Below are positions 1 to 64,000 of a DNA stretch of 64,000 nucleotides, one piece after another. The stretch is from Candidatus Poribacteria bacterium (GTDB lineage: Bacteria; Poribacteria; WGA-4E; WGA-3G), in contig OZ243935.1 in assembly GCA_965214045.1 (NCBI GenBank), positions 2,316,994 to 2,380,993 on the forward strand, in the 5' to 3' direction. The translations under genes were made by a program, and so were the position numbers. Numbering within the stretch: position 1 is the first letter of the stretch; every line of letters begins with the position of its first letter. Below the pieces are notes generated by a model. That model had not been told where the DNA came from. It saw nothing but the letters and a program-made list of their open reading frames with translations, and ran no database searches.

Positions 1-17
1 ATATTAACCAACGCCGG

Positions 18-515
18 ATGCTCTTGACAGTTGTTATTGCCACTATTTTCGGCGGGCTTGTCGCCTTTTGGGTCCAACTGCATCTCTACTACCAATTCGG
101 TGCGGATTCCGGCTACTTTGGACCGTGGGCACTCGGTTACGGGAGAGAATACTTCGGACGGTTGACGAACTGGATTACGTATCCGCTCAGCACAGACTGG
201 CTTGGCGTAATATTTATGGGGATTGGCTTTTCTGTCATGATGGTGCTTACATATCTTCGTGTCAAATTCTTTTGGCTACCCCTGCATCCACTCGGTTATG
301 TGATGGCGAGCAACCAAGAAATGTCTGACCTCTGGATTCCGTTGCTAATTGCCTTGACATTGAAATGGCTTATCCTTCGACACGGTGGTATCCAGAGTTA
401 TCGGCGCGCCATCCCCTTCTTCTTAGGATTAGTCCTCGGTGATTACCTTATGGGGAGCACATGGAGCCTCCTAAACATCCTTCTGAACACCACGATGTAT
501 CAGTTCTATCCATAG
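18..515 (+). CDS. integral membrane protein, C-terminal part (5' end lies left of the window)
   Basis: ORF runs from the window edge. It has several hydrophobic segments. No family recognised by eye. Confidence 0.35.
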   Translation: MLLTVVIATIFGGLVAFWVQLHLYYQFGADSGYFGPWALGYGREYFGRLTNWITYPLSTDWLGVIFMGIGFSVMMVLTYLRVKFFWLPLHPLGYVMASNQEMSDLWIPLLIALTLKWLILRHGGIQSYRRAIPFFLGLVLGDYLMGSTWSLLNILLNTTMYQFYP

Positions 516-525
516 GAACAGTGTA

Positions 526-945
526 TCAGAGATCGAAAATAACTTGAGCAAACCAGCTACCATCACACTTTCGCACGACCTGCAACTGATGATACGTAAC
601 ACTCTTAATTTCGGTGTAAACCTCGTGTTTATCGAAATTTGTCGGTTCACCGTAAACCGTCGCTGATACCTCCGTTTCACTACACCGATGGATATCGGCG
701 CGTTTAAAAAATATCTCCTTCGTTTCGTGTTGAAAGATGAGTTCGTCAAGCCACCCGACGAAGAGATCTTCCACAGATTCAGCCGTAAGGTGGATCTCGA
801 CCGAGTCTGTCTCATCAATTGTATCCACGACCGCTATCGTTTCAAAGAGCCCCTGTGCCGCGTTTTTCAGAAGATTAGGTAGACTTTTCCCTCTAACCAG
901 TAGCCCCATATCAGCCGTGTGTTCGACGTATTCATAAGGTTTCAT
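526..945 (-). CDS. archease (activator of RtcB-type RNA ligase)
   Basis: 139 aa. The N-terminal MKPYEYVEHTADMG...VRG motif and the size are typical of the archease family. Confidence 0.7.
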   Translation of the reverse strand: MKPYEYVEHTADMGLLVRGKSLPNLLKNAAQGLFETIAVVDTIDETDSVEIHLTAESVEDLFVGWLDELIFQHETKEIFFKRADIHRCSETEVSATVYGEPTNFDKHEVYTEIKSVTYHQLQVVRKCDGSWFAQVIFDL

Positions 946-1366
946 TTAATTCTCCATTGTCGCGATTTTTTTCCCTCATCTCCGCAACATCATACCCTGA
1001 GAATCCGATCCTGTCAATTCTCAAAGCCTTCCTGTAGGAGCAACCTCTGAATCCTGACTCCCTCTTCTGTAGAAGTGACCTTCCGGTCGTGACTTTTCCC
1101 AGAACCCGTGCCCTATCTAAACACTGACTCTTGTAGGAGGGAACTCCGATTCCCGACTGCTAACTTCCCACCTGTAGACTTTCAGAGTAAACCTACAAAA
1201 CACCTGCTATGAAAACCGCCCAGAACCCAGTTGTAGTGAAGGTTTACAACCCTTTCTAAGACCTATCACTTTCCATGTTTTACGCTGAATATTCTGAAAC
1301 ACAGCAAAAGGAAATGGCAACTGCTGACTGCTGACTGCTGATTGCTCTATACAAAATACAAATCCG

Positions 1367-1395
1367 TTGACAGGAAACGGATTTTAGGGTATAAT
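1367..1395 (+). promoter_or_regulatory. sigma70-type promoter, perfect consensus (TTGACA-17 bp-TATAAT)
   Basis: TTGACA at 1367-1372 and TATAAT at 1390-1395, with an exact 17-bp spacer. It lies about 150 bp upstream of the aldolase start and is preceded by a (CTGCTGA)n repeat. Confidence 0.5.
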
Positions 1396-1547
1396 TATAA
1401 AAGTTCAAGCGTGAATTGAAACGCCTGCTTTGCTGTCGGAATAGCACCTGCTATGGCGTTTGCATTATGAAATTAAACTTACACGCACCACAGACACTAT
1501 TTAACGGCAAGTTTTGGAAACCTGCAAGCTGCAATAAAAAGCGAGGG

Positions 1548-2258
1548 ATGATAATGTCAGCAGCAAATTTGAAACAGCGGATACATAACGGAGAACTCGT
1601 CTATGGCGCTAACGTCTCTATGGCAGCATCTGCCGACGCGCTCGTTGCCAAAGTCGAAGAGGGCTACGATTTTGTCGCCGTGGATAGCCAACACTCTCCA
1701 TACAACGAGGATCGGCTCGTTGCCTTCTGTAACATGGCAAATGAGTTGGGGATTCTGGTCAACTTTCGGATTAAGCATACCCGACACGCGTATCTCATTG
1801 GCAACTGTCTTGATTTAGGTCCCACAGGCATTGAGGTGCCACAGGTCGAATTAGATGAAACCGTGAACGAAGCAGTTGCTGCTTTCTACTATCCGCAGCA
1901 GGGGCTTCGAAGTTGGGGCGGTGCTGCCCGGGTGAATTCCGAAGGTAGAGAACGGCTTGAGTACGCCGATTGGTGGAACTCCAATGGCATCCTCTGGATG
2001 CAAATTGAATCCATAGAAGCCGTCACACATGCGCGATATCTCGCTAAGCCGGGGGTTGACTGTCTCTCCTTCGGTCCCGCTGATCTGACGTTCAGCATTG
2101 AGAGCCATCCAAATCATGCACTCCAAACCGTGGATGCCTGTGTTGAATACGTTGCAAGAGCTTTGGAGGGGACTACAACCGCTGTCTGCTTTAGGAATGG
2201 TAATCCGAGCACCCGCCAAAAGTACGCCGACATGGGTGTTACCGTCTTTTTGGAATAG
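1548..2258 (+). CDS. HpcH/HpaI-family aldolase (2-keto-3-deoxy sugar-acid aldolase class)
   Basis: The core MIMSAANLKQRIHNGELVYG...VAVDSQHSPYNEDRL...W(M)QIESIEAV resembles HpcH/HpaI aldolases. The ORF-track start at 1416 is probably too far upstream. ATG 1548 or 1554 is preferred, with a GAGGG Shine-Dalgarno just upstream. Confidence 0.65.
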   Translation: MIMSAANLKQRIHNGELVYGANVSMAASADALVAKVEEGYDFVAVDSQHSPYNEDRLVAFCNMANELGILVNFRIKHTRHAYLIGNCLDLGPTGIEVPQVELDETVNEAVAAFYYPQQGLRSWGGAARVNSEGRERLEYADWWNSNGILWMQIESIEAVTHARYLAKPGVDCLSFGPADLTFSIESHPNHALQTVDACVEYVARALEGTTTAVCFRNGNPSTRQKYADMGVTVFLE

Positions 2259-2260
2259 TA

Positions 2261-3592
2261 ATGCTGAGTTACGGATTGGTAAGCACAGCAATAGCGGAAG
2301 ACCGAGAACGACTGCTTGAGGGCATGCGACTGTTAGCAGAAGTCGCGCACAAACACGGTATGCCCATAACGTGGGCGGTCGATACCAAATCTGCTCCAGT
2401 CGTCGCGAAGCTACTCACAGCATGGCATACAGAGAACGGCGACGCGCCATTGTTGATGCTCGACATCGGACAGATCTGGGAAACAAATTGGGAGCGGGCA
2501 AGGAACGCAAATCCGGGTGCCAGCACAGAAGCCATGGCATCGCATCTCGTCACGATGCGAGAGAAGTTGCCAGAATATATAACAAGGGAACGGGAAAGAC
2601 TCACGCGTGCAATGTCTTGGGCAGACCCCAACATCGCAGGAGCAGTCTTCAAGAATGATACTTTTCTACGGGTACTTGAACAGACTGGGTTCCGAGGACT
2701 TTGGGGTTACCACTGGAGTCAGTCGGATGTTGATGACACAGACCCGCACGTTCCCGAAGTTGAAGTTTCCGATCGCGGAGGTTTTGGATGTTTCTACCCG
2801 CTTGAGGCTTCCGCGTCTCTTGATGCTATTGTCACGCGAGGCACCCCTGATGTAGATAGCGCACAATCATTTGAAAAGATTGTGGGTATACCTTACCATA
2901 CCGCTGGTCATCTTGCCGAAGAGACACAAAATCTCCGCGCGGCACTCTTAAACGGAACAGCGCAACAACATTATGATGTCTATGTAGGAAGCACAGCGTG
3001 GAATCAATGGCTTGGTTATGTGGAACATATCGACCCACTTACCGTTGCGCACCTTGGGCAAGAGGGATTGGAACGACTCGATGCCTACTTCGCACACGTC
3101 GTTGGGATTCAAGACACAAAACCGTTACTTCTTTCTCAAATGGTTGACGATTACATTAAACGTTGCCAGAAAACCGAACCGACAGCTGTTATAGAAACGA
3201 GTACAGAGATCCAAGAGGAAACTGCTAAGCCGAAGTCTACGTTAAAAATGTTTTACTACGACGCCGCATGCGAATTCACTTTTGTTGAAGGTGCTATGGA
3301 TCCCATTGAAATCAAAAACTATGCTGGTGAACGGGTGTTACAATCCGAGGCGCATAAACCTGTCCTAACCGGTTTTCTACCGACGCGACATCGGACGCAG
3401 CTACATATCGCTATTGTGATAGAGTCAACGAGGACGATGCCTTATGGGATGGCAGTGTGGGGCGACCACGAAGGTTTACAATTAACCGAGTCTAACGTCG
3501 ATGATGTTAGATGGATAGGAGAACATTCGCTTTTTATACGCCTCACATTACAATCCGGAAAGAACGAATTTAGCGTTAAACTGACAATTTAA
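2261..3592 (+). CDS. hypothetical protein, likely co-transcribed with the aldolase
   Basis: 443-aa ORF that starts 3 nt after the aldolase stop. No recognisable family. Cytoplasmic-looking. Confidence 0.45.
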   Translation: MLSYGLVSTAIAEDRERLLEGMRLLAEVAHKHGMPITWAVDTKSAPVVAKLLTAWHTENGDAPLLMLDIGQIWETNWERARNANPGASTEAMASHLVTMREKLPEYITRERERLTRAMSWADPNIAGAVFKNDTFLRVLEQTGFRGLWGYHWSQSDVDDTDPHVPEVEVSDRGGFGCFYPLEASASLDAIVTRGTPDVDSAQSFEKIVGIPYHTAGHLAEETQNLRAALLNGTAQQHYDVYVGSTAWNQWLGYVEHIDPLTVAHLGQEGLERLDAYFAHVVGIQDTKPLLLSQMVDDYIKRCQKTEPTAVIETSTEIQEETAKPKSTLKMFYYDAACEFTFVEGAMDPIEIKNYAGERVLQSEAHKPVLTGFLPTRHRTQLHIAIVIESTRTMPYGMAVWGDHEGLQLTESNVDDVRWIGEHSLFIRLTLQSGKNEFSVKLTI

Positions 3593-3612
3593 TCTTCTGA
3601 TGATGGTGCGCC

Positions 3613-3648
3613 ACGACGACTTCTTTCATTGGTGAAGTCGTCGTTTTC
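3613..3648 (+). terminator. rho-independent terminator-like hairpin
   Basis: acgacgacttc / gaagtcgtcgt stem followed by TTTT, directly after the stop of the 2261-3592 gene. Confidence 0.45.
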
Positions 3649-3651
3649 GGG

Positions 3652-3739
3652 TTGTGAAGGAAGTGTCGAGGACACACGGTCTTAATAGTGCCAAATTGTG
3701 AAGGAAGTGTCGAGGACACACGGTCTTAATAGTGCCAAA
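3652..3739. repeat. perfect tandem duplication, 2 x 44 bp
   Basis: The unit ttgtgaaggaagtgtcgaggacacacggtcttaatagtgccaaa occurs at 3652-3695 and again at 3696-3739. Confidence 0.85.
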
Positions 3740-3801
3740 AACGTAAGTCCAAATAACGTGCCGGGCTGGATTACGATGAGGATCGTCAAAATCCTAACCA
3801 G

Positions 3802-3828
3802 CCTGACCGAACCGCAAGGAAAATTAGG
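3802..3828 (+). repeat. orphan copy of the CTGACCGAACCGCAAGGAAAATTA core motif (no start codon follows)
   Basis: cctgaccgaaccgcaaggaaaattagg. The same core recurs about 165 bp downstream, in front of thrC. Confidence 0.8.
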
Positions 3829-3889
3829 AATAGGGGTCGGCAGTCAGTAAGCAGAGGATGGGGTTGTAAACCTCGTTTGTGAAGCCTGT

Positions 3890-3998
3890 AGTCCGTAGTG
3901 AAATGGAGGGGTTTTTGCTTGGGCGTTTCCTCCAGATACACGCAAAGGCACGCTAAGGTTCAGACTTGCCTGACCGAACCGCAAGGAAAATTAAAAAT
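3890..3998 (+). promoter_or_regulatory. long-form leader repeat ending in the core motif, upstream of thrC
   Basis: Contains gtagtgaaatggaggggtttttgcttgggcgttt...acgcaaaggcac...cctgaccgaaccgcaaggaaaattaaaaat followed by ATG. Homologous segments occur at 20911-21008 and 44155-44272, with a reverse copy at 54442-54466. Confidence 0.6.
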
Positions 3999-5231
3999 AT
4001 GGAAAAAGTATTAGGGCTCAAATGCCGTGAATGTGGTGAGAAGTATCCCAAGGAGCCTCTTCACGTTTGCGAATTCTGTTTCGGGCCCCTGGAAGTAGAC
4101 TATAACTATGAAGAGATACAAAAATCTGTTTCAAGGCGTTCAATAGAAAACGGTCCACAAAGCATGTGGCGTTATGCAGATCTGCTGCCGATAGATGGTG
4201 AACCGACAGATGGCATTCACACTGGATTCACGCCGCTCGTTCGGGCTAAAAATCTTGGGGACGCCCTTGGTGTCAACGAACTCTATATCAAAGATGACAC
4301 CGTCTGCCATCCGACCTTTTCCTTCAAAGATCGGGTTGTGGCGGTCGCCTTGAGCAAAGCAAAAGAATTCGATTTTGATACTGTTTCTTGTGCCTCCACT
4401 GGCAACCTCGCTAACGCTGTAGCCGCACACGCTGCTATCGCGAAATTGAATTGCTTCATTTTCATCCCCGCAGATCTCGAAGTTGGGAAGATCGTTGCGT
4501 CCCTCGTTTATGGTCCTACAGTTGTCGGTATCACCGCTACTTATGACGAGGTCAACCGACTCTGCAGTGAAATTGGTGGGGTCTATCCGTGGGCATTTGT
4601 TAATATCAACATCCGTCCTTTCTACGCTGAAGGCTCGAAAACGCTCTGTTTTGAACTGATCGAACAACTCGGTTGGAAGGCACCTGCACATATCGTCGCA
4701 CCTGCCGCTGGTGGTTCTCTTATCACAAAGATTGGCAAAGCTTTAAAGGAATTCCACATTTTGGGATTAATAGATAAACCGAACACTAAAATACATGTCG
4801 CCCAAGCCGAGGGTTGTGGACCCATCGTCAATACATACAAAGAGAATAGCGATTTTGTGAAACCTGTTAGACCGAACACAATCGCTAAATCGCTTGCTAT
4901 TGGAAACCCCGCAGACGGCATCTATGCTGTTGATACTGTCCGGAATTCCGGCGGCGCCGGCGAACACGCCACCGATATTGAAATCGTGGATGCGATCAAA
5001 CTTCTTGCTTCCACAGAAGGTATCTTCACCGAAACCGCGGGCGGTGTAACACTCGCTGCCGCGAAAAAATTGATAGAGAGTGGGCACATCGGACCCGATG
5101 AACCAACGGTTCTTGCCATTACAGGCAACGGACTCAAAACCGTTGAAGCACTTGAGAACAAAACAGATACATCACATATCATTGCCCCGCAACTCAACGC
5201 TTTTCGGAAGTTGATGACGGAAATTGGTTAG
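3999..5231 (+). CDS. thrC: threonine synthase
   Basis: PLP-enzyme motifs including FSFKDRVV (Lys in the PLP site). N-terminal zinc-ribbon-like CxxC...CxxC typical of long threonine synthases. Start set at the ATG that directly follows the core motif. Confidence 0.8.
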   Translation: MEKVLGLKCRECGEKYPKEPLHVCEFCFGPLEVDYNYEEIQKSVSRRSIENGPQSMWRYADLLPIDGEPTDGIHTGFTPLVRAKNLGDALGVNELYIKDDTVCHPTFSFKDRVVAVALSKAKEFDFDTVSCASTGNLANAVAAHAAIAKLNCFIFIPADLEVGKIVASLVYGPTVVGITATYDEVNRLCSEIGGVYPWAFVNINIRPFYAEGSKTLCFELIEQLGWKAPAHIVAPAAGGSLITKIGKALKEFHILGLIDKPNTKIHVAQAEGCGPIVNTYKENSDFVKPVRPNTIAKSLAIGNPADGIYAVDTVRNSGGAGEHATDIEIVDAIKLLASTEGIFTETAGGVTLAAAKKLIESGHIGPDEPTVLAITGNGLKTVEALENKTDTSHIIAPQLNAFRKLMTEIG

Positions 5232-5404
5232 GATCCAGTTGAAGATCTGTTTGAGTAGTTCGCTCTATGTGTGGTCTTGAAAAACTGAGCCAGAGACGGC
5301 AAGCCGAAGGCGATATGTCCTGCCTCGCCTCAAGACCCAAGTTCGTAGCGAAGTGGAGAACGACTCGAACACGGAAAGTGTAAAGTTCCAAAGTGCGTTA
5401 CTTA

Positions 5405-5446
5405 CCCGCAAGGTAAAATTAAAAGTCCGCAAGGTAAAATTAAAAA
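5405..5446 (+). repeat. tandemly duplicated core motif (cccgcaaggtaaaattaaaag twice) abutting the recD2 start codon
   Basis: Two adjacent copies. The second is followed at once by ATG at 5447. Confidence 0.8.
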
Positions 5447-7867
5447 ATGGAAACGCTGCAGGGGATACTTGAACGTATCGTCTATGAAAGCCCTGACACC
5501 GGCTATACAGTCGGAAGACTTTCCGCGCGTGATCATGCTGAACTCATCACTGTTGTCGGTAATCTGGCATCTATCAACCCAGGTGAGAGCCTTCTCCTGC
5601 AAGGCGAATGGGTAGATAACGCCAAATACGGCAGACAGTTCCAAATCGAGAAGTATGAAACCATCCTCCCCGCAAATGTAGTCGGATTAAGAAAATATCT
5701 CGGCTCAGGTCTCATCAAAGGCATCGGTCCCAAAATGGCTGGACTCATCGTCCGTAAGTTCGGTATGGATACGATGGATGTCATTGAAAACGAGCCTGAA
5801 AAATTGGCACGCGTCCCCGGTATCGGACGGAAGCGAGTACAAATCATCAAGGAAGCGTGGGAAGCGCAACGCGAGATAAAAAACGTCATGCTCTTCCTGC
5901 AATCGCACGATGTGAGCACAGCACACGCCGCAAAAATTTACAAAACCTATGGAAACGACGCAATCCCAATCGTCACAGAAGACCCCTATCGTCTCGCCGA
6001 TGACATTTATGGTATCGGCTTTGTAACGGCAGATACGATCGCACAGAAACTTGGTATTGATAAGGATGCCCCGCAACGGGTACAAGCGGGAATCAAATAT
6101 GTTCTCAGCCAAAAGGCAGATGATGGACACGTCTTCCAACACCGTGCCGAACTCATTGAGGCGTGCCAAACCATGCTTGAACAGGAACTGGGAGCGATTG
6201 AACAAGGTATCTCTGTCCTCGTCAGAGAAGAAGAGATTATTAATCCCAGTTTTACAGACGTAATGGGTTCCGATGAACAGATTGACATAAACGAGACACA
6301 AGAGAACTATGAGACTTCCGAAACAGATCAGGAACCTCTTTCAACCGATAACCTTAACCATCGACTCGACTCCGATACAACACAGCAAAGCACGAGTCGA
6401 TGGTTAAAACCAACAACCGATAACCAATCCGCCATCTATCTCGCACCCTTTTACTATGCCGAACTCGGTGTCGCAAACCAGTTTTTAAGACTCTTGGCTT
6501 CCAGTCAAGAGCAAAGCACCATTCCATCGTTACCTAATAGTACACCGTCTCTTACCCAATTGGAGGACGAGATGGGTATCCGTTTCGCGCAACAACAGCG
6601 CGAGGCGATCCATACCGCGATGACGACACGCACCATGATCCTTACCGGCGGACCCGGCACCGGCAAAACGACGACTGTTGTCGGCATGATTCGTCTGTTT
6701 GGAACAGAAGGTAGACGCATCACCCTGACGGCACCTACCGGACGCGCGGCGAAACGTCTCAGTGAAACAACCGGTTGCGAAGCCAAAACCATCCATCGGC
6801 TCCTTGAATTCTCCCCGCAAAACAATGGATTTAAGCGTAATCGTCAAAACCCTTTGGACACAGATGTCGTTATTGTTGATGAAACATCTATGGTGGACCT
6901 CGTCCTGATGAACCGTTTAATGCAGGCAATTCGTCCGACAACGACTGTTGTTCTCATTGGCGACACCGATCAGCTTCCTTCCGTTGGTGCAGGTAATGTC
7001 CTTAGAGAACTCATTGATTCCGAAAAGATACCCGTTATCCAACTCACCGAGATATTCCGCCAAGCGCAGGAGAGCATGATCGTCACAAATGCGCATCGCA
7101 TTAATAAAGGCGATTTTCCAGAACTCACTGGCGACACAGACCGGAACTTTTTCTTCATGGAGGAGGAAGATCCCGAAGCAATTACCGAATTAATATGTTC
7201 CCTCATTGCTGATCGGTTACCGCGGCACTACGATTACCATCCGATGGACGACATCCAACTTCTGTGTCCCATGCGGCGCGGGGTACTCGGCACTGAAAAC
7301 CTTAACCAACGTCTCCAGGAAATATTGAACCCAGAATATACTGCCCCAGTATCTCATCCTTTGGAAAAAAAGAGGTTCGGCGTTCAAACCTACAGGCAGG
7401 TACCCCGTAGGGGCGAGGTCGCCTCGCCCGTATCTCGAACTGCAGGGGGTTTCCGCGTCGGTGATAAAGTGATGCAGGTGCGTAACAACTACGACTATGA
7501 CGTGTTTAACGGCGATATTGGGAGAGTCGTCGCGATTGAAAACGTTGAGAAAAAGGTGTACATTCAGTTCCCTGATAAACAGGTAGCTTACGATACCGCG
7601 GACCTTGGAGAACTCGTTTTGGCTTACGCAACGACTATCCATAAGGCACAGGGCAGCGAGTATCCCGCCGTTGTTATCCCCATGCACACGCAACACTATC
7701 TCATGTTACAACGGAATCTGCTTTACACCGGCATCACCCGCGCGAAGGAGCATGTCGTGATAGTCGGCACCAAACGCGCACTCGGAATCTGCCTCCGTAA
7801 CAATCAAGTGATGGAACGCAACAGCTACCTCGCCCAACGCCTTCAGTGGGGTGAAGATAGAAATTGA
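5447..7867 (+). CDS. recD2: RecD2-type SF1 ATP-dependent DNA helicase
   Basis: 806 aa with an N-terminal RecD2-like region. The Walker A box is GGPGTGKTT. Other helicase motifs include VIVDETSMVD. The C-terminal SH3-like/2B region contains YATTIHKAQGSEYP. Confidence 0.8.
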   Translation: METLQGILERIVYESPDTGYTVGRLSARDHAELITVVGNLASINPGESLLLQGEWVDNAKYGRQFQIEKYETILPANVVGLRKYLGSGLIKGIGPKMAGLIVRKFGMDTMDVIENEPEKLARVPGIGRKRVQIIKEAWEAQREIKNVMLFLQSHDVSTAHAAKIYKTYGNDAIPIVTEDPYRLADDIYGIGFVTADTIAQKLGIDKDAPQRVQAGIKYVLSQKADDGHVFQHRAELIEACQTMLEQELGAIEQGISVLVREEEIINPSFTDVMGSDEQIDINETQENYETSETDQEPLSTDNLNHRLDSDTTQQSTSRWLKPTTDNQSAIYLAPFYYAELGVANQFLRLLASSQEQSTIPSLPNSTPSLTQLEDEMGIRFAQQQREAIHTAMTTRTMILTGGPGTGKTTTVVGMIRLFGTEGRRITLTAPTGRAAKRLSETTGCEAKTIHRLLEFSPQNNGFKRNRQNPLDTDVVIVDETSMVDLVLMNRLMQAIRPTTTVVLIGDTDQLPSVGAGNVLRELIDSEKIPVIQLTEIFRQAQESMIVTNAHRINKGDFPELTGDTDRNFFFMEEEDPEAITELICSLIADRLPRHYDYHPMDDIQLLCPMRRGVLGTENLNQRLQEILNPEYTAPVSHPLEKKRFGVQTYRQVPRRGEVASPVSRTAGGFRVGDKVMQVRNNYDYDVFNGDIGRVVAIENVEKKVYIQFPDKQVAYDTADLGELVLAYATTIHKAQGSEYPAVVIPMHTQHYLMLQRNLLYTGITRAKEHVVIVGTKRALGICLRNNQVMERNSYLAQRLQWGEDRN

Positions 7868-8021
7868 CGCACTCTTGCGAAGCAATCGCTTTGGTGATCC
7901 TATCATAAACGGAATTACTAAAGTTTGAACAATTTGTATGTTATCATGGGGTACTCTCAAAAAGATGTGCCGATTCTCACAGCGAAGCATCTACGGAGAG
8001 GCGTATGAACATACATACCTA

Positions 8022-8051
8022 CTTCAGCGACCCACAAGGAAAATTAGAAAA
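8022..8051 (+). repeat. core motif copy (cgacccacaaggaaaattagaaaa) abutting an ATG
   Basis: Lies immediately 5' of ATG 8052, the start of a signal peptide. Confidence 0.75.
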
Positions 8052-9593
8052 ATGAAACGAATCACGTTATTTTTTATCGGTTTCCTATTACTCTCTACAC
8101 AACCCCTCGTACATGCCGAGGTCACGTTGCCGCGTGTCATCAGCAGTAACATGGTACTGCAACGCGATATGCAAGTCCCCATCTGGGGATGGGCATCCGC
8201 AGGCGAGGAAATCACGATAAGTCTCAGCACTGAAAATGAAAGTGCTGAACCGCTTTTTTCAACCACTGCAGTTGCCGATGCCGAAGGCAACTGGCGACTC
8301 AAGCTTGATGCAATGGAAGCCGGGGGTCCCTATACGCTTCGCGTTATTGGAAGTAATACCCTTGAATTGACAAACATTCTTTTCGGGGAAGTCTGGGTCT
8401 GCTCCGGACAGTCAAATATGGAGTGGTCTGTCCGTGCCTCAAAAGACAGCGATGCAGAGATCACTGCAGCGGACTATCCAACAATCCGACTGTTTGACAT
8501 TCCGCATAGACCTTCGGGACTGCTCCAGCAAGATGTAGGAGCCGACTGGCATGAGACCACCCCAACAACAATCGAGAATTTCTCCGCTGTTGCTTACTAT
8601 TTCGGGAGAAAACTTCACAAGAACCTCAATGTCCCGATTGGATTAATAAGTACCAATTGGGGTGGCACCCGTATTGAGCCATGGACACCACCTGTCGGTT
8701 TCGCCAATGTTCCTGCTCTTGAATCCATAGCCAAAGAGATCCAAGAAGCGGACGCAAGTTACCGCGAGCAACTTCCGCAAAAGATGAAAGAGATTGAAGC
8801 GTGGATTGCGGAAACGCGGAAGGCATTAGAAACCAACGCTCGCCTCACACAGATACCCGAAAATAGACACGCTCTGAGACATCACGCCAGACCCACTGGA
8901 CTCTATAACGGCATGGTGCATCCAATCGTCCCTTATGCTGTCCGTGGAGCAATCTGGTACCAAGGCGAATCGAATCTTCAGGACGGAATGCTCTATCATG
9001 AAAAAATGAAGGCACTCATCAGTGGGTGGCGTGAGGTTTGGGGGCAGGGAGATTTCCCTTTCTATTTCGTGCAACTTGCTCCATTTAACTATGGTTGGGG
9101 AGCCAGTCCATTTTTACTACCGGCAATTTGGGAAGCACAAGCCGCGACGTTATCTGTACCGCATACCGGCATGGCTGTAACAACAGATGTTGGTAACCTC
9201 CAAGACATCCATCCGCGAAACAAGCAGGAGGTTGGTAGGCGGCTTGCGTTGTTGGCACTCGCGAAAACGTATGGCAGAGAAGATGTAACCCATTCTGGTC
9301 CACTTTACAAGTCGATGATGGTAGAGGAAAACACAATTCGACTGAACTTTAACTCTGTCGGGAGTGGCTTGATGGCACGAGATGGACAACCACTGACATG
9401 GTTTGAAATCGCAGGCAAGGACAAGCAATTCGTTGAAGCGACTGCAGCGGTTGACGGTAACACAATCGTTGTGTCCAGCGATGCTGTTGCGAATCCGGTC
9501 TCGGTTCGATTCGGTTGGCATCAAAGTGCGGAACCGAATCTCATTAACAAGGAAGGATTACCTGCATCACCCTTTCGCACACATCCGTGGTGA
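8052..9593 (+). CDS. secreted SGNH-type carbohydrate esterase (sialate O-acetylesterase-like, DUF303 family)
   Basis: Signal peptide MKRITLFFIGFLLLSTQPLVHA. The GEVWVCSGQSNME block is characteristic of sialic-acid 9-O-acetylesterase-like enzymes. The ORF-track start at 7938 lies upstream of the motif and of the signal peptide. Confidence 0.65.
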   Translation: MKRITLFFIGFLLLSTQPLVHAEVTLPRVISSNMVLQRDMQVPIWGWASAGEEITISLSTENESAEPLFSTTAVADAEGNWRLKLDAMEAGGPYTLRVIGSNTLELTNILFGEVWVCSGQSNMEWSVRASKDSDAEITAADYPTIRLFDIPHRPSGLLQQDVGADWHETTPTTIENFSAVAYYFGRKLHKNLNVPIGLISTNWGGTRIEPWTPPVGFANVPALESIAKEIQEADASYREQLPQKMKEIEAWIAETRKALETNARLTQIPENRHALRHHARPTGLYNGMVHPIVPYAVRGAIWYQGESNLQDGMLYHEKMKALISGWREVWGQGDFPFYFVQLAPFNYGWGASPFLLPAIWEAQAATLSVPHTGMAVTTDVGNLQDIHPRNKQEVGRRLALLALAKTYGREDVTHSGPLYKSMMVEENTIRLNFNSVGSGLMARDGQPLTWFEIAGKDKQFVEATAAVDGNTIVVSSDAVANPVSVRFGWHQSAEPNLINKEGLPASPFRTHPW

Positions 9594-9691
9594 TTGGCTT
9601 TCAGCGATCAGTGGTCAGCAATCGGCAAAAGAGTGTAATTTCACCAGAAAACCTTTTAACTGACCGCCGACTGCCGTAAAAAATGGAGGTA

Positions 9692-9712
9692 GGGGCGGGG
9701 TTACCCCGCCCG
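9692..9712. other. GC-rich hairpin (ggggcgggg tta ccccgcccg) between the esterase and dehydratase genes
   Basis: Perfect 8/9-bp palindrome. It is followed by an A-run on the + strand and a T-run on the - strand, so it could act as a terminator or attenuator. Confidence 0.4.
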
Positions 9713-9723
9713 TACAAAAAATA

Positions 9724-10866
9724 ATGAAAATCACAGCGATCAAAACCTTTATGGCGCGATTTGGCAATCGACCTCGCGGTCTCATCAAAGTCGAAACAGA
9801 CGAAGGACTCTATGGATGGGGTGAAGCCTATTCTACAGGACCTGACCTTTCTGTTGAGCCGATTGCGGACTACATCTTCGAGATGATTCAAGGAGACGAT
9901 CCGAGGCGGATTGAGTATATCATGATGAAACTGCATCAGCAGTTTCGTTTCCCGCCCGGTGGTGCTGGACTCGCTGTCATTTCGGCTGTTGATCATGCCT
10001 TGTGGGACATCAGCGGGAAAGCGGCAGGCTTACCGGTATATATGCTCCTCGGTGGACACGCTCGCGATCGCATCCGCGTCTACCGCGGCATCGGTGGCAG
10101 AGATGGCATTGAAGCTGCTGATCAAGCACACAAACTCCATGAAGACTGGGGATTCACGGCTTTCAAGACGAGTCCGTACCAACTCGATCCAGATGCAGAT
10201 CGTTGGGGACGCGTCTGTGATGCCGCCGCTACCTATTTTGAGCAAATTCGGAATAACACACCCGCAGATTGGGAGATCGCCTTCGATCCTCACGCCAAGA
10301 TCTTCGAGCCGATTCGTGCGCTTCAACTCGCAAATGCACTCGCGCCCTATGATCCGTATTTCTATGAGGAACCGCTGCGACCCGAACACATGCCCGCGTG
10401 GACACGTCTGCGCGCCCAGATGCAAGTGCCGCTCGCGACAGGCGAATCTCTCTATACACGCTTTGAGTTTCTGGATGTTATCTCGGCACAAGGGGCTGAC
10501 ATCATTCAGCCGGACATTTGTGTCTGTGGTGGACTCTTAGAGATGCGGAAGATTGCCGCAATTGCTGAAGCACACTACGTCAGTGTCGCACCCCATAACC
10601 CGATGGGACCGCTCGCAACGGCGGTTAATGTCCACTTCTCCGCCGCAACCCCGAATTTCAAAATCCTTGAGTATCTTTTGCCTACTGAGACGGAATGGAA
10701 CGATTGGGTGGACGAACCTTATCTACCAAAAGACGGTTATCTGGAATTGCGTGACTGTCCGGGCTTGGGTGTAGAGGTGGACGAATCCGCGATCACCGAC
10801 AACGAATACATCCATTGGCAGCGCACCAGTCCCATCCGACCCGATGGTTCAACAGGATATATTTAA
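9724..10866 (+). CDS. enolase-superfamily dehydratase (mandelate racemase/muconate lactonizing fold, D-galactonate dehydratase-like)
   Basis: MKITAIKTF...KVETDEGLYGWGEA...ALWDISGKAAGLPVYMLLGG closely resembles the DgoD-type N-terminus. Metal-binding region present downstream. Confidence 0.7.
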   Translation: MKITAIKTFMARFGNRPRGLIKVETDEGLYGWGEAYSTGPDLSVEPIADYIFEMIQGDDPRRIEYIMMKLHQQFRFPPGGAGLAVISAVDHALWDISGKAAGLPVYMLLGGHARDRIRVYRGIGGRDGIEAADQAHKLHEDWGFTAFKTSPYQLDPDADRWGRVCDAAATYFEQIRNNTPADWEIAFDPHAKIFEPIRALQLANALAPYDPYFYEEPLRPEHMPAWTRLRAQMQVPLATGESLYTRFEFLDVISAQGADIIQPDICVCGGLLEMRKIAAIAEAHYVSVAPHNPMGPLATAVNVHFSAATPNFKILEYLLPTETEWNDWVDEPYLPKDGYLELRDCPGLGVEVDESAITDNEYIHWQRTSPIRPDGSTGYI

Positions 10867-10940
10867 TTCGGCTCTCAGCGGTCAAGGCGTTCGCTTCGCT
10901 CACTCTCGGCAGTCAGCAGTCAGTGGGAAACCATTGAAAC

Positions 10941-12443
10941 TTATTTATGATTTGTGTTTCCAGTGCCTCTTTTCTGATTACTGGTGGCTATATACGCTTG
11001 TAGATGCTTCAACGCGCTCCCATCCTCCATTACTGACTGGGCGCGGGCAAGCGCGTCTTTAGGTTCTGGGCAAATCCCCAACAGGTAATCGACCATCGCT
11101 GTATTTAGGAGAATCCTATCGTAGATATGCCCTTTTTCACCGGATAGAGCCGCCACACCGGCTTCCGCAAATGCCGCCGCGCTGACAACTTCCGGACGAG
11201 GGCTTCTCGTATAGTCAAACCCATAAATCTCCGGATCTATATCTATCGCGAAATCTTCACGGGCACCGTTTACACGACGGAAGCCTTGAGAATAGTTGAT
11301 TGCCATCCTATCGCTCGTAGAAGGTTTTCCGAGTCGGAGTGCGTAATGGCTTGTCCCTTCCTCACCTTTCACAGCAACCGCAGCATCAAATCCGCGCTCC
11401 CATGCTAATTGGAGCAGTGGTTTCTCGTAACCGATGTGATAATAGCCAAGCACCATATAGTTTGCCTCTCGTGCTGAAAAAAATTGTTGTGCTTTCTCAG
11501 TTGCTGCCCACGGCGGACGTTTCTTGATATGCACCCGCAGTTCGCGTAAGTTATAGGCGGACGGACAGTACTCGCGTTGGCTGATATACCCGAAACCCAC
11601 CGATTCGTCTGTAATCAGTGAAGCCGTCTGTGCGAGCGATAGTTGCGTGTTCGCGCCGAGTGCGTTCAGGATAGTTTCCTCTGTTACACCGTTTTTCGGG
11701 GGCATTGCATCGACACTGTGAAGGAGCGATGCTTCACCGAGTGCGGCACGTACTGCGGCGACGAACAAGGTTGGACGAAAGTAACGCGCTGCGCCATCGT
11801 AAGGCTGGCCAAAATGCGTTAATTCCGCAACGTCAATCGGTTGGACCTCTTCCGGTCCGAAAAACGCGTCAAGATAGCCTCGTACCTCTTGGTAGGTTTC
11901 GCGGTTCATTCTTTGTCCGATAAGTGCGGCACCTTTGAAAGCAGGTTTCACGTCGTCGCTAAGGATAGCTTTACACATTTCGCGGGTTTCAGTGTAGCCT
12001 AAATGTTTTGCTTGTAGAATCTTTTCTAATGCGTTCACGACAATTGCCTCTGTTGGATTCGCTGGTACGCAACCGTTCTCAGGGCTCATAAGGTATTGGA
12101 TTTCCGGGGGCAGTTGTTCTGTAAGTGCTGAATTGTATTTACGAAACGCCGCTTGCTCTGCTGGACTCCATTGTGTCGCTTTTGGGAAATAGGCACGGAG
12201 CGTCATTGCTGCAAAGAATGCCCCCATCTGTGCTGCTGAGACTGCCTCCGATTCTGGGAGTTCACCTCTTAGGGACTTCAGAAGCGTTTCAAGCAGAGGC
12301 TCCGGTTGCGGAAAGTCCGAAGCATTCATGCCTAAGGGTCGTGTCTGATGCGGTCCCGTGCAGACTCGCGCTTGTGCCTCAAGCAGGTCGTCGTTCGGAC
12401 CTGGGTATACCGGTGTGTATGAGTGGGAATCAAAGTCCGCCAT
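10941..12443 (-). CDS. hypothetical protein with a possible divergent TrpD/AnPRT-like (glycosyltransferase family 3) fold
   Basis: Start moved to the ATG at about 12443 (MADFDSHSY...), which is preceded by a GGAGGA Shine-Dalgarno. The central block FGQPYDGAARYF...VRAALGEASLLHS...KNGVTEETILNALG is loosely reminiscent of the TrpD glycine-rich/HG region, but the canonical GTGGD motif is absent. Low confidence. Confidence 0.4.
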   Translation of the reverse strand: MADFDSHSYTPVYPGPNDDLLEAQARVCTGPHQTRPLGMNASDFPQPEPLLETLLKSLRGELPESEAVSAAQMGAFFAAMTLRAYFPKATQWSPAEQAAFRKYNSALTEQLPPEIQYLMSPENGCVPANPTEAIVVNALEKILQAKHLGYTETREMCKAILSDDVKPAFKGAALIGQRMNRETYQEVRGYLDAFFGPEEVQPIDVAELTHFGQPYDGAARYFRPTLFVAAVRAALGEASLLHSVDAMPPKNGVTEETILNALGANTQLSLAQTASLITDESVGFGYISQREYCPSAYNLRELRVHIKKRPPWAATEKAQQFFSAREANYMVLGYYHIGYEKPLLQLAWERGFDAAVAVKGEEGTSHYALRLGKPSTSDRMAINYSQGFRRVNGAREDFAIDIDPEIYGFDYTRSPRPEVVSAAAFAEAGVAALSGEKGHIYDRILLNTAMVDYLLGICPEPKDALARAQSVMEDGSALKHLQAYIATSNQKRGTGNTNHK

Positions 12444-12612
12444 TTTACAATATCCTCCGAGCGTGGTTCCATTATATTTCGTGGCGCAAAATGTTAGGTA
12501 AGAGAGATTGATTCTATTATACTGCTTTTTGCGGTTTAAAACAAATTTCGCACATTTTCGCGGTGCTACAAGCATCTTGACAAGGCGCGTAAAAGAAGAT
12601 ATAATAATCAGT

Positions 12613-13641
12613 ACTTAACGTGAGTTTGAAAAAAGTTTAGCGTTTAGAAAATCACGGGTAAATCGCTGACAGTTTGAAGTTCATCGAGGTTCAACGCGGG
12701 TTTCTTCTCCAAGAGCTGATAGGCGATCAAAGCAGAGACGACATTGACTTGGAAGTTAACGAAACTTCTATGTCGACTGTGTTCCACTTGTGTCTGCGTT
12801 TTCAGTTCCTTGATCACCGATTCAATAAGCGTCCGTTTTTTTAGCAGCACCTCATCGGAAATCGACACCCGCAGCGGCTTCATGTTTTTACGGACTTTAT
12901 AGACCAAGTTGATACCTTGTGCATGTAGAAACTCCCGGAGGTCTTTGGAGATATATCCCTTATCGCCATAGAGAGTGCCGAACATCTGCTCGGACGACAA
13001 CTTCGAGAGGGGCTGACGGTCATCGGTATTCCCCGGGGACACCTCAAAGCCTAAGAGATCCCCTTTCTCGTTGATAATCAGATGGAGTTTAAAACCGTAG
13101 AACCACCCCATTGAGGTCTTCGAGCGTCGGGCGTGTGCTGCGAAGACGCGATGCGAGGAAATCCGCTTATTGTCGCAAACCCGCAAACGTGTGGAATCCA
13201 CGAAGGAGATACCGCTACATTCACCCAAGTGAGCATGAAGATAAAGCGTCAAAAGCGTCAACACCTCTTTCTTGAGTTCGACGAACCGAGAATAACTCAG
13301 TAGATGTGGAAACTCGTTGACCCAGTAGACACGGACATGTTTTACGTAAAAGCGTTTGAACGTCCGATACCCACTTTGATGGAACGCAACAAGGATCGTC
13401 ATCACTTCGCTCGGATGCAGTTGCCGAGGGCGTCCGCGTGTTTCCAGGGGTGTCTTCTCTGGTAGACAATGCGGGCCCTGCCATTTTTCGTAAGCAAGAA
13501 AAAAGTCGTCCATTTTACAGAAAAGTGTTATGATATTCATCAGAGAACTCCTTTTGGTTATAGAGATGTGATAACTCCATTATACCAAAGGGGTTCTCTT
13601 TATACAAAAACTTTCAATTATTTATCAAACTCACGTTAAAA
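12613..13641 (-). mobile_element. IS982-family insertion sequence
   Basis: A DDE transposase ORF flanked by imperfect terminal inverted repeats TTAACGTGAGTTTGA (12615-12629 and, as reverse complement, 13625-13639). The size of about 1.03 kb is typical for IS982. Confidence 0.75.
12644..13540 (-). CDS. IS982-family DDE transposase
   Basis: 298 aa. Recognised by eye as IS982-family from sequence similarity (...FVDSTRLRVCDNKRISSHRVF...GFKLHLIINEKGDLL...YGDKGYIS...). Confidence 0.75.
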   Translation of the reverse strand: MNIITLFCKMDDFFLAYEKWQGPHCLPEKTPLETRGRPRQLHPSEVMTILVAFHQSGYRTFKRFYVKHVRVYWVNEFPHLLSYSRFVELKKEVLTLLTLYLHAHLGECSGISFVDSTRLRVCDNKRISSHRVFAAHARRSKTSMGWFYGFKLHLIINEKGDLLGFEVSPGNTDDRQPLSKLSSEQMFGTLYGDKGYISKDLREFLHAQGINLVYKVRKNMKPLRVSISDEVLLKKRTLIESVIKELKTQTQVEHSRHRSFVNFQVNVVSALIAYQLLEKKPALNLDELQTVSDLPVIF

Positions 13642-13654
13642 TTGTAGTTTTCAT

Positions 13655-15761
13655 ATGGAGAATCAAACCCCACATATTTATGCCCAAGACAAAAACAGAA
13701 ATGCGGATTTCACCAAGTGGGGACTCCCTGATGGTGCTATTGCTCGGTTAGGACGAGGAGGTATACAAGTGCTATCGATGTCGCCAAATGGGGAATATTT
13801 GGCGGTCGGAACCTTGATCGGGGTGTGGGTGTATGAGTCCTCAACACTTGCACCCATCGCGTTGTGGGACACAGAGCGCGGGCTAATTTCTACTCTCGAT
13901 TTTTCTCCCCACGGCAAGTGGCTTGCTACGGGTAACACAGATGGCAGTATCAAGATATGGGATATTCATCGCGGCATATGTATTTCCAGAATGCAACGTC
14001 CACAAGAAAAAAATGGCAAGTGGCGTGACGGAAATTCACAGATCGCCTTTTCATCTGATGGTCACTACATCGCTTCTTCGGCTAAGTTAACAGGGAACAT
14101 TTATTTATGGCACGCAGAAACAGGTAAACGAATCTCCATGTTTTCTGACCCTCCCGAGGTGAGGTTAAAATGGCGTGCCCCCCCCTCGGCCTCTCTGCTT
14201 TTCCAATGATGGATGCCTCTTGGCGTGTGCTAGCTCTGTTGATGCAGACGGAACTGCCGATTTCATTTCGGTGTGGCATGTGGAAACAGGCGAGCGAGTC
14301 GCTTCTCTTAAGGGAGGGACGACGCTTTTGCGTTCCCTTACTTTTTCACCTTGCGGGCAGCACATCGCCGCCGCGGATGTATCTGGCACCGTACAAGAGT
14401 GGAACATCCATACAGGTAAACAGCAAGTGATAGCATCATACGAAACTGCTGAAACGGTGAAAGTAGCATCACACACTGAGACATCTAGTATAACCTCCTA
14501 TTACCGAATAATTCCCGACTACTCCGCTTCCGGCACCCTACTTGCTGCTGCTCGACATGACTCCACCCTTACTGTCTGGGATGTGAAACGTGGTGAGAAA
14601 CGTAATGTCTTTGAACATCATGAACCTATCACACACATTTACTTTTCAAACCAGAAACATAGGAATGGAGAGAATTCCTCATCTGTCGTGGCTTTTGCGA
14701 GCGCAGAGGAAATCAATGTTTGGACTTTAGATAACCCATACACGGGGACTCCTATTTCCCGATACGTTTTATTTCCGGATGTTATAGCTTTTTCGCCTGA
14801 TGGTCGGACACTTGTAAGTGCAGGTTTTGCTCCTGCTACCTCTTGGGATATTGTTACAAGACAACCGCAGCGGCTGATGTCTCGTGCCGAAACAAAAGGT
14901 CGTTCACAAAAGAGCATCCGTTCTATCCATATCTCCTCGGCTGGGAAAATATATGCGTTAGGAGTTTTCCAGAATATCCTTACCGTTTGGGATCTTGAAA
15001 CGAATCAAACAATCGCTACCCTTACTGAACACAATGAATATGTGCTGACAGCTGCCTTCGCACCAACAGGGGAACAATGGGCAAGTGGTAGCCACAACGG
15101 AGAATTGTATGTATGGAAAAAACAAGGAACACGCAAAAAACTACTCGGACACACCGATGCGATTCAGACACTCGCCTTTTCGTCGGATGAAAAGTGCTTA
15201 TTGAGTGCCTCAAGCGACGGAACAGTGCGCCTCTGGCATGTTGCCTCAGGTGAAGAGATCGCCTCGCTTTCCTTAGCCCGATTAGATACAAAGCATTATC
15301 TTGACACTTTTCCCAGCAAACTGATCAGCACACAACAGCGTAGAAGCTGCGAGAGAGAGAATACCTCCCCACATTCCGAAATGAAGGCAATAGCTTTTTC
15401 ACCTTCTGGTAACGTCATTGCCGGTGGGATATTTGGCGAAATACGGTTCTGGAATGCTGATACCTATGAAACTTGCTTGGCAATACGTTTACCTCAAGGG
15501 TGTCAACGCCCGTATGCCTTAGATTTTTCTCGGTGTGGACGCTACCTCGCTTCTGGCTCTTGGTGGCAAAACACAGAGAAAGTTTCCATCCGATTATGGG
15601 AGGTTGCCACGGGTGAGAATATCGTCACTTTTTGGGGACACCCTACAGATGTCCAAGATCTTGCTTTTTCCCCGGATGGTTCGCTGTTGGCAAGTGGGAG
15701 TCTTGATGGAACTGTACTCCTATGGGATCTGACACCTTATCTACAAAATGAAACGCCGTGA
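13655..15761 (+). pseudogene. WD40-repeat beta-propeller protein interrupted by a +1 frameshift in a C8 homopolymer
   Basis: ORFs 13655-14209 and 14175-15761 both encode WD40 repeats (FSPDG/FSNDG...WD). They overlap in different frames exactly at the CCCCCCCC run 14178-14185. One protein of about 700 aa is restored by a 1-nt indel. Confidence 0.6.
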
Positions 15762-17016
15762 TGCTATCGCTGCGGGCATCGTGCATCTCCTTGAAAACCC
15801 ATTGCGTTCCGGGTTGTCTATCCTCGGCATCCTCATCGGAATCGCCAGTGTCCTCTGCATGATTGCCATCAGCGATGGCGCGAAACGTCTCATCACCCAA
15901 GACCTTGAAAAATTGGGGGGATCAAACCAAGTTCAATTCCAGATACTCACACACATTCGCAAACGCGGGCGGTTCCTCCGGTACACCACCGAACGATATA
16001 CGCTTAAGGATGCTTATGCCATTGAGGCGGAATGCCCAGATGTCCTATATGTCTTACCGAAAAATGAAAGATATCGACCCCACCTTGTTACCAGCCGATA
16101 CAACAGTCGACCCAGTCCGCATCTCGAAGGTGTTACAGCAAACTATGCAATCGGCATGCACTGGGAGATTCAAGCAGGCAGATTCCTCTCCAAAACCGAT
16201 ATTGAAAACGCAACACAAGTCTGTGTCTTGGGGGCAAACATCGCCCGTGAGTTGTTTGGTGCATCATCAGCGATCGGGCAAGAAGTGAAGGTGCGGGCTT
16301 CTTGGCAGCTCCCTTCCGTAAGACTACGTGTTGTTGGAGTCATGAAAACAAAAGGGAGAAGTCTAAGTTCTTGGCGTTCTTTAGATGATACCATTTGTGT
16401 GCCGTTGACGACGCGCAAACAACGGATTTTTGGCACTCGCTACGTTGATACGCTTGTTATCTTTTTTCAAAAGGATGCCGATGTTTATAGGGTCATTGAT
16501 TTGGCAAAAGATGTCCTGCGTAAAAGACACCGAGGGAAAGATGACTTTATCCGCTATTGGATACCGAGAATGAACATTCAGCAGCTGGATCACATTGAAA
16601 AAGTTATAAAAATCGCTTTAGGGGGCATCGCTGGTTTCTCGCTGTTTGTGAGTGGTATCGGCATCATGAATATCTGTCTCGTCTCTGTCGGTGAAAAGAC
16701 ACGAGAGATAGGTTTGCGGAAGTCGGTCGGCGCGAAGCTCACTGACATCTTCTACCAATTCCTAACCGAATCCATTTGTCTTTGTTTCTGTGGCGGGATA
16801 CTCGGCGTTGCCGGTGGCTGGTTGGCAGCACCCGGTGCCGCACAGTTGGCTGTGCGGGTTCAGCCAATTGTTGAGGACTGGCCGGTTGCCTTCTCTCTAC
16901 CTTGGGGACTGACCGCTCTTATTTTTTCAACCTTCATGGGCATCATTTTCGGGGTCTATCCTGCGATACGTGCAGCACGGCTTTCACCGATGGATGCACT
17001 CCGCACCGAAACATAA
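15748..17016 (+). CDS. ABC transporter permease, FtsX/MacB-like family
   Basis: N-terminal transmembrane segment, large periplasmic domain, then three C-terminal transmembrane segments, as in MacB/LolCE/FtsX permeases. Overlaps the WD40 gene stop by 14 nt. Confidence 0.65.
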   Translation: MKRRDAIAAGIVHLLENPLRSGLSILGILIGIASVLCMIAISDGAKRLITQDLEKLGGSNQVQFQILTHIRKRGRFLRYTTERYTLKDAYAIEAECPDVLYVLPKNERYRPHLVTSRYNSRPSPHLEGVTANYAIGMHWEIQAGRFLSKTDIENATQVCVLGANIARELFGASSAIGQEVKVRASWQLPSVRLRVVGVMKTKGRSLSSWRSLDDTICVPLTTRKQRIFGTRYVDTLVIFFQKDADVYRVIDLAKDVLRKRHRGKDDFIRYWIPRMNIQQLDHIEKVIKIALGGIAGFSLFVSGIGIMNICLVSVGEKTREIGLRKSVGAKLTDIFYQFLTESICLCFCGGILGVAGGWLAAPGAAQLAVRVQPIVEDWPVAFSLPWGLTALIFSTFMGIIFGVYPAIRAARLSPMDALRTET

Positions 17017-17074
17017 GGAGGTCGTCTTGAAAAGTTCCTATTTCCTTTTAATCTTGAAACGTTTAGAAAAAATG

Positions 17075-17100
17075 CCGATTTGGAAATCGACACTTTTTTT
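17075..17100 (+). terminator. rho-independent terminator-like hairpin with T7 tract
   Basis: ccgattt gg aaatcg stem followed by ttttttt, about 60 bp after the permease stop. Confidence 0.4.
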
Positions 17101-17362
17101 CTGCCGTGGATAATCTTGATCACTCTTCTTCTCGTTGCTTTCTGGATTCGGATTCAGGGCGTTCCAAATATTCCTGAGGGTCAATTTACGGGAAACGATC
17201 CATATCTCCACTATTGGCAAGCACAGATCGTGTCTGAACAGGGTAAGTTGCAGTTCGGTATTTTCTATAAGAACCTACTGAACCCTATAAGACCCTCATA
17301 AAATATAAAGTTATTTAGTTTTTTACTTGACAACCCTTTTACTTTTCTGATAGACTCTATGT

Positions 17363-18034
17363 ATGAATAAAAGATTTGTGAAGATTGGTGAAGCCGCTAA
17401 ACTTCTTGGTGTGTCCGTTCAGGCACTTCGGAATTGGGAAACGGAAGGTAAGATACTGCCTTCTCACCGCACCCCTGGCGGTCAACGTATGTATGATTTA
17501 GCAGAACTTCTCGGTGTCAATGATTTGACCGCTCCTACAATTGCTTATGCCCGCGTCTCGAGTTCGGATCAAAAGGAAGATTTAGAACGTCAGCAGGCCG
17601 TCCTTGAAGCGTTTTGCAATAAGAAGGGGTGGCAGACTGAAATCATAAGAGACCTCGGCAGTGGCATGAACTACAACAAGAAAGGACTCTCACGCCTCCT
17701 TGAGCTCCTGGTGAATGGTCAAATGTCTCGTTTAGTTATCACGCACAAAGACAGACTCGTTCGTTTTGGTGCGGAGATTGTCTTTCGTATCTGCGAACTC
17801 AAAGGTATAGAAGTTGTGATTATCAACAAAAGTGAGCCCCCGTCTTTTGAGGAAGAACTCACGAGCGATGTCATGGAAATCCTGACTGTGTTTTGTGCGA
17901 AACTCTATGGACGGCGTTCTCATAAATCCAAGAAAATGGCGCGAGAGATAGAGAAGATCGTCTCCGAAGAAAAAGAACATTTGGAACTTAACCTTGACAC
18001 GCCGCACACAAAAGATAGAACTCAACCCGAATAA
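17363..18034 (+). CDS. tnpA: IS607-type transposase TnpA (MerR-like HTH plus serine recombinase/resolvase catalytic domain)
   Basis: N-terminal HTH (IGEAAKLLGVSVQALRNWE) followed by a resolvase catalytic block YARVSSSDQKEDLERQ. Confidence 0.8.
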   Translation: MNKRFVKIGEAAKLLGVSVQALRNWETEGKILPSHRTPGGQRMYDLAELLGVNDLTAPTIAYARVSSSDQKEDLERQQAVLEAFCNKKGWQTEIIRDLGSGMNYNKKGLSRLLELLVNGQMSRLVITHKDRLVRFGAEIVFRICELKGIEVVIINKSEPPSFEEELTSDVMEILTVFCAKLYGRRSHKSKKMAREIEKIVSEEKEHLELNLDTPHTKDRTQPE

Positions 18035-19091
18035 CAAAGAAGCCACGCTTCTGTCTCAACACGCCGGCTATGCCCGTGTTGCGTTCAACTTCGCTTTATC
18101 GTCGTTGAAAGTCGGTTTAGATACCGACGACTGGCGAAGTCATGTTGAGATCAAGCGTGAGTTTAACGCCGTCAAATACGATAAGTTTGACTGGTGTAAA
18201 GCCCTCTCACAGAATGCGTCGAAGACTGCGATACACAATCTTGGAGACGCTGTTACACGCTGGAAAAAAGGACAAAACAAGTTCCCGGTCTATAAGCACC
18301 GATCTGGTAAATGCTCTTACCAAGCAGACAATGGCGAAGGAACTGTTGAAGTTCATAAAAAGCGTATCAACCTTCCAAAGATAGGATGGATACGCATGCG
18401 TGAGGAACTGCGTTATACTGGTGAAATCACAAAAGTCGTTGTGTCGAAACATAACGACAAATGGTTTGTGTCTATCACCGTTAGACGCCTCGATAGCAGC
18501 AACTATAAGCACCAACCGTCTCTGTTTGACCGACAAGAAAAGCAACCGATAGGGATAGACGTAGGTATCAATACACTCGCTACATGCTCTAATGGGGAGA
18601 CTTACGACAATCCACGACCTCTCAAGCGATATGAGCGAAAGTTAGCGCGTGCCAATCGTGCTTTGTCACGTAAGGTTAAGTTTTCAAAGAACTGGTATAA
18701 GCAGAAAAAACGCCTCTCTGCTGTCCACGCACGTATTGGTAATCTCCGTGAGGACGCTCACCACCAAGCCACGATACGGATTGTTCGCAAAGCACGTGCT
18801 ATCGGTATTGAGACGCTGAAGGTTACCCACATGCTCAAGAATCGGAAACTTGCCAAAGCATTATCCGACTCAGCACTTGGAGGCTTTCTAACCAAACTCA
18901 AGTATAAAGCAGAGAGACGCGGCATACCGATAACCGAAGCCTCCCAATTCTTTGCGAGTTCCAAGACCTGTAGCAACTGCGGACACAAGAAAACAGACGT
19001 GATGCTCTTTGATAGAATCTATCATTGCTCCGAATGTGGTTTTGAATGTGATAGAGACCTGAATGCGGCTATCAATCTGTGTCCTGCGTAG
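17994..19091 (+). CDS. tnpB: TnpB (IS605/IS607 OrfB family; RuvC-like RNA-guided nuclease family with C-terminal zinc finger)
   Basis: 365 aa. Has the RuvC-I motif IGIDVGIN and a C-terminal CSNCG...CSECG zinc ribbon. Overlaps tnpA by 41 nt. Confidence 0.85.
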   Translation: MTRRTQKIELNPNNKEATLLSQHAGYARVAFNFALSSLKVGLDTDDWRSHVEIKREFNAVKYDKFDWCKALSQNASKTAIHNLGDAVTRWKKGQNKFPVYKHRSGKCSYQADNGEGTVEVHKKRINLPKIGWIRMREELRYTGEITKVVVSKHNDKWFVSITVRRLDSSNYKHQPSLFDRQEKQPIGIDVGINTLATCSNGETYDNPRPLKRYERKLARANRALSRKVKFSKNWYKQKKRLSAVHARIGNLREDAHHQATIRIVRKARAIGIETLKVTHMLKNRKLAKALSDSALGGFLTKLKYKAERRGIPITEASQFFASSKTCSNCGHKKTDVMLFDRIYHCSECGFECDRDLNAAINLCPA

Positions 19092-19300
19092 AAAAATGGC
19101 AGTTTCAATCGCGAAGGTTCCGATTGAAACGAAACCTTTTGTTTTGCTTTTGAAAACAAAAGTGCCATTTTTCTAATGACCTTGAACCGTCGCCACGAGT
19201 TGCGAGGAGACGTAAAACGCCTGTGGAGTCCGTGTCAGACCTCGGTGAGAGGCAGTGGACGTTGAAGCAGGAAGTCAGGCACACATCGAAAGAACACTGT
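19092..19300 (+). ncRNA. putative TnpB-associated guide RNA (omega/reRNA) scaffold region
   Basis: Inference only. It lies directly 3' of tnpB and is highly structured, with nested palindromes at 19093-19180. The segment aaacgcctgtggagtccgtgtcagacctc is conserved with the 3' flank of the tnpB at 24951-26045 (aaacgcttgtggagtttgtgtaagacctc). Confidence 0.3.
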
Positions 19301-19414
19301 AGCGTTTTATAGGTTCTTGAGGTGTTGTTAAGTCCTACACAACGGCAGAAAGTGAAACCTAACTTAACACTCGATATTTTTCTTTCAACGCACTGCATTT
19401 CTTGACATATTGCT

Positions 19415-20812
19415 ATGCTTTTGACAATATCAACCACATATTCTCCCGCAACGGATCTCGGTTATCTGTTGCATAAACACCCATCTCGAATTCAATCCTT
19501 TGAACTCTCATTTGGGCAAGCGCATGTCTTTTATCCGGAGGCGGATACCGAGAGATGCACAGCAGCATTGCTTCTTGATGTTGATTCGATTGGACTTATC
19601 CGCCGCCCTCGTGGGCAATTTGCGCAAAATTTCGCGTTAGCGCAGTATGTCAGTGATCGTCCTTACGTTGCTTCGTCGTTTTTGAGCGTAGCAATTGCAC
19701 GGGTGTTTGGTAGCGCGTTGTCGGGCAGGTGCAAAGAACGTCCAGAGCTCGCGGAGACTGCGATTCCTTTAAGTGCGAAGTTAGCCATTCTACCATGTCG
19801 CGGCGGAGAGAAATTGTTGCGGCGACTTTTCGAGCCACTCGGTTATACCGTAACAACAGAGCACCAGGCGTTGGACACACAATTCCCGCAGTGGGGGCAG
19901 AGTCGTTATTTTACGGTGACAATTGAAAATATCTGTCGTTTGAGTGAGCTTCTCACGCATCTTTACATTCTGATTCCTGTGCTTGACGACGAGAAACACT
20001 ATTGGGTTGACGAGGCGGAAATCGAAAAGCTGTCAAAGCGTGGGAGTGATTGGCTCGCTGCGCATCCAGAACAAGAATCGATTGTTCGTCGCTACCTGAA
20101 ACATCAGCGGCAGCTTACCTCTCAAGCACTTGCCCAATTGTGCGAAAAGGACAATCAAGAGACTAACGAGGCAACTCAAGCAGAAGAAGAACAGGTTGAG
20201 GAACGGATCGGTCTGAACGAAATCCGTTTAGTTGCGGTCACCGAAATCCTCAAACAGTGTGGGGCAAAACGCGTTCTTGATTTGGGATGTGGTGAAGGAA
20301 AACTTCTTCGTAAGTTGTTGGCTGAGAGGCAATTTGAAGAGATCGTCGGAATGGACGTTTCACATCGTGCCCTGAAAACCGCGCAAAAACGACTTCAGCA
20401 TGACCGCTTACCGGAAAATCAGAAAGAGCGGATTCGTCTGTTTCAGGGGTCGCTCGGGTACCGAGATAAACGCTTAGATGGATACGATGCAGCTGCCGTT
20501 GTAGAGGTAATTGAACACTTAGATTTACCACGACTGGCGGTTTTTGAGCGCGTGCTTTTCGAGTATGCCTGTCCTCGGACGGTTGTGTTGACGACACCGA
20601 ACATAGAATACAATCTAAAGTTTGAGAACCTACAGGCTGGATATTTCCGGCATAAAGACCACCGTTTTGAGTGGACGCGGGACGAATTTCAGTCTTGGGC
20701 GGGAAAGGTTGCCGAACGCTTCGGTTATACCGTTGTGTTTCATCCGATCGGTCCAACTGTTGAAGATATTGGACCACCAACCCAGATGGCAGTCTTTACC
20801 CGAAAAGCTTGA
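19415..20812 (+). CDS. hen1: bacterial Hen1 RNA 3'-terminal ribose 2'-O-methyltransferase
   Basis: 465 aa, the size of bacterial Hen1. The N-terminal domain MLLTISTTYSPATDLGYLLHKHP...AALLLDVD is conserved. The C-terminal SAM methyltransferase domain contains VLDLGCGEGKLLRKLL. Confidence 0.75.
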   Translation: MLLTISTTYSPATDLGYLLHKHPSRIQSFELSFGQAHVFYPEADTERCTAALLLDVDSIGLIRRPRGQFAQNFALAQYVSDRPYVASSFLSVAIARVFGSALSGRCKERPELAETAIPLSAKLAILPCRGGEKLLRRLFEPLGYTVTTEHQALDTQFPQWGQSRYFTVTIENICRLSELLTHLYILIPVLDDEKHYWVDEAEIEKLSKRGSDWLAAHPEQESIVRRYLKHQRQLTSQALAQLCEKDNQETNEATQAEEEQVEERIGLNEIRLVAVTEILKQCGAKRVLDLGCGEGKLLRKLLAERQFEEIVGMDVSHRALKTAQKRLQHDRLPENQKERIRLFQGSLGYRDKRLDGYDAAAVVEVIEHLDLPRLAVFERVLFEYACPRTVVLTTPNIEYNLKFENLQAGYFRHKDHRFEWTRDEFQSWAGKVAERFGYTVVFHPIGPTVEDIGPPTQMAVFTRKA

Positions 20813-20910
20813 TGAATGGGATGGACGCAATTCTCTTGTAAATGCGGTTTCCCACAGATTGGTGCGGTGGTATCCGATACCGAACGGATAAAAAGGCGCG
20901 CAGCCTCAAA

Positions 20911-21008
20911 CGTAGTGGGAGGATTTTGCTTGGGTATTTCTTCAGGTCTACGCAAAGACACTTGGAAGCACAAACCTACTTCACCGAACCGCAAGGAAAA
21001 TTAGGAAA
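20911..21008 (+). repeat. long-form leader repeat ending in the core motif followed by ATG (short ORF only)
   Basis: gtagtgggaggattttgcttgggtattt...acgcaaagacac...caccgaaccgcaaggaaaattaggaaa followed by ATG at 21009. Only a 14-codon ORF follows. Confidence 0.7.
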
Positions 21009-21043
21009 ATGTCTGTTATTCTTCTCGAAGTCCAAAGCCGCAA

Positions 21044-21129
21044 GCCCGTAATGAAATGGAGGGCGACTCTACGGGAAGGCAGGTAAATGTATAAACCCAC
21101 TTCATCGAACCGCAAGGAAAATTAGAAAC
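21044..21129 (+). promoter_or_regulatory. extended leader repeat (GCCCGTAATGAAATGGAGGGCG...ATCGAACCGCAAGGAAAATTAGAAAC) abutting the pnkp start
   Basis: Homologous to the leaders at 30042-30131 and 34672-34757. ATG at 21130. Confidence 0.7.
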
Positions 21130-23697
21130 ATGAGAATTCCTGAACCTTCACTTATACTCCTCATTGGACCTTCGGGTTCAGGTAAATCTACCTTTGCACG
21201 TAAGCATTTTAAACCAACCGAGATTCTTTCGTCGGATTTCTGCCGAGGACTCGTTTCAGACGATGAGACCGATCAGACGGTAACGAATGATGCTTTTGAA
21301 GTGCTACGCTTCATCGCAGCCAAACGGCTCGCTGCCGGGAAATTGACGGTTATTGATGCCACGAATGTCCAGGTTGAAGCGCGAAAACCTTTGTTGGCAC
21401 TGGCGCGCGAATACCACTATTTAACCGTTGCTATTGTGTTTGATCTTCCCACAAAACTTTGTCAAGAAAGAAACGAGACGCGTCCCGACAGAAATTTGAA
21501 ACCTCATGTCATCCGTCAACAGAGCCAACAACTCCGTCGCTCGTTGCGCACTCTCAAACGCGAAGGTTTTCGGCAATTTGTCTATGTAATGTCCACACCC
21601 GAAGTTATTGAAGCCACCCATATAGAGCGGCAGCCATTGTGGACGAATCGCACAGACGAGCAAGGACCGTTTGATATTATTGGGGATATTCACGGCTGTT
21701 TTGATGAGCTTGTTGAATTGCTCGAAGAACTCGGTTACAAGGTCTCAATACAACCGGACGGCGACACCGTTGTTGAACCGCCACAAGGCAGGAAAGCGGT
21801 TTTCGTGGGCGATTTTGTTGACCGAGGTCCTAAAGTCCCTGAGGTGTTACGCTTGGTCATGGGAATGCAAAAAACCGACACGGCTCTCTGTGTCCCCGGG
21901 AATCATGACGTAAAACTGATTCGGGTACTTCGCGGCAAAAATGTGAATCCGACGCACGGATTAGCAGAATCCCTTTCTCAATTGGAGAGAGAATCAGTCG
22001 AATTTAAGGCACAAATCGTGGAATTCCTTGATGGTTTGGTGAGTCACTGTGTCCTTGACAACGGAAAGTTGGTCGTCGCGCATGCAGGAATGAAGGATGA
22101 ATTGCAAGGCAGGGCATCGGGGCGCGTGCGAGAATTCGCACTCTATGGCGAAACCACCGGAGAAACCGATGAGTTCGGCTTACCTATTCGACGCAATTGG
22201 GCTGACGAATATCGCGGGAACGCGATGGTTGTCTACGGACACACGCCGGTTGTCGAGCCGCAATGGGTAAATCGGACAATCAACATTGATACCGGATGTG
22301 TTTTCGGCGGTAAACTGACAGCGTTGCGATACCCTGAAAAAGAACTCGTGTCTGTTCCAGCACACCGGACGTATTATGAACCGGTTAAACCGCTTCTTGT
22401 AGGAGCGGACTCCGATTCCCGACAATCTTCTGTCGAAATGCAGGGGTCTGATGGCATTCTCGACATCAATGATGTACTTGGAAGGCGTGTCATCAGCACA
22501 CGATTACATCATAATGTGACAATCCGTGAAGAGAATACAATAACCGCACTTGAGGGAATGAGTCGTTTCGCTATAAACCCAAAATGGCTTATTTATCTTC
22601 CACCCACGATGTCACCAACAGAAACCACAAGCAATCCGGGGCTGCTTGAACATCCGGCGGAAGGGTTCGCTTATTACCGCAAACAAGACGTATCCACAGT
22701 CATTTGGGAAGAAAAACACATGGGATCCCGTGCTGTCGTTGTCGTTTGCCGAGATCCAGAAACCGCGAAAAGACGATTTGGTGTCCCAGGCGACACGCTT
22801 GGCATCTGTTACACACGGACCGGTAGACGTTTCTTTAACGATGCCACGATTGAAGCCGAACTGTTGGAACAAGTGAAAACCGCGATGGATACAGTCGGCT
22901 ATTGGGAGACCCTCAATACAGATTGGATCTGTTTTGACTGCGAGTTGATGCCTTGGTCAGTTAAGGCTCAGGAATTGTTACAGCAGCAATATGCACCCGT
23001 CGGAGCATCGGCTCATGTCGCGTTAGGAGAAACGATTGCCTCCCTGAAGATAGCCGCCGAGCGCGGCGTTGACGTGGATTGTATATTGGATGACTATCGT
23101 CAGCGCGCAGAGGCAGTGACCGCATACGTTAGGGCATATCAGCAATATTGTTGGGACGTCCAGTCTATTGCGGACTTGAGACTGGCTCCGTTCCATCTAC
23201 TTGCGACGGAAGGTACGGTGTATTTCGACAAAGACCATCTGTGGCACATGCGAATGCTTACGAAACTCTGTGAGAATTCTGAGGATAACCTGTTGTTCGC
23301 CACTCACTACGAGAGGGTTGATGTGACGCATGAGGCAAGCCAAACTGAAGCGATCTGTCGGTGGGAAGAACTCACCGAGCAGGGCAGCGAAGGGACAGTC
23401 ATCAAACCCCTGGATTTTATCGTTCAAGGCAAGCGAGGATTGGTACAACCCGCTATAAAGTGTCGAGGTCGTGAATACCTGCGGATAATCTATGGACCTG
23501 AATATACAGTGCCTCGAAACTTAGAACGTCTCCGTTCTCGCGGACTTTCTCACAAACGTTCTCTCGCACTTCGAGAGTTTGCGTTAGGCGTTGAGGCACT
23601 TGAACGCTTCGTTCACCGTGAACCCTTGCCCCGTGTTCATGAGTGCGTTTTCGGAATTCTGGCACTCGAAAGTGAGGCAGTTGATCCGAGACTTTAA
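21130..23697 (+). CDS. pnkp: polynucleotide kinase-phosphatase-ligase Pnkp (RNA repair)
   Basis: 855 aa in three modules. The P-loop kinase has GPSGSGKST. The calcineurin-like phosphoesterase has GDIHGC, GDFVDRGP and GNHD. The C-terminal nucleotidyltransferase has a KHMGS motif-I-like block. Confidence 0.8.
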   Translation: MRIPEPSLILLIGPSGSGKSTFARKHFKPTEILSSDFCRGLVSDDETDQTVTNDAFEVLRFIAAKRLAAGKLTVIDATNVQVEARKPLLALAREYHYLTVAIVFDLPTKLCQERNETRPDRNLKPHVIRQQSQQLRRSLRTLKREGFRQFVYVMSTPEVIEATHIERQPLWTNRTDEQGPFDIIGDIHGCFDELVELLEELGYKVSIQPDGDTVVEPPQGRKAVFVGDFVDRGPKVPEVLRLVMGMQKTDTALCVPGNHDVKLIRVLRGKNVNPTHGLAESLSQLERESVEFKAQIVEFLDGLVSHCVLDNGKLVVAHAGMKDELQGRASGRVREFALYGETTGETDEFGLPIRRNWADEYRGNAMVVYGHTPVVEPQWVNRTINIDTGCVFGGKLTALRYPEKELVSVPAHRTYYEPVKPLLVGADSDSRQSSVEMQGSDGILDINDVLGRRVISTRLHHNVTIREENTITALEGMSRFAINPKWLIYLPPTMSPTETTSNPGLLEHPAEGFAYYRKQDVSTVIWEEKHMGSRAVVVVCRDPETAKRRFGVPGDTLGICYTRTGRRFFNDATIEAELLEQVKTAMDTVGYWETLNTDWICFDCELMPWSVKAQELLQQQYAPVGASAHVALGETIASLKIAAERGVDVDCILDDYRQRAEAVTAYVRAYQQYCWDVQSIADLRLAPFHLLATEGTVYFDKDHLWHMRMLTKLCENSEDNLLFATHYERVDVTHEASQTEAICRWEELTEQGSEGTVIKPLDFIVQGKRGLVQPAIKCRGREYLRIIYGPEYTVPRNLERLRSRGLSHKRSLALREFALGVEALERFVHREPLPRVHECVFGILALESEAVDPRL

Positions 23698-23827
23698 AGG
23701 TCCGTTTTGAAACGATGACAGGATTTAATGCTAAAAAACTTCGCATCCAATTTTTTTTGACGAAAATCTCCGCGAATTACAACAGATACTACAAAATAGG
23801 AACTTTACTGCAACAGCGCATAAAAAA

Positions 23828-24739
23828 ATGAAAAATCGATTAATATACTACCTATTAATCTTCTATCTTGGTTTAGCGGTGGGTATAGGCTGTACGACGC
23901 AAGATACCCCTAATCCCCTATCACCTGAAGATAACACCGAAGTTGTTCTTAAAGATCATCGACTCACTGAAAATGAAACGTGGAACCCCGAAAAAACGTA
24001 TATTGTACATGGTACAGTGGAGATTCCACAGGAGATAACCCTCAACATACCACCCGGCACGACTGTTAAATTTGGACAGGATGCCCTTCTCACAGTGAGA
24101 GGTATTCTAAAGATCGGAACACCTTTAGATCAAGATGTGGTCACTCGACTCGTGCATCTCACATCGAACAATGCCGAATCTGCCTCCGGTGATTGGAACG
24201 GAATCCTCTTCGACCATACACACGATTTAGAGAGTTTTGTCAGAGGGACGGTTATAGAGCATGCCACAGTCGCCCTTGACATCAAAACGACATCCCCAAC
24301 TGTTGCAGAATGCACCCTTCGTGAAAATGAAACCGCCATCACTCTGGACGGAAGCGATGCTATCATCCGACGCAATGATATTCTTGACAATCATGTCGGG
24401 ATTAATACTATCGGACGCCAAACGCGACCAAAGATTGAGAGCAACAATATCACCAAAAACGAGACTGGAATCTTCTGTGAAAATGTCCAATCTATTATTC
24501 AAAACAACAACCTGAACGCGAACATTTTCGCACTCCGTTTGAATGTAAAATTTGACTTGGTGGTAACCCACAATTGGTGGGGAAATTCAGATGCTACCGA
24601 GATAGCGAATGTTATTATAGATGCCGCTGATCCGGTCCTGACGACTAAACAGATAGGCATCGTCTATTATGAGCCGTTCGCCGATGCGCGGATCGCCGAG
24701 GCAGGCTTTCCATATCCGACACTTCTCATCGATCTATAG
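23828..24739 (+). CDS. lipoprotein with parallel beta-helix repeats
   Basis: Signal peptide with a lipobox (LAVGIGC). Repeated N-x-I/L-xxN blocks (NNITKNETGIF, NNNLNANIF) of right-handed beta-helix type. Confidence 0.5.
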   Translation: MKNRLIYYLLIFYLGLAVGIGCTTQDTPNPLSPEDNTEVVLKDHRLTENETWNPEKTYIVHGTVEIPQEITLNIPPGTTVKFGQDALLTVRGILKIGTPLDQDVVTRLVHLTSNNAESASGDWNGILFDHTHDLESFVRGTVIEHATVALDIKTTSPTVAECTLRENETAITLDGSDAIIRRNDILDNHVGINTIGRQTRPKIESNNITKNETGIFCENVQSIIQNNNLNANIFALRLNVKFDLVVTHNWWGNSDATEIANVIIDAADPVLTTKQIGIVYYEPFADARIAEAGFPYPTLLIDL

Positions 24740-24832
24740 CAGGAGTGGATGATGGTGAAAATGAAGAATCTTACTTAACAATCCCAAGTCTTTAGACTTG
24801 GGTCAAACCCAGTAATTTATTTTCTTTTTTTC

Positions 24833-24862
24833 TTGACAACAGAAGTGCTGATATGGTATAAT
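24833..24862 (+). promoter_or_regulatory. sigma70-type promoter (TTGACA-18 bp-TATAAT) driving tnpB
   Basis: TTGACA at 24833-24838 and TATAAT at 24857-24862. Confidence 0.5.
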
Positions 24863-24950
24863 AGTATTACCTTATCAGTGGGAGTGCTATCAACACTCCC
24901 ACACCTTTGATAGAGGGATAAGGAAACTTCACAGATAAGGTGATACTCCA

Positions 24951-26045
24951 ATGGCACATAAATCCCATAAGATAGCACTTCGGGTTAATTCTGAACAAGA
25001 CGCGTGGTTTCATAGCCAATGCGGTTACGCTCGGTTTGCCTGTAATAATGCCCTGGCACATTTCAAAGCGGGTTTGGAATCAGGCACGTTCCATTCGGGA
25101 GTTGATTTAAACAATCACTTCAATACAGCCAAAAAAGCGTATGACTGGACGAAAGCACAAGACCAGCGTGCTGCGTTATATGCTATCCGAAACCTAACAG
25201 CAGGCATAAACCGCTGGAAAGACAAGATGAGTGGGTTTCCAAAGTTCAAGAAGCGTGGGCATAGGTTATCCTACACCACAGACGAACAGGCAGTAAAGGT
25301 AGACGGGAAGCGTATCAAGTTGCCCAAAATCGGTTGGGTCAAAATGTTTCAAGAGTTGCGTTTTGAGGGCGAGATTCTCCGTGTTACTATATCCAAGACG
25401 GCGCATAGGTGGTTTGTATCTATCACCGTTGACACAGGAACACCCAATGTTCTACGTGATACGCGTGGACTCCCTGTAGTCGGCATAGACGTAGGTATCA
25501 ACTCACTTGCTACACTGGATACGGGTAAACACTACGATAATCCAAGACCTTTGAAACGCTATGAAAGGAAGTTGGCACGTGAGCAACGCAAGTTAAGTCG
25601 TAAAGTATTTCTATCCAATAACTACTATAAGCAAAAAGAGAGAGTTGCTAAACTACACTATAAGATTGCTTGTATCCGAAATGACGCACACCACCAAGCG
25701 ACCACAGAGATCGTCAATATGGAAACCAGTGCGATTGGCATAGAAACACTCAAAGTTACGAACATGCTCAAGAATAGGAAACTTGCCAAAGCCTTATCGG
25801 ATAGTGCGTTAGGGGGTTTCCTTTCTAAACTTAAGTCCAAAGCAGAAGTGCTTGGAATACCTGTTGTAGAAGCCCCACAATTCTTTGCGTCCAGCAAAAC
25901 GTGCAGCAGTTGTGGGTATGTCAAAGACGAATTGTCGTTATCAGAGCGTGTGTTTCATTGTGACTGGTGCAAGACCAAAATAGATAGAGACCAGAACGCT
26001 GCGATAAATCTTAAGAAACTCGCCGTGGGCTACACGGAGAGTTAA
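24951..26045 (+). CDS. tnpB: TnpB (IS605 OrfB family), second copy
   Basis: 364 aa. Clearly homologous to the tnpB at 17994 (IGIDVGINSLAT, LKVTNMLKNRKLAKALSDSALGGF, C-terminal CSSCG...CDWC zinc ribbon). Confidence 0.85.
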   Translation: MAHKSHKIALRVNSEQDAWFHSQCGYARFACNNALAHFKAGLESGTFHSGVDLNNHFNTAKKAYDWTKAQDQRAALYAIRNLTAGINRWKDKMSGFPKFKKRGHRLSYTTDEQAVKVDGKRIKLPKIGWVKMFQELRFEGEILRVTISKTAHRWFVSITVDTGTPNVLRDTRGLPVVGIDVGINSLATLDTGKHYDNPRPLKRYERKLAREQRKLSRKVFLSNNYYKQKERVAKLHYKIACIRNDAHHQATTEIVNMETSAIGIETLKVTNMLKNRKLAKALSDSALGGFLSKLKSKAEVLGIPVVEAPQFFASSKTCSSCGYVKDELSLSERVFHCDWCKTKIDRDQNAAINLKKLAVGYTES

Positions 26046-26089
26046 AACGCTTGTGGAGTTTGTGTAAGACCTCCACAAGGAGGCTACAA

Positions 26090-27334
26090 ATGACGAAGCA
26101 AGAATCCCACGACTTTAGGCGTGGGAGTATCAAAAGTACAATTCTGAACGTCTCACAAAACCACCATGTCCGCGGCGGTTCTGATAGATACTTTTTTACC
26201 CTCGCCGAGTTGTTACAAAAACACGGACATCGGGTCGTGCCCTTCACAGCCGCAAACCCTAATAACGAACCCTCCGAATGGGAACACTATTTCCCACGCG
26301 GTGCCGACTTCGAGCATCCCGGAGCAGGAGACCTACTGCGCTTTTTATATTCACACGATGCTGTTAAATCAATTCGACGGTTGTTGAAGGACACAGATAT
26401 CGACCTCGCGCATTTCCATATCTACTACGGTAAACTCACTGCTTCAATCTTGGAAGTCCTAAAAAAAGACGGAATTCCGCTCATCCAGACGTTACACGAG
26501 TACAAGTTAACCTGCCCAGTTTATAGCCATCTCTCAAACGATGAAATTTGCGAGGCGTGTGAAGGTAAACACTTTTGGCGCGCGCTCCCAAAACGCTGCA
26601 ACAGGGGTTCACTTGCGCGGACTGCGTTGAGCGTCACGGAGTCTTATGTATCACGCATCCTCGGTGCTGTTAAGAAATTCGACCATTTCATTTCCGTCTC
26701 TCATTTCCTTCGGAAAAAGATGATCTCACACGGCATCCCAGAAGACCAAATCTCAACCGTTCATAACTTTGTCGATGTCTCTGACATCACACCGAATTTC
26801 GACGTTGGGGATTATGTCCTCTACTTCGGACGGGTGCATCGGAGCAAAGGGATTTTGACATTGATAGAAGCGGCGGCACCGCTCAAGCAATGCCCGATCT
26901 ACATCGTCGGTGATGGTGAAGCAATGCCCGAAATTCAGCGGATCGTTGAAGAGAACGAATGTGATCATATTCACCTCCTCGGTTTTAAGCAGGGCGATGC
27001 GCTCCGGGAACTCATTCTGAATAGCATCTGCACAGTCTTGCCATCAGAGTGGTATGAGAACTGTCCGATGTCTGTCTTGGAATCCTATGCTTACGGCAAA
27101 CCGGTCATTGGTGCTGATATAGGTGGGATTCCAGAGCTCATCGTAGATGGCGTTGATGGATTTCTCGTTCCATCGGGTGAGCGAGAAGCACTTCGAGAGC
27201 GTCTCCTATGGATTTTTGAACATAGAAACGAGGCTGTCGAGATGGGACGCATGGGTCGTCAAAAGATGGAGACAGCGTTTAATGCCGACATTCATTATGA
27301 AAGGATTATGAATGTCTACCAGCAATTTTTGTAG
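26090..27334 (+). CDS. glycosyltransferase family 4 (GT-B, RfaG-like)
   Basis: Start at ATG 26090, preceded by an AGGAGG Shine-Dalgarno. C-terminal GT4 donor-binding region (...GFKQGDALRELILNSICTVLPSEWYENCPMSVLESYAYGKPVIGADIGGIPELI...). Confidence 0.75.
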   Translation: MTKQESHDFRRGSIKSTILNVSQNHHVRGGSDRYFFTLAELLQKHGHRVVPFTAANPNNEPSEWEHYFPRGADFEHPGAGDLLRFLYSHDAVKSIRRLLKDTDIDLAHFHIYYGKLTASILEVLKKDGIPLIQTLHEYKLTCPVYSHLSNDEICEACEGKHFWRALPKRCNRGSLARTALSVTESYVSRILGAVKKFDHFISVSHFLRKKMISHGIPEDQISTVHNFVDVSDITPNFDVGDYVLYFGRVHRSKGILTLIEAAAPLKQCPIYIVGDGEAMPEIQRIVEENECDHIHLLGFKQGDALRELILNSICTVLPSEWYENCPMSVLESYAYGKPVIGADIGGIPELIVDGVDGFLVPSGEREALRERLLWIFEHRNEAVEMGRMGRQKMETAFNADIHYERIMNVYQQFL

Positions 27335-27385
27335 TATCAATATCCAAGAATCTCGGTTATATGCCGCAATTTTGAAGGAAAAGAA

Positions 27386-29992
27386 ATGCGAATTTTAATT
27401 CTGTTATTGATTTTCTGCTTTTTATCCGCTACGTGGGGCGACATTCGATTTGAAGAGGTGTCACAGCAAGCGGGAATTACACGAATCGGTGAAAGTTGGG
27501 GCAACGCTTGGGGAGACTTTGATGGCGATGGTTACCTCGATTTATGGGCTACCAACCATAAGCAAAAACCCAGCCTCTATCGCAACAACGGTGATGGGAC
27601 TTTCACGGACATTATTGACGATGTTTGGGATGCGAATCCGCATGCAGACACACACGGTGTCGCTTGGGCAGATTTTGATAATGATGGAGACCAGGATCTG
27701 ATTGTTCTCTCAGGGGGTGGAGGCGGGACCAACGCAATAAATCCGAAACACAACAACCACTTCTATGTGAATGAAAATGGAATCCTAAAGGAGAAAGCTG
27801 CGGAATTTGGTATATCGCTTCCACTCCTCCGAGGGAGATCCCCTCTGTGGTTCGACTGGAATGGCGACGGGCGACTCGATCTTCTGGTCACCGGCAAAGT
27901 CCGTCCAGACCGGGCTGGTAACCTTGTAACTTCCTCAATCTTTCAACAGACTCCCAACGGCTTTGCGAATGTTAATGAAATAGCAGGATTCCGAGTCCCT
28001 GTAGACACCTCACTGGCACAGATGACGGATCTAACAAGCGATGGGAGTATGGAGATCTTTATTGACGGTAGAACCTATCCTGGAAGTGTCTATGATACAT
28101 CGGTGAAGCCGTTTAAGGAGTTGAGTGAGATGCTTAACATCCCGAAATTGCTCTATAACGTTCGGGATGCAGTATTCATGGATTTCAGCGGTGACCTGCT
28201 TATTGATGCCTTTCTGGCACGCGGAATCACCCGTAATTATATTGATACAAGAGCAGAACGTCAAATAAGAGCATACATTCAGGTGAACACCGGTGAGAAG
28301 GGTTTTAGTTTTAAAACAGATGGTGAAATCCGATTTGAAATCCATTCCGTTTGGGCGACGCGTTTAAAGCATTTATCTATCGGTGAAGCTGGACATAGCT
28401 TAACAGCATTTGATGGGGAATTTATCCCAAACGATCCTATCCGAAATGTTGCCTCCTTTGTGTTTGTGTTGAATCTTAATGATCCAAGGGTCATTGGACT
28501 CAAGCCACGTTCCGAAAACGAACTCTGGGGGATGTACGTCGGATACACCCCAAGTTCAAGACAGTGGACCCTATTATACCATACAAAGCCTGATATCCAA
28601 ACGAATTGGACTGGATTTGAAACACTTATCCAAGCTGACCAGCCAATTGTAGAGGTGGAACCCATAAACTTTTCTACATACGAACTCTCCTACCAACCTC
28701 GCTCTGTTCTTCTAAGCAGTCAGGAAAATCAGTTCGCACCAACGGCTACTTTTTTCGGAGCGATCAACGGACGTTCTGTTGTCGCTGGCGATTTTGATAA
28801 CGATATGGACGTTGATCTCTATGTCGTCCGATCAAGTAGTATCAGCAATTTCCCAAATCATCTTTATGAAAATCGAGGAGACGGCACTTTTGTTCAGTTA
28901 GCAGGAGCAGGTGGGGCGGCCGGAAGCACACAGGGTAGAGGACAAAGCGTTACAATGGCTGACTATGATAGAGATGGATACCTTGATTTTTTTGTCACCA
29001 ACGGTAGAGGTGCCTACCCCTTTAACGAGGGACCCGATCAGCTGTTCCGCAATATCAGCAGTGGCAATAATTGGTTACAAATCGACTTAGAAGGAACCGT
29101 TTCCAATCGTGATGGAATTGGCACGAGGCTTTTCGCAACCACACCTGATGGCAAGACCCAGCTCCGAGAAAACGGCGGCGGTATCCATTGGGCGCAGCAA
29201 GATCAGAAACGCATCCACTTTGGACTCGCACAGCATGAAACAGTCAGTGAATTAGTTATCCATTGGCCCAGCGGCATCATTCAAAAATTGAAAGACATAC
29301 CGGTAAACCAAGTCTTACGGGTCGTTGAGGCTGGTGGACGAACAACACTCTCTGCAGATGTCAATCAGGATGGTCAGGTAAATATACTTGACTTTGTTCT
29401 TGTCGTTAATCATTTCGGAGAAAATCCACCTACAAATCCTCGGGCAGATGTCAACAAAGATGGTGAGGTCAGTATTTTAGATCTCGTTTGGATTCTCAGA
29501 TCGGTTGAGAGCAACCGAGGGACTGCAGCCGCACCATATCATAAGGAGTATCGGTCTACTGAAAACCGTTTATCGGATGCTGACACCGCGTTGCTCGCTT
29601 CCTTTTACGGAAAGATTGAAGAAGTATCAACAAATGCTACACATAAGGAATTAGTCAAACGTTTTTTAAAAGCATGGTTGATATCTATTGAAGAACCGTT
29701 AGATACAAAACTCCATGCCAACTATCCAAATCCGTTTAATCCAGAGACGTGGATCCCGTACCAACTCGCGAAAAATAGCGACATCACAATACGCATCTAT
29801 GATGCCTCAGGACGTATTGTACGGACGCTCTTTACTGGACATCAAACTGCTGGATATTACTTGAGCCGCGGTGAAGCAGCGTATTGGGATGGCAAAAACG
29901 AGTTAGGAGAACAGATGGCGAGTGGGGTTTACGTTTGTGAGTTAGAAACACCGACGTTCAAACAGACAAGACGACTCGTTATACTGAAATAA
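27386..29992 (+). CDS. secreted FG-GAP/VCBS (CRTAC1/ASPIC-like) repeat protein with dockerin-like repeats and a T9SS C-terminal sorting domain
   Basis: Signal peptide present. Multiple DxDxDGxxD calcium-binding/FG-GAP units (WGDFDGDGYLDLW, WADFDNDGDQDL, DFDNDMDVDLY). Two dockerin-like segments (DVNQDGQVNILDFVLVVNHFGE, ADVNKDGEVSILDL). C-terminal NYPNPFNPETWIPYQL...IRIYDASGRIVRTL...GVYVCEL matches the Por_Secre_tail pattern. Confidence 0.7.
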   Translation: MRILILLLIFCFLSATWGDIRFEEVSQQAGITRIGESWGNAWGDFDGDGYLDLWATNHKQKPSLYRNNGDGTFTDIIDDVWDANPHADTHGVAWADFDNDGDQDLIVLSGGGGGTNAINPKHNNHFYVNENGILKEKAAEFGISLPLLRGRSPLWFDWNGDGRLDLLVTGKVRPDRAGNLVTSSIFQQTPNGFANVNEIAGFRVPVDTSLAQMTDLTSDGSMEIFIDGRTYPGSVYDTSVKPFKELSEMLNIPKLLYNVRDAVFMDFSGDLLIDAFLARGITRNYIDTRAERQIRAYIQVNTGEKGFSFKTDGEIRFEIHSVWATRLKHLSIGEAGHSLTAFDGEFIPNDPIRNVASFVFVLNLNDPRVIGLKPRSENELWGMYVGYTPSSRQWTLLYHTKPDIQTNWTGFETLIQADQPIVEVEPINFSTYELSYQPRSVLLSSQENQFAPTATFFGAINGRSVVAGDFDNDMDVDLYVVRSSSISNFPNHLYENRGDGTFVQLAGAGGAAGSTQGRGQSVTMADYDRDGYLDFFVTNGRGAYPFNEGPDQLFRNISSGNNWLQIDLEGTVSNRDGIGTRLFATTPDGKTQLRENGGGIHWAQQDQKRIHFGLAQHETVSELVIHWPSGIIQKLKDIPVNQVLRVVEAGGRTTLSADVNQDGQVNILDFVLVVNHFGENPPTNPRADVNKDGEVSILDLVWILRSVESNRGTAAAPYHKEYRSTENRLSDADTALLASFYGKIEEVSTNATHKELVKRFLKAWLISIEEPLDTKLHANYPNPFNPETWIPYQLAKNSDITIRIYDASGRIVRTLFTGHQTAGYYLSRGEAAYWDGKNELGEQMASGVYVCELETPTFKQTRRLVILK

Positions 29993-30041
29993 AGGAAAAT
30001 TAGGCATGCAAGAACCTCTTAAAGGTCGGACAAAGCACGCA

Positions 30042-30131
30042 GCCCGTAATGAAATGGAGGGCGGATCTACGGAAAGGAACGTCAAATTTGAAACCGACCT
30101 GACCGAACCGCAAGATAAAATTAAAAAAGCA
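30042..30131 (+). promoter_or_regulatory. extended leader repeat with the core motif, upstream of the epimerase gene
   Basis: 88 of 94 nt identical to the 34672-34757 copy. Ends ...ccgcaagataaaattaaaaaagca, just before a TTG. Confidence 0.7.
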
Positions 30132-31112
30132 TTGGTCACAGGCGGTGCGGGCTTTATGGGCGCACACGTCGTTAATGAACTTCTCAACCAAGGTAACACA
30201 GACGTTGTTGCCCTTGATGACTTGAGCGGCGGTTTCCGTGAGAACCTGAACCCTGCCGCAACCTTTGTTGAAGGAAGCATCCTCGATGTTTCGCTAATAA
30301 ATCAACTCTGTAAGGAGTATCAATTCGATTATATCTATCATCTTGCCGCGTATGCAGCGGAGGGTCTCAGTCACTTCATCAAACGATTTAACTACCAGAA
30401 CAACCTCATCGGGAGCGTAAACCTCATCAATGCGGCAGTAAACTACAATGTCAAACGGTTTGTGTTCACCTCTTCCATTGCTGTTTACGGTGCGAATCAA
30501 CTTCCAATGCACGAAGCACTTACCCCAATGCCCGAAGATTCCTACGGTATCGCCAAATACGCTGTTGAACAGGAACTTCTTGTCGCAAAACGACTCTTTG
30601 ATCTGGATTATACCATTTTCCGTCCCCACAACGTCTACGGTGAACTCCAGAATATCGGTGACAAGTATCGAAACGTCATTGGTATTTTTATGAATAATAT
30701 TATGCAAGGGGAACCATTAGTTATCTTTGGAGACGGTGAGCAGACGCGCGCCTTCACACATATCGCCGATGTCGCTCCGCATATTGCACACTCTGTGGAT
30801 GTACCTGAAGCATCAGGAGAGGTTTTTAACGTCGGTTCGGATAAGCATGTTTCTGTCAACGAATTGGCAGACTTGGTAATGACGGCGATGGGGAAGGAAG
30901 TCCGTGTTATCAATGTGCGTGCGAGGGAAGAGGTTAAACATGCCTATTGCACACACGAAAAGTTCCACGAGGTCTTTGGAAAGACCTCGGAGGTCACGCT
31001 TCCGGAGGGTTTGGAAAGAATGGCAACATGGACGCAGTCCGTTGGACCACGAGCTTCCACCTTGTTTACTGACATCGAAATTCGCAAAAATCTACCCGAA
31101 AGCTGGAAATAG
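30132..31112 (+). CDS. NAD-dependent epimerase/dehydratase (extended SDR; UDP-sugar epimerase-like)
   Basis: Has the Rossmann motif VTGGAGFMG, a YxxxK block (YGIAKY) and a long C-terminal domain. The start is uncertain. The TTG at 30132 gives a typical M-VTGGAGF N-terminus. Upstream in-frame ATGs lie inside the leader repeat and are unlikely to be used. Confidence 0.7.
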   Translation: MVTGGAGFMGAHVVNELLNQGNTDVVALDDLSGGFRENLNPAATFVEGSILDVSLINQLCKEYQFDYIYHLAAYAAEGLSHFIKRFNYQNNLIGSVNLINAAVNYNVKRFVFTSSIAVYGANQLPMHEALTPMPEDSYGIAKYAVEQELLVAKRLFDLDYTIFRPHNVYGELQNIGDKYRNVIGIFMNNIMQGEPLVIFGDGEQTRAFTHIADVAPHIAHSVDVPEASGEVFNVGSDKHVSVNELADLVMTAMGKEVRVINVRAREEVKHAYCTHEKFHEVFGKTSEVTLPEGLERMATWTQSVGPRASTLFTDIEIRKNLPESWK

Positions 31113-31252
31113 GCAGGAGGTTAGCCGTCAGCAGTCGGTTGTCAGCAGTCGGTGAAGAGCGAATTATGGCATCAGGAAATACGCAACTGCCACAAGAATC
31201 TACCGAAAGCCGAAAGCCGAAAGCCGAAAGCCAGTATAAAACATTTTGGGTG

Positions 31253-32542
31253 ATGGCGATTACCTTTGCTGGAATGGGGTTGAGTCTTCTCGTCCGGGTC
31301 CTATTGATTCCAAAACGTTTCGGATTCGGCGATACAGCGGACGCACTCACCGCCGCATTAACGGTCGTGCTATTGGTGGATACGATTGTCCGAGAAGGTG
31401 CTAAATTCAGTCTTGTTCCAGTCTTTGTTTCAAACGAGAAGGAGATGACTCGCACGGAATACCAACGTTTCACCAATAGTCTCCTAATTTTGTTGCTGGG
31501 TATTGGTTTCGGAATTTTCATTCTGATTGAACTTTTTGCACCGTGGCTAGCTGGTGGATTGTTATCGAAATCGACTGTTGATGTGCAGAGGGTTACGGCA
31601 CTTTTGCGATTTTGTGCGCCTCTCCTTATCTTCGGATGTGGTAGTACTGTTTTGGGGGCTTTCCTAAACAGCCAGCAGCATTTCAAGACGGTTGCCCTCC
31701 GAAATGCTCTACCCGCTGGCGCCGCGGCATTTATATTTCTGTTCCTGTGGAACACGCAGCACCTTGAAAACTGGGTGGTAATGGCATACACAGGAGGATT
31801 TATCGCGTATTTTATATGGCTGTGCATCGGAGCATATCGAACGGGACATCGGTATGAATTTACAGGCGTTTCTGTGGACACGCTGCGTGATCTAAAAGAC
31901 ACGGTTACCCTGCCGACGCTCGGCTTCGGAATACGGCAAATCGTAAACCGCTTACTCGTTGAGGTGTACCTTGTTTCACAACTTGGAAGCGGAGCGATTA
32001 CGCTCTATAAGTCTGCTTTCCAAATCTTTTCAGCACTACAGACCCTTATCGGTATCAGTATTGCGACTACCGGCTTGCCTGATATGGCGGCAGCGGTGGC
32101 ACGCGATCACGACGCGACAAACGATAAAATGGAATTAGGGCGTACACTCAACCGAAACGCACGCACGGCTATCATCATCGGATTTCCAGTAACCTTGATC
32201 TTGCTGGTATTTCACGAACGGATTAGTTCGCTCTTGTATGGGAGAGGAACAATCGATCAAACGTCAATTGAATTGATAGGACAACTCCTCTTTTGGCTCA
32301 GTTCAGGAATGATATTCTCCTGTCTGATACCTGTACTAAATGCCGGACTTTACGCCCAAAAGTCCTATCGCGCTGTTTTCACAAATATGGTGACGATGGC
32401 AATCCTTAATTTTCTGCTGGCGTACGGATTAATGGAAACATGGTGGCTTCTATCTGTCTCGTTGTCTGTATCAATCACCGCGCTTCTTGCTGTTGGGAAC
32501 CTGACGTATCTCCTCCGAAGAACACGGGTATCTTGGTTCTAA
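31253..32542 (+). CDS. MOP-superfamily polysaccharide flippase (MurJ/Wzx-like)
   Basis: About 12-14 transmembrane segments, with a MurJ-like N-terminus MAITFAGMGLSLLVRVLL. The ATG at 31253 is preferred over the track start at 31139, because the upstream stretch is repeat-rich: (CCGAAAG)4 and CAGCAGTCGG copies. The starts at 31166 or 31139 remain possible. Confidence 0.6.
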   Translation: MAITFAGMGLSLLVRVLLIPKRFGFGDTADALTAALTVVLLVDTIVREGAKFSLVPVFVSNEKEMTRTEYQRFTNSLLILLLGIGFGIFILIELFAPWLAGGLLSKSTVDVQRVTALLRFCAPLLIFGCGSTVLGAFLNSQQHFKTVALRNALPAGAAAFIFLFLWNTQHLENWVVMAYTGGFIAYFIWLCIGAYRTGHRYEFTGVSVDTLRDLKDTVTLPTLGFGIRQIVNRLLVEVYLVSQLGSGAITLYKSAFQIFSALQTLIGISIATTGLPDMAAAVARDHDATNDKMELGRTLNRNARTAIIIGFPVTLILLVFHERISSLLYGRGTIDQTSIELIGQLLFWLSSGMIFSCLIPVLNAGLYAQKSYRAVFTNMVTMAILNFLLAYGLMETWWLLSVSLSVSITALLAVGNLTYLLRRTRVSWF

Positions 32543-32616
32543 CTTTTTAATTGGGGAACTCCGATAAAATGGTTGTTGGTTATCGGCTAATAGGCAAAAA
32601 TTAGTTCCGAAATCGT

Positions 32617-32704
32617 AAGCCTGCAACAACGGCGCAGGCGACTTGAGAGAAGGCACTTCAAGCATGAAACCTACTCAATTACTCCGCAAGGTAAGTTTAA
32701 AAAA
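32617..32704 (+). repeat. start-codon cassette repeat (AAGCCTGCAACAACGGCGCAGGCGAC...AGAGAAGGCAC...ATGAAAC...CCGCAAGGTAAGTTTAAAAA)
   Basis: About 90-nt homology to 42250-42337. It includes the ATG at 32664 and the first 13 codons of the sulfotransferase. Confidence 0.75.
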
Positions 32705-33638
32705 TGTTGCGGACTATCGCTACCTCATCGTAGGCGGCACCACGAAGGCGGCGACAACGTCGCTGTTTGCCTACTTGGCGGATCATCCTGCTATTTGCGC
32801 TGCCACTTACAAGGAGACTCGGTTCTTTCTCAGCAGCGATTATCCGCTTCCTTCAAAATACCGGTATAAAGATGATGTTGAGGAATACAATCTTTTGTTT
32901 CCGGATGCTGATGGAACGCAGCTTCGGATGGAATCGACCCCCGACTATCTATATTGTGACGAAGCCCGTGAGAGAATTGCCACATCTCTGCCCGAGGCAA
33001 AGTTAGTCTTCAGTCTCCGTGAACCAATTTCCAGGTTAATCTCTTGGTATCGTTTCGCGAAACAAATTGGTAAGTTGCCCCAAACTTTGAGTTTTGACGC
33101 GTATGTTGAATTGCTTTTCGCTGCTACTAATCGCCATGAAGAGACAGAAGAACAGCACTTGCAAACACTTCAGCAGGGGTGTTATACTATCTATCTGAAG
33201 CACTATTTTAACCGATTCGGTCCAGAGCGTGTCCACATCCTTTTTTATGAGGAACTCGCGGCACAACCGGCGGATGCTATGGCAAAATTGTGTGACTTCG
33301 CTGGTATTGATGCCGGTTTTTATAGCGATTACGGGTTTAAAGTAACGAATCGCACCCAGCAGATGCGAAATTCTGAGTTGCATCAAAAATATAGGGACTT
33401 CCGGTTTCGATTACGACAGTGGACGCATAACAAACCGATCATTCATACCCCGTTGCGCTCAATAAGACGAACAATTGAGCCGCTCTATCTTCGATTGAAC
33501 ACACAGACGGGTGAGAAGGCGCAGATGTCAGAAGAAACACAGCACCGTTTGATCGATTATTACACATCGGATGTTCAGGCTCTCGACGAATTGATTGGGA
33601 AACCGATACCATGGAAAACTTGGGCAAAATCCAGTTGA
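32664..33638 (+). CDS. sulfotransferase-family protein (PAPS-dependent)
   Basis: 5'-PSB P-loop YLIVGGTTKAATTSL. 3'-PB region ...SLREPISRLISWY. Confidence 0.7.
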   Translation: MKPTQLLRKVSLKNVADYRYLIVGGTTKAATTSLFAYLADHPAICAATYKETRFFLSSDYPLPSKYRYKDDVEEYNLLFPDADGTQLRMESTPDYLYCDEARERIATSLPEAKLVFSLREPISRLISWYRFAKQIGKLPQTLSFDAYVELLFAATNRHEETEEQHLQTLQQGCYTIYLKHYFNRFGPERVHILFYEELAAQPADAMAKLCDFAGIDAGFYSDYGFKVTNRTQQMRNSELHQKYRDFRFRLRQWTHNKPIIHTPLRSIRRTIEPLYLRLNTQTGEKAQMSEETQHRLIDYYTSDVQALDELIGKPIPWKTWAKSS

Positions 33639-34534
33639 TGATTGTTGGCGCACAGAAGGCAGGGACCTCCTCACTCCTCCGCTACTTGGCGCAGCATCCC
33701 GATATCCACACGCACGCACAACCAGAGATGACCTTCTTTCTCCAAGCGCGTGAATATACGCGCGGATATGAATGGGCTTTTGGGAAATACTTTGATGGAG
33801 AGAATTCCGACGATGAGATTAAGGATAAACATCTGATCGCTAAGAATGTAATGGTGATGCATTCGCCGGACGTTATGCAACGGATTTATGAACACAATCC
33901 GCATATACACATCGTTGTCCTCCTACGGGAACCTGTGGCACGTGCCTATTCTGCCTATTGGTGGGCTCGGCGGAGAGGGTGGGAGAACATCAAAACTTAT
34001 GAAGAGGCACTGGCTGCCGAGGAAGCGCGCCTGAACGAAGGCTGGTTTAAATGGCGACAATGTGCTTATCAATACAATGGCATCTATTATCCACATGTCA
34101 AGCGTCTGATGACCCAATTTGGCTCCAATCACGTGCATTGTGTCTTAACCGATGATTTGAAGGATAACGCCGAAGCTGTCTGTCAGCAACTCTTTGATCG
34201 CATGGGTATCAGTGCGAATTTCAGTCCCACAATAGGTGAACGGCATAACAAAGCCGCGCTGCCGCGTTCCGAAAAATTCAACTTTTTCTTTACGCAATTT
34301 TTAGCATCCCACAATCCACTCAGAAAAGCGATTCGGAAATTGCTACCTGATGCCACTGCTTACAAGTTGAGAAAAGCCGTTTTGGAGTGGAACGACAAGC
34401 CTGCGGAAAATATGGATTCAGCACCGCCTCCGATTAATCCACAGACGCGTGAACGCCAGATGGCATATTTCAAACCGTTTAACGAACAATTAGTCGAATT
34501 ATTAGGCAGAGATCTTTCGTCTTGGGATTTTTAA
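33611..34534 (+). CDS. sulfotransferase-family protein (heparan-sulfate N/3-O-sulfotransferase-like fold)
   Basis: MIVGAQKAGTSSLLRYL (5'-PSB) and VLLREPVARAYSAY (3'-PB). The start overlaps the previous gene's stop. Confidence 0.7.
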   Translation: MENLGKIQLMIVGAQKAGTSSLLRYLAQHPDIHTHAQPEMTFFLQAREYTRGYEWAFGKYFDGENSDDEIKDKHLIAKNVMVMHSPDVMQRIYEHNPHIHIVVLLREPVARAYSAYWWARRRGWENIKTYEEALAAEEARLNEGWFKWRQCAYQYNGIYYPHVKRLMTQFGSNHVHCVLTDDLKDNAEAVCQQLFDRMGISANFSPTIGERHNKAALPRSEKFNFFFTQFLASHNPLRKAIRKLLPDATAYKLRKAVLEWNDKPAENMDSAPPPINPQTRERQMAYFKPFNEQLVELLGRDLSSWDF

Positions 34535-34610
34535 TTTTTTTTGATTTTACCTTGCGGAGTAACAACGTGCGTTTGGACTTTGACATGCGTTCCTTAAATC
34601 TGAAGAAATA
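34528..34610 (-). repeat. reverse-complement copy of the core motif plus a conserved 3' module immediately after a sulfotransferase stop
   Basis: ttttaattttttttgattttaccttgcgg is the reverse complement of ccgcaaggtaaaatcaaaa... It is followed by agtaacaacgtgcgtttggactttgacatgcgttcc. The same module occurs at 38906-38985. Confidence 0.7.
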
Positions 34611-34671
34611 CCCTATCAAAAACCCTGTGCCGTTGTTGCAGACTACTGTCTTGGGTAAACTAAAACCCATA

Positions 34672-34757
34672 GCCCGTAATGTAATGGAGGGCGGATTTAC
34701 GGAAAGGAACGTTAAACTTGAAACCGACCTGACCGAACCGCAAGGTAAACTTAAAAA
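34672..34757 (+). promoter_or_regulatory. extended leader repeat ending at the ATG of the next gene
   Basis: gcccgtaatgtaatggagggcggatttacggaaaggaacgttaaacttgaaaccgacctgaccgaaccgcaaggtaaacttaaaaa followed by ATG 34758. Confidence 0.75.
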
Positions 34758-36137
34758 ATGATTTACTTTTTAACAGGATACGTTGCTTTTGAAGAGTTTA
34801 TACTGAAGTTTTTACCTGTCAGCGACGCTATCTACTCCTATTTAAGATTCTTCGGCGAAATAATCATCTATATCGCTTTTGGAAGACTCGTTATCCATAA
34901 ACTCCACAGAGGCATTCCTTTTGTAAAGACGGCAATAGACTTGCCGATTATCGGTTTTTACAGCGTTGTCCTCCTCTCAATGCTCATAAATAGCTCGCCT
35001 TTGATAGGGAGTCTTTACAACATCCGACCGTTTGCCCGATATATTGTCCTCTTCTATCTCATCGCGAATTCTGCTTTGTCGGAGAGACGGATTACAACCC
35101 TTTTACGCATAATTCTTGTGGTGGGGGTCTTCCAACTTGTCGCGGGTATAGTTCAGTGGGTGGGCGGACCCGCCGCGTTCGATTTCTTCCTACCTCGCGA
35201 ATCAACACTCACCATCGGTGGGTTCACCAAAGAGTACAGATTGCTTGAACTCGGCAGAGAGATTGGCAGCGTCTACGGTACTTTAGGAGATACCGTAATT
35301 TACGGTGTCTTTATGATTCTTGTTCTTGTTATCTATCTTTCTCGTATTCGGCGACTCGAATATCTGAATCTGCTCGGTGCAGTGATACTGTTTTTCTTTA
35401 TCGCGCGTTCGTATTCACGCGCCGCAACCTTCTCCGCCCTTCTCGCGGGTGGCGCGTGGTTCCTCTTCCACCACGGTTGGAAAAAGACCCTTCGTTTGGC
35501 AGTAGCGACTGTCCTCATCTTTGGAATTCTACTGGTAATGGCAAACCCATTTAACCTTGAATATATAAACCCGCGCAAAGCAAGGGTTGGACTCGTCGGC
35601 AACGTAACAGGCGTATTTTCCGGGTCCTATGTCCGTGTCGCGCAGAAACAGCGGCTCGGAGCGTTGATCGGAAATGTCCCAACGGTGCTTGTTAACAAGC
35701 CGATCTTAGGGTATGGTGCCGACCAGAACAGCACGATTGAGAGACTTAATATGAGCAAACGCTCATTCCTGCTTAAAGTCCTCAGTAAGAACGGCTTCAA
35801 GGATGTGTATTGGGTAGCCATCCTATGTTTCTATGGCATATTGGGACTGGGTTTCTTCGCTTTGATATTTTACCAACTCTTTCGCGCTGCGCTGCGGCTT
35901 TACAAGAGGTCAACCAGTTCATCTTCTGCTATGGAGAGAGGTGCCCCTACCTCACGTGTAACACAACGGATCGCTATTATCATGCTCTGTCTCGTCGCTG
36001 TTACTGTATTTTTACTTTTCTTTAATCGAACGCTTGAATTTCGAGGGTATGGGTTCTACTTCTGGCTCTGTGCCGGTCTCATGTTTGCCAGTGATAGATC
36101 GCTCCCGACCTATAGACCCCTGAGGGTAACATTATGA
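34758..36137 (+). CDS. polytopic membrane protein, O-antigen ligase/polymerase (Wzy/WaaL)-like
   Basis: About 10-12 transmembrane segments with a larger periplasmic loop. Position and topology fit a Wzy-type polymerase or ligase. The call rests on topology and context. Confidence 0.5.
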   Translation: MIYFLTGYVAFEEFILKFLPVSDAIYSYLRFFGEIIIYIAFGRLVIHKLHRGIPFVKTAIDLPIIGFYSVVLLSMLINSSPLIGSLYNIRPFARYIVLFYLIANSALSERRITTLLRIILVVGVFQLVAGIVQWVGGPAAFDFFLPRESTLTIGGFTKEYRLLELGREIGSVYGTLGDTVIYGVFMILVLVIYLSRIRRLEYLNLLGAVILFFFIARSYSRAATFSALLAGGAWFLFHHGWKKTLRLAVATVLIFGILLVMANPFNLEYINPRKARVGLVGNVTGVFSGSYVRVAQKQRLGALIGNVPTVLVNKPILGYGADQNSTIERLNMSKRSFLLKVLSKNGFKDVYWVAILCFYGILGLGFFALIFYQLFRAALRLYKRSTSSSSAMERGAPTSRVTQRIAIIMLCLVAVTVFLLFFNRTLEFRGYGFYFWLCAGLMFASDRSLPTYRPLRVTL

Positions 36138-37813
36138 ATAGCATTCAGCCATCAGCCATCAGCCATCAGCCAAGAAGCGGTCAAGGGTCAGCTGTCAGCA
36201 AAGGAAATCGTGCGATAGGTGAAAACGATGGCAACCGCCACAATGATCGACTGACAGCCGACTGCCGACTGCTGATAGCTATTCTGATGACACTATTTTT
36301 CGCAGTTGGTTGTCAAACCCAAAAATCGCTGCCTAATACGCTGTATTTTGAAATTAATACACGTAACGGGCAACCGCTCCGTCAAGGACTCTACGGCTTC
36401 AACTCAAATATGATAAGCGGTGATTACGGTTACCTTGATGACGATTTTGTCGCCTTAACCAAGGTACTCGCGCCGAAGACCTTACGGTTTCCGGGCGGGA
36501 CGGTTGGAAACTTTTATCATTGGGAACCTGGTGGCTTTTTTGAGGATGAAATGGTATCGACGCTCAGTACGAAACTTAATAGACGGATGAAGGGAAATTA
36601 CGTCAAACTTCAAAGGCGGCGGAACGGTCAAATCCTTTTCGACGACTTTATGCAGTTATGCCACACACTGAATATCACGCCTATTGTTGTTGTAAACTTA
36701 TGGACAGGCACTCCAGAAGAGAGTGCGGCGTGGGTTCGCTATGCGAAAGACAAAGGCTACCAGATTACGCATTGGGAACTCGGTAACGAATACTATCTAC
36801 CGCATTATCTCAACAAATATCCAACCGTTGAAGTCTACATAGCGGAAGCCAAGAAACATGCGACAGCGATGAAAGCTGTGAATCCAGATATAAAGGTATC
36901 CGTCTGTGCGACTCCGATTGCTTTCCATAAGGAGGGATGGTTGGTAAAAAGTTACCAACGGAAATGGGATGAAGGTCTCGCAGCTGATAATAGTTTCTAC
37001 GACGCTTATACCGTCCATGTCTATGCCTATAAGGCTGTCCGAAAAAAAGAGATCGAAGAAATGCGGGGCTACTTGATGGGATGGATTCACTTTGGTGTCG
37101 CGGAGGCTATTGATTACTATGAAAAGTTATTTCCAAATAAAGAGATGTGGATAACGGAATGGAACATCACCAACCCCGCAAACCGAGTCGCAAATACACA
37201 ACTCCATGCGATGTATGTGGGTGATTTTTTCCTGAAAATGTTAGCGATTCCGAACGTCACACAGGCAAACTTTCACGTCATCACGGGTCCCGGGAAAGGA
37301 TTCCCTGTGTTTTCGCCTGTAACACCGCCAACACCGAATACCTTTTGGAAATATGGCGGTGAACCCGAGTCCGATTTCGGTGGCACTATTCGACGTGCTG
37401 TTTATCCTGCTTTTCAACTCATCGGTGAAGCATTCGCTGAGGCTGACACACAGTTCTCCCTTTCAATTCAAAATCAGCCCTTTCTGGCAGGAACCATGGA
37501 GTATAAGGATAAACAGATGCCCGGTATTCAGGCACATGCCATCGGTGGAAATGCCATGGAACATTTGACTGTACTCGTCAGTAATCGGACAAGTGAGCAA
37601 TACGAACCGCAACTCCTAATTGATGGTGAACGTTACAAGGGCAACATCGACTACCGTTATGTTGCTGATGAGAGGCTCAATGCAACCAACGGTGGAAACG
37701 CTGAAATGGAGGGGTCTGGTAAAATCGAAGTCCGTATCCAAGAGTGGCATGGGAAATCGACGGAACTTGTCATCCCTAAAAATAGTTTTGGAATTTTAAA
37801 ATTAAGAGAATAG
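36134..37813 (+). CDS. glycoside hydrolase, clan GH-A TIM barrel (GH39/GH79/GH30-like), probable lipoprotein
   Basis: Catalytic-pair pattern WELGNEY (acid/base) and ITEWN (nucleophile). Lipobox-like LFFAVGC. The N-terminal low-complexity region is encoded by (CAGCCAT)3 and GACTGCCGACTGCTG repeats, so the true start may be later. Confidence 0.6.
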   Translation: MNSIQPSAISHQPRSGQGSAVSKGNRAIGENDGNRHNDRLTADCRLLIAILMTLFFAVGCQTQKSLPNTLYFEINTRNGQPLRQGLYGFNSNMISGDYGYLDDDFVALTKVLAPKTLRFPGGTVGNFYHWEPGGFFEDEMVSTLSTKLNRRMKGNYVKLQRRRNGQILFDDFMQLCHTLNITPIVVVNLWTGTPEESAAWVRYAKDKGYQITHWELGNEYYLPHYLNKYPTVEVYIAEAKKHATAMKAVNPDIKVSVCATPIAFHKEGWLVKSYQRKWDEGLAADNSFYDAYTVHVYAYKAVRKKEIEEMRGYLMGWIHFGVAEAIDYYEKLFPNKEMWITEWNITNPANRVANTQLHAMYVGDFFLKMLAIPNVTQANFHVITGPGKGFPVFSPVTPPTPNTFWKYGGEPESDFGGTIRRAVYPAFQLIGEAFAEADTQFSLSIQNQPFLAGTMEYKDKQMPGIQAHAIGGNAMEHLTVLVSNRTSEQYEPQLLIDGERYKGNIDYRYVADERLNATNGGNAEMEGSGKIEVRIQEWHGKSTELVIPKNSFGILKLRE

Positions 37814-37844
37814 ATAGTTGTTCATAGAGAGGCATGTTATTCTT

Positions 37845-37903
37845 CAAACCGACCTGACCGAACCGCAAGGAATAATTAAAAGTCCGCAAGGAATAATTAA
37901 AAG
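37845..37903 (+). repeat. leader repeat with tandemly duplicated core (ccgcaaggaataattaaaag twice) abutting an ATG
   Basis: caaaccgacctgaccgaaccgcaaggaataattaaaagtccgcaaggaataattaaaag followed by ATG 37904. Compare the duplication at 5405-5446. Confidence 0.8.
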
Positions 37904-38944
37904 ATGGTATTTGTTGTAGGGAATAGTCGCAGTGGTACAACAATGATGGGGCGGATTTTAGGAAAACACCCGAGTATTTATACTTTCGGGGAACTTCACT
38001 TTTTTGGTCAGTTGTGTGCCCCGCCGTTTTCATCGGAATCGCGTAAGGAGGAGATAGAAGAACTCGCCTCACAGTTACATTGTATTCAGCAAGAAGGGTA
38101 TCGCACGCATGGAAACCCACGTCGTTTCTTAAGCAAGGCAGAGTCCTTTCTTGAGAGTCTAATCACTTATCCTGAAACGCAAGCCGCGCTTTTTGAAGCC
38201 TTTCTCCACCATGTTGCTGCTGAGAATGGTGGTGCTATCCCTTGCGATCAAACACCGCGTAATGTCTTTTATATTGCCGATATCCTTCAGCTTTACCCGA
38301 AAGCTCGGATTATCAATATGATCCGTGACCCACGCGATGTGTTATTATCTCAAAAAAGGAAGTGGAAACGCCGGTTTCTCGGCGGGAGTGATCTGCCGAA
38401 AAAGGAAACGTTCCGTGATTGGGTGAACTATCATCCAATAATCATTAGTTACATCTGGCGCACCGCCGTCGCCGCTGCTGAGCAGTTTTTACAACACGAA
38501 CGAGTTACCTCCATCTATTTTGAGGAACTCCTCGCGCACCCTAAGGCAACTGTCAAACATCTCTGTGATTTTGTCGGTATTACTTACACGGATGCAATGC
38601 TCCAAGTACCGCAAGTTGGATCTTCTGTCGCGGAGGACCAGCCTCAGCAACTTGGCATAAATCCGCACCGAGCACACAGTTGGAACAGGAACACAACTGG
38701 CGGAGAGCTCAGTTCCGCTGAGATTTACCTTAACCAGACGATAACTGCAGCTCTCATGAAAACACATAACTATATCCCTGTGTCGGTGCGTCCAAATCTC
38801 GCACATTTGACACTACACCTATTGACCTTTCCTGTAAAATTAGTCGGGGCATTCCTTTTTAACCTTGATCGGATGAAAAGCATCCGTCAAACGCTAAAGA
38901 GACGGATTTTTAATTTACCTTGCAGAGAAACAACGGACGTTTGA
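37904..38944 (+). CDS. sulfotransferase-family protein
   Basis: VVGNSRSGTTMMGRIL (5'-PSB) and MIRDPRDVLLS (3'-PB). The last about 12 codons are encoded by the reverse-orientation repeat module. Confidence 0.7.
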   Translation: MVFVVGNSRSGTTMMGRILGKHPSIYTFGELHFFGQLCAPPFSSESRKEEIEELASQLHCIQQEGYRTHGNPRRFLSKAESFLESLITYPETQAALFEAFLHHVAAENGGAIPCDQTPRNVFYIADILQLYPKARIINMIRDPRDVLLSQKRKWKRRFLGGSDLPKKETFRDWVNYHPIIISYIWRTAVAAAEQFLQHERVTSIYFEELLAHPKATVKHLCDFVGITYTDAMLQVPQVGSSVAEDQPQQLGINPHRAHSWNRNTTGGELSSAEIYLNQTITAALMKTHNYIPVSVRPNLAHLTLHLLTFPVKLVGAFLFNLDRMKSIRQTLKRRIFNLPCRETTDV

Positions 38945-38985
38945 ACTTTGAAGTGCGTTTCTTCAGATATACGTAAAGGTACTTT
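38906..38985 (-). repeat. reverse-complement core motif plus conserved 3' module (second copy)
   Basis: tttttaatttaccttgcagagaaacaacggacgtttgaactttgaagtgcgtttc, homologous to 34528-34610. Confidence 0.7.
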
Positions 38986-39002
38986 ATTTATTAAACCCAC
39001 CT

Positions 39003-39029
39003 CACCGAACCGCAAGGAATAATTAAAAT
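39003..39029 (+). repeat. core motif copy abutting an ATG
   Basis: caccgaaccgcaaggaataattaaaat followed by ATG 39030. Confidence 0.8.
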
Positions 39030-40031
39030 ATGATTGCACAGATAGATTCACGTTATATTAAAACCCGCCCAACGAAGGTCCTAACGCGCCTGATGAGTTA
39101 TGCCCTCTTTGAAGGTCGTCCTGTAACCACGAAAGGTCGCTGGATAAATCCGCTCGTTTTTTCACTTTTGAAGAGGTTCGCTGCGAAGAGTAACACATAT
39201 AAATCTGTTGAAAAACCGATCTTCATCTTGGGGACCGGTCGCAGTGGCACTACGATACTCGGTATTGTGCTATCTATGCACAGGGAGATTGGCTATCTCA
39301 ACGAACCAAAGGCTATATGGCATCTCATCCATCCGCATGAAGACATTATCGGTAACTACAGTCAAGCGGATGCAAAATATCGACTCACTGCCGAAGATGC
39401 AACAAACGAAATGTGTCAGTGCGCTTCGCAGCTATTCGGTGCCTATTTGGCAGCAACGCGCTCAAAACGTCTGGTTGATAAGTATCCGGAACTCATCTTC
39501 AGGGTAGATTTCGTTCGCGCACTGTTTCCTGATGCTCGTTTCATTTTCCTTACCCGCAATGGGTGGGATACGTGCCATTCAATTGCAACATGGTCGGAAC
39601 GGCTCGGTATCCAGATCAATAGCGAGAAACATGATTGGTGGGGTGTGAATGACCGGAAGTGGAGGCTCTTAGTTGAGCAACTCGTTAAAACGGACCCTGT
39701 TTTTTCGAAATCTACTGATGAAGTTAAACGTATGGATCGACATCTCGATAGAGCAGCTGTGGAATGGATAGTCACTATGCGTGAGGGGCTTCATTTAATG
39801 CGAACGTCACCTGACTATATTCATCTTATTCGTTTTGAGGATCTGACATCACAGCCGGATGAAACCCTCTCGGCTTTATGTGACTTCTGCGAACTTCCAA
39901 TGGACACAACATTCCGTGAGTATGCTCGACAGACCTTGCATCCAGTACCTGCTAAAGAATCTTTTGATATTCATACGAAGATCGCACCACTTTTCCATGA
40001 TACCATGAGAGAAATGGGATATAATACTTAG
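39030..40031 (+). CDS. sulfotransferase-family protein
   Basis: ILGTGRSGTTILG (5'-PSB) and FLTRNGWDT (3'-PB-like). Confidence 0.65.
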   Translation: MIAQIDSRYIKTRPTKVLTRLMSYALFEGRPVTTKGRWINPLVFSLLKRFAAKSNTYKSVEKPIFILGTGRSGTTILGIVLSMHREIGYLNEPKAIWHLIHPHEDIIGNYSQADAKYRLTAEDATNEMCQCASQLFGAYLAATRSKRLVDKYPELIFRVDFVRALFPDARFIFLTRNGWDTCHSIATWSERLGIQINSEKHDWWGVNDRKWRLLVEQLVKTDPVFSKSTDEVKRMDRHLDRAAVEWIVTMREGLHLMRTSPDYIHLIRFEDLTSQPDETLSALCDFCELPMDTTFREYARQTLHPVPAKESFDIHTKIAPLFHDTMREMGYNT

Positions 40032-40101
40032 ATGAATTTTGAATTACGTATGGCGAGATGTATGCTCTTGCCTATTATTAAAGATCGGACGCATTCATAC
40101 A

Positions 40102-42194
40102 ATGCCCAAAGACCCAGTTAGACAAACAGGAAGACATTCTCCAACAACACATTCTTTTACCCGGCGGGACTTCCTCTCAACCAGTTTGAAAGCTGGTGCT
40201 GCTGCCTTCACGACTGGACTCTTACCGAAATGGAATGCTGACGCTCAAGGGCAGTACAACGTGTTATTCATCGTTGTGGATGACTTGCGACCTTTACTTG
40301 GGTGCTACGGGCATCCAGAGGTACACACTCCTAATATTGATAAGCTCGCCGAACGAGGAACGGTTTTCAACCGAGCATATTGCCAGTATCCTCTCTGTAG
40401 TCCGTCCCGGACTTCGATGATAACAGGATTACGCCCGGAAACAACAGGTGTGCTGAATAATTCGCAAAATTTTCGGAAGAAATTGCCTGACGCGATTACA
40501 CTGCCTCAGCATTTCAAAACACATGGGTATCATACCCAATCCGTCGGTAGAATCGCACACCTTCCACAACTCCAGGATGATGAAAACTCATGGAGCGTTG
40601 CATCATGGAGACCGTTATGGTTGCCTTTTGATATAGAAACGACCCCATCTTGGCAAGCACTTGATGTTGACGATGACGATCTCAGAGATGGTAAAACTGC
40701 GAGACGAGCAGTTCGGACCCTGAACGGGATTAAAGACCGGCAATTTTTCCTTGCTGTCGGATTTTACAAACCGCATTTGCCCTTTAAGGCACCGCGAAAA
40801 TATTTTGAATTGTACGATACCCAAAACTTTGATTTGCCTGCTTCTTCTGTATCACCTAAAGATGCCCCTGATAGCGCACTTACCAATTGGAGTGCGATCC
40901 GAGCTTATCAAGATCTGCCTTTGGGAACAACACCTCTCTCTGATGCTAAGACCTTAGAATTGATTCGCGCGTATGCCGCCACAACGAGTTATACGGATGC
41001 ACAAATTGGTCGTGTATTAGCACAGTTAGATACCCTCGGTCTTACGGAGAATACTGTCATCGTTTTTTGTGGTGACCATGGGTATCATCTTGGTGAACAC
41101 GGAATATGGGGAAAACAAACCCTTTTTGAAGTCTCTCTCAGATCTCCTCTGATTGTTAGCATCCCATACCAACAAAGTTCGGAGACTGAGGCTTTGACTG
41201 AACTTGTTGACATCTATCCGACATTATGTGATGCGTGTCACTTGCCTATTCCAACAGAACTTGAAGGCAGTAGTATGATGCCGGTTATTGAGCAACCGAC
41301 TCGTCCTTGGAAAACTGCCGCTTTTAGCCAATTCGGGGGGAGTTCGCACGGTGGCATATCTATCCGGACGGAACGGTATAGATATACTGAATGGGACGAA
41401 ACGGGAGTCGTGGTGTTGAACTCTATGATTATGAAGCGGATCCAGATGAGACCGTTAATATCGCGACGCAACCAGAAAATGCGGAACTCGTCGTACACCT
41501 CAGCGAACGGCTTCACGCCGGATGGCAAGCGGCTTTGCCGGATATGCGCCAGCAGGTTCCCGTTCCGCAAACATTACCGTGGGATATAAATAATGATGGC
41601 GTTGTTGATATCCGTGATCTTGTTCTAATTTCAAGTAGTTTTGGTGAGGAAACACCAGCACACCCGAAAGCTGATGTAAATAAGGATGGTAAAGTTAACA
41701 TTCTTGACTTGCTTCTGGTGGCTGCGCATTTCGGTGAATCCAGCACGCCTGCTTCGCCATCGACTCGTGCCAATATTAGCGCAGAGCATTTTGACTTGGT
41801 GGAGCAATGGCTGACTGAAGCACATCTCGCAAATGATGGTTCACTTCCTTTTCAGGAAGGTATTGCTGCTTTAGAGCGTCTAATGGATACAGGGGTACCT
41901 ATGGAAACAGTTCTCTTACCGAACTATCCGAATCCGTTTAATCCTGAGACGTGGATACCTTACGATTTGGCTGAAGATTCGGATGTCGAGATCCACATCT
42001 ATAATCTGAAAGGTGAAACTGTGCGGCAGTTATCGCTTGGTTTTCAAAGTGCTGGCACCTATCGGACTCGGTCTCGTGCGGCATATTGGGATGGTCGGAA
42101 TGCTATCGGTGAACCTGTGGCAAATGGTGTCTACTTTTATACGCTTCAGACGGGACAAATGACAGCGACACGCCAAATGGTGATATTGAAATAG
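40102..42194 (+). pseudogene. Tat-exported formylglycine-type sulfatase fused to dockerin-like repeats and a T9SS C-terminal domain; reading frame broken near 41405-41420
   Basis: Twin-arginine signal TRRDFLSTSLKAGAAAF. Sulfatase signature CQYPLCSPSRTSMITG. The sulfatase C-terminal box (RYRYTEW...VELYDYEADPDET) is split between ORF 40039-41589 and ORF 41391-42194, which are -1 apart. The downstream part carries DINNDGVVDIRDL / DVNKDGKVNILDL and NYPNPFNPETWIPYDL...IHIYNLKGE...GVYFYTL. Confidence 0.6.
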
Positions 42195-42201
42195 GTAAAT
42201 C

Positions 42202-42337
42202 ATGAGAGATGAAATCTGCATTATTCACCCGCAAGATAAAATTAAAAACAAGCCTGCAACAACGGCGCAGGCGACAACAGAGAAAGGCACGTGAGAGATG
42301 AAATCTGCGTTATTCGCCCGCAAGGTAAAATTAAAAA
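42202..42337 (+). repeat. start-codon cassette: a partial copy (42202-42248) and a full copy (42250-42337), the latter including the ATG at 42298 and the first codons of the following gene
   Basis: atgagagatgaaatctgcRttattcRcccgcaagRtaaaattaaaaa occurs twice, separated by aagcctgcaacaacggcgcaggcgacaacagagaaaggcac. Homologous to 32617-32704. Confidence 0.75.
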
Positions 42338-43965
42338 TCTGTGTTTCAGTGTTCGTTTTAATTGCCGCAACAGTACAGGCTGCCTCGCTCATCAATGTTC
42401 CGCTCAATCCGGACTTGTCTGACTTTAATCGTGAAACCTACCGCTTTATTCATCGTTTACTTAACAAGCGGGTTTTACCCGGTATCCGGCGCGGTTCGTT
42501 GCCACTCACCCGTAAACAGGTTGTATCTTATCTGTTAGAGGTGGATCAGAAACAGAAAAACGGCGAAATCGCGTTGAGCGCTATTGACCAAGAGCGGCTA
42601 AACACACTATTAACCTTTTACCGCGAAGCTCGTGCGCCTATAACACAAAGCCCTGCCAGAAACCGACGATTGCATCTGCTGACAATGACCGGGAAAAAGA
42701 TGGACAAGGACTATCGGTTCTCTTTCGATGTGAGAGCTTCACAGCGTGTTATCGCGCATCTTATTGATAACTTGTCGGAGGAACAACCCAGTGAAGGAAA
42801 CATGCATGTTACCACCTTCTATCCACATCTCTATGGACAGGTGGGGGAAACGTTTGCCTTTACGACCGATATAGCACATAGGTTCGTCTACGGTGAATTT
42901 TTTGATGATTTCTTTCCTGATGAGACGAAAATTAGGCAATTGGAGGGTGGACTCAAAAACCGAACTGCTATTAACGCCTATCTGAAATTTGACTTGCCGT
43001 GGTTTGAACTGCAGCTTGGACAGGATACACTTCAGTGGGGACCTGGCTATCATGACAGCCTTTTGGTTTCCAAGAACCCGCTCGCTATGGACATGGTTAA
43101 ACTCCAAGCTACCTATAAACCTGTTACCTTCACAGCGTTCACCGGTATACTGGAGGATATGTCAGCGGAGATCAATCATAAGTATATTTCGGGACATAGG
43201 GTTGAGGGGTATTTCTGGGATAGGTTCGGTTTTGGTCTCTCTGAAGTCGTCGTTTACGGCGACCGTTTTGAGCCTGGGTATCTGAACCCAGTCAATATCT
43301 ACCTGATTAACGAGCAGCCGATTTCACGGGCAGATGGGCGCGTCCCCGGCAGTGGTGACAACGTCCTGATGAGTGTTGATATGCGGCTTCGTCTTGTAGA
43401 TGATTTTGAAATTTATGGCGAATTGATGGTGGACGATGGGAACCCCGCAGCGAATTTTAAACATTGGGATACGAAGTTTGGGGTCCTCGGTGGTATATAT
43501 CTAACAGACCCTTTTGGCATTGCAGATACTGACTTTCACGCTGAATACGCCTTTATAAACCAATACGCGTATACGCATGTAAATCCTGTGAATGTCTACA
43601 AACATTTTACCACGCCTATTGGACATCAGATCGGTTCTGATGCTGACAATCTATGGATAGAACTGCGTCGCCGATGGACAGATAGGCTTGAAACGACTTT
43701 CGGTTACGAATTAGAACGCCATGGGTCGGGTGGTATTGACAAACAACATCCGGTTGGTGCTCCAAAAGACGATGTTTGGACCCCGTTATCAGGTGTCACA
43801 GAAAGTGAGCACCGTCTCTCAGTCGGGGCTAACTGGGTTATTATCGGACATTATTCGCTCTATGCGGAGTGGGCACGCGTATGGAGAAGGAACTTGGGAA
43901 ATCGTAGAGATGTCCGCGAAAACGCGAATGAAATTGAAGCCAAATTCCTCTACCGGTTTCCCTAA
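42298..43965 (+). CDS. secreted outer-membrane beta-barrel-type protein, capsule-assembly Wzi-like
   Basis: Signal peptide with AQA|AS cleavage. Length and position in a glycan locus fit the Wzi family. Assignment tentative. Confidence 0.45.
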   Translation: MKSALFARKVKLKICVSVFVLIAATVQAASLINVPLNPDLSDFNRETYRFIHRLLNKRVLPGIRRGSLPLTRKQVVSYLLEVDQKQKNGEIALSAIDQERLNTLLTFYREARAPITQSPARNRRLHLLTMTGKKMDKDYRFSFDVRASQRVIAHLIDNLSEEQPSEGNMHVTTFYPHLYGQVGETFAFTTDIAHRFVYGEFFDDFFPDETKIRQLEGGLKNRTAINAYLKFDLPWFELQLGQDTLQWGPGYHDSLLVSKNPLAMDMVKLQATYKPVTFTAFTGILEDMSAEINHKYISGHRVEGYFWDRFGFGLSEVVVYGDRFEPGYLNPVNIYLINEQPISRADGRVPGSGDNVLMSVDMRLRLVDDFEIYGELMVDDGNPAANFKHWDTKFGVLGGIYLTDPFGIADTDFHAEYAFINQYAYTHVNPVNVYKHFTTPIGHQIGSDADNLWIELRRRWTDRLETTFGYELERHGSGGIDKQHPVGAPKDDVWTPLSGVTESEHRLSVGANWVIIGHYSLYAEWARVWRRNLGNRRDVRENANEIEAKFLYRFP

Positions 43966-44154
43966 TAGAACTTACGCAAATTAAACAGAGAACGAATATA
44001 TTTTGCTGAAAAGTTGCTATTTTGTTGCATTTAACCCTCTAAATTTCCCTTATCAGGTGGGCTTTAAAAGGAAATGCGTAAGTCCTACGTAATAAAAAAC
44101 TGAAGATTTAAATCGTTTTTATCATCAAATGATGTACTGACGGTTGATAGCCGA

Positions 44155-44272
44155 AAAACCAAGCGTTTTTGCTTGGGTGTTTACGAAATGAAATTATGCC
44201 TTAAGGCGACTCGAGAAAAAAGAACGTCAATATCCAAACCCTGATACTTAACCGCAGGGAAAATTAAAAAAT
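44155..44272 (+). repeat. long-form leader repeat ending in a core-motif variant (accgcagggaaaattaaaaa) not followed by ATG
   Basis: Contains the ccaagcgtttttgcttgg hairpin. Confidence 0.65.
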
Positions 44273-44288
44273 TGGTCGTAAAAACAAA

Positions 44289-44318
44289 TTGGACTTTTGC
44301 GCTTAAAACGGGTATAAT
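44289..44318 (+). promoter_or_regulatory. sigma70-type promoter (TTGGAC-18 bp-TATAAT)
   Basis: TTGGAC at 44289-44294 and TATAAT at 44313-44318. It would give an approximately 245-nt leader before ATG 44571. Confidence 0.45.
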
Positions 44319-44545
44319 ATATATGTAGAACCCAATCTGAAACAGAGACGAACTGTGCTTTGATAGCACAATTTAATCGCCTGAATTTATCTTGCGGTCG
44401 GTCCAGGGCGTTCTTGAAAAGAAGTTTTTCTGTCGCGTCCGTCCGGCGCGATGCTTGGACTACAATTGTTAGCCAAAGTGCATAGCTTGAAACGAAGTGG
44501 AAAGCGGGTATACGGAATAGAATATGAATTCACAGACTCACCTCT

Positions 44546-44570
44546 CTGAACCGCAAGGAAAACTGGAAAA
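44546..44570 (+). repeat. core motif copy abutting an ATG
   Basis: ctgaaccgcaaggaaaactggaaaa followed by ATG 44571. Confidence 0.75.
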
Positions 44571-45683
44571 ATGAGGATTAGGGTGTTGGGCATACGCGGG
44601 CTCCCCGCTACCTATAGTGGACTGGAAACTATCATGGGTGAACTTGCTCCCCGCTGGGTAGAAGCCGGTCATGAAGTTATCGTCTACTGCCGGAAGGCAC
44701 TTTTCAAGGAAAGACCTGCGGAATGGAATGGCATCAAGCTTGTTTATTTGCCAAGCATAGAGCATAAGATGTTCAGTACTCTGAGCCACAGTTTTCTCGC
44801 AACGATGCACGCTTCGGTTACCGCATCTGATGTCATTTTGACATGGAACGCTGGCAATGGTCCGTTCGGATGGTTCTTCCGTATTGCAGGGAAAACCGCT
44901 GTTATCAACGTGGATGGAATGGAATGGCTCCGTCCAAAATGGAAAGGGCTTGGCGCACTTTACTTCAAGTGGGCGGCAAAGATGGCGACAGCGGCGTTTC
45001 CAATTGTTATTACCGATGCTTCTGAAATGAAGCGTCTCTATCTTGAGGAATTGGGGGCGGAAACTACTTATATCGCTTATGGTGCGAACATTGAGCCTTC
45101 GAAACATCCAGAGATTCTGGAGACCTATGGGCTTAAACCCCGGAATTATTATCTTATTGCCAGTCGGCTTGTCCCGGATAACAATGCCGATCTCATTTTA
45201 GAGGCGTTCGTTGCTTCAAAGAGCCAAAAGCAACTTGCTATCGCTGGCGGCGCGGATTACAAAGGCAACAAACTTGAGAACGAATTTCTATCGAAATTAA
45301 AAAACATTGCTAACGAGAACGTCAAGTTTCTCGGACATATTGACGATTCTGAACATATTAAAGAACTTCACCATCACTGCTTTGCCTACGTTCATGGACA
45401 CCAGTTCGGTGGCATTAATCCTTCTATTCTAAAGGCGTTAGGGTTTTCCAACTGCATTCTTGCGCTGAATACACCCTTCAACGATGAAGTGCTGGCAGGT
45501 GGGTATTATGGGGTACTCTTTGATAAAAACGTGGCGTCTCTTACGGAAAAGATTCAGATGTTGGAACAACATCCAGAACAGGTTGAAAATTTCCGACAGC
45601 GTGCACCGGAACAGATCCGCAAACGGTTTAATTGGGAAAACATAGCACAGCAATATCTTGATGTTTTTGAAAAACTCCAGTAG
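44571..45683 (+). CDS. glycosyltransferase family 4 (WbuB/WcfP-like)
   Basis: GT-B fold with a C-terminal donor-binding region (...CFAYVHGHQFGGINPSILKALGFSNCILALNTPFNDEVL...). Confidence 0.7.
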   Translation: MRIRVLGIRGLPATYSGLETIMGELAPRWVEAGHEVIVYCRKALFKERPAEWNGIKLVYLPSIEHKMFSTLSHSFLATMHASVTASDVILTWNAGNGPFGWFFRIAGKTAVINVDGMEWLRPKWKGLGALYFKWAAKMATAAFPIVITDASEMKRLYLEELGAETTYIAYGANIEPSKHPEILETYGLKPRNYYLIASRLVPDNNADLILEAFVASKSQKQLAIAGGADYKGNKLENEFLSKLKNIANENVKFLGHIDDSEHIKELHHHCFAYVHGHQFGGINPSILKALGFSNCILALNTPFNDEVLAGGYYGVLFDKNVASLTEKIQMLEQHPEQVENFRQRAPEQIRKRFNWENIAQQYLDVFEKLQ

Positions 45684-45934
45684 GACTAACTTTTATCGGT
45701 TGCCCGTGATATGTATAAAGCCCTGAAAATTTCGTCAGGGCTCTGTTATGCAAGTTAGTATAATCTCGCAACCCTACGCCTAACATTTGGATTGCGATAG
45801 AGGAATTAACCATGCCATTCCTATCAAGAAGCATAAATCAGATAGGAAAAGATGCAGGCAGAACTGGCTTGCAAGCTTCGCCAAAAATATCAAAGACAGG
45901 GATTCTTGTGGAACGACTTTCCTCTTTCTACGCA

Positions 45935-46492
45935 ATGCGTGGCAAACATTTGTTCGATGCTATTGCTGCATTTCTCCTTATCATTATCTTTGCCCCTCTA
46001 ATGGTGCTGATTGCCATCCTAATTAAGATCACCTCACGTGGTGCCGTCTTTTTCTCACACAAGCGGGTCGGTTTAAATAACGAACTGTTTGTTATCCATA
46101 AATTTCGGAGTCTGCATGTGGATACGCCGTCCTACTCCGAAAAGCCTGGTGCGATTGATGATAAACGCATTACACCGATCGGTAGATGGCTCCGTAAAAC
46201 GAGTTTGGATGAGTTGCCTCAACTTTTCAATGTACTAAAAGGCGAAATGAGTCTGGTGGGTCCGCGTCCAGAAATGCCCTTTCTTGCTGAGCATTATGAG
46301 CCGTCGGAAAACCAACGCCACCTCGTCCGCCCGGGGATGACAGGTCTCTGGCAGCTGAGTCCACGTCGACAAGGGACAATCCGAGAGGGTATCCCTGTTG
46401 ATTTGGAGTACATTGAGAATCTATCCTTCTGGAACGATTTCAAAATACTCCTCCGAACCTTCAAGGTCTTTTGGGATAGCAACACCTATTAA
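45935..46492 (+). CDS. small undecaprenyl-phosphate sugar phosphotransferase (PglC/WbaP C-terminal-domain type), initiating transferase
   Basis: MRGKHLFDAIAAFLLIIIFAPLMVLIAILIKITSRGAVFFSHKRVG...KFRSL...DELPQLFNVLKGEMSLVGPRPE is the bacterial sugar transferase signature. The track start at 45812 is probably too early. Confidence 0.75.
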   Translation: MRGKHLFDAIAAFLLIIIFAPLMVLIAILIKITSRGAVFFSHKRVGLNNELFVIHKFRSLHVDTPSYSEKPGAIDDKRITPIGRWLRKTSLDELPQLFNVLKGEMSLVGPRPEMPFLAEHYEPSENQRHLVRPGMTGLWQLSPRRQGTIREGIPVDLEYIENLSFWNDFKILLRTFKVFWDSNTY

Positions 46493-46553
46493 CGCAATCG
46501 TTTTTTCACGACTGGGTTTGAAAATCTGTATGTTTTTTAAAACGCAACCGTGA

Positions 46554-46588
46554 GCCCGTAATGTAATGGTGGAAGGTAAAATTAAAAT
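46554..46588 (+). repeat. truncated leader repeat (gcccgtaatgtaatggtggaaggtaaaattaaaat)
   Basis: Shares GCCCGTAATGTAATGG and the GGTAAAATTAAAA tail with the other leaders. Overlaps the annotated start of the DUF983-like gene. Confidence 0.6.
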
Positions 46589-46925
46589 ACTCGGTAGAAG
46601 TCTGAGATGCAGTTTTCAACTGAAATGTCCGCGGTGTGGTGAAGGGGCACTGTTTCAAACGTATTTCAGGATGTTTACCCACTGTGCAATGTGTGATTTG
46701 AAGTTTGAACGAGAATCCGGTTACTTTATCGGCGCGATGTACCTCAATTACGGCGCGACAATCCTCATCGCTTTTCCAAGTTATTTCCTATTTGAGAAGT
46801 TTACTTCTATTCCTTTCTATGCTAATTTAAGTGTGTGGGCACTATTTTCCGCTATCTTCCCCGTTCTCTTCTACCGTTATTCAAAGAGTTTATGGCTGAA
46901 CTTTGATTACATCTTTTCGTCTTAG
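46566..46925 (+). CDS. small zinc-ribbon membrane protein (DUF983-like)
   Basis: CPRCGEG...C..C zinc ribbon followed by two transmembrane helices. Start uncertain. Confidence 0.5.
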   Translation: MVEGKIKILGRSLRCSFQLKCPRCGEGALFQTYFRMFTHCAMCDLKFERESGYFIGAMYLNYGATILIAFPSYFLFEKFTSIPFYANLSVWALFSAIFPVLFYRYSKSLWLNFDYIFSS

Positions 46926-47068
46926 GACCAACTGGATAGTAATGCTTAAAACCCGTTAATTTCCAAGGATGTGGATCAAATTCATCGAAGACTTGATTTT
47001 GACAGGGGTCCCCATCGCTTGCTGAGAACGGATGGAAAAATCGGGACGAAAACCTAATCGTTAAAAAA

Positions 47069-47818
47069 TTATCTTGTGAAAATCTGACCGCGAGTATAAG
47101 AGGCTTCATCGGACGCGAGGAACGTGAGGACCCGTGCGACTCCTGATGGATCACCAAGTGAATTGCGGGCATTAGCAACCGCTGCCTTTGGATCTTGTCC
47201 ATCCCGTTTTGCCGATTCTGCAATCTGTCCGAGTTTCAGTGGGGTTGCCAGTCCGCCAGGACAGATAGTATGTATACGGATGTTCATTGATGCTACCTGA
47301 TTTTCTACCGTCATTACGAGCCCATTGACGCCACCCTTGCTGGAGGCGTAAGCAACCGAGGAGCTTCCACCGCGAACCCCTGCCCCGGAAGCGATACATA
47401 GGATTACACCACCACCGCTCTTCATTATTGGGACAGCATGTTTAAGAGCGAAAAAAGTTCCTTTGAGATTCACGTCGATAACTGAGTCAAAGGTTGCGGC
47501 TTCAAAATTATCGATGCGGACACTCGGTCCACGCAGAACGCCTGCGGAAGTTACCAAAGTGTCAATCCCGCCGTATTCCCTGTCAGCAGTTTCCATCAAA
47601 TCCGCTACTTCGGTTTCGACTGTGACATTGGTACGTTGGAACTTGGCAATTCCACCTGCCTCAACAATTGTAGTGAGCGTTTTTTGAGCGTCTTCTTCAT
47701 TGATGTCACCGAAGACGACTTTCGCCCCTGCTTTAGCATATTCAATCGCTGTTGCCGCACCAATACCTGTAGATCCACCAGTAATGACAGCCACCTTATC
47801 GTTAAGTCGAATATCCAT
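47069..47818 (-). CDS. short-chain dehydrogenase/reductase (classical SDR)
   Basis: TGGSTGIGAATA cofactor motif, NAG-like (TSAG) block and YxxxK (YASSKGG). Confidence 0.8.
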   Translation of the reverse strand: MDIRLNDKVAVITGGSTGIGAATAIEYAKAGAKVVFGDINEEDAQKTLTTIVEAGGIAKFQRTNVTVETEVADLMETADREYGGIDTLVTSAGVLRGPSVRIDNFEAATFDSVIDVNLKGTFFALKHAVPIMKSGGGVILCIASGAGVRGGSSSVAYASSKGGVNGLVMTVENQVASMNIRIHTICPGGLATPLKLGQIAESAKRDGQDPKAAVANARNSLGDPSGVARVLTFLASDEASYTRGQIFTR

Positions 47819-47978
47819 ATTCTATCTCCTTGAAATCATAGAAGTAATCTCCGTGTCGTTAGGTTCGGTGGTAAAGATTATAGGTGGAATATGTTGATAG
47901 CGCAAGTATTTTTGTCTTGATACAAGCGGAGGCGCGAGTTACATTTACGATGTTAGTTGGGAATCGCTAAGAGAGTAG

Positions 47979-48776
47979 CTAATTTTTAAACTGAAAGCGG
48001 TAAGGAATACGGAGACGTTGACTGACAACTATTTCGCCTCGTTTCGCTGGCACGAATCGGGACGCTTTGAGTGCCGTAATTGCCGCTTCTTCACATCCTA
48101 ACCCACTAATCTCGATCACCTTGATAACTTTGATGTCTCTCGCTATGCCGTCTGTACCGATTGTCGCTTCAAGTACAACGAGTCCCTCCATGTGGGAAAG
48201 GCGAGCAGATTCGGGATATATCGGATCGACTTTACGGAAGAACCGAGCATCTTGTGTTGGTTCCTCCGGCAGTACCGAAACTGATGGAAGTTCGGTGGCT
48301 TCAGCACTCGCAATAACAGTTGGTATTAATGACCACTCTGGACGTGATATCCGTTTAGGGGTCGGACGGATTAGTTGTGAACCACGATCCGGAGACTGGA
48401 GAGGTAAATTACGCTGAAGTGTTTTCTCGTTGCCTATTCCAATTTCTGTTGGAGTCGTCTGCTGGATAGTCGAGACCGGAAGCGTATCAACGAAGGGTTT
48501 CGGCTGGCTTTGCGGTGTGTGGGTGGCATCTGAAATCGTCCGAATACGCTGCGGCTGTGAGTGAATGAAATTTGGCTGTGTTAATGCTGGCACTTTGAGT
48601 CGGCGTGGCTCGAGCATAGGTTTTGTCTCTGGGAGCGAGACAAATTCAGCCATAATCGCATCACCGTGTTTATCTACTGTCCCGACGATAGATAGAGCTG
48701 CGATCGCAACACCTATCAGGTGAACGCAGATAGATAAAGATACAGACTTGTTCAAAAATTGGATAGACCTGTTCAT
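47979..48776 (-). CDS. TonB-family protein (N-terminal transmembrane anchor, Pro/Gln-rich linker, TonB C-terminal domain)
   Basis: C-terminus ...PIYPESARLSHMEGLVVLEATIGTDGIARDIKVIK...FVPAKRGEIV matches the TonB C-terminal fold pattern. Confidence 0.65.
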   Translation of the reverse strand: MNRSIQFLNKSVSLSICVHLIGVAIAALSIVGTVDKHGDAIMAEFVSLPETKPMLEPRRLKVPALTQPNFIHSQPQRIRTISDATHTPQSQPKPFVDTLPVSTIQQTTPTEIGIGNEKTLQRNLPLQSPDRGSQLIRPTPKRISRPEWSLIPTVIASAEATELPSVSVLPEEPTQDARFFRKVDPIYPESARLSHMEGLVVLEATIGTDGIARDIKVIKVIEISGLGCEEAAITALKASRFVPAKRGEIVVSQRLRIPYRFQFKN

Positions 48777-49030
48777 AATTTAAACACCTATTTGCTGACT
48801 GCGTATCCGTGAGGTACGCTCAGCATAGGGGTGATGTATACTTTACAGTTTTGTTTTTGCAAACGGAGCGAGTATCTACGCTAAATGTAGCAAAATCTAT
48901 GCCAATCCTTACTAATTTGTAAAGGGCGCGAAAAAACTTGCTATTTTCCCATATTTGTTGTAAAATTTTAAGATAGACGATTGGATCCATCGTGATAGGC
49001 AATCTCAGTACTAATGAGGAGGATACTTTC

Positions 49031-49264
49031 ATGGAAGTGAGAATTGAATACTGCACCGCCTGAAACTACCAGCCGCGGGCAGCCAGTTTGGCGGATGCCT
49101 TAAAACAGAAATACGGTACGGCAGTTAAGACGGTCGATTTGATCCCCGGTAGTGGTGGGGCTTTTGAAGTCTCTTTAAACGGAACACTGCTTTATTCAAA
49201 GTTAGAAACCGGACAATTTCCGACGACAGAGCAGATAACAACCGCGATGGACGCTGCGGCATAG
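49031..49264 (+). CDS. SelW/Rdx-family selenoprotein with in-frame TGA (Sec) in a CxxU motif
   Basis: Not in the ORF track. ATG 49031 is preceded by a GAGGAGG Shine-Dalgarno. Translation reads MEVRIEYCTA-U-NYQPRAASLADALKQKYGTAVKTVDLIPGSGGAFEVSLNGTLLYSKLETGQFPTTEQITTAMDAAA, with TGA at 49061-49063 and TAG stop at 49262-49264. This is the Rdx/SelW pattern (CxxU near the N-terminus; GxxGxFEV...K block). Confidence 0.65.
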
Positions 49265-49344
49265 CCAGCGTCTCTGGAAAGGCGGAAGTGGTTATAGTAC
49301 GCAAGCCTATAGAGGTTTGCGGAACAATACTTCCGCCTTTTTTA

Positions 49345-50160
49345 TTATTCTACTGCAACGATTGCAATCTTCCACCGGTCTGCTTGCTGAATGAGGGCAT
49401 CGGCATCCATCACAAATGTTCGCCGTGCTTCGACTGCTAACACACTCGCTTTAACTTGATGCAGCACCTCAAGTGTTTGCATGCCCACCGTCGGCACATC
49501 AATACGAAAATCGTGGCTCTCAGCGGCGGCTTTCGCAACAATGACACCTTGCCTTCCTAAGTTTCCTCCACGCTGAATAGTTGCATCTGTCCCTTCAATG
49601 GCTTCCATAGCAAGGACAATCTGATTTTTAACGACAACTGTTTGACCAATATCCATATTTGCTATCTGACGGGCGGTACTGATACCGAGTTCAATATCTA
49701 TCCATTGGCTTGCAGTGGGTTGTCGAGTTGTTAGGACGCTGGGTTCCGGGAGAAGGTGCTGGAGGTACTGATCTTGGGTGAGGATGGTAAGTCCGGCGGA
49801 TTCAAGGTAGTTAAGTGCGGCGTTGACGATTACGGAAGGTTTTTCGCGTCGGTTTTGTACGAGGATTTTAATGGTTGTTGTGTCAATTTGAAAGGGGCGA
49901 AGGAGAATGTTTTTTTCGACTTTCCCGATGATCACAACCTCTTTTACGCCTGAATTAAGAAGCGTTCGGGTGATCTTTTGAATCTGACCGACCCCATAAG
50001 TGTGAAGTTCGCATGTGATTCCGGCAAAGCGTTGCGCGTCGGATTTTGTTATTTGGATAATAACGGGTTGTCGTTCATGGACAACAACAGCGTGTGCTAA
50101 TAGCACCGGCAGTTCACCTGCACCTGCAATAATACCCAATTTTTCCACTTTTTTAGGCAT
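49345..50160 (-). CDS. lpxI: UDP-2,3-diacylglucosamine hydrolase LpxI (DUF1009)
   Basis: 271 aa. The N-terminus KLGIIAGAGELPVLLA and overall pattern match the LpxI family. Follows lpxA in the same orientation. Confidence 0.65.
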   Translation of the reverse strand: MPKKVEKLGIIAGAGELPVLLAHAVVVHERQPVIIQITKSDAQRFAGITCELHTYGVGQIQKITRTLLNSGVKEVVIIGKVEKNILLRPFQIDTTTIKILVQNRREKPSVIVNAALNYLESAGLTILTQDQYLQHLLPEPSVLTTRQPTASQWIDIELGISTARQIANMDIGQTVVVKNQIVLAMEAIEGTDATIQRGGNLGRQGVIVAKAAAESHDFRIDVPTVGMQTLEVLHQVKASVLAVEARRTFVMDADALIQQADRWKIAIVAVE

Positions 50161-50234
50161 TGATTCTGACCCGAAACTTAGTGGAGGATAGTCCAGATTT
50201 AAGAGTTTAAAAGATACTGCAGAGAAGTTAAAGG

Positions 50235-51059
50235 CTAACCACTCGGAGTGCGGTTCGGTTGACTGAATCCTATGCCACGTTTCGAGGTCTCTATAAATGT
50301 GAGTAAATATTCAACTTCCGGTGTTGATTCGAGCGTTTCTTTGACTCTGGCAACGGCGTGCTTGAGTGGTAACCCTGATCGGAACAAGATGCGGAATGCC
50401 TTCTTTAACGCCGCGAGCGTTTCAGGTGTAAGTTGTGACAAAGGGTTAATCCGTGATGTTCGGATACCGATGCTGTTCAGGCTCCGAACACGCGCGGGTT
50501 GTCCGGCGGAAAGGGCAAACGGTGGGATATCCTGCACGATTTTTGAGAAACCCCCTGCCATTGCCATTTTGCCGACGCGCACATATTGGTGCAGTGCCGC
50601 ATGTGCTCCGAGTCGAACATCATCTTCAATCACGACATGCCCCGCAAGCGAGACAAAGTTCGCCATGATTATTCTATTGCCGACGATGGTGTCGTGTGCG
50701 AGATTAACCCAATTCATCAGCAAATTATTATCCCCGACGATAGTTGCTTCCTCTTCAAAAGATGACCTGGAGATAGAAACGTATTCGCGTAGTATATTGC
50801 GATTCCCGATTTTCACGTAGCTTCGACAGCCCCCGTACTTCAGGTCTTTAGATTCGTTACCGATGGTAGCACCGAAGAAAATTTTACATTCTTCGCCGAT
50901 AGTTGTCCACTTCTCAATCTGAACATGCGGTCCGATCACGGTGCCGCGCCCTATATGAACATCGTCACCGACAAGACTGTAGGGGCCAATCTGAACCCCC
51001 TCTTCCAACGTTGCTTTTGGAGAGATAATAGCCGTAGGGTGAATGTTGGTTTCTAACAC
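50235..51059 (-). CDS. lpxA: UDP-N-acetylglucosamine O-acyltransferase LpxA
   Basis: Left-handed beta-helix hexapeptide repeats. The ETNIHPTAIISPKA N-terminus is as in LpxA. Likely GTG start, preceded by GGAGG, about 20 codons downstream of the track start (coordinate within 1 nt). Confidence 0.8.
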   Translation of the reverse strand: MLETNIHPTAIISPKATLEEGVQIGPYSLVGDDVHIGRGTVIGPHVQIEKWTTIGEECKIFFGATIGNESKDLKYGGCRSYVKIGNRNILREYVSISRSSFEEEATIVGDNNLLMNWVNLAHDTIVGNRIIMANFVSLAGHVVIEDDVRLGAHAALHQYVRVGKMAMAGGFSKIVQDIPPFALSAGQPARVRSLNSIGIRTSRINPLSQLTPETLAALKKAFRILFRSGLPLKHAVARVKETLESTPEVEYLLTFIETSKRGIGFSQPNRTPSG

Positions 51060-51217
51060 AGATGCCCCTCCGTTTATATTGGCAGTTGGCAGTCGGCAAT
51101 CAGCCGTCGGCGGACCCACTTTCGGTTTTCTGGAACTCTCAAATCAAATAGGGAACTGCTGGTCGTTAGGAAACCCTCTTTGCTGAAAGCCGAAAGCCGA
51201 AAGCCGAAAGCCATAGA

Positions 51218-52504
51218 TCAGGCAGATGCTAATACGATTGATAGTTCTGCCTCTGTAGCGAGTTCGTCTCCTACGTAAACGCGACCTTCGATGCGTGCAA
51301 TTCTGCTTCGTAGTTGTGCGACCTCTATTTCCAGTCGGAGTTGGTCCCCCGGAATGACAGCGCGTCGGAATGTTGCCTTGTTGATTGAGCGAAAATAGCC
51401 AAGTTCACCTTCCTTACCGATGTCTCGAAGCACAAGCCATGCAGCGAGTTGTGCAAGGGCTTCAATCTGTAGCACACCCGGCATCACAGGGCGCGTCGGG
51501 AAATGCCCCTCAAAAATTGGTTCGTTATAAGTCACATTCTTAATGCCTACAGCGCGCTTTTTGCTTTCGTATTCAATAACTCTATCGACCATGCACATCG
51601 GATGCCGGTGCGGCAACACTTCATAGATATCCATTACCTCAATCGGTTCTTGAACTGGTACCTGTTGGAGGTGGCCCGCTTCAGCGAGGGCTTGCACAAA
51701 TTCCGCATGAAACATATGTCCAGTCCGCATCGCGAGAACATGTGCTTTCGGTAGGTGTCCAGCTAAATAGAGATCGCCAATCAAATCAAGGATTTTATGT
51801 CGGACCAACTCGTCTTCAAACCGCAGTGGTGTGTTGGGTTCACCTGCGGTATTGATAACAACGACGTTATCATAGTTTGCCCCTTTCCCGATGCCGAGTG
51901 CCTGTAGGGCTTCAATTTCATTTTCGAAACAGAAACTCCGTGCTGGTGCGATATCGTCAGCATACGATTCTCGGGTTATTTTGAATGTTGCTGTTTGTGG
52001 TTTCGTCTGCGGATGTGCATAAACGAACGTCACCTCTAAAGCGTCGGCAGGTAGCAACACGAGTTGCTTATCCCCTACAGAAAGCGCGAACGGTTCCGTG
52101 ACCTCAATAAACTTCCGTGGGGCATCTTGTGAGACAAGCCCTACTGCTTGGATATTTTCGACGTATGGTGCCGCACTCCCATCAAGCCCAGGAGGTTCTG
52201 ACGCGTCAAGTTCCACCGTCGCGTTGTCAACGCCGAGACCGCCGAGTGCTGAGAGGATGTGTTCGATGCTGCTAACCGTTGTATCACCGTTACGTAAACT
52301 GGTACATCGTGGCAGAATATCTGCCCAGTTTTCCTGACATACTTTCACTTCAGGCGCACCAGCCATATCCACACGTCGGAAGACGATGCCGGAATCTGCC
52401 GGTGCTGGTTTCAAGGTTAACGTCACGGATTCCCCTAACATTAACCCTTTTCCTGTCATTGTTATTTCGTTCTGAATTGTTTGCTGTGAATCAGCTTTTG
52501 CCAT
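51218..52504 (-). CDS. lpxC: bifunctional UDP-3-O-acyl-GlcNAc deacetylase / 3-hydroxyacyl-ACP dehydratase (LpxC-FabZ fusion)
   Basis: The N-terminal LpxC domain has an HKxL block. The C-terminal hot-dog FabZ domain contains ...MCMVDRVIEYESKKRAVGIKNVTYNEPIFEGHFP.... Confidence 0.85.
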   Translation of the reverse strand: MAKADSQQTIQNEITMTGKGLMLGESVTLTLKPAPADSGIVFRRVDMAGAPEVKVCQENWADILPRCTSLRNGDTTVSSIEHILSALGGLGVDNATVELDASEPPGLDGSAAPYVENIQAVGLVSQDAPRKFIEVTEPFALSVGDKQLVLLPADALEVTFVYAHPQTKPQTATFKITRESYADDIAPARSFCFENEIEALQALGIGKGANYDNVVVINTAGEPNTPLRFEDELVRHKILDLIGDLYLAGHLPKAHVLAMRTGHMFHAEFVQALAEAGHLQQVPVQEPIEVMDIYEVLPHRHPMCMVDRVIEYESKKRAVGIKNVTYNEPIFEGHFPTRPVMPGVLQIEALAQLAAWLVLRDIGKEGELGYFRSINKATFRRAVIPGDQLRLEIEVAQLRSRIARIEGRVYVGDELATEAELSIVLASA

Positions 52505-52660
52505 TCGCTTTTGTCACTTTCTGTTTAGTAGTTGTCAGTCATCAGTTTGCCTTGCCGCGAGAGTTAAGGGATGTCTGTAACAATCTACCTGTGTTTTGGT
52601 TTGGAGTATTCCAAGAGGTGGTAATCGTTATAGACCTACTCTGGAACTGATAACCGACGA

Positions 52661-53743
52661 CTATTTAGAAGCACGCCGCATTTTTCGTATCATCCTATTG
52701 TGTTCTGAAAGCGTCTTTGAAAAATGGTGCTTTCCTTCACCTATTGCCACGAAATAGAGATAGTCTGTTCTTTCGGGTCGCAGTGCAGCTATAATTGAAT
52801 CGATACCTGGATTCGCAATAGGACCAGGAGGCAAACCTTTGTATTTATACGTGTTATAAGGCGAATCAACCTGCAGATCGGTTTTCGTTAAGGGGCTCTC
52901 TGGATTCCCTAAGGCATAAAGCACCGTTGGATCTGCCTGAAGTTTCCACTTTCGTGTAAGCCGGTTATGAAAAACACTTGAAATACGGGGGCGTTCGAGT
53001 CTAACTTGTGCTTCCTTTTCAATGACAGAGGCAAGCGTTACAATTTCGTGACGGGTACGCCCTAAATTTTCTGCCTCCTCGTCAAATTTTTCCGTCCATT
53101 GCTGTTTAAATTCATTAAGCATCATTTCAACAACCTTCTGAGTTGTTGTGCCTTTCGCGAATTTGTACGTATTCGGAAAAAGATAGCCCTCCACAGTTAT
53201 GTTTGTAAGTCCATACCGCTCCAACAAACGCGGGGTTTCAGTAGCTTTCTGAAACGCCTCGGCTGTGCCAAAGCCGCTTGTTTCCCAAAGTTCGGCAATA
53301 GCAGATGTCGTTAAACCTTCTGGTACTGTCCAACTAACCAGTGTAACCTGTCCCTTTTCAAATTCATCGAGTAGATCCCACAACGCCATGTTTCGCCGTA
53401 ACGCATAAGTTCCAGCTTGTAGGTGTCTACCAGTCCCTCTGTATCGGACAGCTAAACGGAAGGCGTGTTCGCTGCGTATTAACTTTTGTTCAATTAATCG
53501 CTTTGCTATTGCGCGCGAACTGCTCCCTACTGGCACATCAAAGTTGACAACCTCTTTTGACGATGTTGGTGGTAGCGTCAGGGATGCTCCAATCAACAAG
53601 ACAATGAGGCAAAGAGTACCAAGACAGCATAGCGTCAATATGCCGATCTTAATTTTTCGTGTTTTCCAGAGAGAGGTAGCTTGACTATCTGGTGATTGAA
53701 CAGATTTATCTTCTACTCCCTGCTCTGTTTGTGCAGACCCCAT
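52661..53743 (-). CDS. mltG: endolytic murein transglycosylase MltG (YceG-like)
   Basis: N-terminal transmembrane anchor. YceG/MltG family pattern (...YLFPNTYKF..., ...YNTYKYKGLPPGPIANPG...). Confidence 0.75.
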   Translation of the reverse strand: MGSAQTEQGVEDKSVQSPDSQATSLWKTRKIKIGILTLCCLGTLCLIVLLIGASLTLPPTSSKEVVNFDVPVGSSSRAIAKRLIEQKLIRSEHAFRLAVRYRGTGRHLQAGTYALRRNMALWDLLDEFEKGQVTLVSWTVPEGLTTSAIAELWETSGFGTAEAFQKATETPRLLERYGLTNITVEGYLFPNTYKFAKGTTTQKVVEMMLNEFKQQWTEKFDEEAENLGRTRHEIVTLASVIEKEAQVRLERPRISSVFHNRLTRKWKLQADPTVLYALGNPESPLTKTDLQVDSPYNTYKYKGLPPGPIANPGIDSIIAALRPERTDYLYFVAIGEGKHHFSKTLSEHNRMIRKMRRASK

Positions 53744-53967
53744 GTATTTTCATGATTCTTTAAATGATGGGTCCTCTGACTTTGCTCCATCACATTTCGC
53801 TACCACTTCCCAGTAACGAGTGAGTCCCTGGTTTTCGCTAAGAACACACGAATACTTTTTATCCTATATTTCTTAGGAAGACCATCGTGGAACGATAATC
53901 ATTTGACCCTGGTTAGAAAAATGTTGGAGGCTCCGGCGTAACACCTTGGCGTATCCTAATGGACGAA

Positions 53968-54414
53968 TCAGGAATGCTCTGTAGGTGTGGCAGGATCGCT
54001 CTCCGGGTTTTGATTCAAATAGTCTCTGAGAATAATTACTGCTGCCACCTCGTCAATAAGTTCTTTCTGTGCTTTTGTGTCTTTGTTAAGTTCGCTCAAA
54101 ATCTCTTCTGCTTCAGCCGTTGTAAAACGTTCATCCTGAAATTCGATCGGAATGTCAATTGTGTGCGACAAGCGTTCAGCAAACTTCTGGACCTTCTTGG
54201 CTTGCGTGCCGATAGAACCATCGAGAGAGATGGGCAAACCGATGACGACACGTTCCACCTGGTGGATGGAGACGAGATCCGAGATAGCAATTAAATCAAC
54301 CTGTCGATTTTTTCGGGTTAGTGTACACAGTGGATGTGCCGCAATACCGAGCGCGTCACTGAGCGCAACCCCAATGCGTGTATCACCGACATCTAATCCG
54401 AGTAAAATTGCCAT
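53968..54414 (-). CDS. ruvX: Holliday-junction resolvase-like nuclease RuvX/YqgF
   Basis: 148 aa. ILGLDVGDTRIGVALSD N-terminus. RNase H-like YqgF pattern. Confidence 0.8.
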   Translation of the reverse strand: MAILLGLDVGDTRIGVALSDALGIAAHPLCTLTRKNRQVDLIAISDLVSIHQVERVVIGLPISLDGSIGTQAKKVQKFAERLSHTIDIPIEFQDERFTTAEAEEILSELNKDTKAQKELIDEVAAVIILRDYLNQNPESDPATPTEHS

Positions 54415-54441
54415 TTTTAAACGATTACTCTTGGGCTAAGG

Positions 54442-54466
54442 AACACCCAAGCAAAAATCCCTCCAT
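54442..54466 (-). repeat. reverse-complement fragment of the long-form leader repeat
   Basis: aacacccaagcaaaaatccctccat is the reverse complement of atggagggatttttgcttgggtgtt (compare 3903-3925 and 44166-44180). Confidence 0.55.
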
Positions 54467-54586
54467 GTCATTACAGACAGATTTCTGATTTTCTAACTAT
54501 TGAGTTTCTGTAATTTCTTCAGTTCGAACACGAAAATTGTTAAGTTCACAGATACTATGACGTATCTGTAAGGAATAATTAAAAAA

Positions 54587-56365
54587 TTAGAAACGACCTG
54601 AGCGTAAAATAGAGATTACCAATCCGAATCCGAAAAAAGTTGCAGTCAGATAACCCATGATGCCGAGAAAAAACTTCCATTCCCAAATTTCAGCGACTTG
54701 TAGGATGATCGACGAGCCTACAATCAATGAGGCAATGATGAGGCTAAAAGCGATCCGATTGACAACTCGATCGAATACCTTAATCACTGCTTCAAGACTC
54801 AGATGCTCAAGTTCAAATTTAAGAGTACCTCGCTGTAATTTTTGCAAAATACGATGCAATTGAAGAGGCGTTTCACGGACCAATTCCGTGAAATCTTCCA
54901 TAGAATCTGCTATCTGTCGTTCCCATCGTTTACTTCCAAAATTTTGGACGAGAAATTGTGCGATATACGGTTCGCTGAATTTCAAGATATCGAAGTCAGG
55001 ATGCAGTTTCATCACAACCGATTCAACCGTCGCTACAGTCTTACCGAGCATTAAAAAGGCTGGCGGTACATGAATTTGATGGCGCAATGATGCGTTAAAG
55101 ACTTCGTGAATTACCTCGCCGAGACGAAGTTTGCTCGGAGGCATATTGAAATGACGCTCCAAAAAATCGTACATTTCTAACTTTAACGCTGCGATGTCTG
55201 TTCCGTCCCCCAGAATACCCATTCGGATGTAGCTTCTAACGACTGCATCTACGTCTTTGGTTAACACGGCACTCAGCCAACTGCAGATATGCTGAAGCAT
55301 ATCGTTGCTTATCCTACCCACCATGCCGAAGTCTACCAGTCCAATCCGTCCATCCTCTAAAACGAAGATGTTCCCCGGATGCGGATCCGCGTGGAAAAAT
55401 CCATCGTTCAGCACTTGCGTATAGAACATTTCCACGAGTGTCTCAGCGAGTTCCGCCCGATCAAACCCCATCTCATCCAATTGCGCGATTGCGTTGATTG
55501 GTACACCGTCGATCCGTTCCAAAGTCAAAACACGACGATTCGTGAATTCCCAATGAACTTTGGGAATTTTCACCTTCAGTGATGTTGCGAATCTCTGGTG
55601 GAAAGCATCCGTATTTGCGGCTTCGATTGTAAAATCGATCTCCTTCCGAATCGAGCGTGAGAACTCGCGGACGAGTTCAGTCGGTTTGAACAGATGCATC
55701 TCTGGGTCTCGATTTTCGAGCCGTTCTGCTAACTCCATCAATAAGTTGAGATCCGTCTGAATAATCGTTGCCACGCGTGGACGTTGGACTTTAACGACTA
55801 CCGGTTCACCTGTCTCTAACGTTGCTGCGTGCACCTGTGCGATTGAAGCCGCCGCGAATGGCTGCTGTTCGTAGGTTAAGAAAACCTTCTCAAGCGGCAA
55901 TTCAAATTCCTTTTCAATGGTAGTGCGTACCTCTGAGAAATCGAACGACTGTGCGTGTCGTTGCAGTTTCTGGAACTCGGTGCTCCACGCCAATGCGTCT
56001 TCTTGTCCAACGAGTTCAGAGAGAATGTCCACCCGGGTGCTGAGAACTTGCCCTAATTTAACGAACGTTGGTCCCAACTCTTCAAAGGCAAGTCGCAAAC
56101 GCTCTGGAACAGATAGGAGTGTCCCTGAGGTGTTTTCATCTGAATCCTTTCTCGCATTTCGGAAATCCCACCATCTCGATTTCTGGGAGTGGGTCTCTTC
56201 TCTCGCCTTCCGCGTGAACATACTTTTGAGTCTGAAACGACTTGTCCGTCCTCGCTCAAAGATTTGAGAGATGATATGTCCGAAGCCGTGTCTCGCCAGG
56301 ACGCTAACAATCTCAGGTAGACGTTTGGCACTTTTGAGTTTACGATTCAGGTTCAGGATGCGCAT
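54587..56365 (-). CDS. ubiB: ABC1/UbiB-family atypical protein kinase
   Basis: 592 aa. ADCK/UbiB kinase-like domain with a KxGQ-like motif (...FVKLGQVLSTR...). C-terminal transmembrane helices. Confidence 0.7.
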   Translation of the reverse strand: MRILNLNRKLKSAKRLPEIVSVLARHGFGHIISQIFERGRTSRFRLKSMFTRKAREETHSQKSRWWDFRNARKDSDENTSGTLLSVPERLRLAFEELGPTFVKLGQVLSTRVDILSELVGQEDALAWSTEFQKLQRHAQSFDFSEVRTTIEKEFELPLEKVFLTYEQQPFAAASIAQVHAATLETGEPVVVKVQRPRVATIIQTDLNLLMELAERLENRDPEMHLFKPTELVREFSRSIRKEIDFTIEAANTDAFHQRFATSLKVKIPKVHWEFTNRRVLTLERIDGVPINAIAQLDEMGFDRAELAETLVEMFYTQVLNDGFFHADPHPGNIFVLEDGRIGLVDFGMVGRISNDMLQHICSWLSAVLTKDVDAVVRSYIRMGILGDGTDIAALKLEMYDFLERHFNMPPSKLRLGEVIHEVFNASLRHQIHVPPAFLMLGKTVATVESVVMKLHPDFDILKFSEPYIAQFLVQNFGSKRWERQIADSMEDFTELVRETPLQLHRILQKLQRGTLKFELEHLSLEAVIKVFDRVVNRIAFSLIIASLIVGSSIILQVAEIWEWKFFLGIMGYLTATFFGFGLVISILRSGRF

Positions 56366-56625
56366 GAGGTTTACGTCTCTTTATAAGTCTGGCAATACCG
56401 CTCTTAAAATTTTACACGAAAAATTGTGTGGAGTCAAGAAAAATCTCATGCACACAAACATTCGTGAACATAATCTTGATATATTGCCATAACGCTGGTA
56501 TAATTTTGCTTGGGGAAACAGACAGAGAGTTCGCAAGTGGTGTTGAGAACTGGAATCGATACTCCTTTTACATCTAACGGGAGAAAGATCGCTCACACCC
56601 TACAGTATACCGAACAGGAGATCAA

Positions 56626-57516
56626 ATGTCTAAACATCAACTTTATTATGGCGACAACCTCGAAATTCTTCAGAAGTATGTTTCTGATGAAAGCATCAAT
56701 CTGATTTACATTGATCCGCCGTTTAACACCGGAAAACTCCAACAGCGCACGGAGATTCAGGTAGAACTTGATGCCGATGGTGATCGGGTCGGCTTCCAAG
56801 GAAGAACATACCGAACCCTCACAGGCAAGACCATGCATTATACCGATAAGTTTGAGAGTTCGGATGCGTATTTACAATTTTTGAGACCGCGTTTTGAGGA
56901 GGCGTATCGTGTGCTTCATCCGCACGGGAGTTTCTTCCTCCATATTGATTATCGCGAAGTGCATTATTGTAAAGTGATGCTTGATGAAATTTTCGGGCGA
57001 GAATCTTTCGTCAATGAGATTATTTGGGCTTACGATTATGGAGGGAGACCCAAGTCGAGGTGGCCTGCCAAACATGATAACATCTTGTGGTATGCCAAAA
57101 CGCCGGAAGACTACACCTTCAATTTCGACGAGATGGATAGAATTCCGTATATGGCACCTGGGTTGGTCGGTAAAGAGAAAGCGGCACGTGGCAAAACACC
57201 GACTGATGTTTGGTGGCACACCATTGTTGCCACCAATGGAGGTGAAAAGACCGGCTATCCTACACAAAAGCCGCTCGGAATCCTTAACCGTATCGTCAAG
57301 GTGCATTCATCATCGAGTGATACACTTTTAGATTTTTTTGCTGGCAGCGGCACATTGGGTGAAGCTGCAGCACTACACGATTGCTCCTCAATTTTAATCG
57401 ATGATAATATTCCCGCAATTAGCCTAATTATGGGGAGAATGGCTCCTTATGGTGTCGAACTCATCAATGCTGATTACGCAACATTGTGCACGCCGCAGAT
57501 AGAAAGCGGGATCTAA
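56626..57516 (+). CDS. DNA methyltransferase, beta-class (N6-adenine or N4-cytosine), apparently solitary
   Basis: Motif IV DPPF (IYIDPPFNTG) precedes motif I FAGSGT (DFFAGSGTLGEAA), the beta-class order. No restriction endonuclease candidate is adjacent. Confidence 0.7.
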   Translation: MSKHQLYYGDNLEILQKYVSDESINLIYIDPPFNTGKLQQRTEIQVELDADGDRVGFQGRTYRTLTGKTMHYTDKFESSDAYLQFLRPRFEEAYRVLHPHGSFFLHIDYREVHYCKVMLDEIFGRESFVNEIIWAYDYGGRPKSRWPAKHDNILWYAKTPEDYTFNFDEMDRIPYMAPGLVGKEKAARGKTPTDVWWHTIVATNGGEKTGYPTQKPLGILNRIVKVHSSSSDTLLDFFAGSGTLGEAAALHDCSSILIDDNIPAISLIMGRMAPYGVELINADYATLCTPQIESGI

Positions 57517-57690
57517 TGTTCTCATTCCGTTCCAAAAATCAGAAACTGTTTCTTTGACCATCTTTATTAAAGAAGGGTGTTCTACGTTGTGACGGTAGGG
57601 GCAAAGGGAAACTGGATCTTACTAAAGATAGAAGTTTCCGCTTGATTTTCATTGAGAAACTGAATATAATGAACGATGGAGGCACGGATA

Positions 57691-58356
57691 ATGAAAACAT
57701 TTAAGGAGATTTCAGAGCAGATTCGAGAAAATATAAACCAATTTCTGGAAGCAGTTGACGATGCCGAACCACTGCTTGAGAAAACCATCGTTGACATGAA
57801 AGTGCGGCTCGATGAGGCGAAAGATCTCGTAGCAATAGCAATCGCAGATGAAGGGACGCTCAAACGCGCCTATCAGGAGGCTGTTGATACAGCAAACGTA
57901 TGGGATGAAAAGGCTGACGCTGCTTTACAGAATCAGGATACAGCAGGGGCGAGCGAAGCGCAACGACGCAGGCAACATTACCTGAACCTGGCAGATGGTT
58001 ATAAACGTCAAATTGCTGCTCAGGCGGCAGTCGTAACGACCCTCAAAACAGCACTTCACGAATTTTATCAGCAATTCCAAAGCGCAGCGGGGCACGCTGA
58101 GCACCTATCCCACCGTCAGAAACAAGCAAAGACGCGCTCGGAACTCTATCAATTAATCGCGGCAGCGGAAAATGCGATCTCCACAGTTTTGGCGCGGTCT
58201 GAAGAAAAATTAAAAACGACGGAGGAAAAGGCAGAAATCTGGGAAAACCAAAATCGCCGCGATGCCACTGATGTGACAAAAAACGCAGACAATCCTAATC
58301 TCGACCAAGTGCTTGCAGAACTTAAAAGTGATGTCTTAGGCAGCAATCGCAAATGA
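57691..58356 (+). CDS. pspA: PspA/IM30-family protein
   Basis: About 220-aa all-coiled-coil protein. The N-terminus MKTFKEISEQIRENINQFLEAVDDAEPLLEKTIVDMK and the PspA/IM30 coiled-coil pattern fit. Confidence 0.65.
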   Translation: MKTFKEISEQIRENINQFLEAVDDAEPLLEKTIVDMKVRLDEAKDLVAIAIADEGTLKRAYQEAVDTANVWDEKADAALQNQDTAGASEAQRRRQHYLNLADGYKRQIAAQAAVVTTLKTALHEFYQQFQSAAGHAEHLSHRQKQAKTRSELYQLIAAAENAISTVLARSEEKLKTTEEKAEIWENQNRRDATDVTKNADNPNLDQVLAELKSDVLGSNRK

Positions 58357-59111
58357 TTAAAACCTTGAGTTTGACAAAATATTTCGGTAAATTGTGTGCT
58401 GTAGATGCATTGACACTTGAGGTGGATGCCGGTGAGATATTCGGATTCCTCGGACCGAATGGGGCAGGAAAGACGACGACAATCAATATGCTGACGGGCT
58501 TACTCCGTCCAACATCTGGCACTGCAACGCTTGGCGGGTATGACATTCAGAAGCAGAGTTTACAGGCGAAAGCGATTCTTGGACTGATGCCGGATACGCC
58601 TCAACTTTATGAAGCATTGAGTGGTAGACAGTTTGTCCGTATGATAGCGGATTTATATGAAGTGCCATCAGAGCAAGCCGAAAATGAGATGGGCGTGCTC
58701 CTTGAGCAACTTGAACTTGCCGATGCTGCTGATGACCAGATCAAAGGGTATTCTTATGGCATGCAGAAGAAGATTCTGCTCATCTCGGTTCTTGTACACC
58801 ATCCGCGAATTCTTTTCCTCGATGAACCGACCAGTGGTCTCGATCCGAGGAGTGCCCGTACTGTCAGGGAAATCTTGCGCGAACGGTGTGAGCGCGGTTC
58901 TACTGTATTTATGACAACACACATCCTTGAAATTGCCGAGCGTATTTGCGATCGCGTCGGTATTATCAGTAAGGGACAACTTATTGCTGTCGGAACCCTT
59001 GCGGAATTGCAGCAGCAGAAGCAGGAATACCACGGACGACCTGTTGATGTTAGCCGTAACCGGACAGAGACACTTGAGGATATTTTTCTTGATCTTACGG
59101 CGGATTTTTAA
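58353..59111 (+). CDS. ABC transporter ATP-binding protein
   Basis: Walker A GPNGAGKTTT. Signature-like and Walker B blocks (ILFLDEPTSGLD). Confidence 0.85.
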   Translation: MIKTLSLTKYFGKLCAVDALTLEVDAGEIFGFLGPNGAGKTTTINMLTGLLRPTSGTATLGGYDIQKQSLQAKAILGLMPDTPQLYEALSGRQFVRMIADLYEVPSEQAENEMGVLLEQLELADAADDQIKGYSYGMQKKILLISVLVHHPRILFLDEPTSGLDPRSARTVREILRERCERGSTVFMTTHILEIAERICDRVGIISKGQLIAVGTLAELQQQKQEYHGRPVDVSRNRTETLEDIFLDLTADF

Positions 59112-59134
59112 TTATACCTTGCGGTTCAGTCAGG
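59105..59134 (-). repeat. reverse-complement core motif at the 3' end of the ABC ATPase gene
   Basis: tttttaattataccttgcggttcagtcagg is the reverse complement of cctgactgaaccgcaaggtataattaaaaa. It overlaps the stop codon of the 58353-59111 gene. Confidence 0.7.
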
Positions 59135-59167
59135 TCAATAGGCAGTCACCAGCCAATTGTTAAAAAG

Positions 59168-60826
59168 ATGCTAAAAAATGTAATAATTCTGCTAAGAGCG
59201 GATTTACAAGGGTGGTTGAATCGTCTTAGGGGTGATGGAGAAGCGTGGCGAAAAGCCGCTTTAAAGGGTATCGGTTACCTCGTTTTCATCGTTGCATTAT
59301 CGGTGTTGGGTAACTCCCTTTTCACACATTTACGGCTGACTGAGGCAGAGCCGACGCTTCTGCTGGGTGTAATTAATGGATTCATGGTCTTTGGGATTAT
59401 TGTCATTGCCAAGGAATTGATGGAGAGTTCACTGAAAAGTTTATACGAGGCACCGGACACCGCACTGTTACACGCGGCACCGGTTCAACCGGTCGCGATT
59501 TTCGGATATAAGTTCATTCATCTCACTATCACGCGCTTTCTGAGTATCCTCTGTTTTCTGGGACCTCCATGGGTAGCCTTCGGTCTGATATTTGAATTGC
59601 CATGGCATTTTTACGCCGTACTATTTCCGGTGTGCTTGTGTCTTTTGGTAATGATCGCAGGTTATGTTACCATCAGCGTAATGTTGATCGCACGTTTCTT
59701 TTCGTCTGGGTGGCTCCTCGCGACACTCAAGGTGCTCGGTACTGCAATCGGCGTAACGGTAGGTTTTCTGTTATCGTTGATACTGTTTTTCGAGTTTGAA
59801 CCGATCCATATAAAGCAATTTTTGCTCAATTGGGCTTCTGAAAGGACGGTGGATACGACTGCCTCGTGGTATCCACACGAGTGGATTGGAAAACTGCTGT
59901 TGAGTTGGGTGACTGAATCCACAATAGGGGTCCGATTGAGATGGGCACTCGGAGGTATCGGTGGAAGTCTCACCGCTGTTGGGATGGCGACGCTCGTCGC
60001 GCAGCTAATTTATCAGCGCGGTTGGGAAAACATTCGGCAGTTGAAGGTTTCCAAGCGGAAACCCGTGCGGAGCCCCGATGCTACTAAAGTATCACATCTG
60101 GAACGCATGCGGCTTGCGCTCGGACGTGGTAAGATACGGTCTATGATGCTAAAGGACTTTCTCATTTTCGCTCGGCATAGTGGACGCTTAATTGCCGTTG
60201 TGATGCTTACACTATTTTTGGTAGTTCACATCGCCGTCTTATTCGTGTATGAAGGTGGCGCAGATACGAACGCTGGGCTGGTTCTTACTGTGCAGATAGT
60301 CCTTTATAGTATGCTTATTACCTACGGTATCAGTTGTAACGGTCTTCGAGATGAGGGAAAAACATGGTGGATGCTGAAAGCCGCCCCTGTTACACCAAAG
60401 TTAGTGTTCACGAGTAAATTCTTGACTGCGCTTTTCTGTGCGTTGATTTATGCTGAATTCTGGTCTCTGTTTGCCGTTTGTCTACTCCAAATACCGACAG
60501 ATGCTTGGATACCGGTACTGCTAACACCTCTCTTAACACTCCCGACTGCGTGTGCCTTGAATACAGCGATTGGGACTTTGTCGTGGATGGCGGAATTGAC
60601 ACATTGGGGAAATACCCTATCAAAAACACCGAAGCCGATCTTGCGGGTTTTAACGTTCACCGTGACGCTCATTATTGATGTTGCACTTGTCCTCGCGCCG
60701 GTAATAGCGTGGTATACGGAAAGTTTCATTGCGTTTGTCGGGTTGGTAATTCTCCTTGTAGGTGTATTCGGAATATCTTATAGATGGGGAGTAAGGAACC
60801 TCCGTAGGTTGTTGGTTGCACAGTAG
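59168..60826 (+). CDS. polytopic membrane protein, probable permease partner of the upstream ABC ATPase
   Basis: 552 aa with about 12 predicted transmembrane helices. No specific family recognised. Confidence 0.5.
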   Translation: MLKNVIILLRADLQGWLNRLRGDGEAWRKAALKGIGYLVFIVALSVLGNSLFTHLRLTEAEPTLLLGVINGFMVFGIIVIAKELMESSLKSLYEAPDTALLHAAPVQPVAIFGYKFIHLTITRFLSILCFLGPPWVAFGLIFELPWHFYAVLFPVCLCLLVMIAGYVTISVMLIARFFSSGWLLATLKVLGTAIGVTVGFLLSLILFFEFEPIHIKQFLLNWASERTVDTTASWYPHEWIGKLLLSWVTESTIGVRLRWALGGIGGSLTAVGMATLVAQLIYQRGWENIRQLKVSKRKPVRSPDATKVSHLERMRLALGRGKIRSMMLKDFLIFARHSGRLIAVVMLTLFLVVHIAVLFVYEGGADTNAGLVLTVQIVLYSMLITYGISCNGLRDEGKTWWMLKAAPVTPKLVFTSKFLTALFCALIYAEFWSLFAVCLLQIPTDAWIPVLLTPLLTLPTACALNTAIGTLSWMAELTHWGNTLSKTPKPILRVLTFTVTLIIDVALVLAPVIAWYTESFIAFVGLVILLVGVFGISYRWGVRNLRRLLVAQ

Positions 60827-61129
60827 CAGAAACCGGGCATGTAATACAAGAAACGGATTTCGTCTATTCCCAGACTAAATCTCTGAGACTGCACTCAGTT
60901 GATACTAAAGTTTGGACAATTTTAAAAAATGAGCAAAGTTGCCCCTGAGATGCCTTCTTCTGTAGCATAGACTGTTAGTCTGCGCCTCCATAGCATAACG
61001 GGTTTTATGGGTTTCGAGCATCCTGATTAACTTTTTACGGGAATTGACGGAATGAAAGCCCAATGCTTTAGCTTTGGGCTTTCATTCCGCCGTTGTGGAA
61101 AGGACCAAACGCCAAAACGCCATTTTTGA

Positions 61130-61158
61130 GTTGACATTGCGTCCACATTGTGGTATAA
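61130..61158 (+). promoter_or_regulatory. sigma70-type promoter, perfect consensus (TTGACA-17 bp-TATAAT)
   Basis: TTGACA at 61130-61135 and TATAAT at 61153-61158. Confidence 0.5.
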
Positions 61159-61258
61159 TGAGAGTATCACGTTGGACCGACATTCATAGCATTGCCGCTT
61201 GGTAATGTGTCGGTCCTACCCACTATGAAGGGGTTAAAGGCATGATACGTGAAAGTCC

Positions 61259-62368
61259 ATGAAAACAGAAAAATACGAGTTCTACCATCAATCTAACTTA
61301 ATACAGATCGGCAATTTGATTGACGATTTGCATGGTGTGCATGTTCACCTGTTGATGTTGCAGAGACGCTATTATCGTATCTATGGTAAATATGCGTCTT
61401 TTTCCCGCATCTGCAATCATATCACGAAGCTAAAACAGCGGACGAAACCGCAGTGGAATCAACTACCGAGTCAGGTCCTCCAACAAGTCGCAAAGCGTAT
61501 TCACTTGGGATACGAAAAGTTTTTTGACAACATTAAAGACCGCAAAGCCGGTAAAACAAAACGTAAAGTCGGTAGACCGAAAATCAAGCCGACTCATAAA
61601 TATAACTCCTTGACGTTCACACAAGCAGGTTTCAAAATAGAAGGCAATCGTCTAAGAATCAACTGTCTCGGTAAGTCGTTCACGTTTTGGAAGCACCGCG
61701 ACTGGACAGGCACGATAAAGACGGTAACACTCAAACGTGATAATGTAGGCGACTACTCTCTATACCTAAGTTGTGAGGACTGCGAACTCTCCGAGAAACT
61801 CCCTTTGACCGGTAATGTGGCAGGGGCGGACTTCGGAATGAAAACATTCCTCACCCTTTCAGATAACACGAGAATAACGTCCCCCGAATTCTACAAGCAA
61901 GGTCTCAACGCAATCCGTTCGGCAAACAAGGCACTCTCCCGTAAGCAATATCTTTCGAGTGGCTGGTATCGTGCGAAGCGTCACCTCTGTCGTATTCATA
62001 AGAAAATAGCAAATCAGAGACGCGATTGGTACTTCAAATTGGCCCTTCGACTTGTGCGTAAATACGATAAGATTGCGATAGAGACGCTCAATCTTGAGGG
62101 TATGAAACGCCTCTGGGGACGCAAAATCTCTGACCTTGCCTTCGGCGAATTCGTCTTGATCCTCGAGTGGACATGTGCCAAATACGGCAAAACATTGTTG
62201 AAAGCAGGTCGTTGGACCCCTACGACAAAGCCGTGTTCGGCTTGTGGACATCCCAACGAAAATCTAACGCTTTCAGATAGGCAGTGGATATGCCCTGACT
62301 GTGGTTCACACCACGATAGGGACGTAAACGCTGCTATCAACATTTTGCAGGCTGGGGTACCCGCGTAA
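61259..62368 (+). CDS. tnpB: TnpB (IS605 OrfB family), third copy
   Basis: 369 aa. RuvC-like GADFGMKTFLTLSD. C-terminal CSACG...CPDCG zinc ribbon. Only distantly related to the other two copies. Confidence 0.8.
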   Translation: MKTEKYEFYHQSNLIQIGNLIDDLHGVHVHLLMLQRRYYRIYGKYASFSRICNHITKLKQRTKPQWNQLPSQVLQQVAKRIHLGYEKFFDNIKDRKAGKTKRKVGRPKIKPTHKYNSLTFTQAGFKIEGNRLRINCLGKSFTFWKHRDWTGTIKTVTLKRDNVGDYSLYLSCEDCELSEKLPLTGNVAGADFGMKTFLTLSDNTRITSPEFYKQGLNAIRSANKALSRKQYLSSGWYRAKRHLCRIHKKIANQRRDWYFKLALRLVRKYDKIAIETLNLEGMKRLWGRKISDLAFGEFVLILEWTCAKYGKTLLKAGRWTPTTKPCSACGHPNENLTLSDRQWICPDCGSHHDRDVNAAINILQAGVPA

Positions 62369-62726
62369 CACTGCGCGATAAAGCCGTCCGATCGCACCTT
62401 CGTGAATGCGGCGGAGACGGAATAATAGCCTGCCGGTGGAACGACAGTCAGACGTTCAAACCTCTGGTAAGAACGCAGTTGTGAAGAAACCGAAGCCCAC
62501 GCCTTTAGGCGTTGGGTAGTATCACCAACTTGCGTAGATTGTATCTTGAACATAACTCGATTTCGGATTTCTCACCGCTCTCCGAATTATCTGAGCACAC
62601 GATTATTAGTAAACGTGGCAATCCCAGTATTCCGCAAAGCACGTCTGTGCATAACTACAACGGCACTCCCGCGACGCGGCGGATGTTGGTTTTAAAATAA
62701 AATTCTTAAAAAAGAAAGCAGAAAAA

Positions 62727-63239
62727 ATGTTGATAGAATATGAAGGCATAACACCAGATGTGCATCCCTCTGTTTTTGTCGCTCCAGGGGCGATGATTAT
62801 TGGTGATGTAACGATTGGGCAAGAATCGAGCATTTGGTTTAACAGCGTGCTCCGAGGGGATTTAGAACCGATCCGAATCGGGTGTCGCACCAACGTTCAG
62901 GACGGTGCAGTGATACACATGGACAAAGAAATTCCGTGTCTTATCGGCGATGACGTTACGATCGGACACGGTGCGATCCTCCATAGTTGCACTATTGGGG
63001 ATGGGGCACTCATCGGCATGGGAGCGATTCTCCTAACGGGTTCGGTAATTGGTGAGAATGCGGTTGTTGCGGCTGGCACGCTTGTCCGCGAAGGACAAGA
63101 AGTCCCACCGAGTGCCGTTGCAATGGGAGTCCCTGCAAAAGTACGGCGTGAGGCTACCGAGGCGGAACTTGAACGCGTCCGACGCGGTAAGGACGATTAT
63201 GTCTTACGTGGCAAACTGATGCAAAAATCTGCGTCGTAG
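62727..63239 (+). CDS. gamma-class carbonic anhydrase / hexapeptide-repeat protein (CaiE/PaaY/YrdA-like)
   Basis: 170 aa. Left-handed beta-helix hexapeptide repeats. The His ligands are conserved (...IHMDKE...GHGAILHSC...). Confidence 0.75.
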   Translation: MLIEYEGITPDVHPSVFVAPGAMIIGDVTIGQESSIWFNSVLRGDLEPIRIGCRTNVQDGAVIHMDKEIPCLIGDDVTIGHGAILHSCTIGDGALIGMGAILLTGSVIGENAVVAAGTLVREGQEVPPSAVAMGVPAKVRREATEAELERVRRGKDDYVLRGKLMQKSAS

Positions 63240-63368
63240 GGGTATCCTCAAGCATAACGCGTTTATTTTTAGGGTTATTGAAAAATTAAGAATTGAACAG
63301 TGCGCGTCCGCCCAAGCATCGCGCCGGATTGGGTATACGGGGAAGGTCGTTCTCGTAGAATTACCCTT

Positions 63369-63394
63369 ATCGAACCGCAAGGAAAAATTAAAAA
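63369..63394 (+). repeat. core motif copy abutting an ATG
   Basis: atcgaaccgcaaggaaaaattaaaaa followed by ATG 63395. Confidence 0.8.
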
Positions 63395-64000
63395 ATGGCA
63401 AAACGAACATGTTTAATGATTGGTGGCAGTGGTATGGCTGGTGGCTGGATTAACAATTTTACGAATAATTTCAGCGACCGGATCGAGATCGTTGGCTTGG
63501 CGGATGTGAGTACAGAGGTCCTCACGGCGCAGGGCGAGGCATTGGGGCTCGGCACCTCACAACTCTTCACAGACTTTAACGAGGCGTGTGCAGAAGTCAA
63601 GGCTGATTTCTGTGGTATTGCTGTTCCACCGCAATTTCATAGTCCTGCCGCAATTGCGGCTATGGAAAATGGGATGCCTGTTATCTGTGAAAAACCGATT
63701 GCGGACACCTTGGATGCAGCAAAAGCGATGGTGCGCACCGCCCAAAAGACAGGATTGCCCTGCGCTATTATCCAAAATTATCGTTATGCAGATAATAAAC
63801 AGGAATTGATTCGCATCCGCGATGAGGGTAGATTGGGGAGGCTTCAACATATTGTTGGAAGATACGCGTGTGATTATCGTCGCTATCTTTCGTGGGGCAG
63901 AGCCTGGCGACATGATATGGATTTCGGGCTTCTTTTTGAAGGTTCCGTCCATCATCTTGACATGCTTCGGTTCCTCTCCGGTGGCGATTGTGAAACCTTG
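63395..64000 (+). CDS. Gfo/Idh/MocA-family NAD(P)-dependent oxidoreductase (3' end beyond the window)
   Basis: Rossmann N-terminus MIGGSGMAGGW. The EKP block (PVICEKPIA) is typical of the family. Open to the window end. Confidence 0.65.
   Translation, partial: MAKRTCLMIGGSGMAGGWINNFTNNFSDRIEIVGLADVSTEVLTAQGEALGLGTSQLFTDFNEACAEVKADFCGIAVPPQFHSPAAIAAMENGMPVICEKPIADTLDAAKAMVRTAQKTGLPCAIIQNYRYADNKQELIRIRDEGRLGRLQHIVGRYACDYRRYLSWGRAWRHDMDFGLLFEGSVHHLDMLRFLSGGDCETL

Follow-up and report, generated by a model that had tools for sequence, protein, structure and literature searches.

The window, a 64,000-nt stretch of Candidatus Poribacteria DNA, carries approximately 22 copies of the core CCGCAAGG followed by a 12-nt A/T tail, against an expectation of approximately 0.8 (Table 1). 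Allowing at most one mismatch, CCGCAAGGWAAA matches the window 24 times (0.79 expected; shuffle maximum 4), and the longer 29-mer, with up to three mismatches, matches seven times and never in shuffles. The dispersed motif of the initial annotation is therefore real. So is its reported geometry, since exactly 12 nt separate AAGG from ATG at all ten ATGs then named (3999, 5447, 8052, 21009, 21130, 34758, 37904, 39030, 44571 and 63395), and we recovered both 21-nt tandem duplications (5406-5446 and 37863-37903) and the copies without an ATG (3812 and 44252). Pfam marks several of the +12 ATGs as true N-termini; in the ORF from ATG 5447, RecD2 profile position 1 aligns to residue 1. ATG 21009, though at +12, opens just 25 codons, and a further +12 ATG, at 32704, does not share the reading frame of its gene. 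The genes served are functionally unrelated, as had been proposed, with Pfam assignments to ThrC, RecD2, SASA esterase, PNKP, sulfotransferases, a Wzy-like protein and GT1. Overlooked until now were copies at 30108, 32684, 42229, 42318 and 46569 (partial), together with minus-strand copies at 34557, 38925, 44397 and 59124. Two starts had been cited as ordinary GGAGG sites: that at 49031 is real and belongs to a SelW-like gene, but that at 26090 falls inside an IS605/TnpB-type element, in its right end.

Table 1 Copies of the repeat unit mapped in the window.
Position	Strand	Unit	Core and tail	Adjoining feature
3752..3831	+	copy without start codon (nhmmer E=8e-12)	core 3812-3819	upstream of thrC copy
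3890..3998	+	full, optional T-rich module	core 3979-3986, 12-nt tail	thrC ATG 3999 (ThrC/PALP)
5340..5446	+	B-type	tandem 21-nt core+tail 5406-5425/5427-5446	recD2 ATG 5447
7989..8051	+	5'-truncated	core CCACAAGG at 8032	SASA-family esterase ATG 8052
20902..21008	+	full, optional module		ATG 21009, 25-codon ORF running into next unit
21043..21129	+	full A-type		pnkp ATG 21130
30041..30127	+	full A-type	core CCGCAAGA	before epimerase gene; no ATG after
32618..32703	+	full B-type		+12 ATG 32704, out of frame
34537..34645	-	B-type		inverted pair with 34670..34757
34670..34757	+	full A-type		ATG 34758 (Wzy-like)
37825..37903	+	hairpin-less	tandem core+tail 37863-37882/37884-37903	sulfotransferase ATG 37904
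38906..38965	-	partial B-type		overlaps 3' end of gene 37904-38944
38965..39029	+	A-type		sulfotransferase ATG 39030
42201..42248	+	partial	core CCGCAAGA at 42229	next unit directly after
42251..42337	+	full B-type	body, core and tail translated	from ATG 42298
44204..44271	+	without start codon	core CCGCAGGG	
44384..44424	-	degenerate partial (E=0.06)		
44483..44570	+	full A-type		glycosyltransferase ATG 44571
46545..46588	+	deletion derivative	hairpin loop fused to GGAAGGTAAAATTAAAAT	translated from ATG 46566
59104..59144	-	partial A-type	reverse complement of tail = TAA stop	gene 58353-59111
63331..63394	+	A-type, no canonical hairpin		ATG 63395

Comparison with orthologous loci revealed differences at several of these sites. 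The unit at 32618..32703 has no counterpart in the orthologues L068, L091 and L114. At the site of 37825..37903, L114 carries two full units approximately 145 nt apart, and at that of the deletion derivative 46545..46588 it carries a full unit with a +12 ATG. L068 reads ATGAAAAAGAC at the site of 30041..30127, and also in L068 the segment between the inverted cores at 34557 and 34738 lies in the opposite orientation. Some copies are translated as part of an open frame, from ATGs 42298, 30006, 32664 and 46566: the unit at 30041..30127 lies inside the open frame from ATG 30006 in both the window and L114, the sulfotransferase frame begins at ATG 32664 within its unit, and the unit at 42251..42337, in the frame read from the sequence, encodes the Lys/Arg-rich beginning of an N-terminus resembling a signal peptide. 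Among the minus-strand units, 34537..34645 has a tail whose reverse complement provides gene 33611-34534 with its TAA stop, and 38906..38965 stands back to back with the plus-strand unit 38965..39029.

Architecture, distribution and turnover of the unit

The motif forms the 3' terminus of an interspersed repeat that is lineage-specific, modular and present in many copies. The 29 nt first described are only the end of an element of approximately 85-110 nt. A full unit comprises five parts: a left arm, CCAAAG-N4-(G)TAG; a 21-nt hairpin, GCCY-N13-RGGC; a variable, unstructured body of approximately 45 nt, of two main types (...CCTGACCGAA and ...CGTYRTTWMT); the invariant core; and the 12-nt A/T tail (T/A)AAAATTAAAAA. 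Some full units additionally carry an optional T-rich module. Covariation is strong but confined to the left 4-bp stem, which is paired in 96.8% of cases and shows CG/UA/AU/GC exchanges at each of its four pairs. In predicted folds, single copies attain folding energies no better than those of shuffles, and both core and tail remain unpaired.

The tail occurs as 28 distinct sequences in a set of 273 copies, all holding the length of 12. Its positions 1-6 always read xAxAxT (the hexamers TAAAAT, TATAAT, AATAAT and AAAAAT), positions 8-11 (AAAA) are conserved at 94-97%, and position -1 before the start is A. Approximately half of the copies read AAGGT, and so lack GGA. In at least 31 species the invariance of AAGG is matched by that of CCGC and of the GAA before it, and core and tail are equally conserved in 129 copies off starts and 67 at starts. 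This invariance hence reflects propagation or some other recognition, and not translation alone.

The element has so far been found only in Poribacteria, a phylum of sponge symbionts. A 23-mer from it occurs in at least 113 places; among the matches listed, all titled records are Candidatus Poribacteria MAGs, and these matches span at least 31 Poribacteria species or assemblies. No Rfam family matches it, even at E up to 10, and literature searches found no described element of this form, in agreement with the impression of novelty first recorded. Copy number is roughly 10^3 per genome, and copies turn over quickly: in 42 syntenic gaps holding the core, both species possess it in 8 and one only in 34. 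We found one clean insertion, 135 nt long and comprising a whole unit, in L114 at window position 45790/45791, without target-site duplication; it sits 20 nt from an ATG, not at it, and leaves the native Shine-Dalgarno (SD) sequence intact. Head-to-tail arrays with periods of 85 and 111 nt, internal deletions, tail duplications and recombination between copies were all seen, and a minimal 38-nt copy in L006 compares with 290 nt in L022. The unit behaves, in the manner of a REP or MITE, as a separate stretch of DNA that is quickly gained and lost. No transposase was linked to it, and the nine RayT loci examined carry other REPs.

Placement at start codons and competing explanations

We scored a copy as start-linked where a start lay 11-14 nt after AAGG and opened an ORF no shorter than 80 codons. 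Of the 273 copies, 115 (42%) qualified, at distances of 12 (87 copies), 13 (20), 11 (6) and 14 nt (2). The fixed 12-nt spacing thus holds as the dominant one, in 76% of start-linked copies, but 58% of all copies are not at a start. Copies lie mostly between co-directional genes, facing the downstream one; approximately 79% face a gene start no more than 160 nt downstream, and approximately 10% point into gene 3' ends. Where orthologues lack the element, AAGGAG, GAAGGGGGA or AAAGGAAG stands at normal SD spacing; element-bearing and element-less orthologues differ up to the ATG, or the ATG itself is shifted. In the +12 class (thrC, recD2 and ilvC, for example) no other ribosome-binding signal lies between element and ATG. 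Ordinary SD sites in the same genomes place the end of AAGG 8-10 nt from the start, and genes lacking the element are also A-rich at -5 to -1.

On balance, these observations lean towards a REP-like interspersed element whose 3' end would serve as a plug-in translation-initiation region. Of the three readings originally offered, a mobile translation-initiation cassette fits best, in that a discrete unit is gained and lost and the native SD replaced; since in approximately 40% of copies the tail ends exactly at the start and the native SD is gone, we infer that there the 3' end of the element must supply initiation. Transcription would begin upstream, through operon read-through or at an upstream sigma-70 promoter, placing the element inside the mRNA. 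The unpaired AAGG may then pair weakly with the CCUU end of 16S rRNA, and the A-rich, structure-free spacer, in keeping with the general A-rich pre-ATG composition of the phylum, would load the 30S subunit. At the opposite end, the hairpin probably has a REP-like role, as an mRNA 3'-end stabiliser or as punctuation after the upstream gene. AAGGA as an SD is, however, an incomplete account. The 12-nt distance exceeds the 8-10 nt of the phylum by 2-4 nt, and selection on SD spacing alone would not yield a sharp peak at 12; pairing accounts for AAGG(A) only, not for the invariant CCGC or the conserved GAA. The equal conservation of off-start copies, the lack of a linked transposase and the position of the single clean insertion also count against a plug-in initiation region.

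The second original reading, a portable promoter for leaderless mRNAs, we regard as unlikely. Here the tail would be a -10 hexamer, the ATG the transcription start and CCGCAAGG, at -20 to -13, a sigma-factor or activator contact. The hexamer does lie exactly 6 nt from the ATG, the canonical -10-to-+1 geometry, with A, A and T at positions 2, 4 and 6 in 28/28 tail variants; the spacing peak of 12 suits this geometry better than the SD-typical 8-10, ATG accounts for 111/121 element-linked starts, and the window holds a canonical leaderless arrangement at 57676 (TTGATT-17-TATAAT-5-ATG). Yet neither a -35 nor a TG extension stands at the appropriate distance, and a scan found no sigma-70-type site in any unit. 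Divergent gaps must contain promoters, and element-fed genes are under-represented there, with 8 divergent and 79 same-strand upstream neighbours, against 156 and 421 for other genes (Fisher p=1.6e-4). Where divergent gaps do contain the element (L064/L033 and L031), a canonical TTGACA-17-TATAAT stands upstream of it. The would-be discriminator, AAAA at tail positions 8-11, matches the A-rich bias of ordinary genes, -1 is A rather than a pyrimidine, and neither the copies aimed into gene 3' ends nor those translated within ORFs fit a promoter.

Alternatively, the invariant 20-mer may be the binding site of a trans-acting protein or RNA, with the fed genes forming a post-transcriptional regulon, which we consider quite unlikely. 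Pairing with 16S rRNA does not explain the invariance of CCGC and GAA over at least 31 species, predicted folds leave core and tail single-stranded, and inverted copies would yield perfectly complementary RNAs, all of which would suit such a factor. The CsrA-type site proposed initially is one version of this idea, which is itself compatible with the element also being a ribosome-binding site; that version is not supported, because approximately half of the copies offer no GGA and no conserved hairpin presents the 20-mer. More generally, close species differ in the genes fed, conservation far from starts fits recent propagation better than a regulon, and no candidate factor was found. It is decidedly improbable that the repeat is purely selfish, linked to starts by insertion and tolerance only and keeping its 3' end as the end recognised in mobilisation. 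Equal conservation on and off starts, fast turnover, the native SD left intact after the only clean insertion, and a REP-like left module in genomes with many RayT/REP systems all agree with selfishness. However, thrC, recD2 and ilvC lack any other ribosome-binding signal and their element-less orthologues have an SD, so in the +12 class the element would have to supply the initiation signals; moreover, selfishness accommodates poorly the preponderance of copies aimed at nearby gene starts and a spacing held sharply at 12 despite many tail sequences. A structured cis-regulatory RNA common to many genes (riboswitch, thermometer or leader), which the 5' UTR position and the one conserved hairpin might suggest, is very improbable: it is largely refuted by the absence of an Rfam match, shuffle-like folding energy, covariation limited to a 4-bp stem far from the start, the unrelated functions of the fed genes and minimal copies that work without the hairpin.

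Comparison with known repeat systems

IS200/IS605 elements and their miniature derivatives (PATEs) resemble the poribacterial element in inserting without target duplication, in a hairpin near one end and in strongly orientation-specific insertion. The element differs in having a hairpin at one end only, no fixed tetranucleotide target and no linked TnpA that we could find. The window itself holds IS605/IS607-type TnpB elements. Correia/NEMIS, ERIC, BOX and RUP repeats are likewise intergenic, approximately 100-150 nt long and present in hundreds of copies, BOX being modular too, and can give expression signals to the adjacent gene. They donate promoters or processing sites, however, rather than a ribosome-binding region abutting the start codon, and the terminal inverted repeats and TA target duplication typical of Correia-type MITEs are both absent from single poribacterial units.

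The AAGG(A) of the element complements the CCUU(A) at the 3' terminus of 16S rRNA, and the A/U-rich unstructured spacer that follows recalls the A/U-rich, S1-dependent translational enhancers that act with an SD, as in the phage T7 gene 10 leader. Here, in contrast, spacing is fixed at 12 nt instead of 8-10, the additional invariant GAACCGC has no SD-pairing role, and the signal comes as part of a repeat. MIRUs (mycobacterial interspersed repetitive units), reportedly described by Supply et al. in 1997, are said to be intercistronic repeats oriented with their flanking genes, with small ORFs coupling translation and a proposed role in downstream cistron expression. Both are intercistronic and gene-oriented, with ends meeting the stop and start codons of neighbours and variable tandem copy number; the sequences are unrelated, no consistent ORF was seen in the poribacterial element, and MIRUs lack its hairpin-plus-core architecture.

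The REP/BIME and REPIN systems of Enterobacteria and Pseudomonas are mobilised by RayT (RAYT, PF01797 Y1 transposases). They share with the poribacterial element the (G)TAG of its left module, followed by a short imperfect palindrome showing compensatory changes, high copy number, an extragenic position in transcribed co-directional gaps with rarity between divergent genes, and a mosaic modular build with tandem arrays. RayT genes are numerous in Poribacteria, and every one has a GTAG-hairpin REP of its own alongside, but none of the nine RayT loci is flanked by the hairpin of this element. Unlike REPs, the units are mostly single and face the downstream gene instead of forming inverted pairs, and they possess a long non-palindromic 3' arm that ends in an invariant 20-mer and is placed, to the nucleotide, at start codons.

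Architecture and distribution of the element

The conserved motif that precedes start codons in the window forms the 3' end of a larger, modular unit. Its recurrence is non-random: the 29-mer, with up to three mismatches, matched the window seven times and 100 shuffles not at all, and the 12-mer CCGCAAGGWAAA, with up to one mismatch, matched 24 times against 0.79 expected. Flank alignment and an HMM scan delimited a unit of 85-110 nt. It opens with the left arm CCAAAG-N4-(G)TAG and a hairpin of 21 nt, GCCY-N13-RGGC; next come GATATACGGAAAGG, about 25 variable nucleotides and AAAC; the 3' arm that follows exists in two types, A (CCTGACCGAA, in about two thirds of copies) and B (CGTYRTTWMT); and the unit closes with the invariant core CCGCAAGG, which includes AAGG, and a 12-nt A/T tail. 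An optional T-rich module of 21-23 nt, GTTTTTGCTTGGGTGTTTCTT, may come after the hairpin and is a clean indel between relatives. The copies given by the initial annotation are all present, as are the two 21-nt tandem duplications and the two copies lacking an ATG that it described, but another nine, including four minus-strand copies, had been missed.

When units are aligned, the 3' arm and core (CCTGACCGAACCGCAAGG) weakly resemble the hairpin module (CCTGAAACGAAGTGGAAGG), with 9.6 matches in 19 positions compared with 6.2 after shuffling. The unit may have originated as two tandem hairpin modules; we give this no weight, since dependence among the copies makes the evidence weak.

Across 108 units, RNAalifold and pair counts revealed a hairpin stem that is about 96.8% paired (93-97%), far above slid and shuffled controls, with double compensatory changes (CG, UA, AU, GC) at all four pairs. 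No consensus structure outside this left 4-bp stem was supported in the 108 units. Single copies folded no better than shuffled sequence (z about 0), and the core and tail were unpaired in their predicted folds. A CGG..AGG/CCU..CCG helix seen by eye shows no compensation when the 3' arm changes, and a right-end ACCT/AGGT stem that would involve the core reaches 74% pairing and shows no covariation, none being possible where the core is invariant. As folds equal those of shuffles and covariation is confined to the left stem, we reject a structured RNA or riboswitch-like reading. Rfam gave no match at gathering score across the 64 kb, and chance-level matches only at E up to 10 across 15.5 kb containing 12 copies.

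A sequence-database scan placed the 23-mer GAACCGCAAGGWAAAATTAAAAA at no fewer than 113 sites, spanning at least 31 assemblies, one per species. Among the matches listed, 78 of 80 are titled as Poribacteria MAGs or single-cell assemblies, the remaining two falling on one "uncultured bacterium" contig (CAZGAW010000013.1). The density in the window (about 22 copies per 64 kb), together with extra copies in the fetched loci, suggests a copy number on the order of 10^3 per 5-6-Mb genome. The initial annotation could name no described element of this form, and our literature search, like that of Rfam, yielded no description. The element is an undescribed, Poribacteria-specific, REP-like modular repeat.

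Positioning at genes and turnover between relatives

Copies were scored as start-linked when a start codon 11-14 nt downstream opened an ORF of 80 codons or more. This applied to 115 of the 273 copies with enough downstream sequence (42%): 87 at 12 nt, 20 at 13, 6 at 11 and 2 at 14. The initial annotation had described an exact 12-nt gap between AAGG and the ATG, which is true of all ten ATGs that it named; among the start-linked copies of the larger sample the distance is predominant, but not fixed. One of the ten, at 21009, opens an ORF of 25 codons only, and an additional ATG at 12 nt (32704) does not share the frame of its gene. ATG is the codon at 111 of 121 element-linked starts. The 28 tail sequences, for example AAAAATTAAAAA, TAAAATTAAAAA, AAAATTAAAAAA and TAAATTAAAAAA, differ from one another and are all 12 nt long, which argues that the distance is maintained and not merely inherited. 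Pfam bears out the claim that the genes concerned are unrelated (ThrC, RecD2, SASA esterase, PNKP, epimerase, three sulfotransferases, a Wzy-like protein and GT1), and it places true N-termini at several of the ATGs 12 nt from AAGG; position 1 of the RecD2 OB-domain profile, for example, is residue 1. As nothing else lies between element and ATG in this class, the element must supply the initiation signals there.

A census of 256 copies placed 107 at a start codon, 45 with a start 16-120 nt downstream, 48 followed by another core or unit, 25 running into a convergent gene at its 3' end, 4 inside an open frame and 27 in other contexts. For 15 of these 25 convergent copies, the TTA of the tail, read on the opposite strand, is the TAA stop of the gene. 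Genes whose start adjoins a unit have a divergent upstream neighbour in 8 cases and a same-strand one in 79, compared with 156 and 421 for other genes (p=1.6e-4). Units occur mostly singly or head to tail; of the window's sense copies, about 15 in number, 3 have a partner in inverted orientation no more than 250 nt away. Orthologues without the element carry ordinary ribosome-binding sites in the same place (taAGGAGactgaattATG, GAAGGGGGAtgaagagATG, AAAGGAAGAAATG), and the sequence difference between the two forms stops at the ATG or moves it by a few codons.

The element turns over rapidly. Comparison of syntenic loci from different species, 75-94% identical in DNA, gave 42 intergenic gaps with the core in at least one partner, of which 8 have it in both. 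A relative from metagenomic sequence (L114), which shares about 90% identity with the window, carries a whole unit as a clean insertion, with no target duplication at this single known insertion site. Rearrangements include a head-to-tail unit array of 85-nt period, a longer tandem array, tail-end duplications of 15, 21 and 31 nt, and internal deletions leaving just the last 30-40 nt (seen between pairs of loci from other genomes: L006 and L022, L064 and L033, L110 and L001). Furthermore, the inversion of a segment bounded by inverted cores points to recombination between them and recalls an invertible switch. Conservation of core and tail is equal in 129 copies away from starts and in 67 at starts. 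Given how quickly copies turn over, this equality suggests that continuing propagation from conserved sources, and not site-by-site selection alone, keeps the sequence invariant across species.

Coordinates of element copies and neighbouring features in the window and in loci of other genomes (L numbers)
Feature	Sequence	Position	Observation
Whole-unit insertion in L114	Window	45790/45791	135 nt at TTTGG^ATTGC; native AGGA Shine-Dalgarno, 20 nt upstream of the ATG, intact
Inverted segment	Window; L068	34537-34757; 7515-7719	About 180 nt between inverted cores at window 34557 and 34738; inverted in L068 relative to the window, L091 and L114
Tandem array	L102	1255-2467	11 copies, 111-nt period, 96% identity; repeat is the unit plus the first ~20 nt of the downstream gene; ATG changed to ATA in inspected upstream copies and array consensus
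Copy read as coding sequence	Window	42298-42345	ARKVKLK, encoded by core and tail, is the charged beginning of a signal-peptide-like N-terminus
Copy read as coding sequence	Window	46566-46590	Hairpin-loop ATG (46566) opens a 119-aa ORF
Copy read as coding sequence	Window	32664-32703	Sulfotransferase frame begins at 32664, within the unit body
Copy read as coding sequence, epimerase gene	Window; L114	30006-30135; ~1970-2100	ATGAAAAAGAC of L068 lost in both; sole in-frame ATG is 30006, from which the whole unit would be translated as a 38-residue N-terminal extension; an ATT or TTG start is the alternative
Core-less third variant	L005; L068	Orthologous to units in L065 and at window 32618-32703	Reads ...AGTGGAACGRTGWCCAGATTCAATMG-TTAAAAAATG, a hairpin-like module and A-rich tail without CCGCAAGG; genes can thus start from the tail alone
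Nested repeat	L110 (also L041, L065, L103)	~7110-7160	38-nt insertion TATGCCTTAAATGGCATAATTTGTCTTTGCTTTACAT, itself a small hairpin, in the hairpin loop of some copies: a repeat inside a repeat
Different MITE in the A/T tail of a unit	L019 (compared with L081)	~4916-5032	113 nt; TAGTAG...CTACTA ends, GGCGAGGTTAGAAACCTCGCC hairpin, apparent TA flanks; displaces the core to 125 nt from the ATG
Heptamer microsatellites	Window	31203-31232, 36145-36172, 51185-51212, 31127-31153	Perfect CCGAAAG, TCAGCCA, GAAAGCC, four copies each; in intergenic or 5' coding sequence; regions wholly different between close relatives
Tandem duplication	Window	3652-3739	Perfect, 44 nt; region wholly different between close relatives
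IS607-like (serine recombinase and TnpB) and TnpB-only elements	Window	17363-19091 and 24951-26130	Right end after the second TnpB reads CCACAAGGAGG-N7-ATG
TnpB-element right end	L091	~1900-2200	Same end adjoins the epimerase gene with its ATG in frame, so the IS end may donate the start site
SelW/Rdx-like small gene	Window (+)	49031-49264	Product MEVRIEYCTA-TGA-NYQPRAASL..., in-frame TGA at 49061 within a CxxU motif; probably a selenoprotein, which ORF callers would truncate after 10 codons
GTAG-hairpin REP arrays at RayT genes	L049	2290-3070	Differing arrays, for example GTAGGAGCGAGCTGTGCTCGC, GTAGGAGGGAACTCCGATTCCC, GTAGCCGGGGCATCTTGCCCCG; also in L118, L119/L120, L121, L123 and L126

Initiation of translation or of transcription

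From its sequence and placement, we lean towards reading the 3' end of the element as a portable translation-initiation region. AAGG(A) would complement the generic bacterial 16S 3' end, ...CCUCCUUA-3'. The earlier proposal of a mobile translation-initiation cassette stands in so far as the element moves and native Shine-Dalgarno sites are replaced, but it leaves the 12-nt geometry and the invariant GAACCGC beyond what Shine-Dalgarno pairing accounts for, and these leave room for an extra trans-acting reader. The spacing lies outside the normal Shine-Dalgarno range of these genomes, the AAGG of 170 non-element genes ending 8-10 nt before the start. Two "ordinary GGAGG" sites had been cited as the alternative in use: that at 49031 is genuine, a strong GAGGAGG before a SelW/Rdx-like gene, but that at 26090 lies within the right end of an IS605/TnpB-type element.

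The same unusual spacing could be taken to mean that the tail is a -10 hexamer and the element a promoter making leaderless mRNA. In every one of the 28 variants the first six positions of the tail are (T/A)A(A/T)A(A/T)T, and the 6 nt from this hexamer to the ATG are a perfect -10 geometry. However, a -35 or TG extension is absent at the right distance and no promoter-like matches were obtained in the units, whereas other parts of the window do contain canonical TTGACA-17-TATAAT promoters; the A-run of the tail, moreover, matches a general A-richness at -5 to -1 of non-element genes. The shortage of divergent neighbours at element-fed genes corresponds to a REP-like, transcribed and intercistronic placement, and in one intercistronic gap of 38 nt (L006) just the last 30 nt of the unit are present. 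Where element-fed genes are divergent (L064/L033, L031), the element is preceded by a canonical promoter, so that the core and tail fall within the 5' UTR. Additionally, several copies, those at 42298, 30006 (if that ATG is the start), 32664 and 46566 of the window, are read in frame as coding sequence. Thus, we regard a leaderless promoter as quite improbable. A scan of 885 kb for tRNA genes found one, with no element upstream, too few to gauge promoter function. By eye, a sigma-54 promoter fails in that GGCACG lacks the GC at the -12 position, and an ECF promoter in that AAC-N14-CGC has the wrong spacing. The suggestion of a CsrA/RsmA-type site is abandoned, as about half of the copies read AAGGT and no conserved stem displays the site.

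It is tempting to speculate beyond a portable initiation region. A self-propagating, REP-derived element could have been domesticated by Poribacteria as a standard plug-in start module, such that about a fifth of genes would share one and the same 20-nt leader, GAACCGCAAGG(T/A)AAAATTAAAAA, set with single-nucleotide precision before the ATG and read by a dedicated trans factor (a protein, or an rRNA or sRNA segment other than the classical anti-Shine-Dalgarno). Propagation would then rewire the membership of a phylum-wide translational control circuit, and the recognition geometry would be new, the spacing being 12 nt and not the typical 8-10. We consider this scheme unlikely.

If the 3' end does drive initiation, the element would constitute a natural, mobile and standardised ribosome-binding module. 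Such a module would take the place of the native Shine-Dalgarno site in hundreds of unrelated genes and be swapped in and out between close species; its proliferation could re-tune expression across a whole uncultivated phylum. It would also provide gene callers with a strong start-codon signal in Poribacteria MAGs, explain odd gene starts (genes without an ATG and N-termini encoded by repeat sequence), and offer synthetic biology a compact 30-nt part. The interest lies in a repeat positioned to the nucleotide at starts, in the replacement of native sites, and in a recognition, through the fixed 12-nt geometry and the invariant CCGC, that textbook pairing leaves unexplained and that poses a specific question: what reads the sequence?

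Resemblance to known repeats and mobile elements

Two known classes fit poorly. Single units lack terminal inverted repeats and target duplication, and are hence not Correia-type MITEs, the unit ends being unrelated and the 135-nt insertion clean. Integron attC or VCR-like cassettes are rejected, as core sites are absent and the genes fed are housekeeping ones. With miniatures of IS200/IS605 the comparison is mixed. These have hairpins near both ends, whereas the element has one, a right-end hairpin being unsupported; they insert 3' of a fixed tetra- or pentanucleotide without duplication, and the element, at its one known insertion site, likewise shows no duplication. IS200-style insertion after a native A-run gains no support from that single site.

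The likeness to REP/BIME sequences is closer. The element has (G)TAG at the 5' foot of a short covarying hairpin, and is high-copy, extragenic, located in transcribed co-directional or convergent gaps and rare between divergent genes; it differs from REPINs in that these are usually inverted pairs. REP families appear unusually rich in Poribacteria-like genomes, where RayT genes (PF01797) are many (L049 and 144 homologues). Each of nine RayT loci inspected, L049 and eight others, is flanked by its own GTAG-hairpin REP, e.g. GTAGGAGCGAGC..., GTAGGAGGGAACTCCGATTCCC and GTAGCCGGGGCATCTTGCCCCG. The hairpin of the element was beside none of these nine, a far from complete sample of RayT loci. With a REP signature and REP-like placement, yet no cognate RayT at the nine loci, membership of the RayT/REP system is plausible only.

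By analogy, the nearest functional counterpart is the MIRU. MIRUs act through internal ORFs by translational coupling, whereas no ORF common to the hairpin variants of the element was seen when these were checked by eye. Like MIRUs, the element is intercistronic and oriented with genes, its ends meeting start codons in 107 and stop codons in 25 of 256 copies.

Follow-up and report, generated by a model that had tools for sequence, protein, structure and literature searches.

A resident, very probably canonical Pnkp-Hen1 RNA repair operon beside a strain-specific IS607 element in Candidatus Poribacteria

RNA repair systems of the hen1-pnkp type are already known. The closest to the locus analyzed here, which lies in a 64-kb stretch of a Candidatus Poribacteria genome (the window), is the Pnkp-Hen1 system of C. 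thermocellum (PDB 4DRF, 4E6N, 3TY5, 4J6O, 4GP6, 4DQZ). It shares with the window pair both proteins, their domain order and the order of the genes, and the catalytic motifs are all identical. The alignments span the kinase, the phosphatase, the ligase and both Hen1 domains, with E-values from 1e-66 to 1e-165. On the other hand, the window pair comes from another phylum, Poribacteria, and its promoter is displaced in the window strain. The methyltransferase of Anabaena variabilis Hen1 (3JWH, 3JWJ) aligns over residues 257-463, with identical SAM and metal motifs. Two cyanobacterial loci (L032 and L044) differ from the window in having a gene of ~260 aa between hen1 and pnkp, which in L032 is Thg1-like. 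The Pnkp1-Rnl-Hen1 heterohexamer of Capnocytophaga gingivalis (PMC4411300; PDB 4XRP, 4XRU) shares the logic of heal, 2'-O-methylate and seal, but there the ligase, Rnl, is a protein of its own and hen1 lies far from pnkp1-rnl, whereas the Pnkp of the window is of the fused, classical kind. The C. gingivalis Hen1 and Rnl resemble the window proteins weakly (E = 4e-8 and 6e-6).

[quoted passage not shown] Both match their NCBIfam equivalog models over the full length, Hen1 with 722.9 bits to TIGR04074 (cutoff 340) and Pnkp with 1401.7 bits to TIGR04075 (cutoff 750). The original prediction had named just these two proteins, with their lengths and the KHMGS motif of Pnkp, and the open reading frames, equivalog matches, domains and motifs all agree with it. 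Its assignment of the function class, that of the known RNA repair pair, is likewise fully supported by the equivalog matches and by the intact catalytic motifs. Every domain expected of such a pair is found: Hen1_L, methyltransferase, AAA_33 kinase, Metallophos and PNKP_ligase.

For Hen1, residues 1-242 are the bacterial-specific Hen1_L domain (PF12623, 385.7 bits in Pfam), which is the N-terminal, Pnkp-ligase-activating domain, and the C-terminal domain is a SAM/Mn methyltransferase of the predicted 2'-O-methyltransferase class. Over its whole length the protein aligns with PDB 4dqz (N-domain, residues 1-228) and 3jwh/3jwg (methyltransferase). Its motifs LDLGCGEG (288-295), EVIEH (364-368) and RHKDHRFEW (412-420) hold the SAM motif and the E..EH and H..H metal motifs, with the same residues as in the Anabaena and C. 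thermocellum structures (3jwh, 3jwg), and these are invariant or nearly so among 45 diverse Hen1 proteins that we compared.

For Pnkp, the Pfam domains are AAA_33 (kinase) at residues 8-139, Metallophos at 180-374 and PNKP_ligase at 472-849. The alignment to PDB 4gp6, 4j6o and 4drf/3ty5 places on identical residues of the C. thermocellum crystal sequences the kinase-side motifs GPSGSGKST (the P-loop, 13-21) and SSDFCRG (34-40), the phosphatase-side motifs GDIHG (185-189), GDFVDRG (227-233), GNHD (257-260), AHAG (317-320), GHTP (370-373) and IDTG (386-389), and KHMGS (529-533), which carries the ligase lysine. The residues essential in the C. thermocellum enzyme are listed in PMC3675462; by motif comparison, the window Pnkp retains the P-loop and general-base Asp, the phosphatase metal and phosphate ligands, and the ligase lysine. 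Loss of that lysine or of the Hen1 SAM-binding residues would count against the identity of the pair, and both are intact.

The order of the two genes had been taken as reversed and unusual in the original prediction, and this is wrong. We surveyed one genome per species, with loci carrying both genes from more than 12 phyla, and hen1 precedes pnkp, co-oriented, in all 75 of the two-gene loci; the reverse order does not occur once.

What is particular to the window is the spacing. The hen1-pnkp spacer (20813-21129) was put at about 315 bp with two leader repeats, and indeed it measures 317 bp and both leader cores can be located, compared with a short 5-100 bp in most other lineages. It is made of two lineage-specific leader units on the + strand. 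Unit 1 (core 20989-21007) has an orphan ATG at its end (21010), after which comes a 24-codon open reading frame, and unit 2 (core 21110-21128) stops 1 nt short of the pnkp ATG. In three relatives (L001, L002 and L083) the spacer measures ~197 bp and has only one unit, and alignment with L001 and L002 and blastn against L083 identify ~121 bp (roughly 20945-21065) as extra in the window. The leader is a Poribacteria-specific 5' unit, of which the window strain has one extra copy between hen1 and pnkp, and pnkp probably retains a leader and a ribosome-binding signal of its own. As an observation in its own right, and a more intriguing one than the repair operon, the window has 23 copies of the leader core, where 0.28 would be expected by chance.

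Is the pair mobile, as the original prediction proposed? The arrangement hen1, pnkp, a NosD-like gene and a glycosyltransferase gene is syntenic in 6 of the 7 Poribacteria relatives (L001, L002, L003, L004, L005 and L083), with no mobile element beside the pair there, so the chromosomal position of hen1-pnkp is conserved in the lineage and the proposal of mobility fails. The NosD-like beta-helix protein (PF05048; 23828-24739, + strand) is encoded downstream of pnkp in the same six relatives, and we found no functional tie between it and the RNA repair pair. The window differs from the relatives by its insertions. An IS607 tnpA and tnpB do lie directly upstream of the pair on the same strand, as the prediction said; a solo tnpB element (24740-26128, + strand; tnpB at 24951-26045, identified with TnpB models) lies between the NosD-like and glycosyltransferase genes. 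Both are absent in all seven relatives, the solo element by direct comparison with L001, L002 and L083. No tnpA is found in the 82 loci scanned or among the called genes of L083, the closest strain, in which the hen1/pnkp DNA is 97-99% identical and the Hen1 protein (P0001) 99% identical, and which has no IS607. A third tnpB is at 61259-62368; neither it nor the solo tnpB had been noted before. The solo TnpB is 53% identical in amino acids to that of IS607, and the other TnpBs of the window range over 29-53%.

IS607 is the right part of a larger strain-specific segment of 6.7 kb (12618-19344), bounded by IS elements and absent in all relatives, whose breakpoints, by blastn against L001, L002 and L083, are 12617/12618 and 19344/19345. 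By Pfam, the segment contains an IS982-like transposase (12644-13540, - strand) on the left, then a split WD40 gene (13655-14209 and 14175-15761) and a MacB/FtsX permease gene (15748-17016). The IS607 element itself (17250-19344, + strand, left end approximate) has tnpA at 17363-18034 (NF033518, 205.1 bits, cutoff 110), encoding a serine recombinase with a MerR-type HTH at residues 7-44 and a Resolvase domain at 60-195. Overlapping it, and downstream on the same strand, is tnpB at 17994-19091 (NF040570, 252.7 bits, cutoff 100), of the class that encodes RuvC-type RNA-guided nucleases, with OrfB_IS605 and Cas12f1-like_TNB domains and scores under the "exception" cutoffs of NF038280 and NF038281. 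A sub-terminal motif, CTATAAGAACCT, occurs in two copies at 17265-17296 and inverted at 19304-19318.

The 3' non-coding region of the element (19092-19344, + strand) is a putative reRNA region, with a fold z-score of -2.6 and a RAGATH-18-like core at 19220-19273. The match to RAGATH-18 (RF03064) is sub-threshold, at 28.5 bits with E = 0.0018 in 341 nt and a gathering score of 44.9, and it includes the outer helix and the conserved core of the model. The core plus ~64 nt of 3' flank predicts an end near 19337, and the observed boundary is 19344. The described likeness is ISFba1 (PMC11061315), an IS607 with a RAGATH-18-derived reRNA. There too a serine-recombinase TnpA with a MerR-type HTH stands beside a TnpB of ~365 aa, and the whole reRNA region, putative in the window, follows tnpB and stops at the edge of the element; in contrast, the window match is sub-threshold, its internal segment is 25 nt instead of 42, and its 5' flank is ~80 nt longer. 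Next to the right end of IS607, 70 nt of the native hen1 5' region remain (19345-19414), and homology to L001, L002 and L083 starts at 19345. With the reRNA architecture of that paper, the guide would occupy the first ~20 nt of this remnant.

The 6.7-kb segment separates hen1 from a conserved, near-consensus promoter in the window strain. The predicted sigma-70-type promoter (TTGACA-N17-TATAAT, 12577-12605, + strand) points toward hen1, now 6.8 kb away, and it is the only 12/12 consensus match in a scan of 12400-24000. In all seven relatives (L001-L006 and L083), even where a different gene lies upstream, hen1 follows the promoter block at a distance of 9-251 nt. From 18215 to hen1, a consensus scan of the + strand turns up no sigma-70-like site that reaches 9/12, and a scan for terminator-like sites finds none between tnpB and hen1. 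Ahead of tnpA there is a promoter-like site of IS607 (17327-17356, + strand, 10/12 with a TG). We infer that read-through transcription of hen1 would now, most likely, start at the tnpA promoter of the co-oriented IS607 and continue across tnpB and the putative reRNA into hen1. The 70 nt of native sequence or the right end of IS607 could also harbor a promoter of a type beyond the consensus scan.

It is important to weigh these observations against other explanations. That hen1-pnkp is an accessory mobile cassette in reversed order, carried or mobilized by the neighboring IS607/TnpB, would fit a co-oriented tnpA/tnpB directly upstream of hen1, and also a second tnpB 1.25 kb downstream of pnkp, because of which two TnpB genes bracket the pair and the NosD-like gene. 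But hen1-pnkp is outside IS607, because the right end of the element is upstream of hen1, and the two TnpBs, at just 53% identity, have ends that bound separate insertions; together with a universal gene order and a shared place and downstream neighbors in relatives that have neither element, this leaves the cassette with hardly any credibility. IS607 is a strain-specific newcomer beside a resident operon, and it does not mobilize the pair. Both junctions of the segment are at IS ends, and the left flank of IS607 (17080-17301) is an ORF fragment apparently unrelated to the hen1 locus, so the arrangement could be an IS-mediated rearrangement instead of a simple insertion, or it could be an assembly mis-join at multi-copy IS sequences, with the operon really beside its promoter. 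The window, with at least 4 IS-type genes in 64 kb, would offer occasion for such an error, yet the IS982-like and IS607 sequences have no high-identity repeat elsewhere in it, and two separate errors would be needed that jointly restore collinearity at both sides. Moreover, this locus has two independent strain-specific differences besides, an additional leader unit and the solo tnpB, as would fit a truly IS-active strain. We consider a mis-join improbable.

Taking the displacement as real, could the operon be silent and decaying after the loss of its promoter, or could pnkp alone be expressed, giving healing without sealing or methylation? The conserved promoter has moved 6.8 kb, the ~1.2 kb upstream of hen1 have no sigma-70-like site, and a leader of its own, present twice in this strain, precedes pnkp. 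Against this, neither open reading frame is truncated and no catalytic motif is damaged, the near identity to L083 extends over the DNA of both genes and the Hen1 protein, and the co-oriented IS607 offers a promoter-like site with no predicted terminator before hen1. It may be that the displacement happened so recently that decay would not yet be visible; even so, we think there is only a small chance that the operon is silent or reduced to pnkp. A role for the archease gene at 526-945 is very improbable, whether in cooperation with Hen1-Pnkp or as the mark of a second, RtcB-type RNA ligation pathway in the region. The gene is a true family member, as the original prediction had it (PF01951, 135.4 bits, full length), and archease is the known RtcB cofactor (PMC3973293). 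The prediction was also right that the window shows no rtcB: neither rtcB nor rtcA is found among its ORFs of at least 250 aa, of which RecD2, SASA, MR_MLE, FG-GAP and epimerase were assigned through orthologues in relatives and the others scanned with Pfam. The archease is on the - strand (the + strand translation contains stops), opposite to the pair and 18.5 kb from it, between two unrelated genes, for DUF6784 and an HpcH aldolase, and the activator of the Pnkp ligase is Hen1, not archease (PMC3675462). It is a stand-alone gene, unlinked to hen1-pnkp.

Thus, we regard it as very probable that the pair is resident in this Candidatus Poribacteria genome and forms a canonical Pnkp-Hen1 RNA repair operon. 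No ribotoxin gene is found in the 64-kb window. By comparison with the described systems, the predicted activity of the pair would be the formation of a Pnkp2-Hen12 complex and the healing, methylation and sealing of ribotoxin-cleaved RNA. The Pnkp kinase would phosphorylate the RNA 5' end, and the C-terminal domain of Hen1 would methylate the 2'-OH of the 3'-terminal nucleotide. The N-terminal domain of Hen1 would activate the Pnkp ligase, adenylylated on the KHMGS lysine, and the break would be sealed. The 2'-O-methyl mark left at the junction would then shield the repaired RNA against renewed cutting.

The ORFs predicted as hen1 and pnkp are both present on the plus strand, hen1 at 19415-20812 (465 aa) and pnkp at 21130-23697 (855 aa), and their identities are confirmed by domain and equivalog matches. 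Hen1 matches Hen1_L (386 bits) and SAM methyltransferase domains, and scores 723 bits against the NCBIfam equivalog TIGR04074 (cutoff 340). Pnkp carries AAA_33, Metallophos and PNKP_ligase domains, and scores 1402 bits against TIGR04075 (cutoff 750). Loss of catalytic residues was looked for in both proteins, and all of them are kept. All the Pnkp catalytic motifs are identical in an alignment to those of the crystallised C. thermocellum domains: the kinase P-loop GPSGSGKST (13-21) and SSDFCRG (34-40); the phosphatase motifs GDIHG (185-189), GDFVDRG (227-233), GNHD (257-260), AHAG (317-320), GHTP (370-373) and IDTG (386-389); and the ligase motif KHMGS (529-533). The residues essential in CthPnkp fall within these motifs (PMC3675462). 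The Hen1 SAM motif LDLGCGEG (288-295), and the EVIEH and RHKDHRFEW motifs, are the same as in the Anabaena and C. thermocellum structures, and are invariant or nearly so in an alignment of 45 diverse Hen1 sequences. An exact-sequence look-up found no identical database record for either the Hen1 or the TnpA of the window.

The original prediction regarded hen1 followed by pnkp as the reverse of the described operon order, and this turns out to be an error. We collected diverse Hen1 representatives, including the 45 aligned, and then scanned one genome per species, which resulted in 80 loci from Poribacteria, Acidobacteriota, Gemmatimonadota, Chloroflexota, Planctomycetota, Myxococcota, Verrucomicrobiota, Cyanobacteria, Deinococcales, Armatimonadota, Latescibacterota, Bacteroidota and others. 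The pnkp gene was located by tblastn with the window's Pnkp, within 6 kb of hen1. All 75 loci with a pnkp match in that range have hen1 upstream of a co-oriented pnkp, and none has the order pnkp-hen1. Seven loci have no pnkp match by tblastn: in three (L018, L041 and L064) the sequence ends 7-85 bp downstream of hen1, in two (L023 and L068) there are 1.4 and 3.0 kb of downstream sequence, and only in L029 and L074 is pnkp absent despite 6 kb of room. Thus hen1-pnkp is the invariant cassette order across phyla.

About one third of the loci in other phyla have a gap of 0.7-2.8 kb between hen1 and pnkp, occupied by co-oriented variable genes (L009, L010, L012, L022, L025, L028, L032, L034, L036, L038, L042, L044-L047, L051, L054, L055, L057, L062, L066, L076 and L079). 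Their products include Thg1-like (tRNA 5'-end repair), HEAT-repeat, ApeA-type HEPN, AbiEii-like AAA ATPase, PhyH dioxygenase and Mrr_cat+TPR proteins, and several without a Pfam match. In those phyla, RNA-related and defence-related cargo seems to accumulate in the spacer, as at a hotspot.

Also predicted was an archease at 526-945. It is a real gene (PF01951, 135 bits), with its strand corrected to minus, a stand-alone one flanked by a DUF6784 gene and by an aldolase gene. As had been noted, rtcB is missing from the window; neither RtcB nor RtcA appears among its ORFs of at least 250 aa, by Pfam scans or as orthologues in relatives. The window has no tRNAs, a whole-window Rfam scan at gathering thresholds reports nothing, and PADLOC finds no defence or toxin neighbour. 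There is no evidence within the window of a link between the archease and Hen1/Pnkp.

Is the pair mobile, as its position next to a TnpB-bearing insertion sequence had suggested? The adjacency itself is real: an IS607 element with tnpA at 17363-18034 (NF033518, 205 bits) and tnpB at 17994-19091 lies directly upstream of hen1 on the same strand. The order hen1, pnkp, NosD-like gene, glycosyltransferase gene is found in five Poribacteria relatives, namely the closest strain L083 (99% Hen1 identity to the window), L001 (97%), L002 (92%), L003 (84%) and L004 (80%). These five also have the divergent upstream gene in common, and L005 retains the downstream part of the neighbourhood. The organism is a Candidatus Poribacteria bacterium: over 100 Hen1 clusters share 80% identity or more with the window Hen1, and the named ones are from Poribacteria. 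An IS607 tnpA is present in none of the 82 scanned hen1 loci (L001-L082), nor among the called genes of L083, and blastn breakpoints show that both 12618-19344 and 24740-26128 of the window are missing in L001, L002 and L083. Because the pair is syntenic in relatives without IS607, it is resident and essentially core rather than accessory; by this comparison of sequences, IS607 is the strain-specific arrival. What we have here is the canonical, already-known system in its normal order and in its normal place. Its structure and biochemistry are well characterised, and the Poribacteria orthologues already have names at NCBI. The lesson is that adjacency to a TnpB-bearing insertion sequence does not amount to mobility unless relatives are checked. 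We also rejected the two TnpBs flanking the pair as the ends of a composite transposon, as their identity is 53% and each bounds an insertion of its own.

The relatives also suggest what the arrival may have done to the operon. The only perfect TTGACA-N17-TATAAT match in 12400-24000 lies on the plus strand at 12577-12605, directed toward hen1. The same block is found upstream of hen1 in all seven relatives, with a shared core AAAAGAAG(A/G)TATAAT in six of them, and it is kept in L005 and L006 although the upstream gene differs there. This is strong comparative evidence that 12577-12605 is the hen1 promoter. The distance from its -10 box to the hen1 ATG varies in the relatives: 9 nt (L006), 62 nt (L005), 106 nt (L002 and L003), 207 nt (L001), 248 nt (L004) and 251 nt (L083). 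This stretch, different in length in each relative (9-251 nt), holds in L083 a 28-nt perfect palindrome, GGATTTAGTCTAT..ATAGACTAAATCC, at 9837-9864 of that locus.

In the window, promoter and hen1 are 6.8 kb apart, with a 6.7 kb segment between them that holds an IS982-like transposase, a WD40 gene, a MacB/FtsX permease and IS607. The transposase (12644-13540, minus strand) starts right at the left junction. The WD40-repeat gene beside it is present as two overlapping ORFs (13655-14209 and 14175-15761), which suggests a frameshift. Only 70 nt of native 5' sequence are left before hen1. From 18215 to hen1 the plus strand has no sigma-70-like site matching at least 9/12, and between tnpB and hen1 there is no terminator-like site. 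A good promoter-like site, TTGACA-18-TAGACT with TG, lies just upstream of tnpA at 17327-17356, and hen1 would now be transcribed by read-through from IS607.

The 6.7 kb segment has insertion sequence ends at both its edges, and the left flank of IS607 is an unrelated ORF fragment; for these reasons the arrangement may stem from IS-mediated rearrangement or, conceivably, from a mis-joined assembly, and not from a single simple insertion. The fragment is a 73-aa ORF (17080-17301) with an N-terminal transmembrane helix that stops at the left end of IS607. It has no Pfam match, and we dropped its reading as a truncated oligosaccharyltransferase as unsupported. It resembles what would remain of the 5' end of a gene after interruption by IS607, in which case the two flanks of the element come from different loci. 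The detachment of an operon from its promoter by IS607 and IS982 is tidy but ordinary genome dynamics.

IS607 also carries a candidate guide RNA. A sub-terminal motif, CTATAAGAACCT, has two copies in 17265-17296 and its reverse complement at 19304-19318, so that the element extends from about 17250 to 19344. Its 3' non-coding region has a stable fold (z = -2.6), and contains at 19220-19273 a RAGATH-18-like core of 28.5 bits (E = 0.0018), which is below the gathering score of 44.9, with the conserved outer helix and the GGAGU...UGAAGCAGGAA core matched almost perfectly. For characterised IS607 TnpB, the reRNA lies entirely downstream of tnpB, and in it a 5' flank leads into the RAGATH-18 motif, which a 64-nt 3' flank links to the guide (PMC11061315). 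Under that architecture the scaffold in the window would end at 19273 + 64 = 19337, at most 7 nt from the observed boundary, and by analogy the guide would take up 19345-19364, where the conserved 5' region of hen1 has its first 20 nt. The locus offers a clean natural example of a conserved operon separated from its promoter by an IS607 insertion, with a candidate reRNA now right in front of it.

For the other two tnpB genes, permissive Rfam scans of the 3' flank found no RAGATH-18 match, but in the solo copy (tnpB at 24951-26045) the motif is visible by eye. The right end of the solo element (24740-26131) abuts codon 2 of the downstream glycosyltransferase gene, whose native ATG, as seen in L083, is ATC in the window; a replacement start codon could come from the in-frame ATG at 26090, within the element, and would extend the N-terminus by 13 residues. 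The third TnpB (61259-62368) is divergent, 29-34% identical to the other two and without an adjacent tnpA, and a CCCACG.CTTTAGGCGTGGG hairpin closes the 3' flank of its gene, as it does that of the solo element.

Elsewhere, a 29-nt GAAAGCC heptamer repeat (GAAAGCCGAAAGCCGAAAGCCGAAAGCCA) is identical at 31205-31233 and 51185-51213, 20 kb apart, with a diverged copy at 36253-36281. Two ORFs, 2261-3592 (443 aa) and 36134-37813 (559 aa), have no Pfam match, the latter inside a polysaccharide/sulfotransferase cluster.

The hen1-pnkp spacer has 317 bp and does contain the two leader repeat copies first noticed there. Most other phyla have a gap of 5-100 bp, unlike this leader-bearing spacer. We count 23 copies of the leader core CCGCAAGGWAAWWTTARAA in the window, where 0.28 are expected, and the module precedes at least a dozen unrelated genes within 64 kb (copies at about 3880-4004, 5330-5452, 7930-8057, 20890-21014, 21011-21135, 30009-30133, 32585-32709, 34639-34763, 37785-37909, 38911-39035, 42219-42343, 44452-44576 and 63276-63400). 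At some genes the core is tandemly duplicated 21 nt apart (5406/5427 and 37863/37884), and at 3652-3739, in an intergenic region upstream of a leader unit, two copies of a 44-bp sequence (TTGTGAAGGAAGTGTCGAGGACACACGGTCTTAATAGTGCCAAA) form a perfect tandem duplication. The core is absent from the 76 non-Poribacteria loci and from Rfam, and literature searches found no described Poribacteria leader or RNA motif.

Aligned copies show a unit of about 120 nt in which a 5' stem module and, where present, an insert come before a TCTACGGAAAGGCAC box, with the invariant core CCGCAAGG(A/T)AA..TTAAAAA last. The core contains an AAGGA Shine-Dalgarno-like element, and in 8 of 19 copies precisely 1 nt separates its end from the ATG. 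The 5' module is a short hairpin with a conserved loop. Its hand-proposed 3-bp stem shows modest covariation, with 9 both-side compensatory changes vs. 3.3 in shuffles, and RNAalifold on 16 copies reports no global consensus structure. A promoter function for the leader was rejected, since the spacer has no sigma-70-like site matching at least 9/12. As read from these features, pnkp probably has its own translation-initiation leader, and hence would not be tightly coupled to hen1.

Four relatives (L001, L002, L003 and L083) have a single unit in a spacer of about 150-200 bp, and the window spacer is longer by about 121 bp, one additional unit. L004, another species, has two cores in its spacer, 118 nt apart. 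The two units of the window spacer share only about 69% identity, so they are not a recent tandem duplication, and the extra one looks like a copy brought in from another place. With it comes an orphan ATG, at 21010, which has an ORF of 24 codons after it. One can go further and take the leader, as a copyable cis-element, to represent a new class of leader that is portable and acts in translation or regulation, next to an IS607 reRNA transcript that reads into hen1. That reading requires such a transcript, with the hen1 5' UTR as its guide, and we consider it unlikely as a whole. If it were true, mobile non-coding elements would have rewired this operon twice, and the locus would be a natural example of the process. 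The leader, uncharacterised and lineage-specific, is the more unusual feature here.

Follow-up and report, generated by a model that had tools for sequence, protein, structure and literature searches.

A conserved Poribacteria gene cluster and its probable product, a heavily sulfated surface polysaccharide

The sponge matrix is itself rich in sulfated glycans, and Poribacteria, a phylum of sponge symbionts, have so far been seen only as degraders of them, being described as sulfatase-rich organisms that break down sulfated polysaccharides (PMC8546597; PMC5649159). The locus analyzed here, from a 64,000-nucleotide stretch of a Candidatus Poribacteria genome (the window), raises the question of whether these bacteria also make a sulfated glycan of their own. 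The gene cluster is conserved across the phylum, its most likely product is a heavily sulfated polysaccharide of the cell surface, and we put the probability that it encodes a lipid-carrier (Wzx/Wzy-type) pathway for such a glycan in this sponge-associated Poribacterium at roughly 60%. The evidence lies in the identity of the domains, in PAPS motifs and catalytic residues, and in predicted topology and synteny across the phylum.

Locus content and the four sulfotransferases

All genes of the locus lie on the plus strand, and their contents and coordinates were re-established by Pfam, NCBIfam and PDB searches (Table 1). These searches recovered the co-oriented gene families listed in the original prediction, coordinates included; two details of that list did not stand, namely an intact sulfatase fusion and a repeat ahead of almost every gene. 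Among 73 orthologous Poribacteria loci, 64 keep the order of an eight-gene core, epimerase–flippase–ST1–ST2–Wzy–GH–ST3–ST4. The sulfotransferases, both GT4 glycosyltransferases and the epimerase have no signal or transmembrane (TM) segment, whereas such a segment is found in the hydrolase, the Wzi-like protein, the propeller protein and the sulfatase. On the upstream side, the beta-helix lipoprotein gene is possibly a further member of the locus; about 13 orthologous loci without the TnpB insertion have it directly 5′ of GT4a. TnpB was rejected as a pathway member; it is missing at the same position in orthologous loci.

Table 1. Positions of locus genes, flanking genes and repeat copies in the window
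Feature	Position	Strand	Evidence
NosD-like right-handed beta-helix lipoprotein	23828..24739	+	Pfam NosD E 1.4e-7; lipobox LAVGIGC
TnpB (IS605 OrfB) insertion between beta-helix gene and GT4a	24951..26045	+	Pfam OrfB_IS605, Cas12f1-like_TNB
GT4a, GT4 glycosyltransferase	26090..27334	+	Glycos_transf_1 E 4e-29, Glyco_transf_4 E 3e-21; no TM segment
CRTAC1-like FG-GAP/ASPIC beta-propeller, secreted, with dockerin and C-terminal sorting domain	27386..29992	+	FG-GAP_3, UnbV_ASPIC, Dockerin_1, FlgD_ig
NAD-dependent sugar-nucleotide epimerase/dehydratase, GalE-like	30006/30054-31112	+	Epimerase E 1.5e-53
MOP-superfamily flippase, MurJ/MVF type	31166..32542	+	Pfam MurJ (PF03023) E 9e-44
ST1, sulfotransferase	32664..33638	+	Sulfotransfer_3 E 9e-13, Sulfotransfer_1 E 1e-12
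ST2, sulfotransferase	33611..34534	+	Sulfotransfer_1 E 1.6e-11
Wzy_C-family polytopic membrane protein	34758..36137	+	Wzy_C E 4.4e-6, weak (27 bits; cut-off 31.7)
Exported clan GH-A retaining glycosidase, GH51/GH79-like	36134..37813	+	fold match; lipobox FFAVGC
ST3, sulfotransferase (Sulfotransfer_3/TPST-like)	37904..38944	+	Sulfotransfer_3 E 5e-32
ST4, sulfotransferase (Sulfotransfer_3 family)	39030..40031	+	Sulfotransfer_3 E 4.6e-27
S1 (formylglycine) sulfatase, S1_7-like, with dockerin and sorting domain	40102..42194	+	Sulfatase (PF00884) E 4e-45
Wzi-like outer-membrane protein	42298..43965	+	Caps_assemb_Wzi E 2.6e-23, 83 bits (cut-off 30)
GT4b, GT4 with DUF1972, Cps2T-like	44571..45683	+	Glycos_transf_1 and DUF1972
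Small polyprenyl-phosphate glycosyl-1-phosphate transferase (initiating)	45812..46492 (alternative start 45935)	+	Bac_transf E 1.9e-63
DUF983 small membrane protein, conserved downstream neighbor	46566..46925	+	DUF983 E 1.3e-8; syntenic in 29 loci
Repeat reference copy (dispersed family of 70-100 nt), ends ..CCGCAAGGTAAACTTAAAAAATG	34694..34763	+	alignment of copies
Other plus-strand repeat copies	30064-30133, 32640-32709, 37819-37906, 38966-39035, 42203-42248, 42274-42343, 44507-44576	+	
Inverted repeat copies	34538-34594, 38907-38962	inverted	

Against the Pfam profiles Sulfotransfer_1 and/or Sulfotransfer_3 (PF00685/PF13469), all four sulfotransferases (ST1 to ST4) score above the gathering cut-off, with 49, 44.5, 112 and 96 bits, respectively. 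The PAPS-binding residues, whose absence on alignment had been named as grounds for abandoning the prediction, are present in every one: each protein carries a 5′-PSB loop (K/R-x-G-T-T/S) and a 3′-PB Arg...Ser motif that align with the loops of 3rnl and TPST2, and these motifs are 90–98% or more conserved across 67–72 orthologs. They read GGTTKAATTS and REPISRLIS in ST1 (at least 90% conserved, 69 orthologs), GAQKAGTSS and REPVARAYS in ST2 (kept in 70 orthologs), GNSRSGTT and RDPRDVLLS in ST3 (at least 98% conserved, 72 orthologs), and GTGRSGTT and RNGWDTCHS in ST4 (kept in 71). ST1 is of the heparan-sulfate-sulfotransferase-like family and shows no TM segment in a hydrophobic scan. In the PDB, ST2 matches the bacterial sulfotransferase structure 3rnl (E 2e-31), HS 3-O-sulfotransferase-1 (E 1e-13) and NDST, and ST3 matches TPST2 (E 6e-11) and the CurM sulfotransferase.

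Since identity is only 24% between ST1 and ST2 and 23% between ST3 and ST4, the four are old, distinct enzymes and not recent copies. Nor is their presence within about 7.4 kb (32664–40031) a matter of chance, because the same four are found in 69 of the 73 orthologous loci. The predicted set of four sulfotransferases inside the locus is thus borne out by above-cut-off profiles, conserved PAPS motifs and synteny, and the accompanying claim that such enzymes are rare in Wzx/Wzy-type loci is a reasonable one: sulfotransferase genes are stated not to have been found in bacterial EPS clusters other than that for synechan, xss (PMC8205485). For the supply of PAPS, the literature on Poribacteria gives only an assimilatory sulfate reduction module (PMC8546597).

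Glycan assembly genes, hydrolase and exported proteins

By its profile matches the locus looks like the lipid-linked (Wzx/Wzy-type) pathway with embedded PAPS-type sulfotransferases that had been proposed. The initiating transferase has one hydrophobic helix and matches EPS_sugtrans and the WcaJ C-terminal domain (E 1e-78). GT4b, with a median identity of 94% across 43 loci, matches the Cps2T beta-1,4-rhamnosyltransferase model at E 1e-53, below its cut-off, and the epimerase likewise scores 148 bits against the GalE model, below that model's cut-off. The start codon of the epimerase is uncertain: orthologs begin ATGAAAAA.. (MKKKALVTGGAGF), and here a repeat copy turns the ortholog ATG into ATT while the in-frame ORF continues through the repeat. 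The flippase, which is no PST-type Wzx, reaches 140 bits against TIGR01695, where the equivalog cut-off is 236; in the hydrophobic scan it showed 13 segments, partly overlapping and about 10 of them distinct. For the Wzy-like protein the scan gave 11 such segments (about six distinct). This protein is 73–96% identical in 72 loci and has no sequence match in the PDB; on its sequence it could be a polymerase, a ligase (WaaL) or an O-oligosaccharyltransferase (PglL) alike. The Wzi-like protein carries a signal peptide and is syntenic in 49 loci; phmmer gave no PDB match for it, the solved Wzi structure included.

The start of the hydrolase gene overlaps the Wzy stop codon (ATGA). The AlphaFold model of the hydrolase (pLDDT 93.4) has a GH51/GH79 fold, a (beta/alpha)8 barrel with a beta-sandwich, an acid/base Glu on strand 4 and a nucleophile Glu on strand 7, and Foldseek matched it to GH51 arabinofuranosidases (E 3e-26, TM ~0.7) and then to a GH79 beta-glucuronidase (E 1e-20). 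The family profile matches GH51 structures over their full length (E 2e-26), at an identity of only 14–17%. All of 62 diverse relatives keep Glu219 (GNE) and Glu342 (TEWN); the hydrolase has no Pfam GH51 match, and those relatives gave only sporadic weak matches to GH79, GH39, GH53 and GH_cc. In the Pseudomonas psl operon, an EPS operon of the Wzx/Wzy type, the gene beside that for the polymerase encodes PslG, a periplasmic clan GH-A hydrolase. The hydrolase of this locus shares its clan, periplasmic location and place in the operon, but PslG belongs to GH39 whereas the fold here is closest to GH51/GH79 and the protein is a predicted lipoprotein. It is a fixed operon member that may trim or turn over the polymer. 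In sponge Latescibacterota, a 66%-identical relative sits beside a sulfatase and a sugar symporter, a catabolic-looking context.

Between ST4 and Wzi lies a sulfatase with a TAT-type signal (RRDFL), two dockerin repeats (Dockerin_1), an FlgD_ig domain and a C-terminal sorting domain (Por_Secre_tail, PF18962, 28.7 bits; cut-off 27). Its formylglycine motif is CSPSR (C/S-x-P-x-R; LCSPSRTSMITG). The best sequence matches are to S1_7 sulfatases, led by the Formosa agariphila ulvan sulfatase (6hhm, E 8e-92) and including human iduronate-2-sulfatase (E 1e-60), which share the CxPxR motif; the TAT-type signal, dockerin repeats, T9SS-type sorting domain and frameshift set the locus protein apart from them. 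The domains of the proposed sulfatase-dockerin-T9SS fusion are all present, but in the window they are divided between two overlapping ORFs (40039–41589 and 41391–42194), with the SGSH_C domain split across both. The break is a −1 frameshift at 41393–41395 from a 1-nt deletion in a G-run: at 41390–41398 the window has GAATGGGAC where orthologs have GAATGGGGAC, and the frame is intact in three of the orthologous loci (L005, L009 and L011). Just one other split gene was seen in the window, and since it too breaks at a homopolymer, the frameshift may reflect a mistake in the assembly. The number of sulfatase copies at the ST4–Wzi junction varies, with 0, 1, 2 and 3 copies in 17, 15, 12 and 11 of 55 species, respectively; in empty cases the gap is 66–211 nt at its smallest and reaches about 1 kb, with 4.7 kb in one locus (L038).

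The propeller protein is also a variable member: many orthologous loci have it at the same position, but others do not. In the PDB it is most similar to human cartilage acidic protein 1 (9etn, E 5e-21). Its tail scores 33.3 bits against TIGR04183 (Por_Secre_tail; cut-off 23), so that both it and the sulfatase end in the C-terminal sorting domain of T9SS type A cargo. T9SS machinery genes (PorK/L/M/N, SprA, PorV/U) were not found in the window.

A candidate pathway and its alternatives

In the pathway that we propose, the small phosphoglycosyl transferase would prime undecaprenyl phosphate, and the Cps2T-like GT4b and GT4a would add further sugars, with one sugar nucleotide supplied by the GalE-like epimerase. 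The short lipid-linked unit would then be sulfated on the cytoplasmic face by the four soluble, mutually divergent PAPS-dependent sulfotransferases, two of them heparan-sulfate-sulfotransferase-like (ST1 and ST2) and two TPST/Sulfotransfer_3-like (ST3 and ST4), and carried to the periplasmic face by the MurJ-type flippase. There the Wzy_C-family protein would polymerize or transfer the unit, the lipoprotein glycosidase may trim or release chains in the PslG-like manner of EPS-operon hydrolases, and the Wzi-like protein would hold the polymer at the surface. The S1_7-like sulfatases and the CRTAC1-like propeller would be accessory exported proteins that may edit the polymer or attack host sulfated glycans. 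What we infer is the order of these steps, that sulfation precedes flipping, that the product is a polymer, and any part that it plays in the symbiosis.

The closest characterized analogue is the xss cluster for synechan, a sulfated exopolysaccharide of the cyanobacterium Synechocystis sp. PCC 6803 (Maeda et al., 2021, PMC8205485). By gene content both are Wzx/Wzy-type: each has a priming transferase, glycosyltransferases, a flippase, a Wzy or Wzy-like protein and, set among these, sulfotransferases from distinct subfamilies, and in both the outer-membrane exporter is encoded outside the cluster. The xss cluster has two sulfotransferases per eight glycosyltransferases and also encodes a PCP and the regulators XssQ/R/S, whereas the Poribacteria locus has four per two GT4s and a primer; a Pfam scan of the latter found no domains of the PCP and regulator type (XssK, XssQ/R/S). 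The Poribacteria locus adds the GH51/GH79-like lipoprotein, Wzi and the variable array of exported sulfatases, and belongs to another phylum and lifestyle. A second comparison is with Pontiella sulfatireligans F21, a marine, sulfatase-rich, non-cyanobacterial organism that breaks down sulfated polymers, produces them too and has a putative cluster for a glycosaminoglycan-like sulfated EPS (van Vliet et al., 2020, PMC7356697). There too a PF13469 sulfotransferase lies inside a glycosyltransferase cluster, but it is a single one among eight GT2/GT4 genes, and Wzy, Wzi, a hydrolase and a sulfatase are unreported; the Pontiella product was detected chemically, whereas the Poribacteria locus is known from its genes. 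The Wzi-like protein resembles Wzi of the E. coli K30 group 1 capsule in its above-cut-off profile match, signal peptide and position in a Wzy-type locus, but the Wza/Wzb/Wzc partners of the K30 system are absent from the window.

Support for the pathway comes also from the precedent of xss, a Wzx/Wzy-type cluster with two sulfotransferases whose product is a sulfated EPS (PMC8205485), and from the assimilatory sulfate reduction module reported for Poribacteria (PMC8546597). Against it count the MurJ-like rather than PST-type flippase, the Wzy match below the Pfam cut-off, the frameshifted sulfatase, whose slot is empty in 17 of the 55 species, and the catabolic-looking setting of the hydrolase's relative in Latescibacterota. 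The ORFs scanned in the 64-kb window include neither the PAPS-synthesis genes sought (cysD/N/C, cysQ) nor Wza, Wzc/Wzz (chain-length/co-polymerase) or WaaL. Four sulfotransferases to three sugar-adding enzymes is also an unusual ratio, and some of the four could have other acceptors. That ratio, and the fact that ST3 and ST4 are structurally closest to protein-tyrosine sulfotransferases and a polyketide sulfotransferase, would suit enzymes whose acceptors are molecules such as lipids, small metabolites or peptides (tyrosine sulfation) and which are mere neighbors of a glycan locus. We regard this as highly improbable for some or all of them: the four genes are interleaved in fixed order with those for flippase, Wzy, hydrolase and Wzi, 3-OST and NDST, to which ST1 and ST2 are similar, are sulfotransferases of carbohydrates, and Sulfotransfer_3 also holds polysaccharide sulfotransferases, as in cyanobacterial clusters (PMC8205485). 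A product that is sulfated but never polymerized is unlikely, though less remote. Here a short oligosaccharide would be moved en bloc, either to lipid A-core by a WaaL-type ligase, as a sulfated lipooligosaccharide or O-unit, or to proteins by a PglL-type O-oligosaccharyltransferase, as sulfated O-glycans. The Wzy_C family spans Wzy, WaaL and PglL, and the 27-bit match is weak; a priming transferase and two GT4s recall three-sugar pgl-type pathways; the window is without a chain-length regulator or Wza/Wzc; and the lipid A genes lpxI, lpxA and lpxC-fabZ lie 3–6 kb downstream, lpxI being syntenic in about a dozen fetched loci. The conserved Wzi-like protein, however, is a capsule-retention component, and a periplasmic glycosidase that overlaps the Wzy stop suits the processing of a polymer better than that of a trisaccharide.

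It is quite possible, at somewhat less than even odds, that the biosynthetic core is real but functionally unlinked to the sulfatase array and the dockerin-bearing propeller protein, which would be exported foragers on host or dietary sulfated glycans in variable slots; the idea that the sulfatases remodel the same polymer would then be wrong. The copy number that differs by species, with ST4 and Wzi nearly adjoining in the empty cases, the variable propeller protein, the frameshifted copy and the published portrait of Poribacteria as degraders (PMC8546597; PMC5649159) all fit this. On the other hand, the same slot is used in 38 of the 55 species and holds diverged tandem paralogs (about 67–80% nucleotide identity), which argues for retention and not random insertion; the frameshift is open to the doubt already raised; and adjoining sulfatase and sulfotransferase genes suit an editing function. 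If the proposed pathway and its editing sulfatases are taken together, a further, rather improbable idea is that the coat is a glycosaminoglycan-like glycan with more than one sulfate per sugar that imitates host matrix or aggregation-factor glycans, so that the symbiont is tolerated and not phagocytosed, while the species-variable, surface-tethered S1_7-like sulfatases edit its sulfation outside the cell as eukaryotic Sulf enzymes do that of heparan sulfate. Coat and extracellular editing would then amount to a bacterial 'sulfation code'.

The dispersed repeat

The window contains repeat families D1–D5 and inverted pairs I1, I2 and I13. The core CCGCAAGGWAAAWTTAAAA has 23 matches in the window with up to three mismatches, against 0.17 expected. 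It stands before or overlaps the start of seven of the 15 locus genes (epimerase, ST1, Wzy, ST3, ST4, Wzi and GT4b), about half, so that placing it ahead of almost every gene was an overstatement, and eight or nine further copies lie outside the locus, several of them directly before unrelated genes. The coordinated control read from this arrangement is not supported either; the repeat is dispersed window-wide, shows no significant RNA structure and differs at orthologous sites. It is not a locus-specific regulator, because it precedes unrelated genes too and because orthologous loci have other repeats or none.

A dedicated cis-regulatory element that coordinates expression of the locus is accordingly a very unlikely reading. 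The repeat copies show no sigma-70-type promoter match and no Rfam match, their RNA fold is no better than that of shuffled sequence (z −0.6 to +0.4), they run in both orientations, and they also precede genes for a PALP enzyme, RecD2, an esterase, Pnkp and others; the orthologous intergenic sites in other Poribacteria are occupied by other repeat families or have zero spacer. What speaks for such an element is that 13–14 of the 23 core matches fall inside the 20-kb locus, at about three times the density of the remaining window, and that most repeat copies finish exactly at a start codon. A weaker copy of the core lies at the start of the DUF983 gene, just beyond the locus.

Gene content and conservation of the locus

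Listing of open reading frames and profile searches bore out almost line by line the gene list of the original prediction, and the observation as a whole proved sound except for two corrections, concerning a sulfatase gene that is split in the window and a claim about a dispersed repeat that was overstated. All genes between 19415 and 46925 lie on the forward strand. Apart from the Wzy_C-like protein and the hydrolase, every locus assignment scored above its profile cut-off. PDB sequence searches returned no match for the Wzy-like protein, the Wzi-like protein or the beta-helix lipoprotein encoded next to the locus.

Genes of the locus and neighbouring features of the window
Feature	Position	Strand	Remark
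WD40 protein	13655-15761		ORFs 13655-14209 and 14175-15761
Hen1	19415-20812	+
Pnkp	21130-23697	+
NosD-like beta-helix lipoprotein	23828-24739	+
TnpB insertion	24951-26045	+	mobile element
Other mobile elements	12644-13540, 17363-19091, 61259-62368
GT4a (first GT4 glycosyltransferase)	26090-27334	+
Secreted FG-GAP/ASPIC propeller protein	27386-29992	+	dockerin and C-terminal sorting domain
GalE-like epimerase	30054-31112	+
MurJ-type MOP flippase	31166-32542	+
ST1 (sulfotransferase)	32664-33638	+
ST2 (sulfotransferase)	33611-34534	+
Wzy_C-like polytopic protein	34758-36137	+	Pfam 27 bits, below the cut-off of 31.7
Glycoside hydrolase	36134-37813	+	no Pfam family above cut-off
ST3 (sulfotransferase)	37904-38944	+
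ST4 (sulfotransferase)	39030-40031	+
Sulfatase	40102-42194	+	dockerin and sorting domain
Wzi-like protein	42298-43965	+
GT4b (second GT4 glycosyltransferase)	44571-45683	+	DUF1972-GT4
Small Bac_transf priming enzyme	45812-46492	+
lpxI, lpxA, fused lpxC-fabZ	49345-52504	-	3-6 kb downstream of the locus

Searching one genome per species with the hydrolase yielded 80 loci, against which the window proteins were compared by tblastn. Seven come from Latescibacterota MAGs, some in the same MAG series as the Poribacteria ones, and 73 from Candidatus Poribacteria MAGs and SAGs (hydrolase identity 63-90%), many of them out of sponge-microbiome surveys whose records do not name the hosts. All four sulfotransferases were found in 69 of the 73 Poribacteria loci; of the four loci without the full set three are short contigs, and L070 is a full-length locus without the epimerase-to-ST2 segment. 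The order epimerase-flippase-ST1-ST2-Wzy-hydrolase-ST3-ST4 is retained in 64 of the 73, and Wzi, GT4b, the priming transferase and a DUF983 gene come next wherever the contig extends far enough. This conserved presence and order marks the locus as an old, fixed feature of these sponge-associated Poribacteria and not a peculiarity of the window.

GT4b (Cps2T-like) is much better conserved than its neighbours, with a median identity of 94% and values up to 100% among orthologs, against about 77-86% for other locus proteins in the same species. At the upstream edge, the beta-helix lipoprotein gene adjoins GT4a in about 13 loci and is parted from it in the window by the TnpB insertion; a beta-helix protein of the Latescibacterota locus L073 was considered as a homolog of the window protein and rejected. 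The synteny of the lipid A genes downstream is conserved in several Poribacteria loci.

Sulfotransferases, hydrolase and exported sulfatase

PAPS-binding residues, on which the reading of these genes as sulfotransferases depends, are present in all four enzymes: GGTTKAATTS and REPISRLIS in ST1, GAQKAGTSS and REPVARAYS in ST2, GNSRSGTT and RDPRDVLLS in ST3, and GTGRSGTT and RNGWDTCHS in ST4. These motifs line up with the 5'-PSB and 3'-PB elements of solved enzymes and are conserved at 90-98% or more across 67-72 orthologs. In the PDB, ST2 matched the bacterial sulfotransferase 3rnl (E 2e-31), heparan sulfate 3-O-sulfotransferase-1 (E 1e-13) and NDST, and ST3 matched TPST2 and the CurM sulfotransferase. 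An exact-sequence look-up found the ST3 sequence absent from public assemblies. Identity is only 24% between ST1 and ST2 and 23% between ST3 and ST4, and the four are long-separated enzymes, each retained phylum-wide; such ancient divergence with retention suggests four distinct sulfation specificities. A sequence scan found no signal peptide or transmembrane helix in any of them and, since PAPS is cytoplasmic, the lipid-linked unit is most likely sulfated before flipping.

Pfam gave only a sub-threshold GH79 match for the hydrolase, and an AlphaFold model built from 30 close orthologs reached a pLDDT of 43. An exhaustive representative search gathered 2,634 relatives (756 representatives at E<=1e-10). 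In an alignment of 62 diverse relatives the glutamates of the GNE (E219) and TEWN (E342) motifs are invariant, and the model from that alignment reached a pLDDT of 93.4. Its closest Foldseek matches are GH51 arabinofuranosidases (E 3e-26, TM ~0.7, identity 14-17%), with GH79 beta-glucuronidases ranking after them; the family profile likewise matches GH51 structures over their full length (E 2e-26), and precomputed annotations assign the orthologs to PF22848. The model thus points to a retaining clan GH-A enzyme from a large family lying outside the copy of Pfam used. Its lipobox (FFAVGC) and the overlap of its start with the Wzy stop indicate that it is probably exported and an integral part of the operon.

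None of the other locus genes was detected by tblastn beside the hydrolase relative in the seven Latescibacterota loci. In L073 (OZ242320.1, 6341-12949), the single one of these that was annotated, a relative with 66% identity and a Sec signal stands in the arrangement PhyH dioxygenase-sulfatase-Na+/solute symporter-hydrolase-PhyH. This context looks catabolic, a hint that enzymes of the family may have a sulfated glycan as substrate; it suggests that the gene was exchanged between Poribacteria and Latescibacterota, with catabolic use in the latter, and is compatible with either a trimming or a recycling role for the Poribacteria enzyme.

The sulfatase has a signal of the TAT type (RRDFL) and the formylglycine motif CSPSR; the S1_7 ulvan sulfatase 6hhm (E 8e-92) and human iduronate-2-sulfatase (E 1e-60) match it best. 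The domains of the proposed sulfatase-dockerin-T9SS fusion were all recovered, but the gene occupies two frames in the window, where alignment with three orthologous loci (L005, L009, L011) shows one G missing from a GGGG run at 41393-41395. The sole other split gene noticed, encoding the WD40 protein, is interrupted at eight consecutive Cs near 14176-14184. With both splits at homopolymers, an assembly error is at least as likely as a true sulfatase pseudogene; the pair of breaks suggests homopolymer-length errors or phase-variable tracts. Across the 55 loci that span the ST4-Wzi junction, this slot holds 0, 1, 2 or 3 tandem sulfatase-dockerin-sorting-domain genes in 17, 15, 12 and 11 species, respectively. 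Such variation at one site suggests that the sulfatases are a recurrent yet dispensable accessory, which fits either editing of the bacterium's own polymer or a foraging function housed in a permissive slot. The propeller gene is also variable, and only some of the orthologous loci have it; the best solved relative of its product is human cartilage acidic protein 1, and its sorting domain exceeds the NCBIfam cut-off.

A candidate sulfated-glycan pathway and its alternatives

The best-supported model, to which we give a probability of about 0.6, has a heavily sulfated surface glycan made by a pathway of the Wzx/Wzy type, in which a unit would be built by three sugar-adding enzymes and served by the four sulfotransferases. 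The original prediction of such a pathway is plausible, and the more so for the synteny across the phylum and the conserved motifs; the sulfated product, its PAPS supply and the connection between sulfatase and polymer have the standing of predictions. The window contains no cysD, cysN, cysC, cysH or cysQ, no Wza, Wzc, Wzz or WaaL, no FGE or anSME, no T9SS component and no regulator gene. An assimilatory sulfate reduction module reported for Poribacteria (PMC8546597) is suggestive with regard to APS/PAPS formation and is no proof of an APS kinase.

In the main structural rival, a short sulfated oligosaccharide would be transferred en bloc to lipid A-core or to proteins. Ligases and O-oligosaccharyltransferases also belong to the Wzy_C family, the window shows no chain-length machinery, and genes for lipid A are found just downstream; the Wzi gene and the coupled hydrolase, however, favour a polymer, and we consider such transfer rather doubtful. 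A role of the sulfatases and the propeller protein in foraging on host glycans competes only with the idea that they remodel the locus's own product and is compatible with the pathway model; given the variable sulfatase slot, we hold it to be a serious possibility that falls somewhat short of even odds. Non-glycan acceptors for the sulfotransferases, finally, are very unlikely.

Widespread in animals and algae, sulfated polysaccharides are rarely documented in bacteria, and to our knowledge the single genetically dissected bacterial pathway is the cyanobacterial one for synechan. If the sulfated-glycan model is correct, this chemistry would extend to a dominant, uncultured sponge symbiont through a syntenic, phylum-wide locus with four sulfotransferases, and Poribacteria, so far viewed as purely consuming the sulfated glycans of the host, would be recast as likely makers of such glycans themselves. 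The locus would be a concrete, testable candidate for how sponges discriminate symbionts from food bacteria, a molecular handle on symbiont-host recognition, and a compact set of ~12 genes with which highly sulfated glycans might be made in a heterologous host; for synechan, a cluster transfer of this kind has been carried out (PMC13125312).

Among characterised systems the nearest is the xss cluster for synechan in Synechocystis, with Wzx/Wzy, two sulfotransferases, eight glycosyltransferases and an exporter encoded elsewhere (PMC8205485). In ecological terms the best parallel is Pontiella; it is a degrader as well as a producer of sulfated GAG-like polymers, and one of its glycosyltransferase clusters includes a sulfotransferase (PMC7356697). 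The Poribacteria locus would work like both, its likeness to xss being one of gene content, but it differs in its ratio of sulfotransferases to glycosyltransferases and in having its own GH51/GH79-like lipoprotein, a Wzi and a built-in variable sulfatase array. In the openly accessible literature we found no paper linking Poribacteria with sulfotransferases or sulfated-glycan biosynthesis, and nothing relevant on Poribacteria with cysC or with dockerin; what we found covers sulfatases and the degradation of sulfated polysaccharides.

The dispersed repeat

At up to three mismatches, the window contains 23 copies of the core CCGCAAGGWAAAWTTAAAA, which forms the 3' end of a 70-100 nt unit, against 0.17 expected. 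The repeat had been said to precede almost every gene of the locus; we found it before or overlapping the starts of only seven of 15 (epimerase, ST1, Wzy, ST3, ST4, Wzi and GT4b), with a weaker copy at the start of the DUF983 gene just beyond. It is absent upstream of GT4a, the propeller gene, the flippase, ST2, the hydrolase, the sulfatase and the priming transferase, and two inverted copies lie downstream of ST2 and ST3. The start codons of ST1 and Wzi fall inside copies (32640-32709 and 42274-42343) that encode the first ~13 residues of both proteins, MKxxxxxRKVxLK. At the epimerase, in the window and three close relatives (L001, L002, L006), the repeat (30054-30133) has turned the ancestral ATG into ATT, and the open frame continues through it.

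Nor does coordinated control through the repeat hold up. Of the copies, 8-9 lie outside the locus, several in front of unrelated genes (those for a PALP enzyme, RecD2, a SASA esterase and Pnkp, and an ORF near 63.4 kb), and the matching intergenic positions in other Poribacteria are taken up by different repeat families or lack a spacer altogether. Upstream of the Wzy, ST3 and ST4 orthologs (L001-L071) other species carry CTGATAA/CTGACAA heptamer tracts, a 'GAAAACCTGCCTGAAACGTAGTGGAAGGCAG' hairpin unit or variants of a CCGCAAGG unit, and deeper-branching species have almost no spacer there. Repeats have colonised the operon's intergenic spaces time and again. Because orthologous sites hold other repeats or none, we rejected the repeat as a conserved regulator of the locus, and any locus-specific regulatory role is very unlikely. 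A structured leader RNA was rejected as well, five copies folding no better than shuffled sequence, and Rfam gave no match anywhere in the window at gathering thresholds. Nor was there a promoter-like sigma-70 match inside the copies, matches being fewer than in shuffled sequence. We read the repeat as a lineage-variable dispersed element that ends in the A-rich start-codon context typical of these genomes.

The repeat terminates in TAAAAT-TAAAAA-ATG, and native regions upstream of the epimerase ortholog (L014, L034, L008 and others) show TATAAT, 7-8 nt and ATG. It is a guess that the repeat end (TAAAAT, 6-7 nt, ATG) acts as a leaderless-type -10 element; Poribacteria may have leaderless or very short-leader transcripts. 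Two tandem copies (20945-21135) precede Pnkp, which with Hen1 forms an RNA-repair pair directly upstream of the locus (19415-23697). The mobile elements of the window comprise an IS607-like pair (MerR-HTH serine recombinase and TnpB), an IS4/IS5-type DDE transposase and two further solo TnpB genes.
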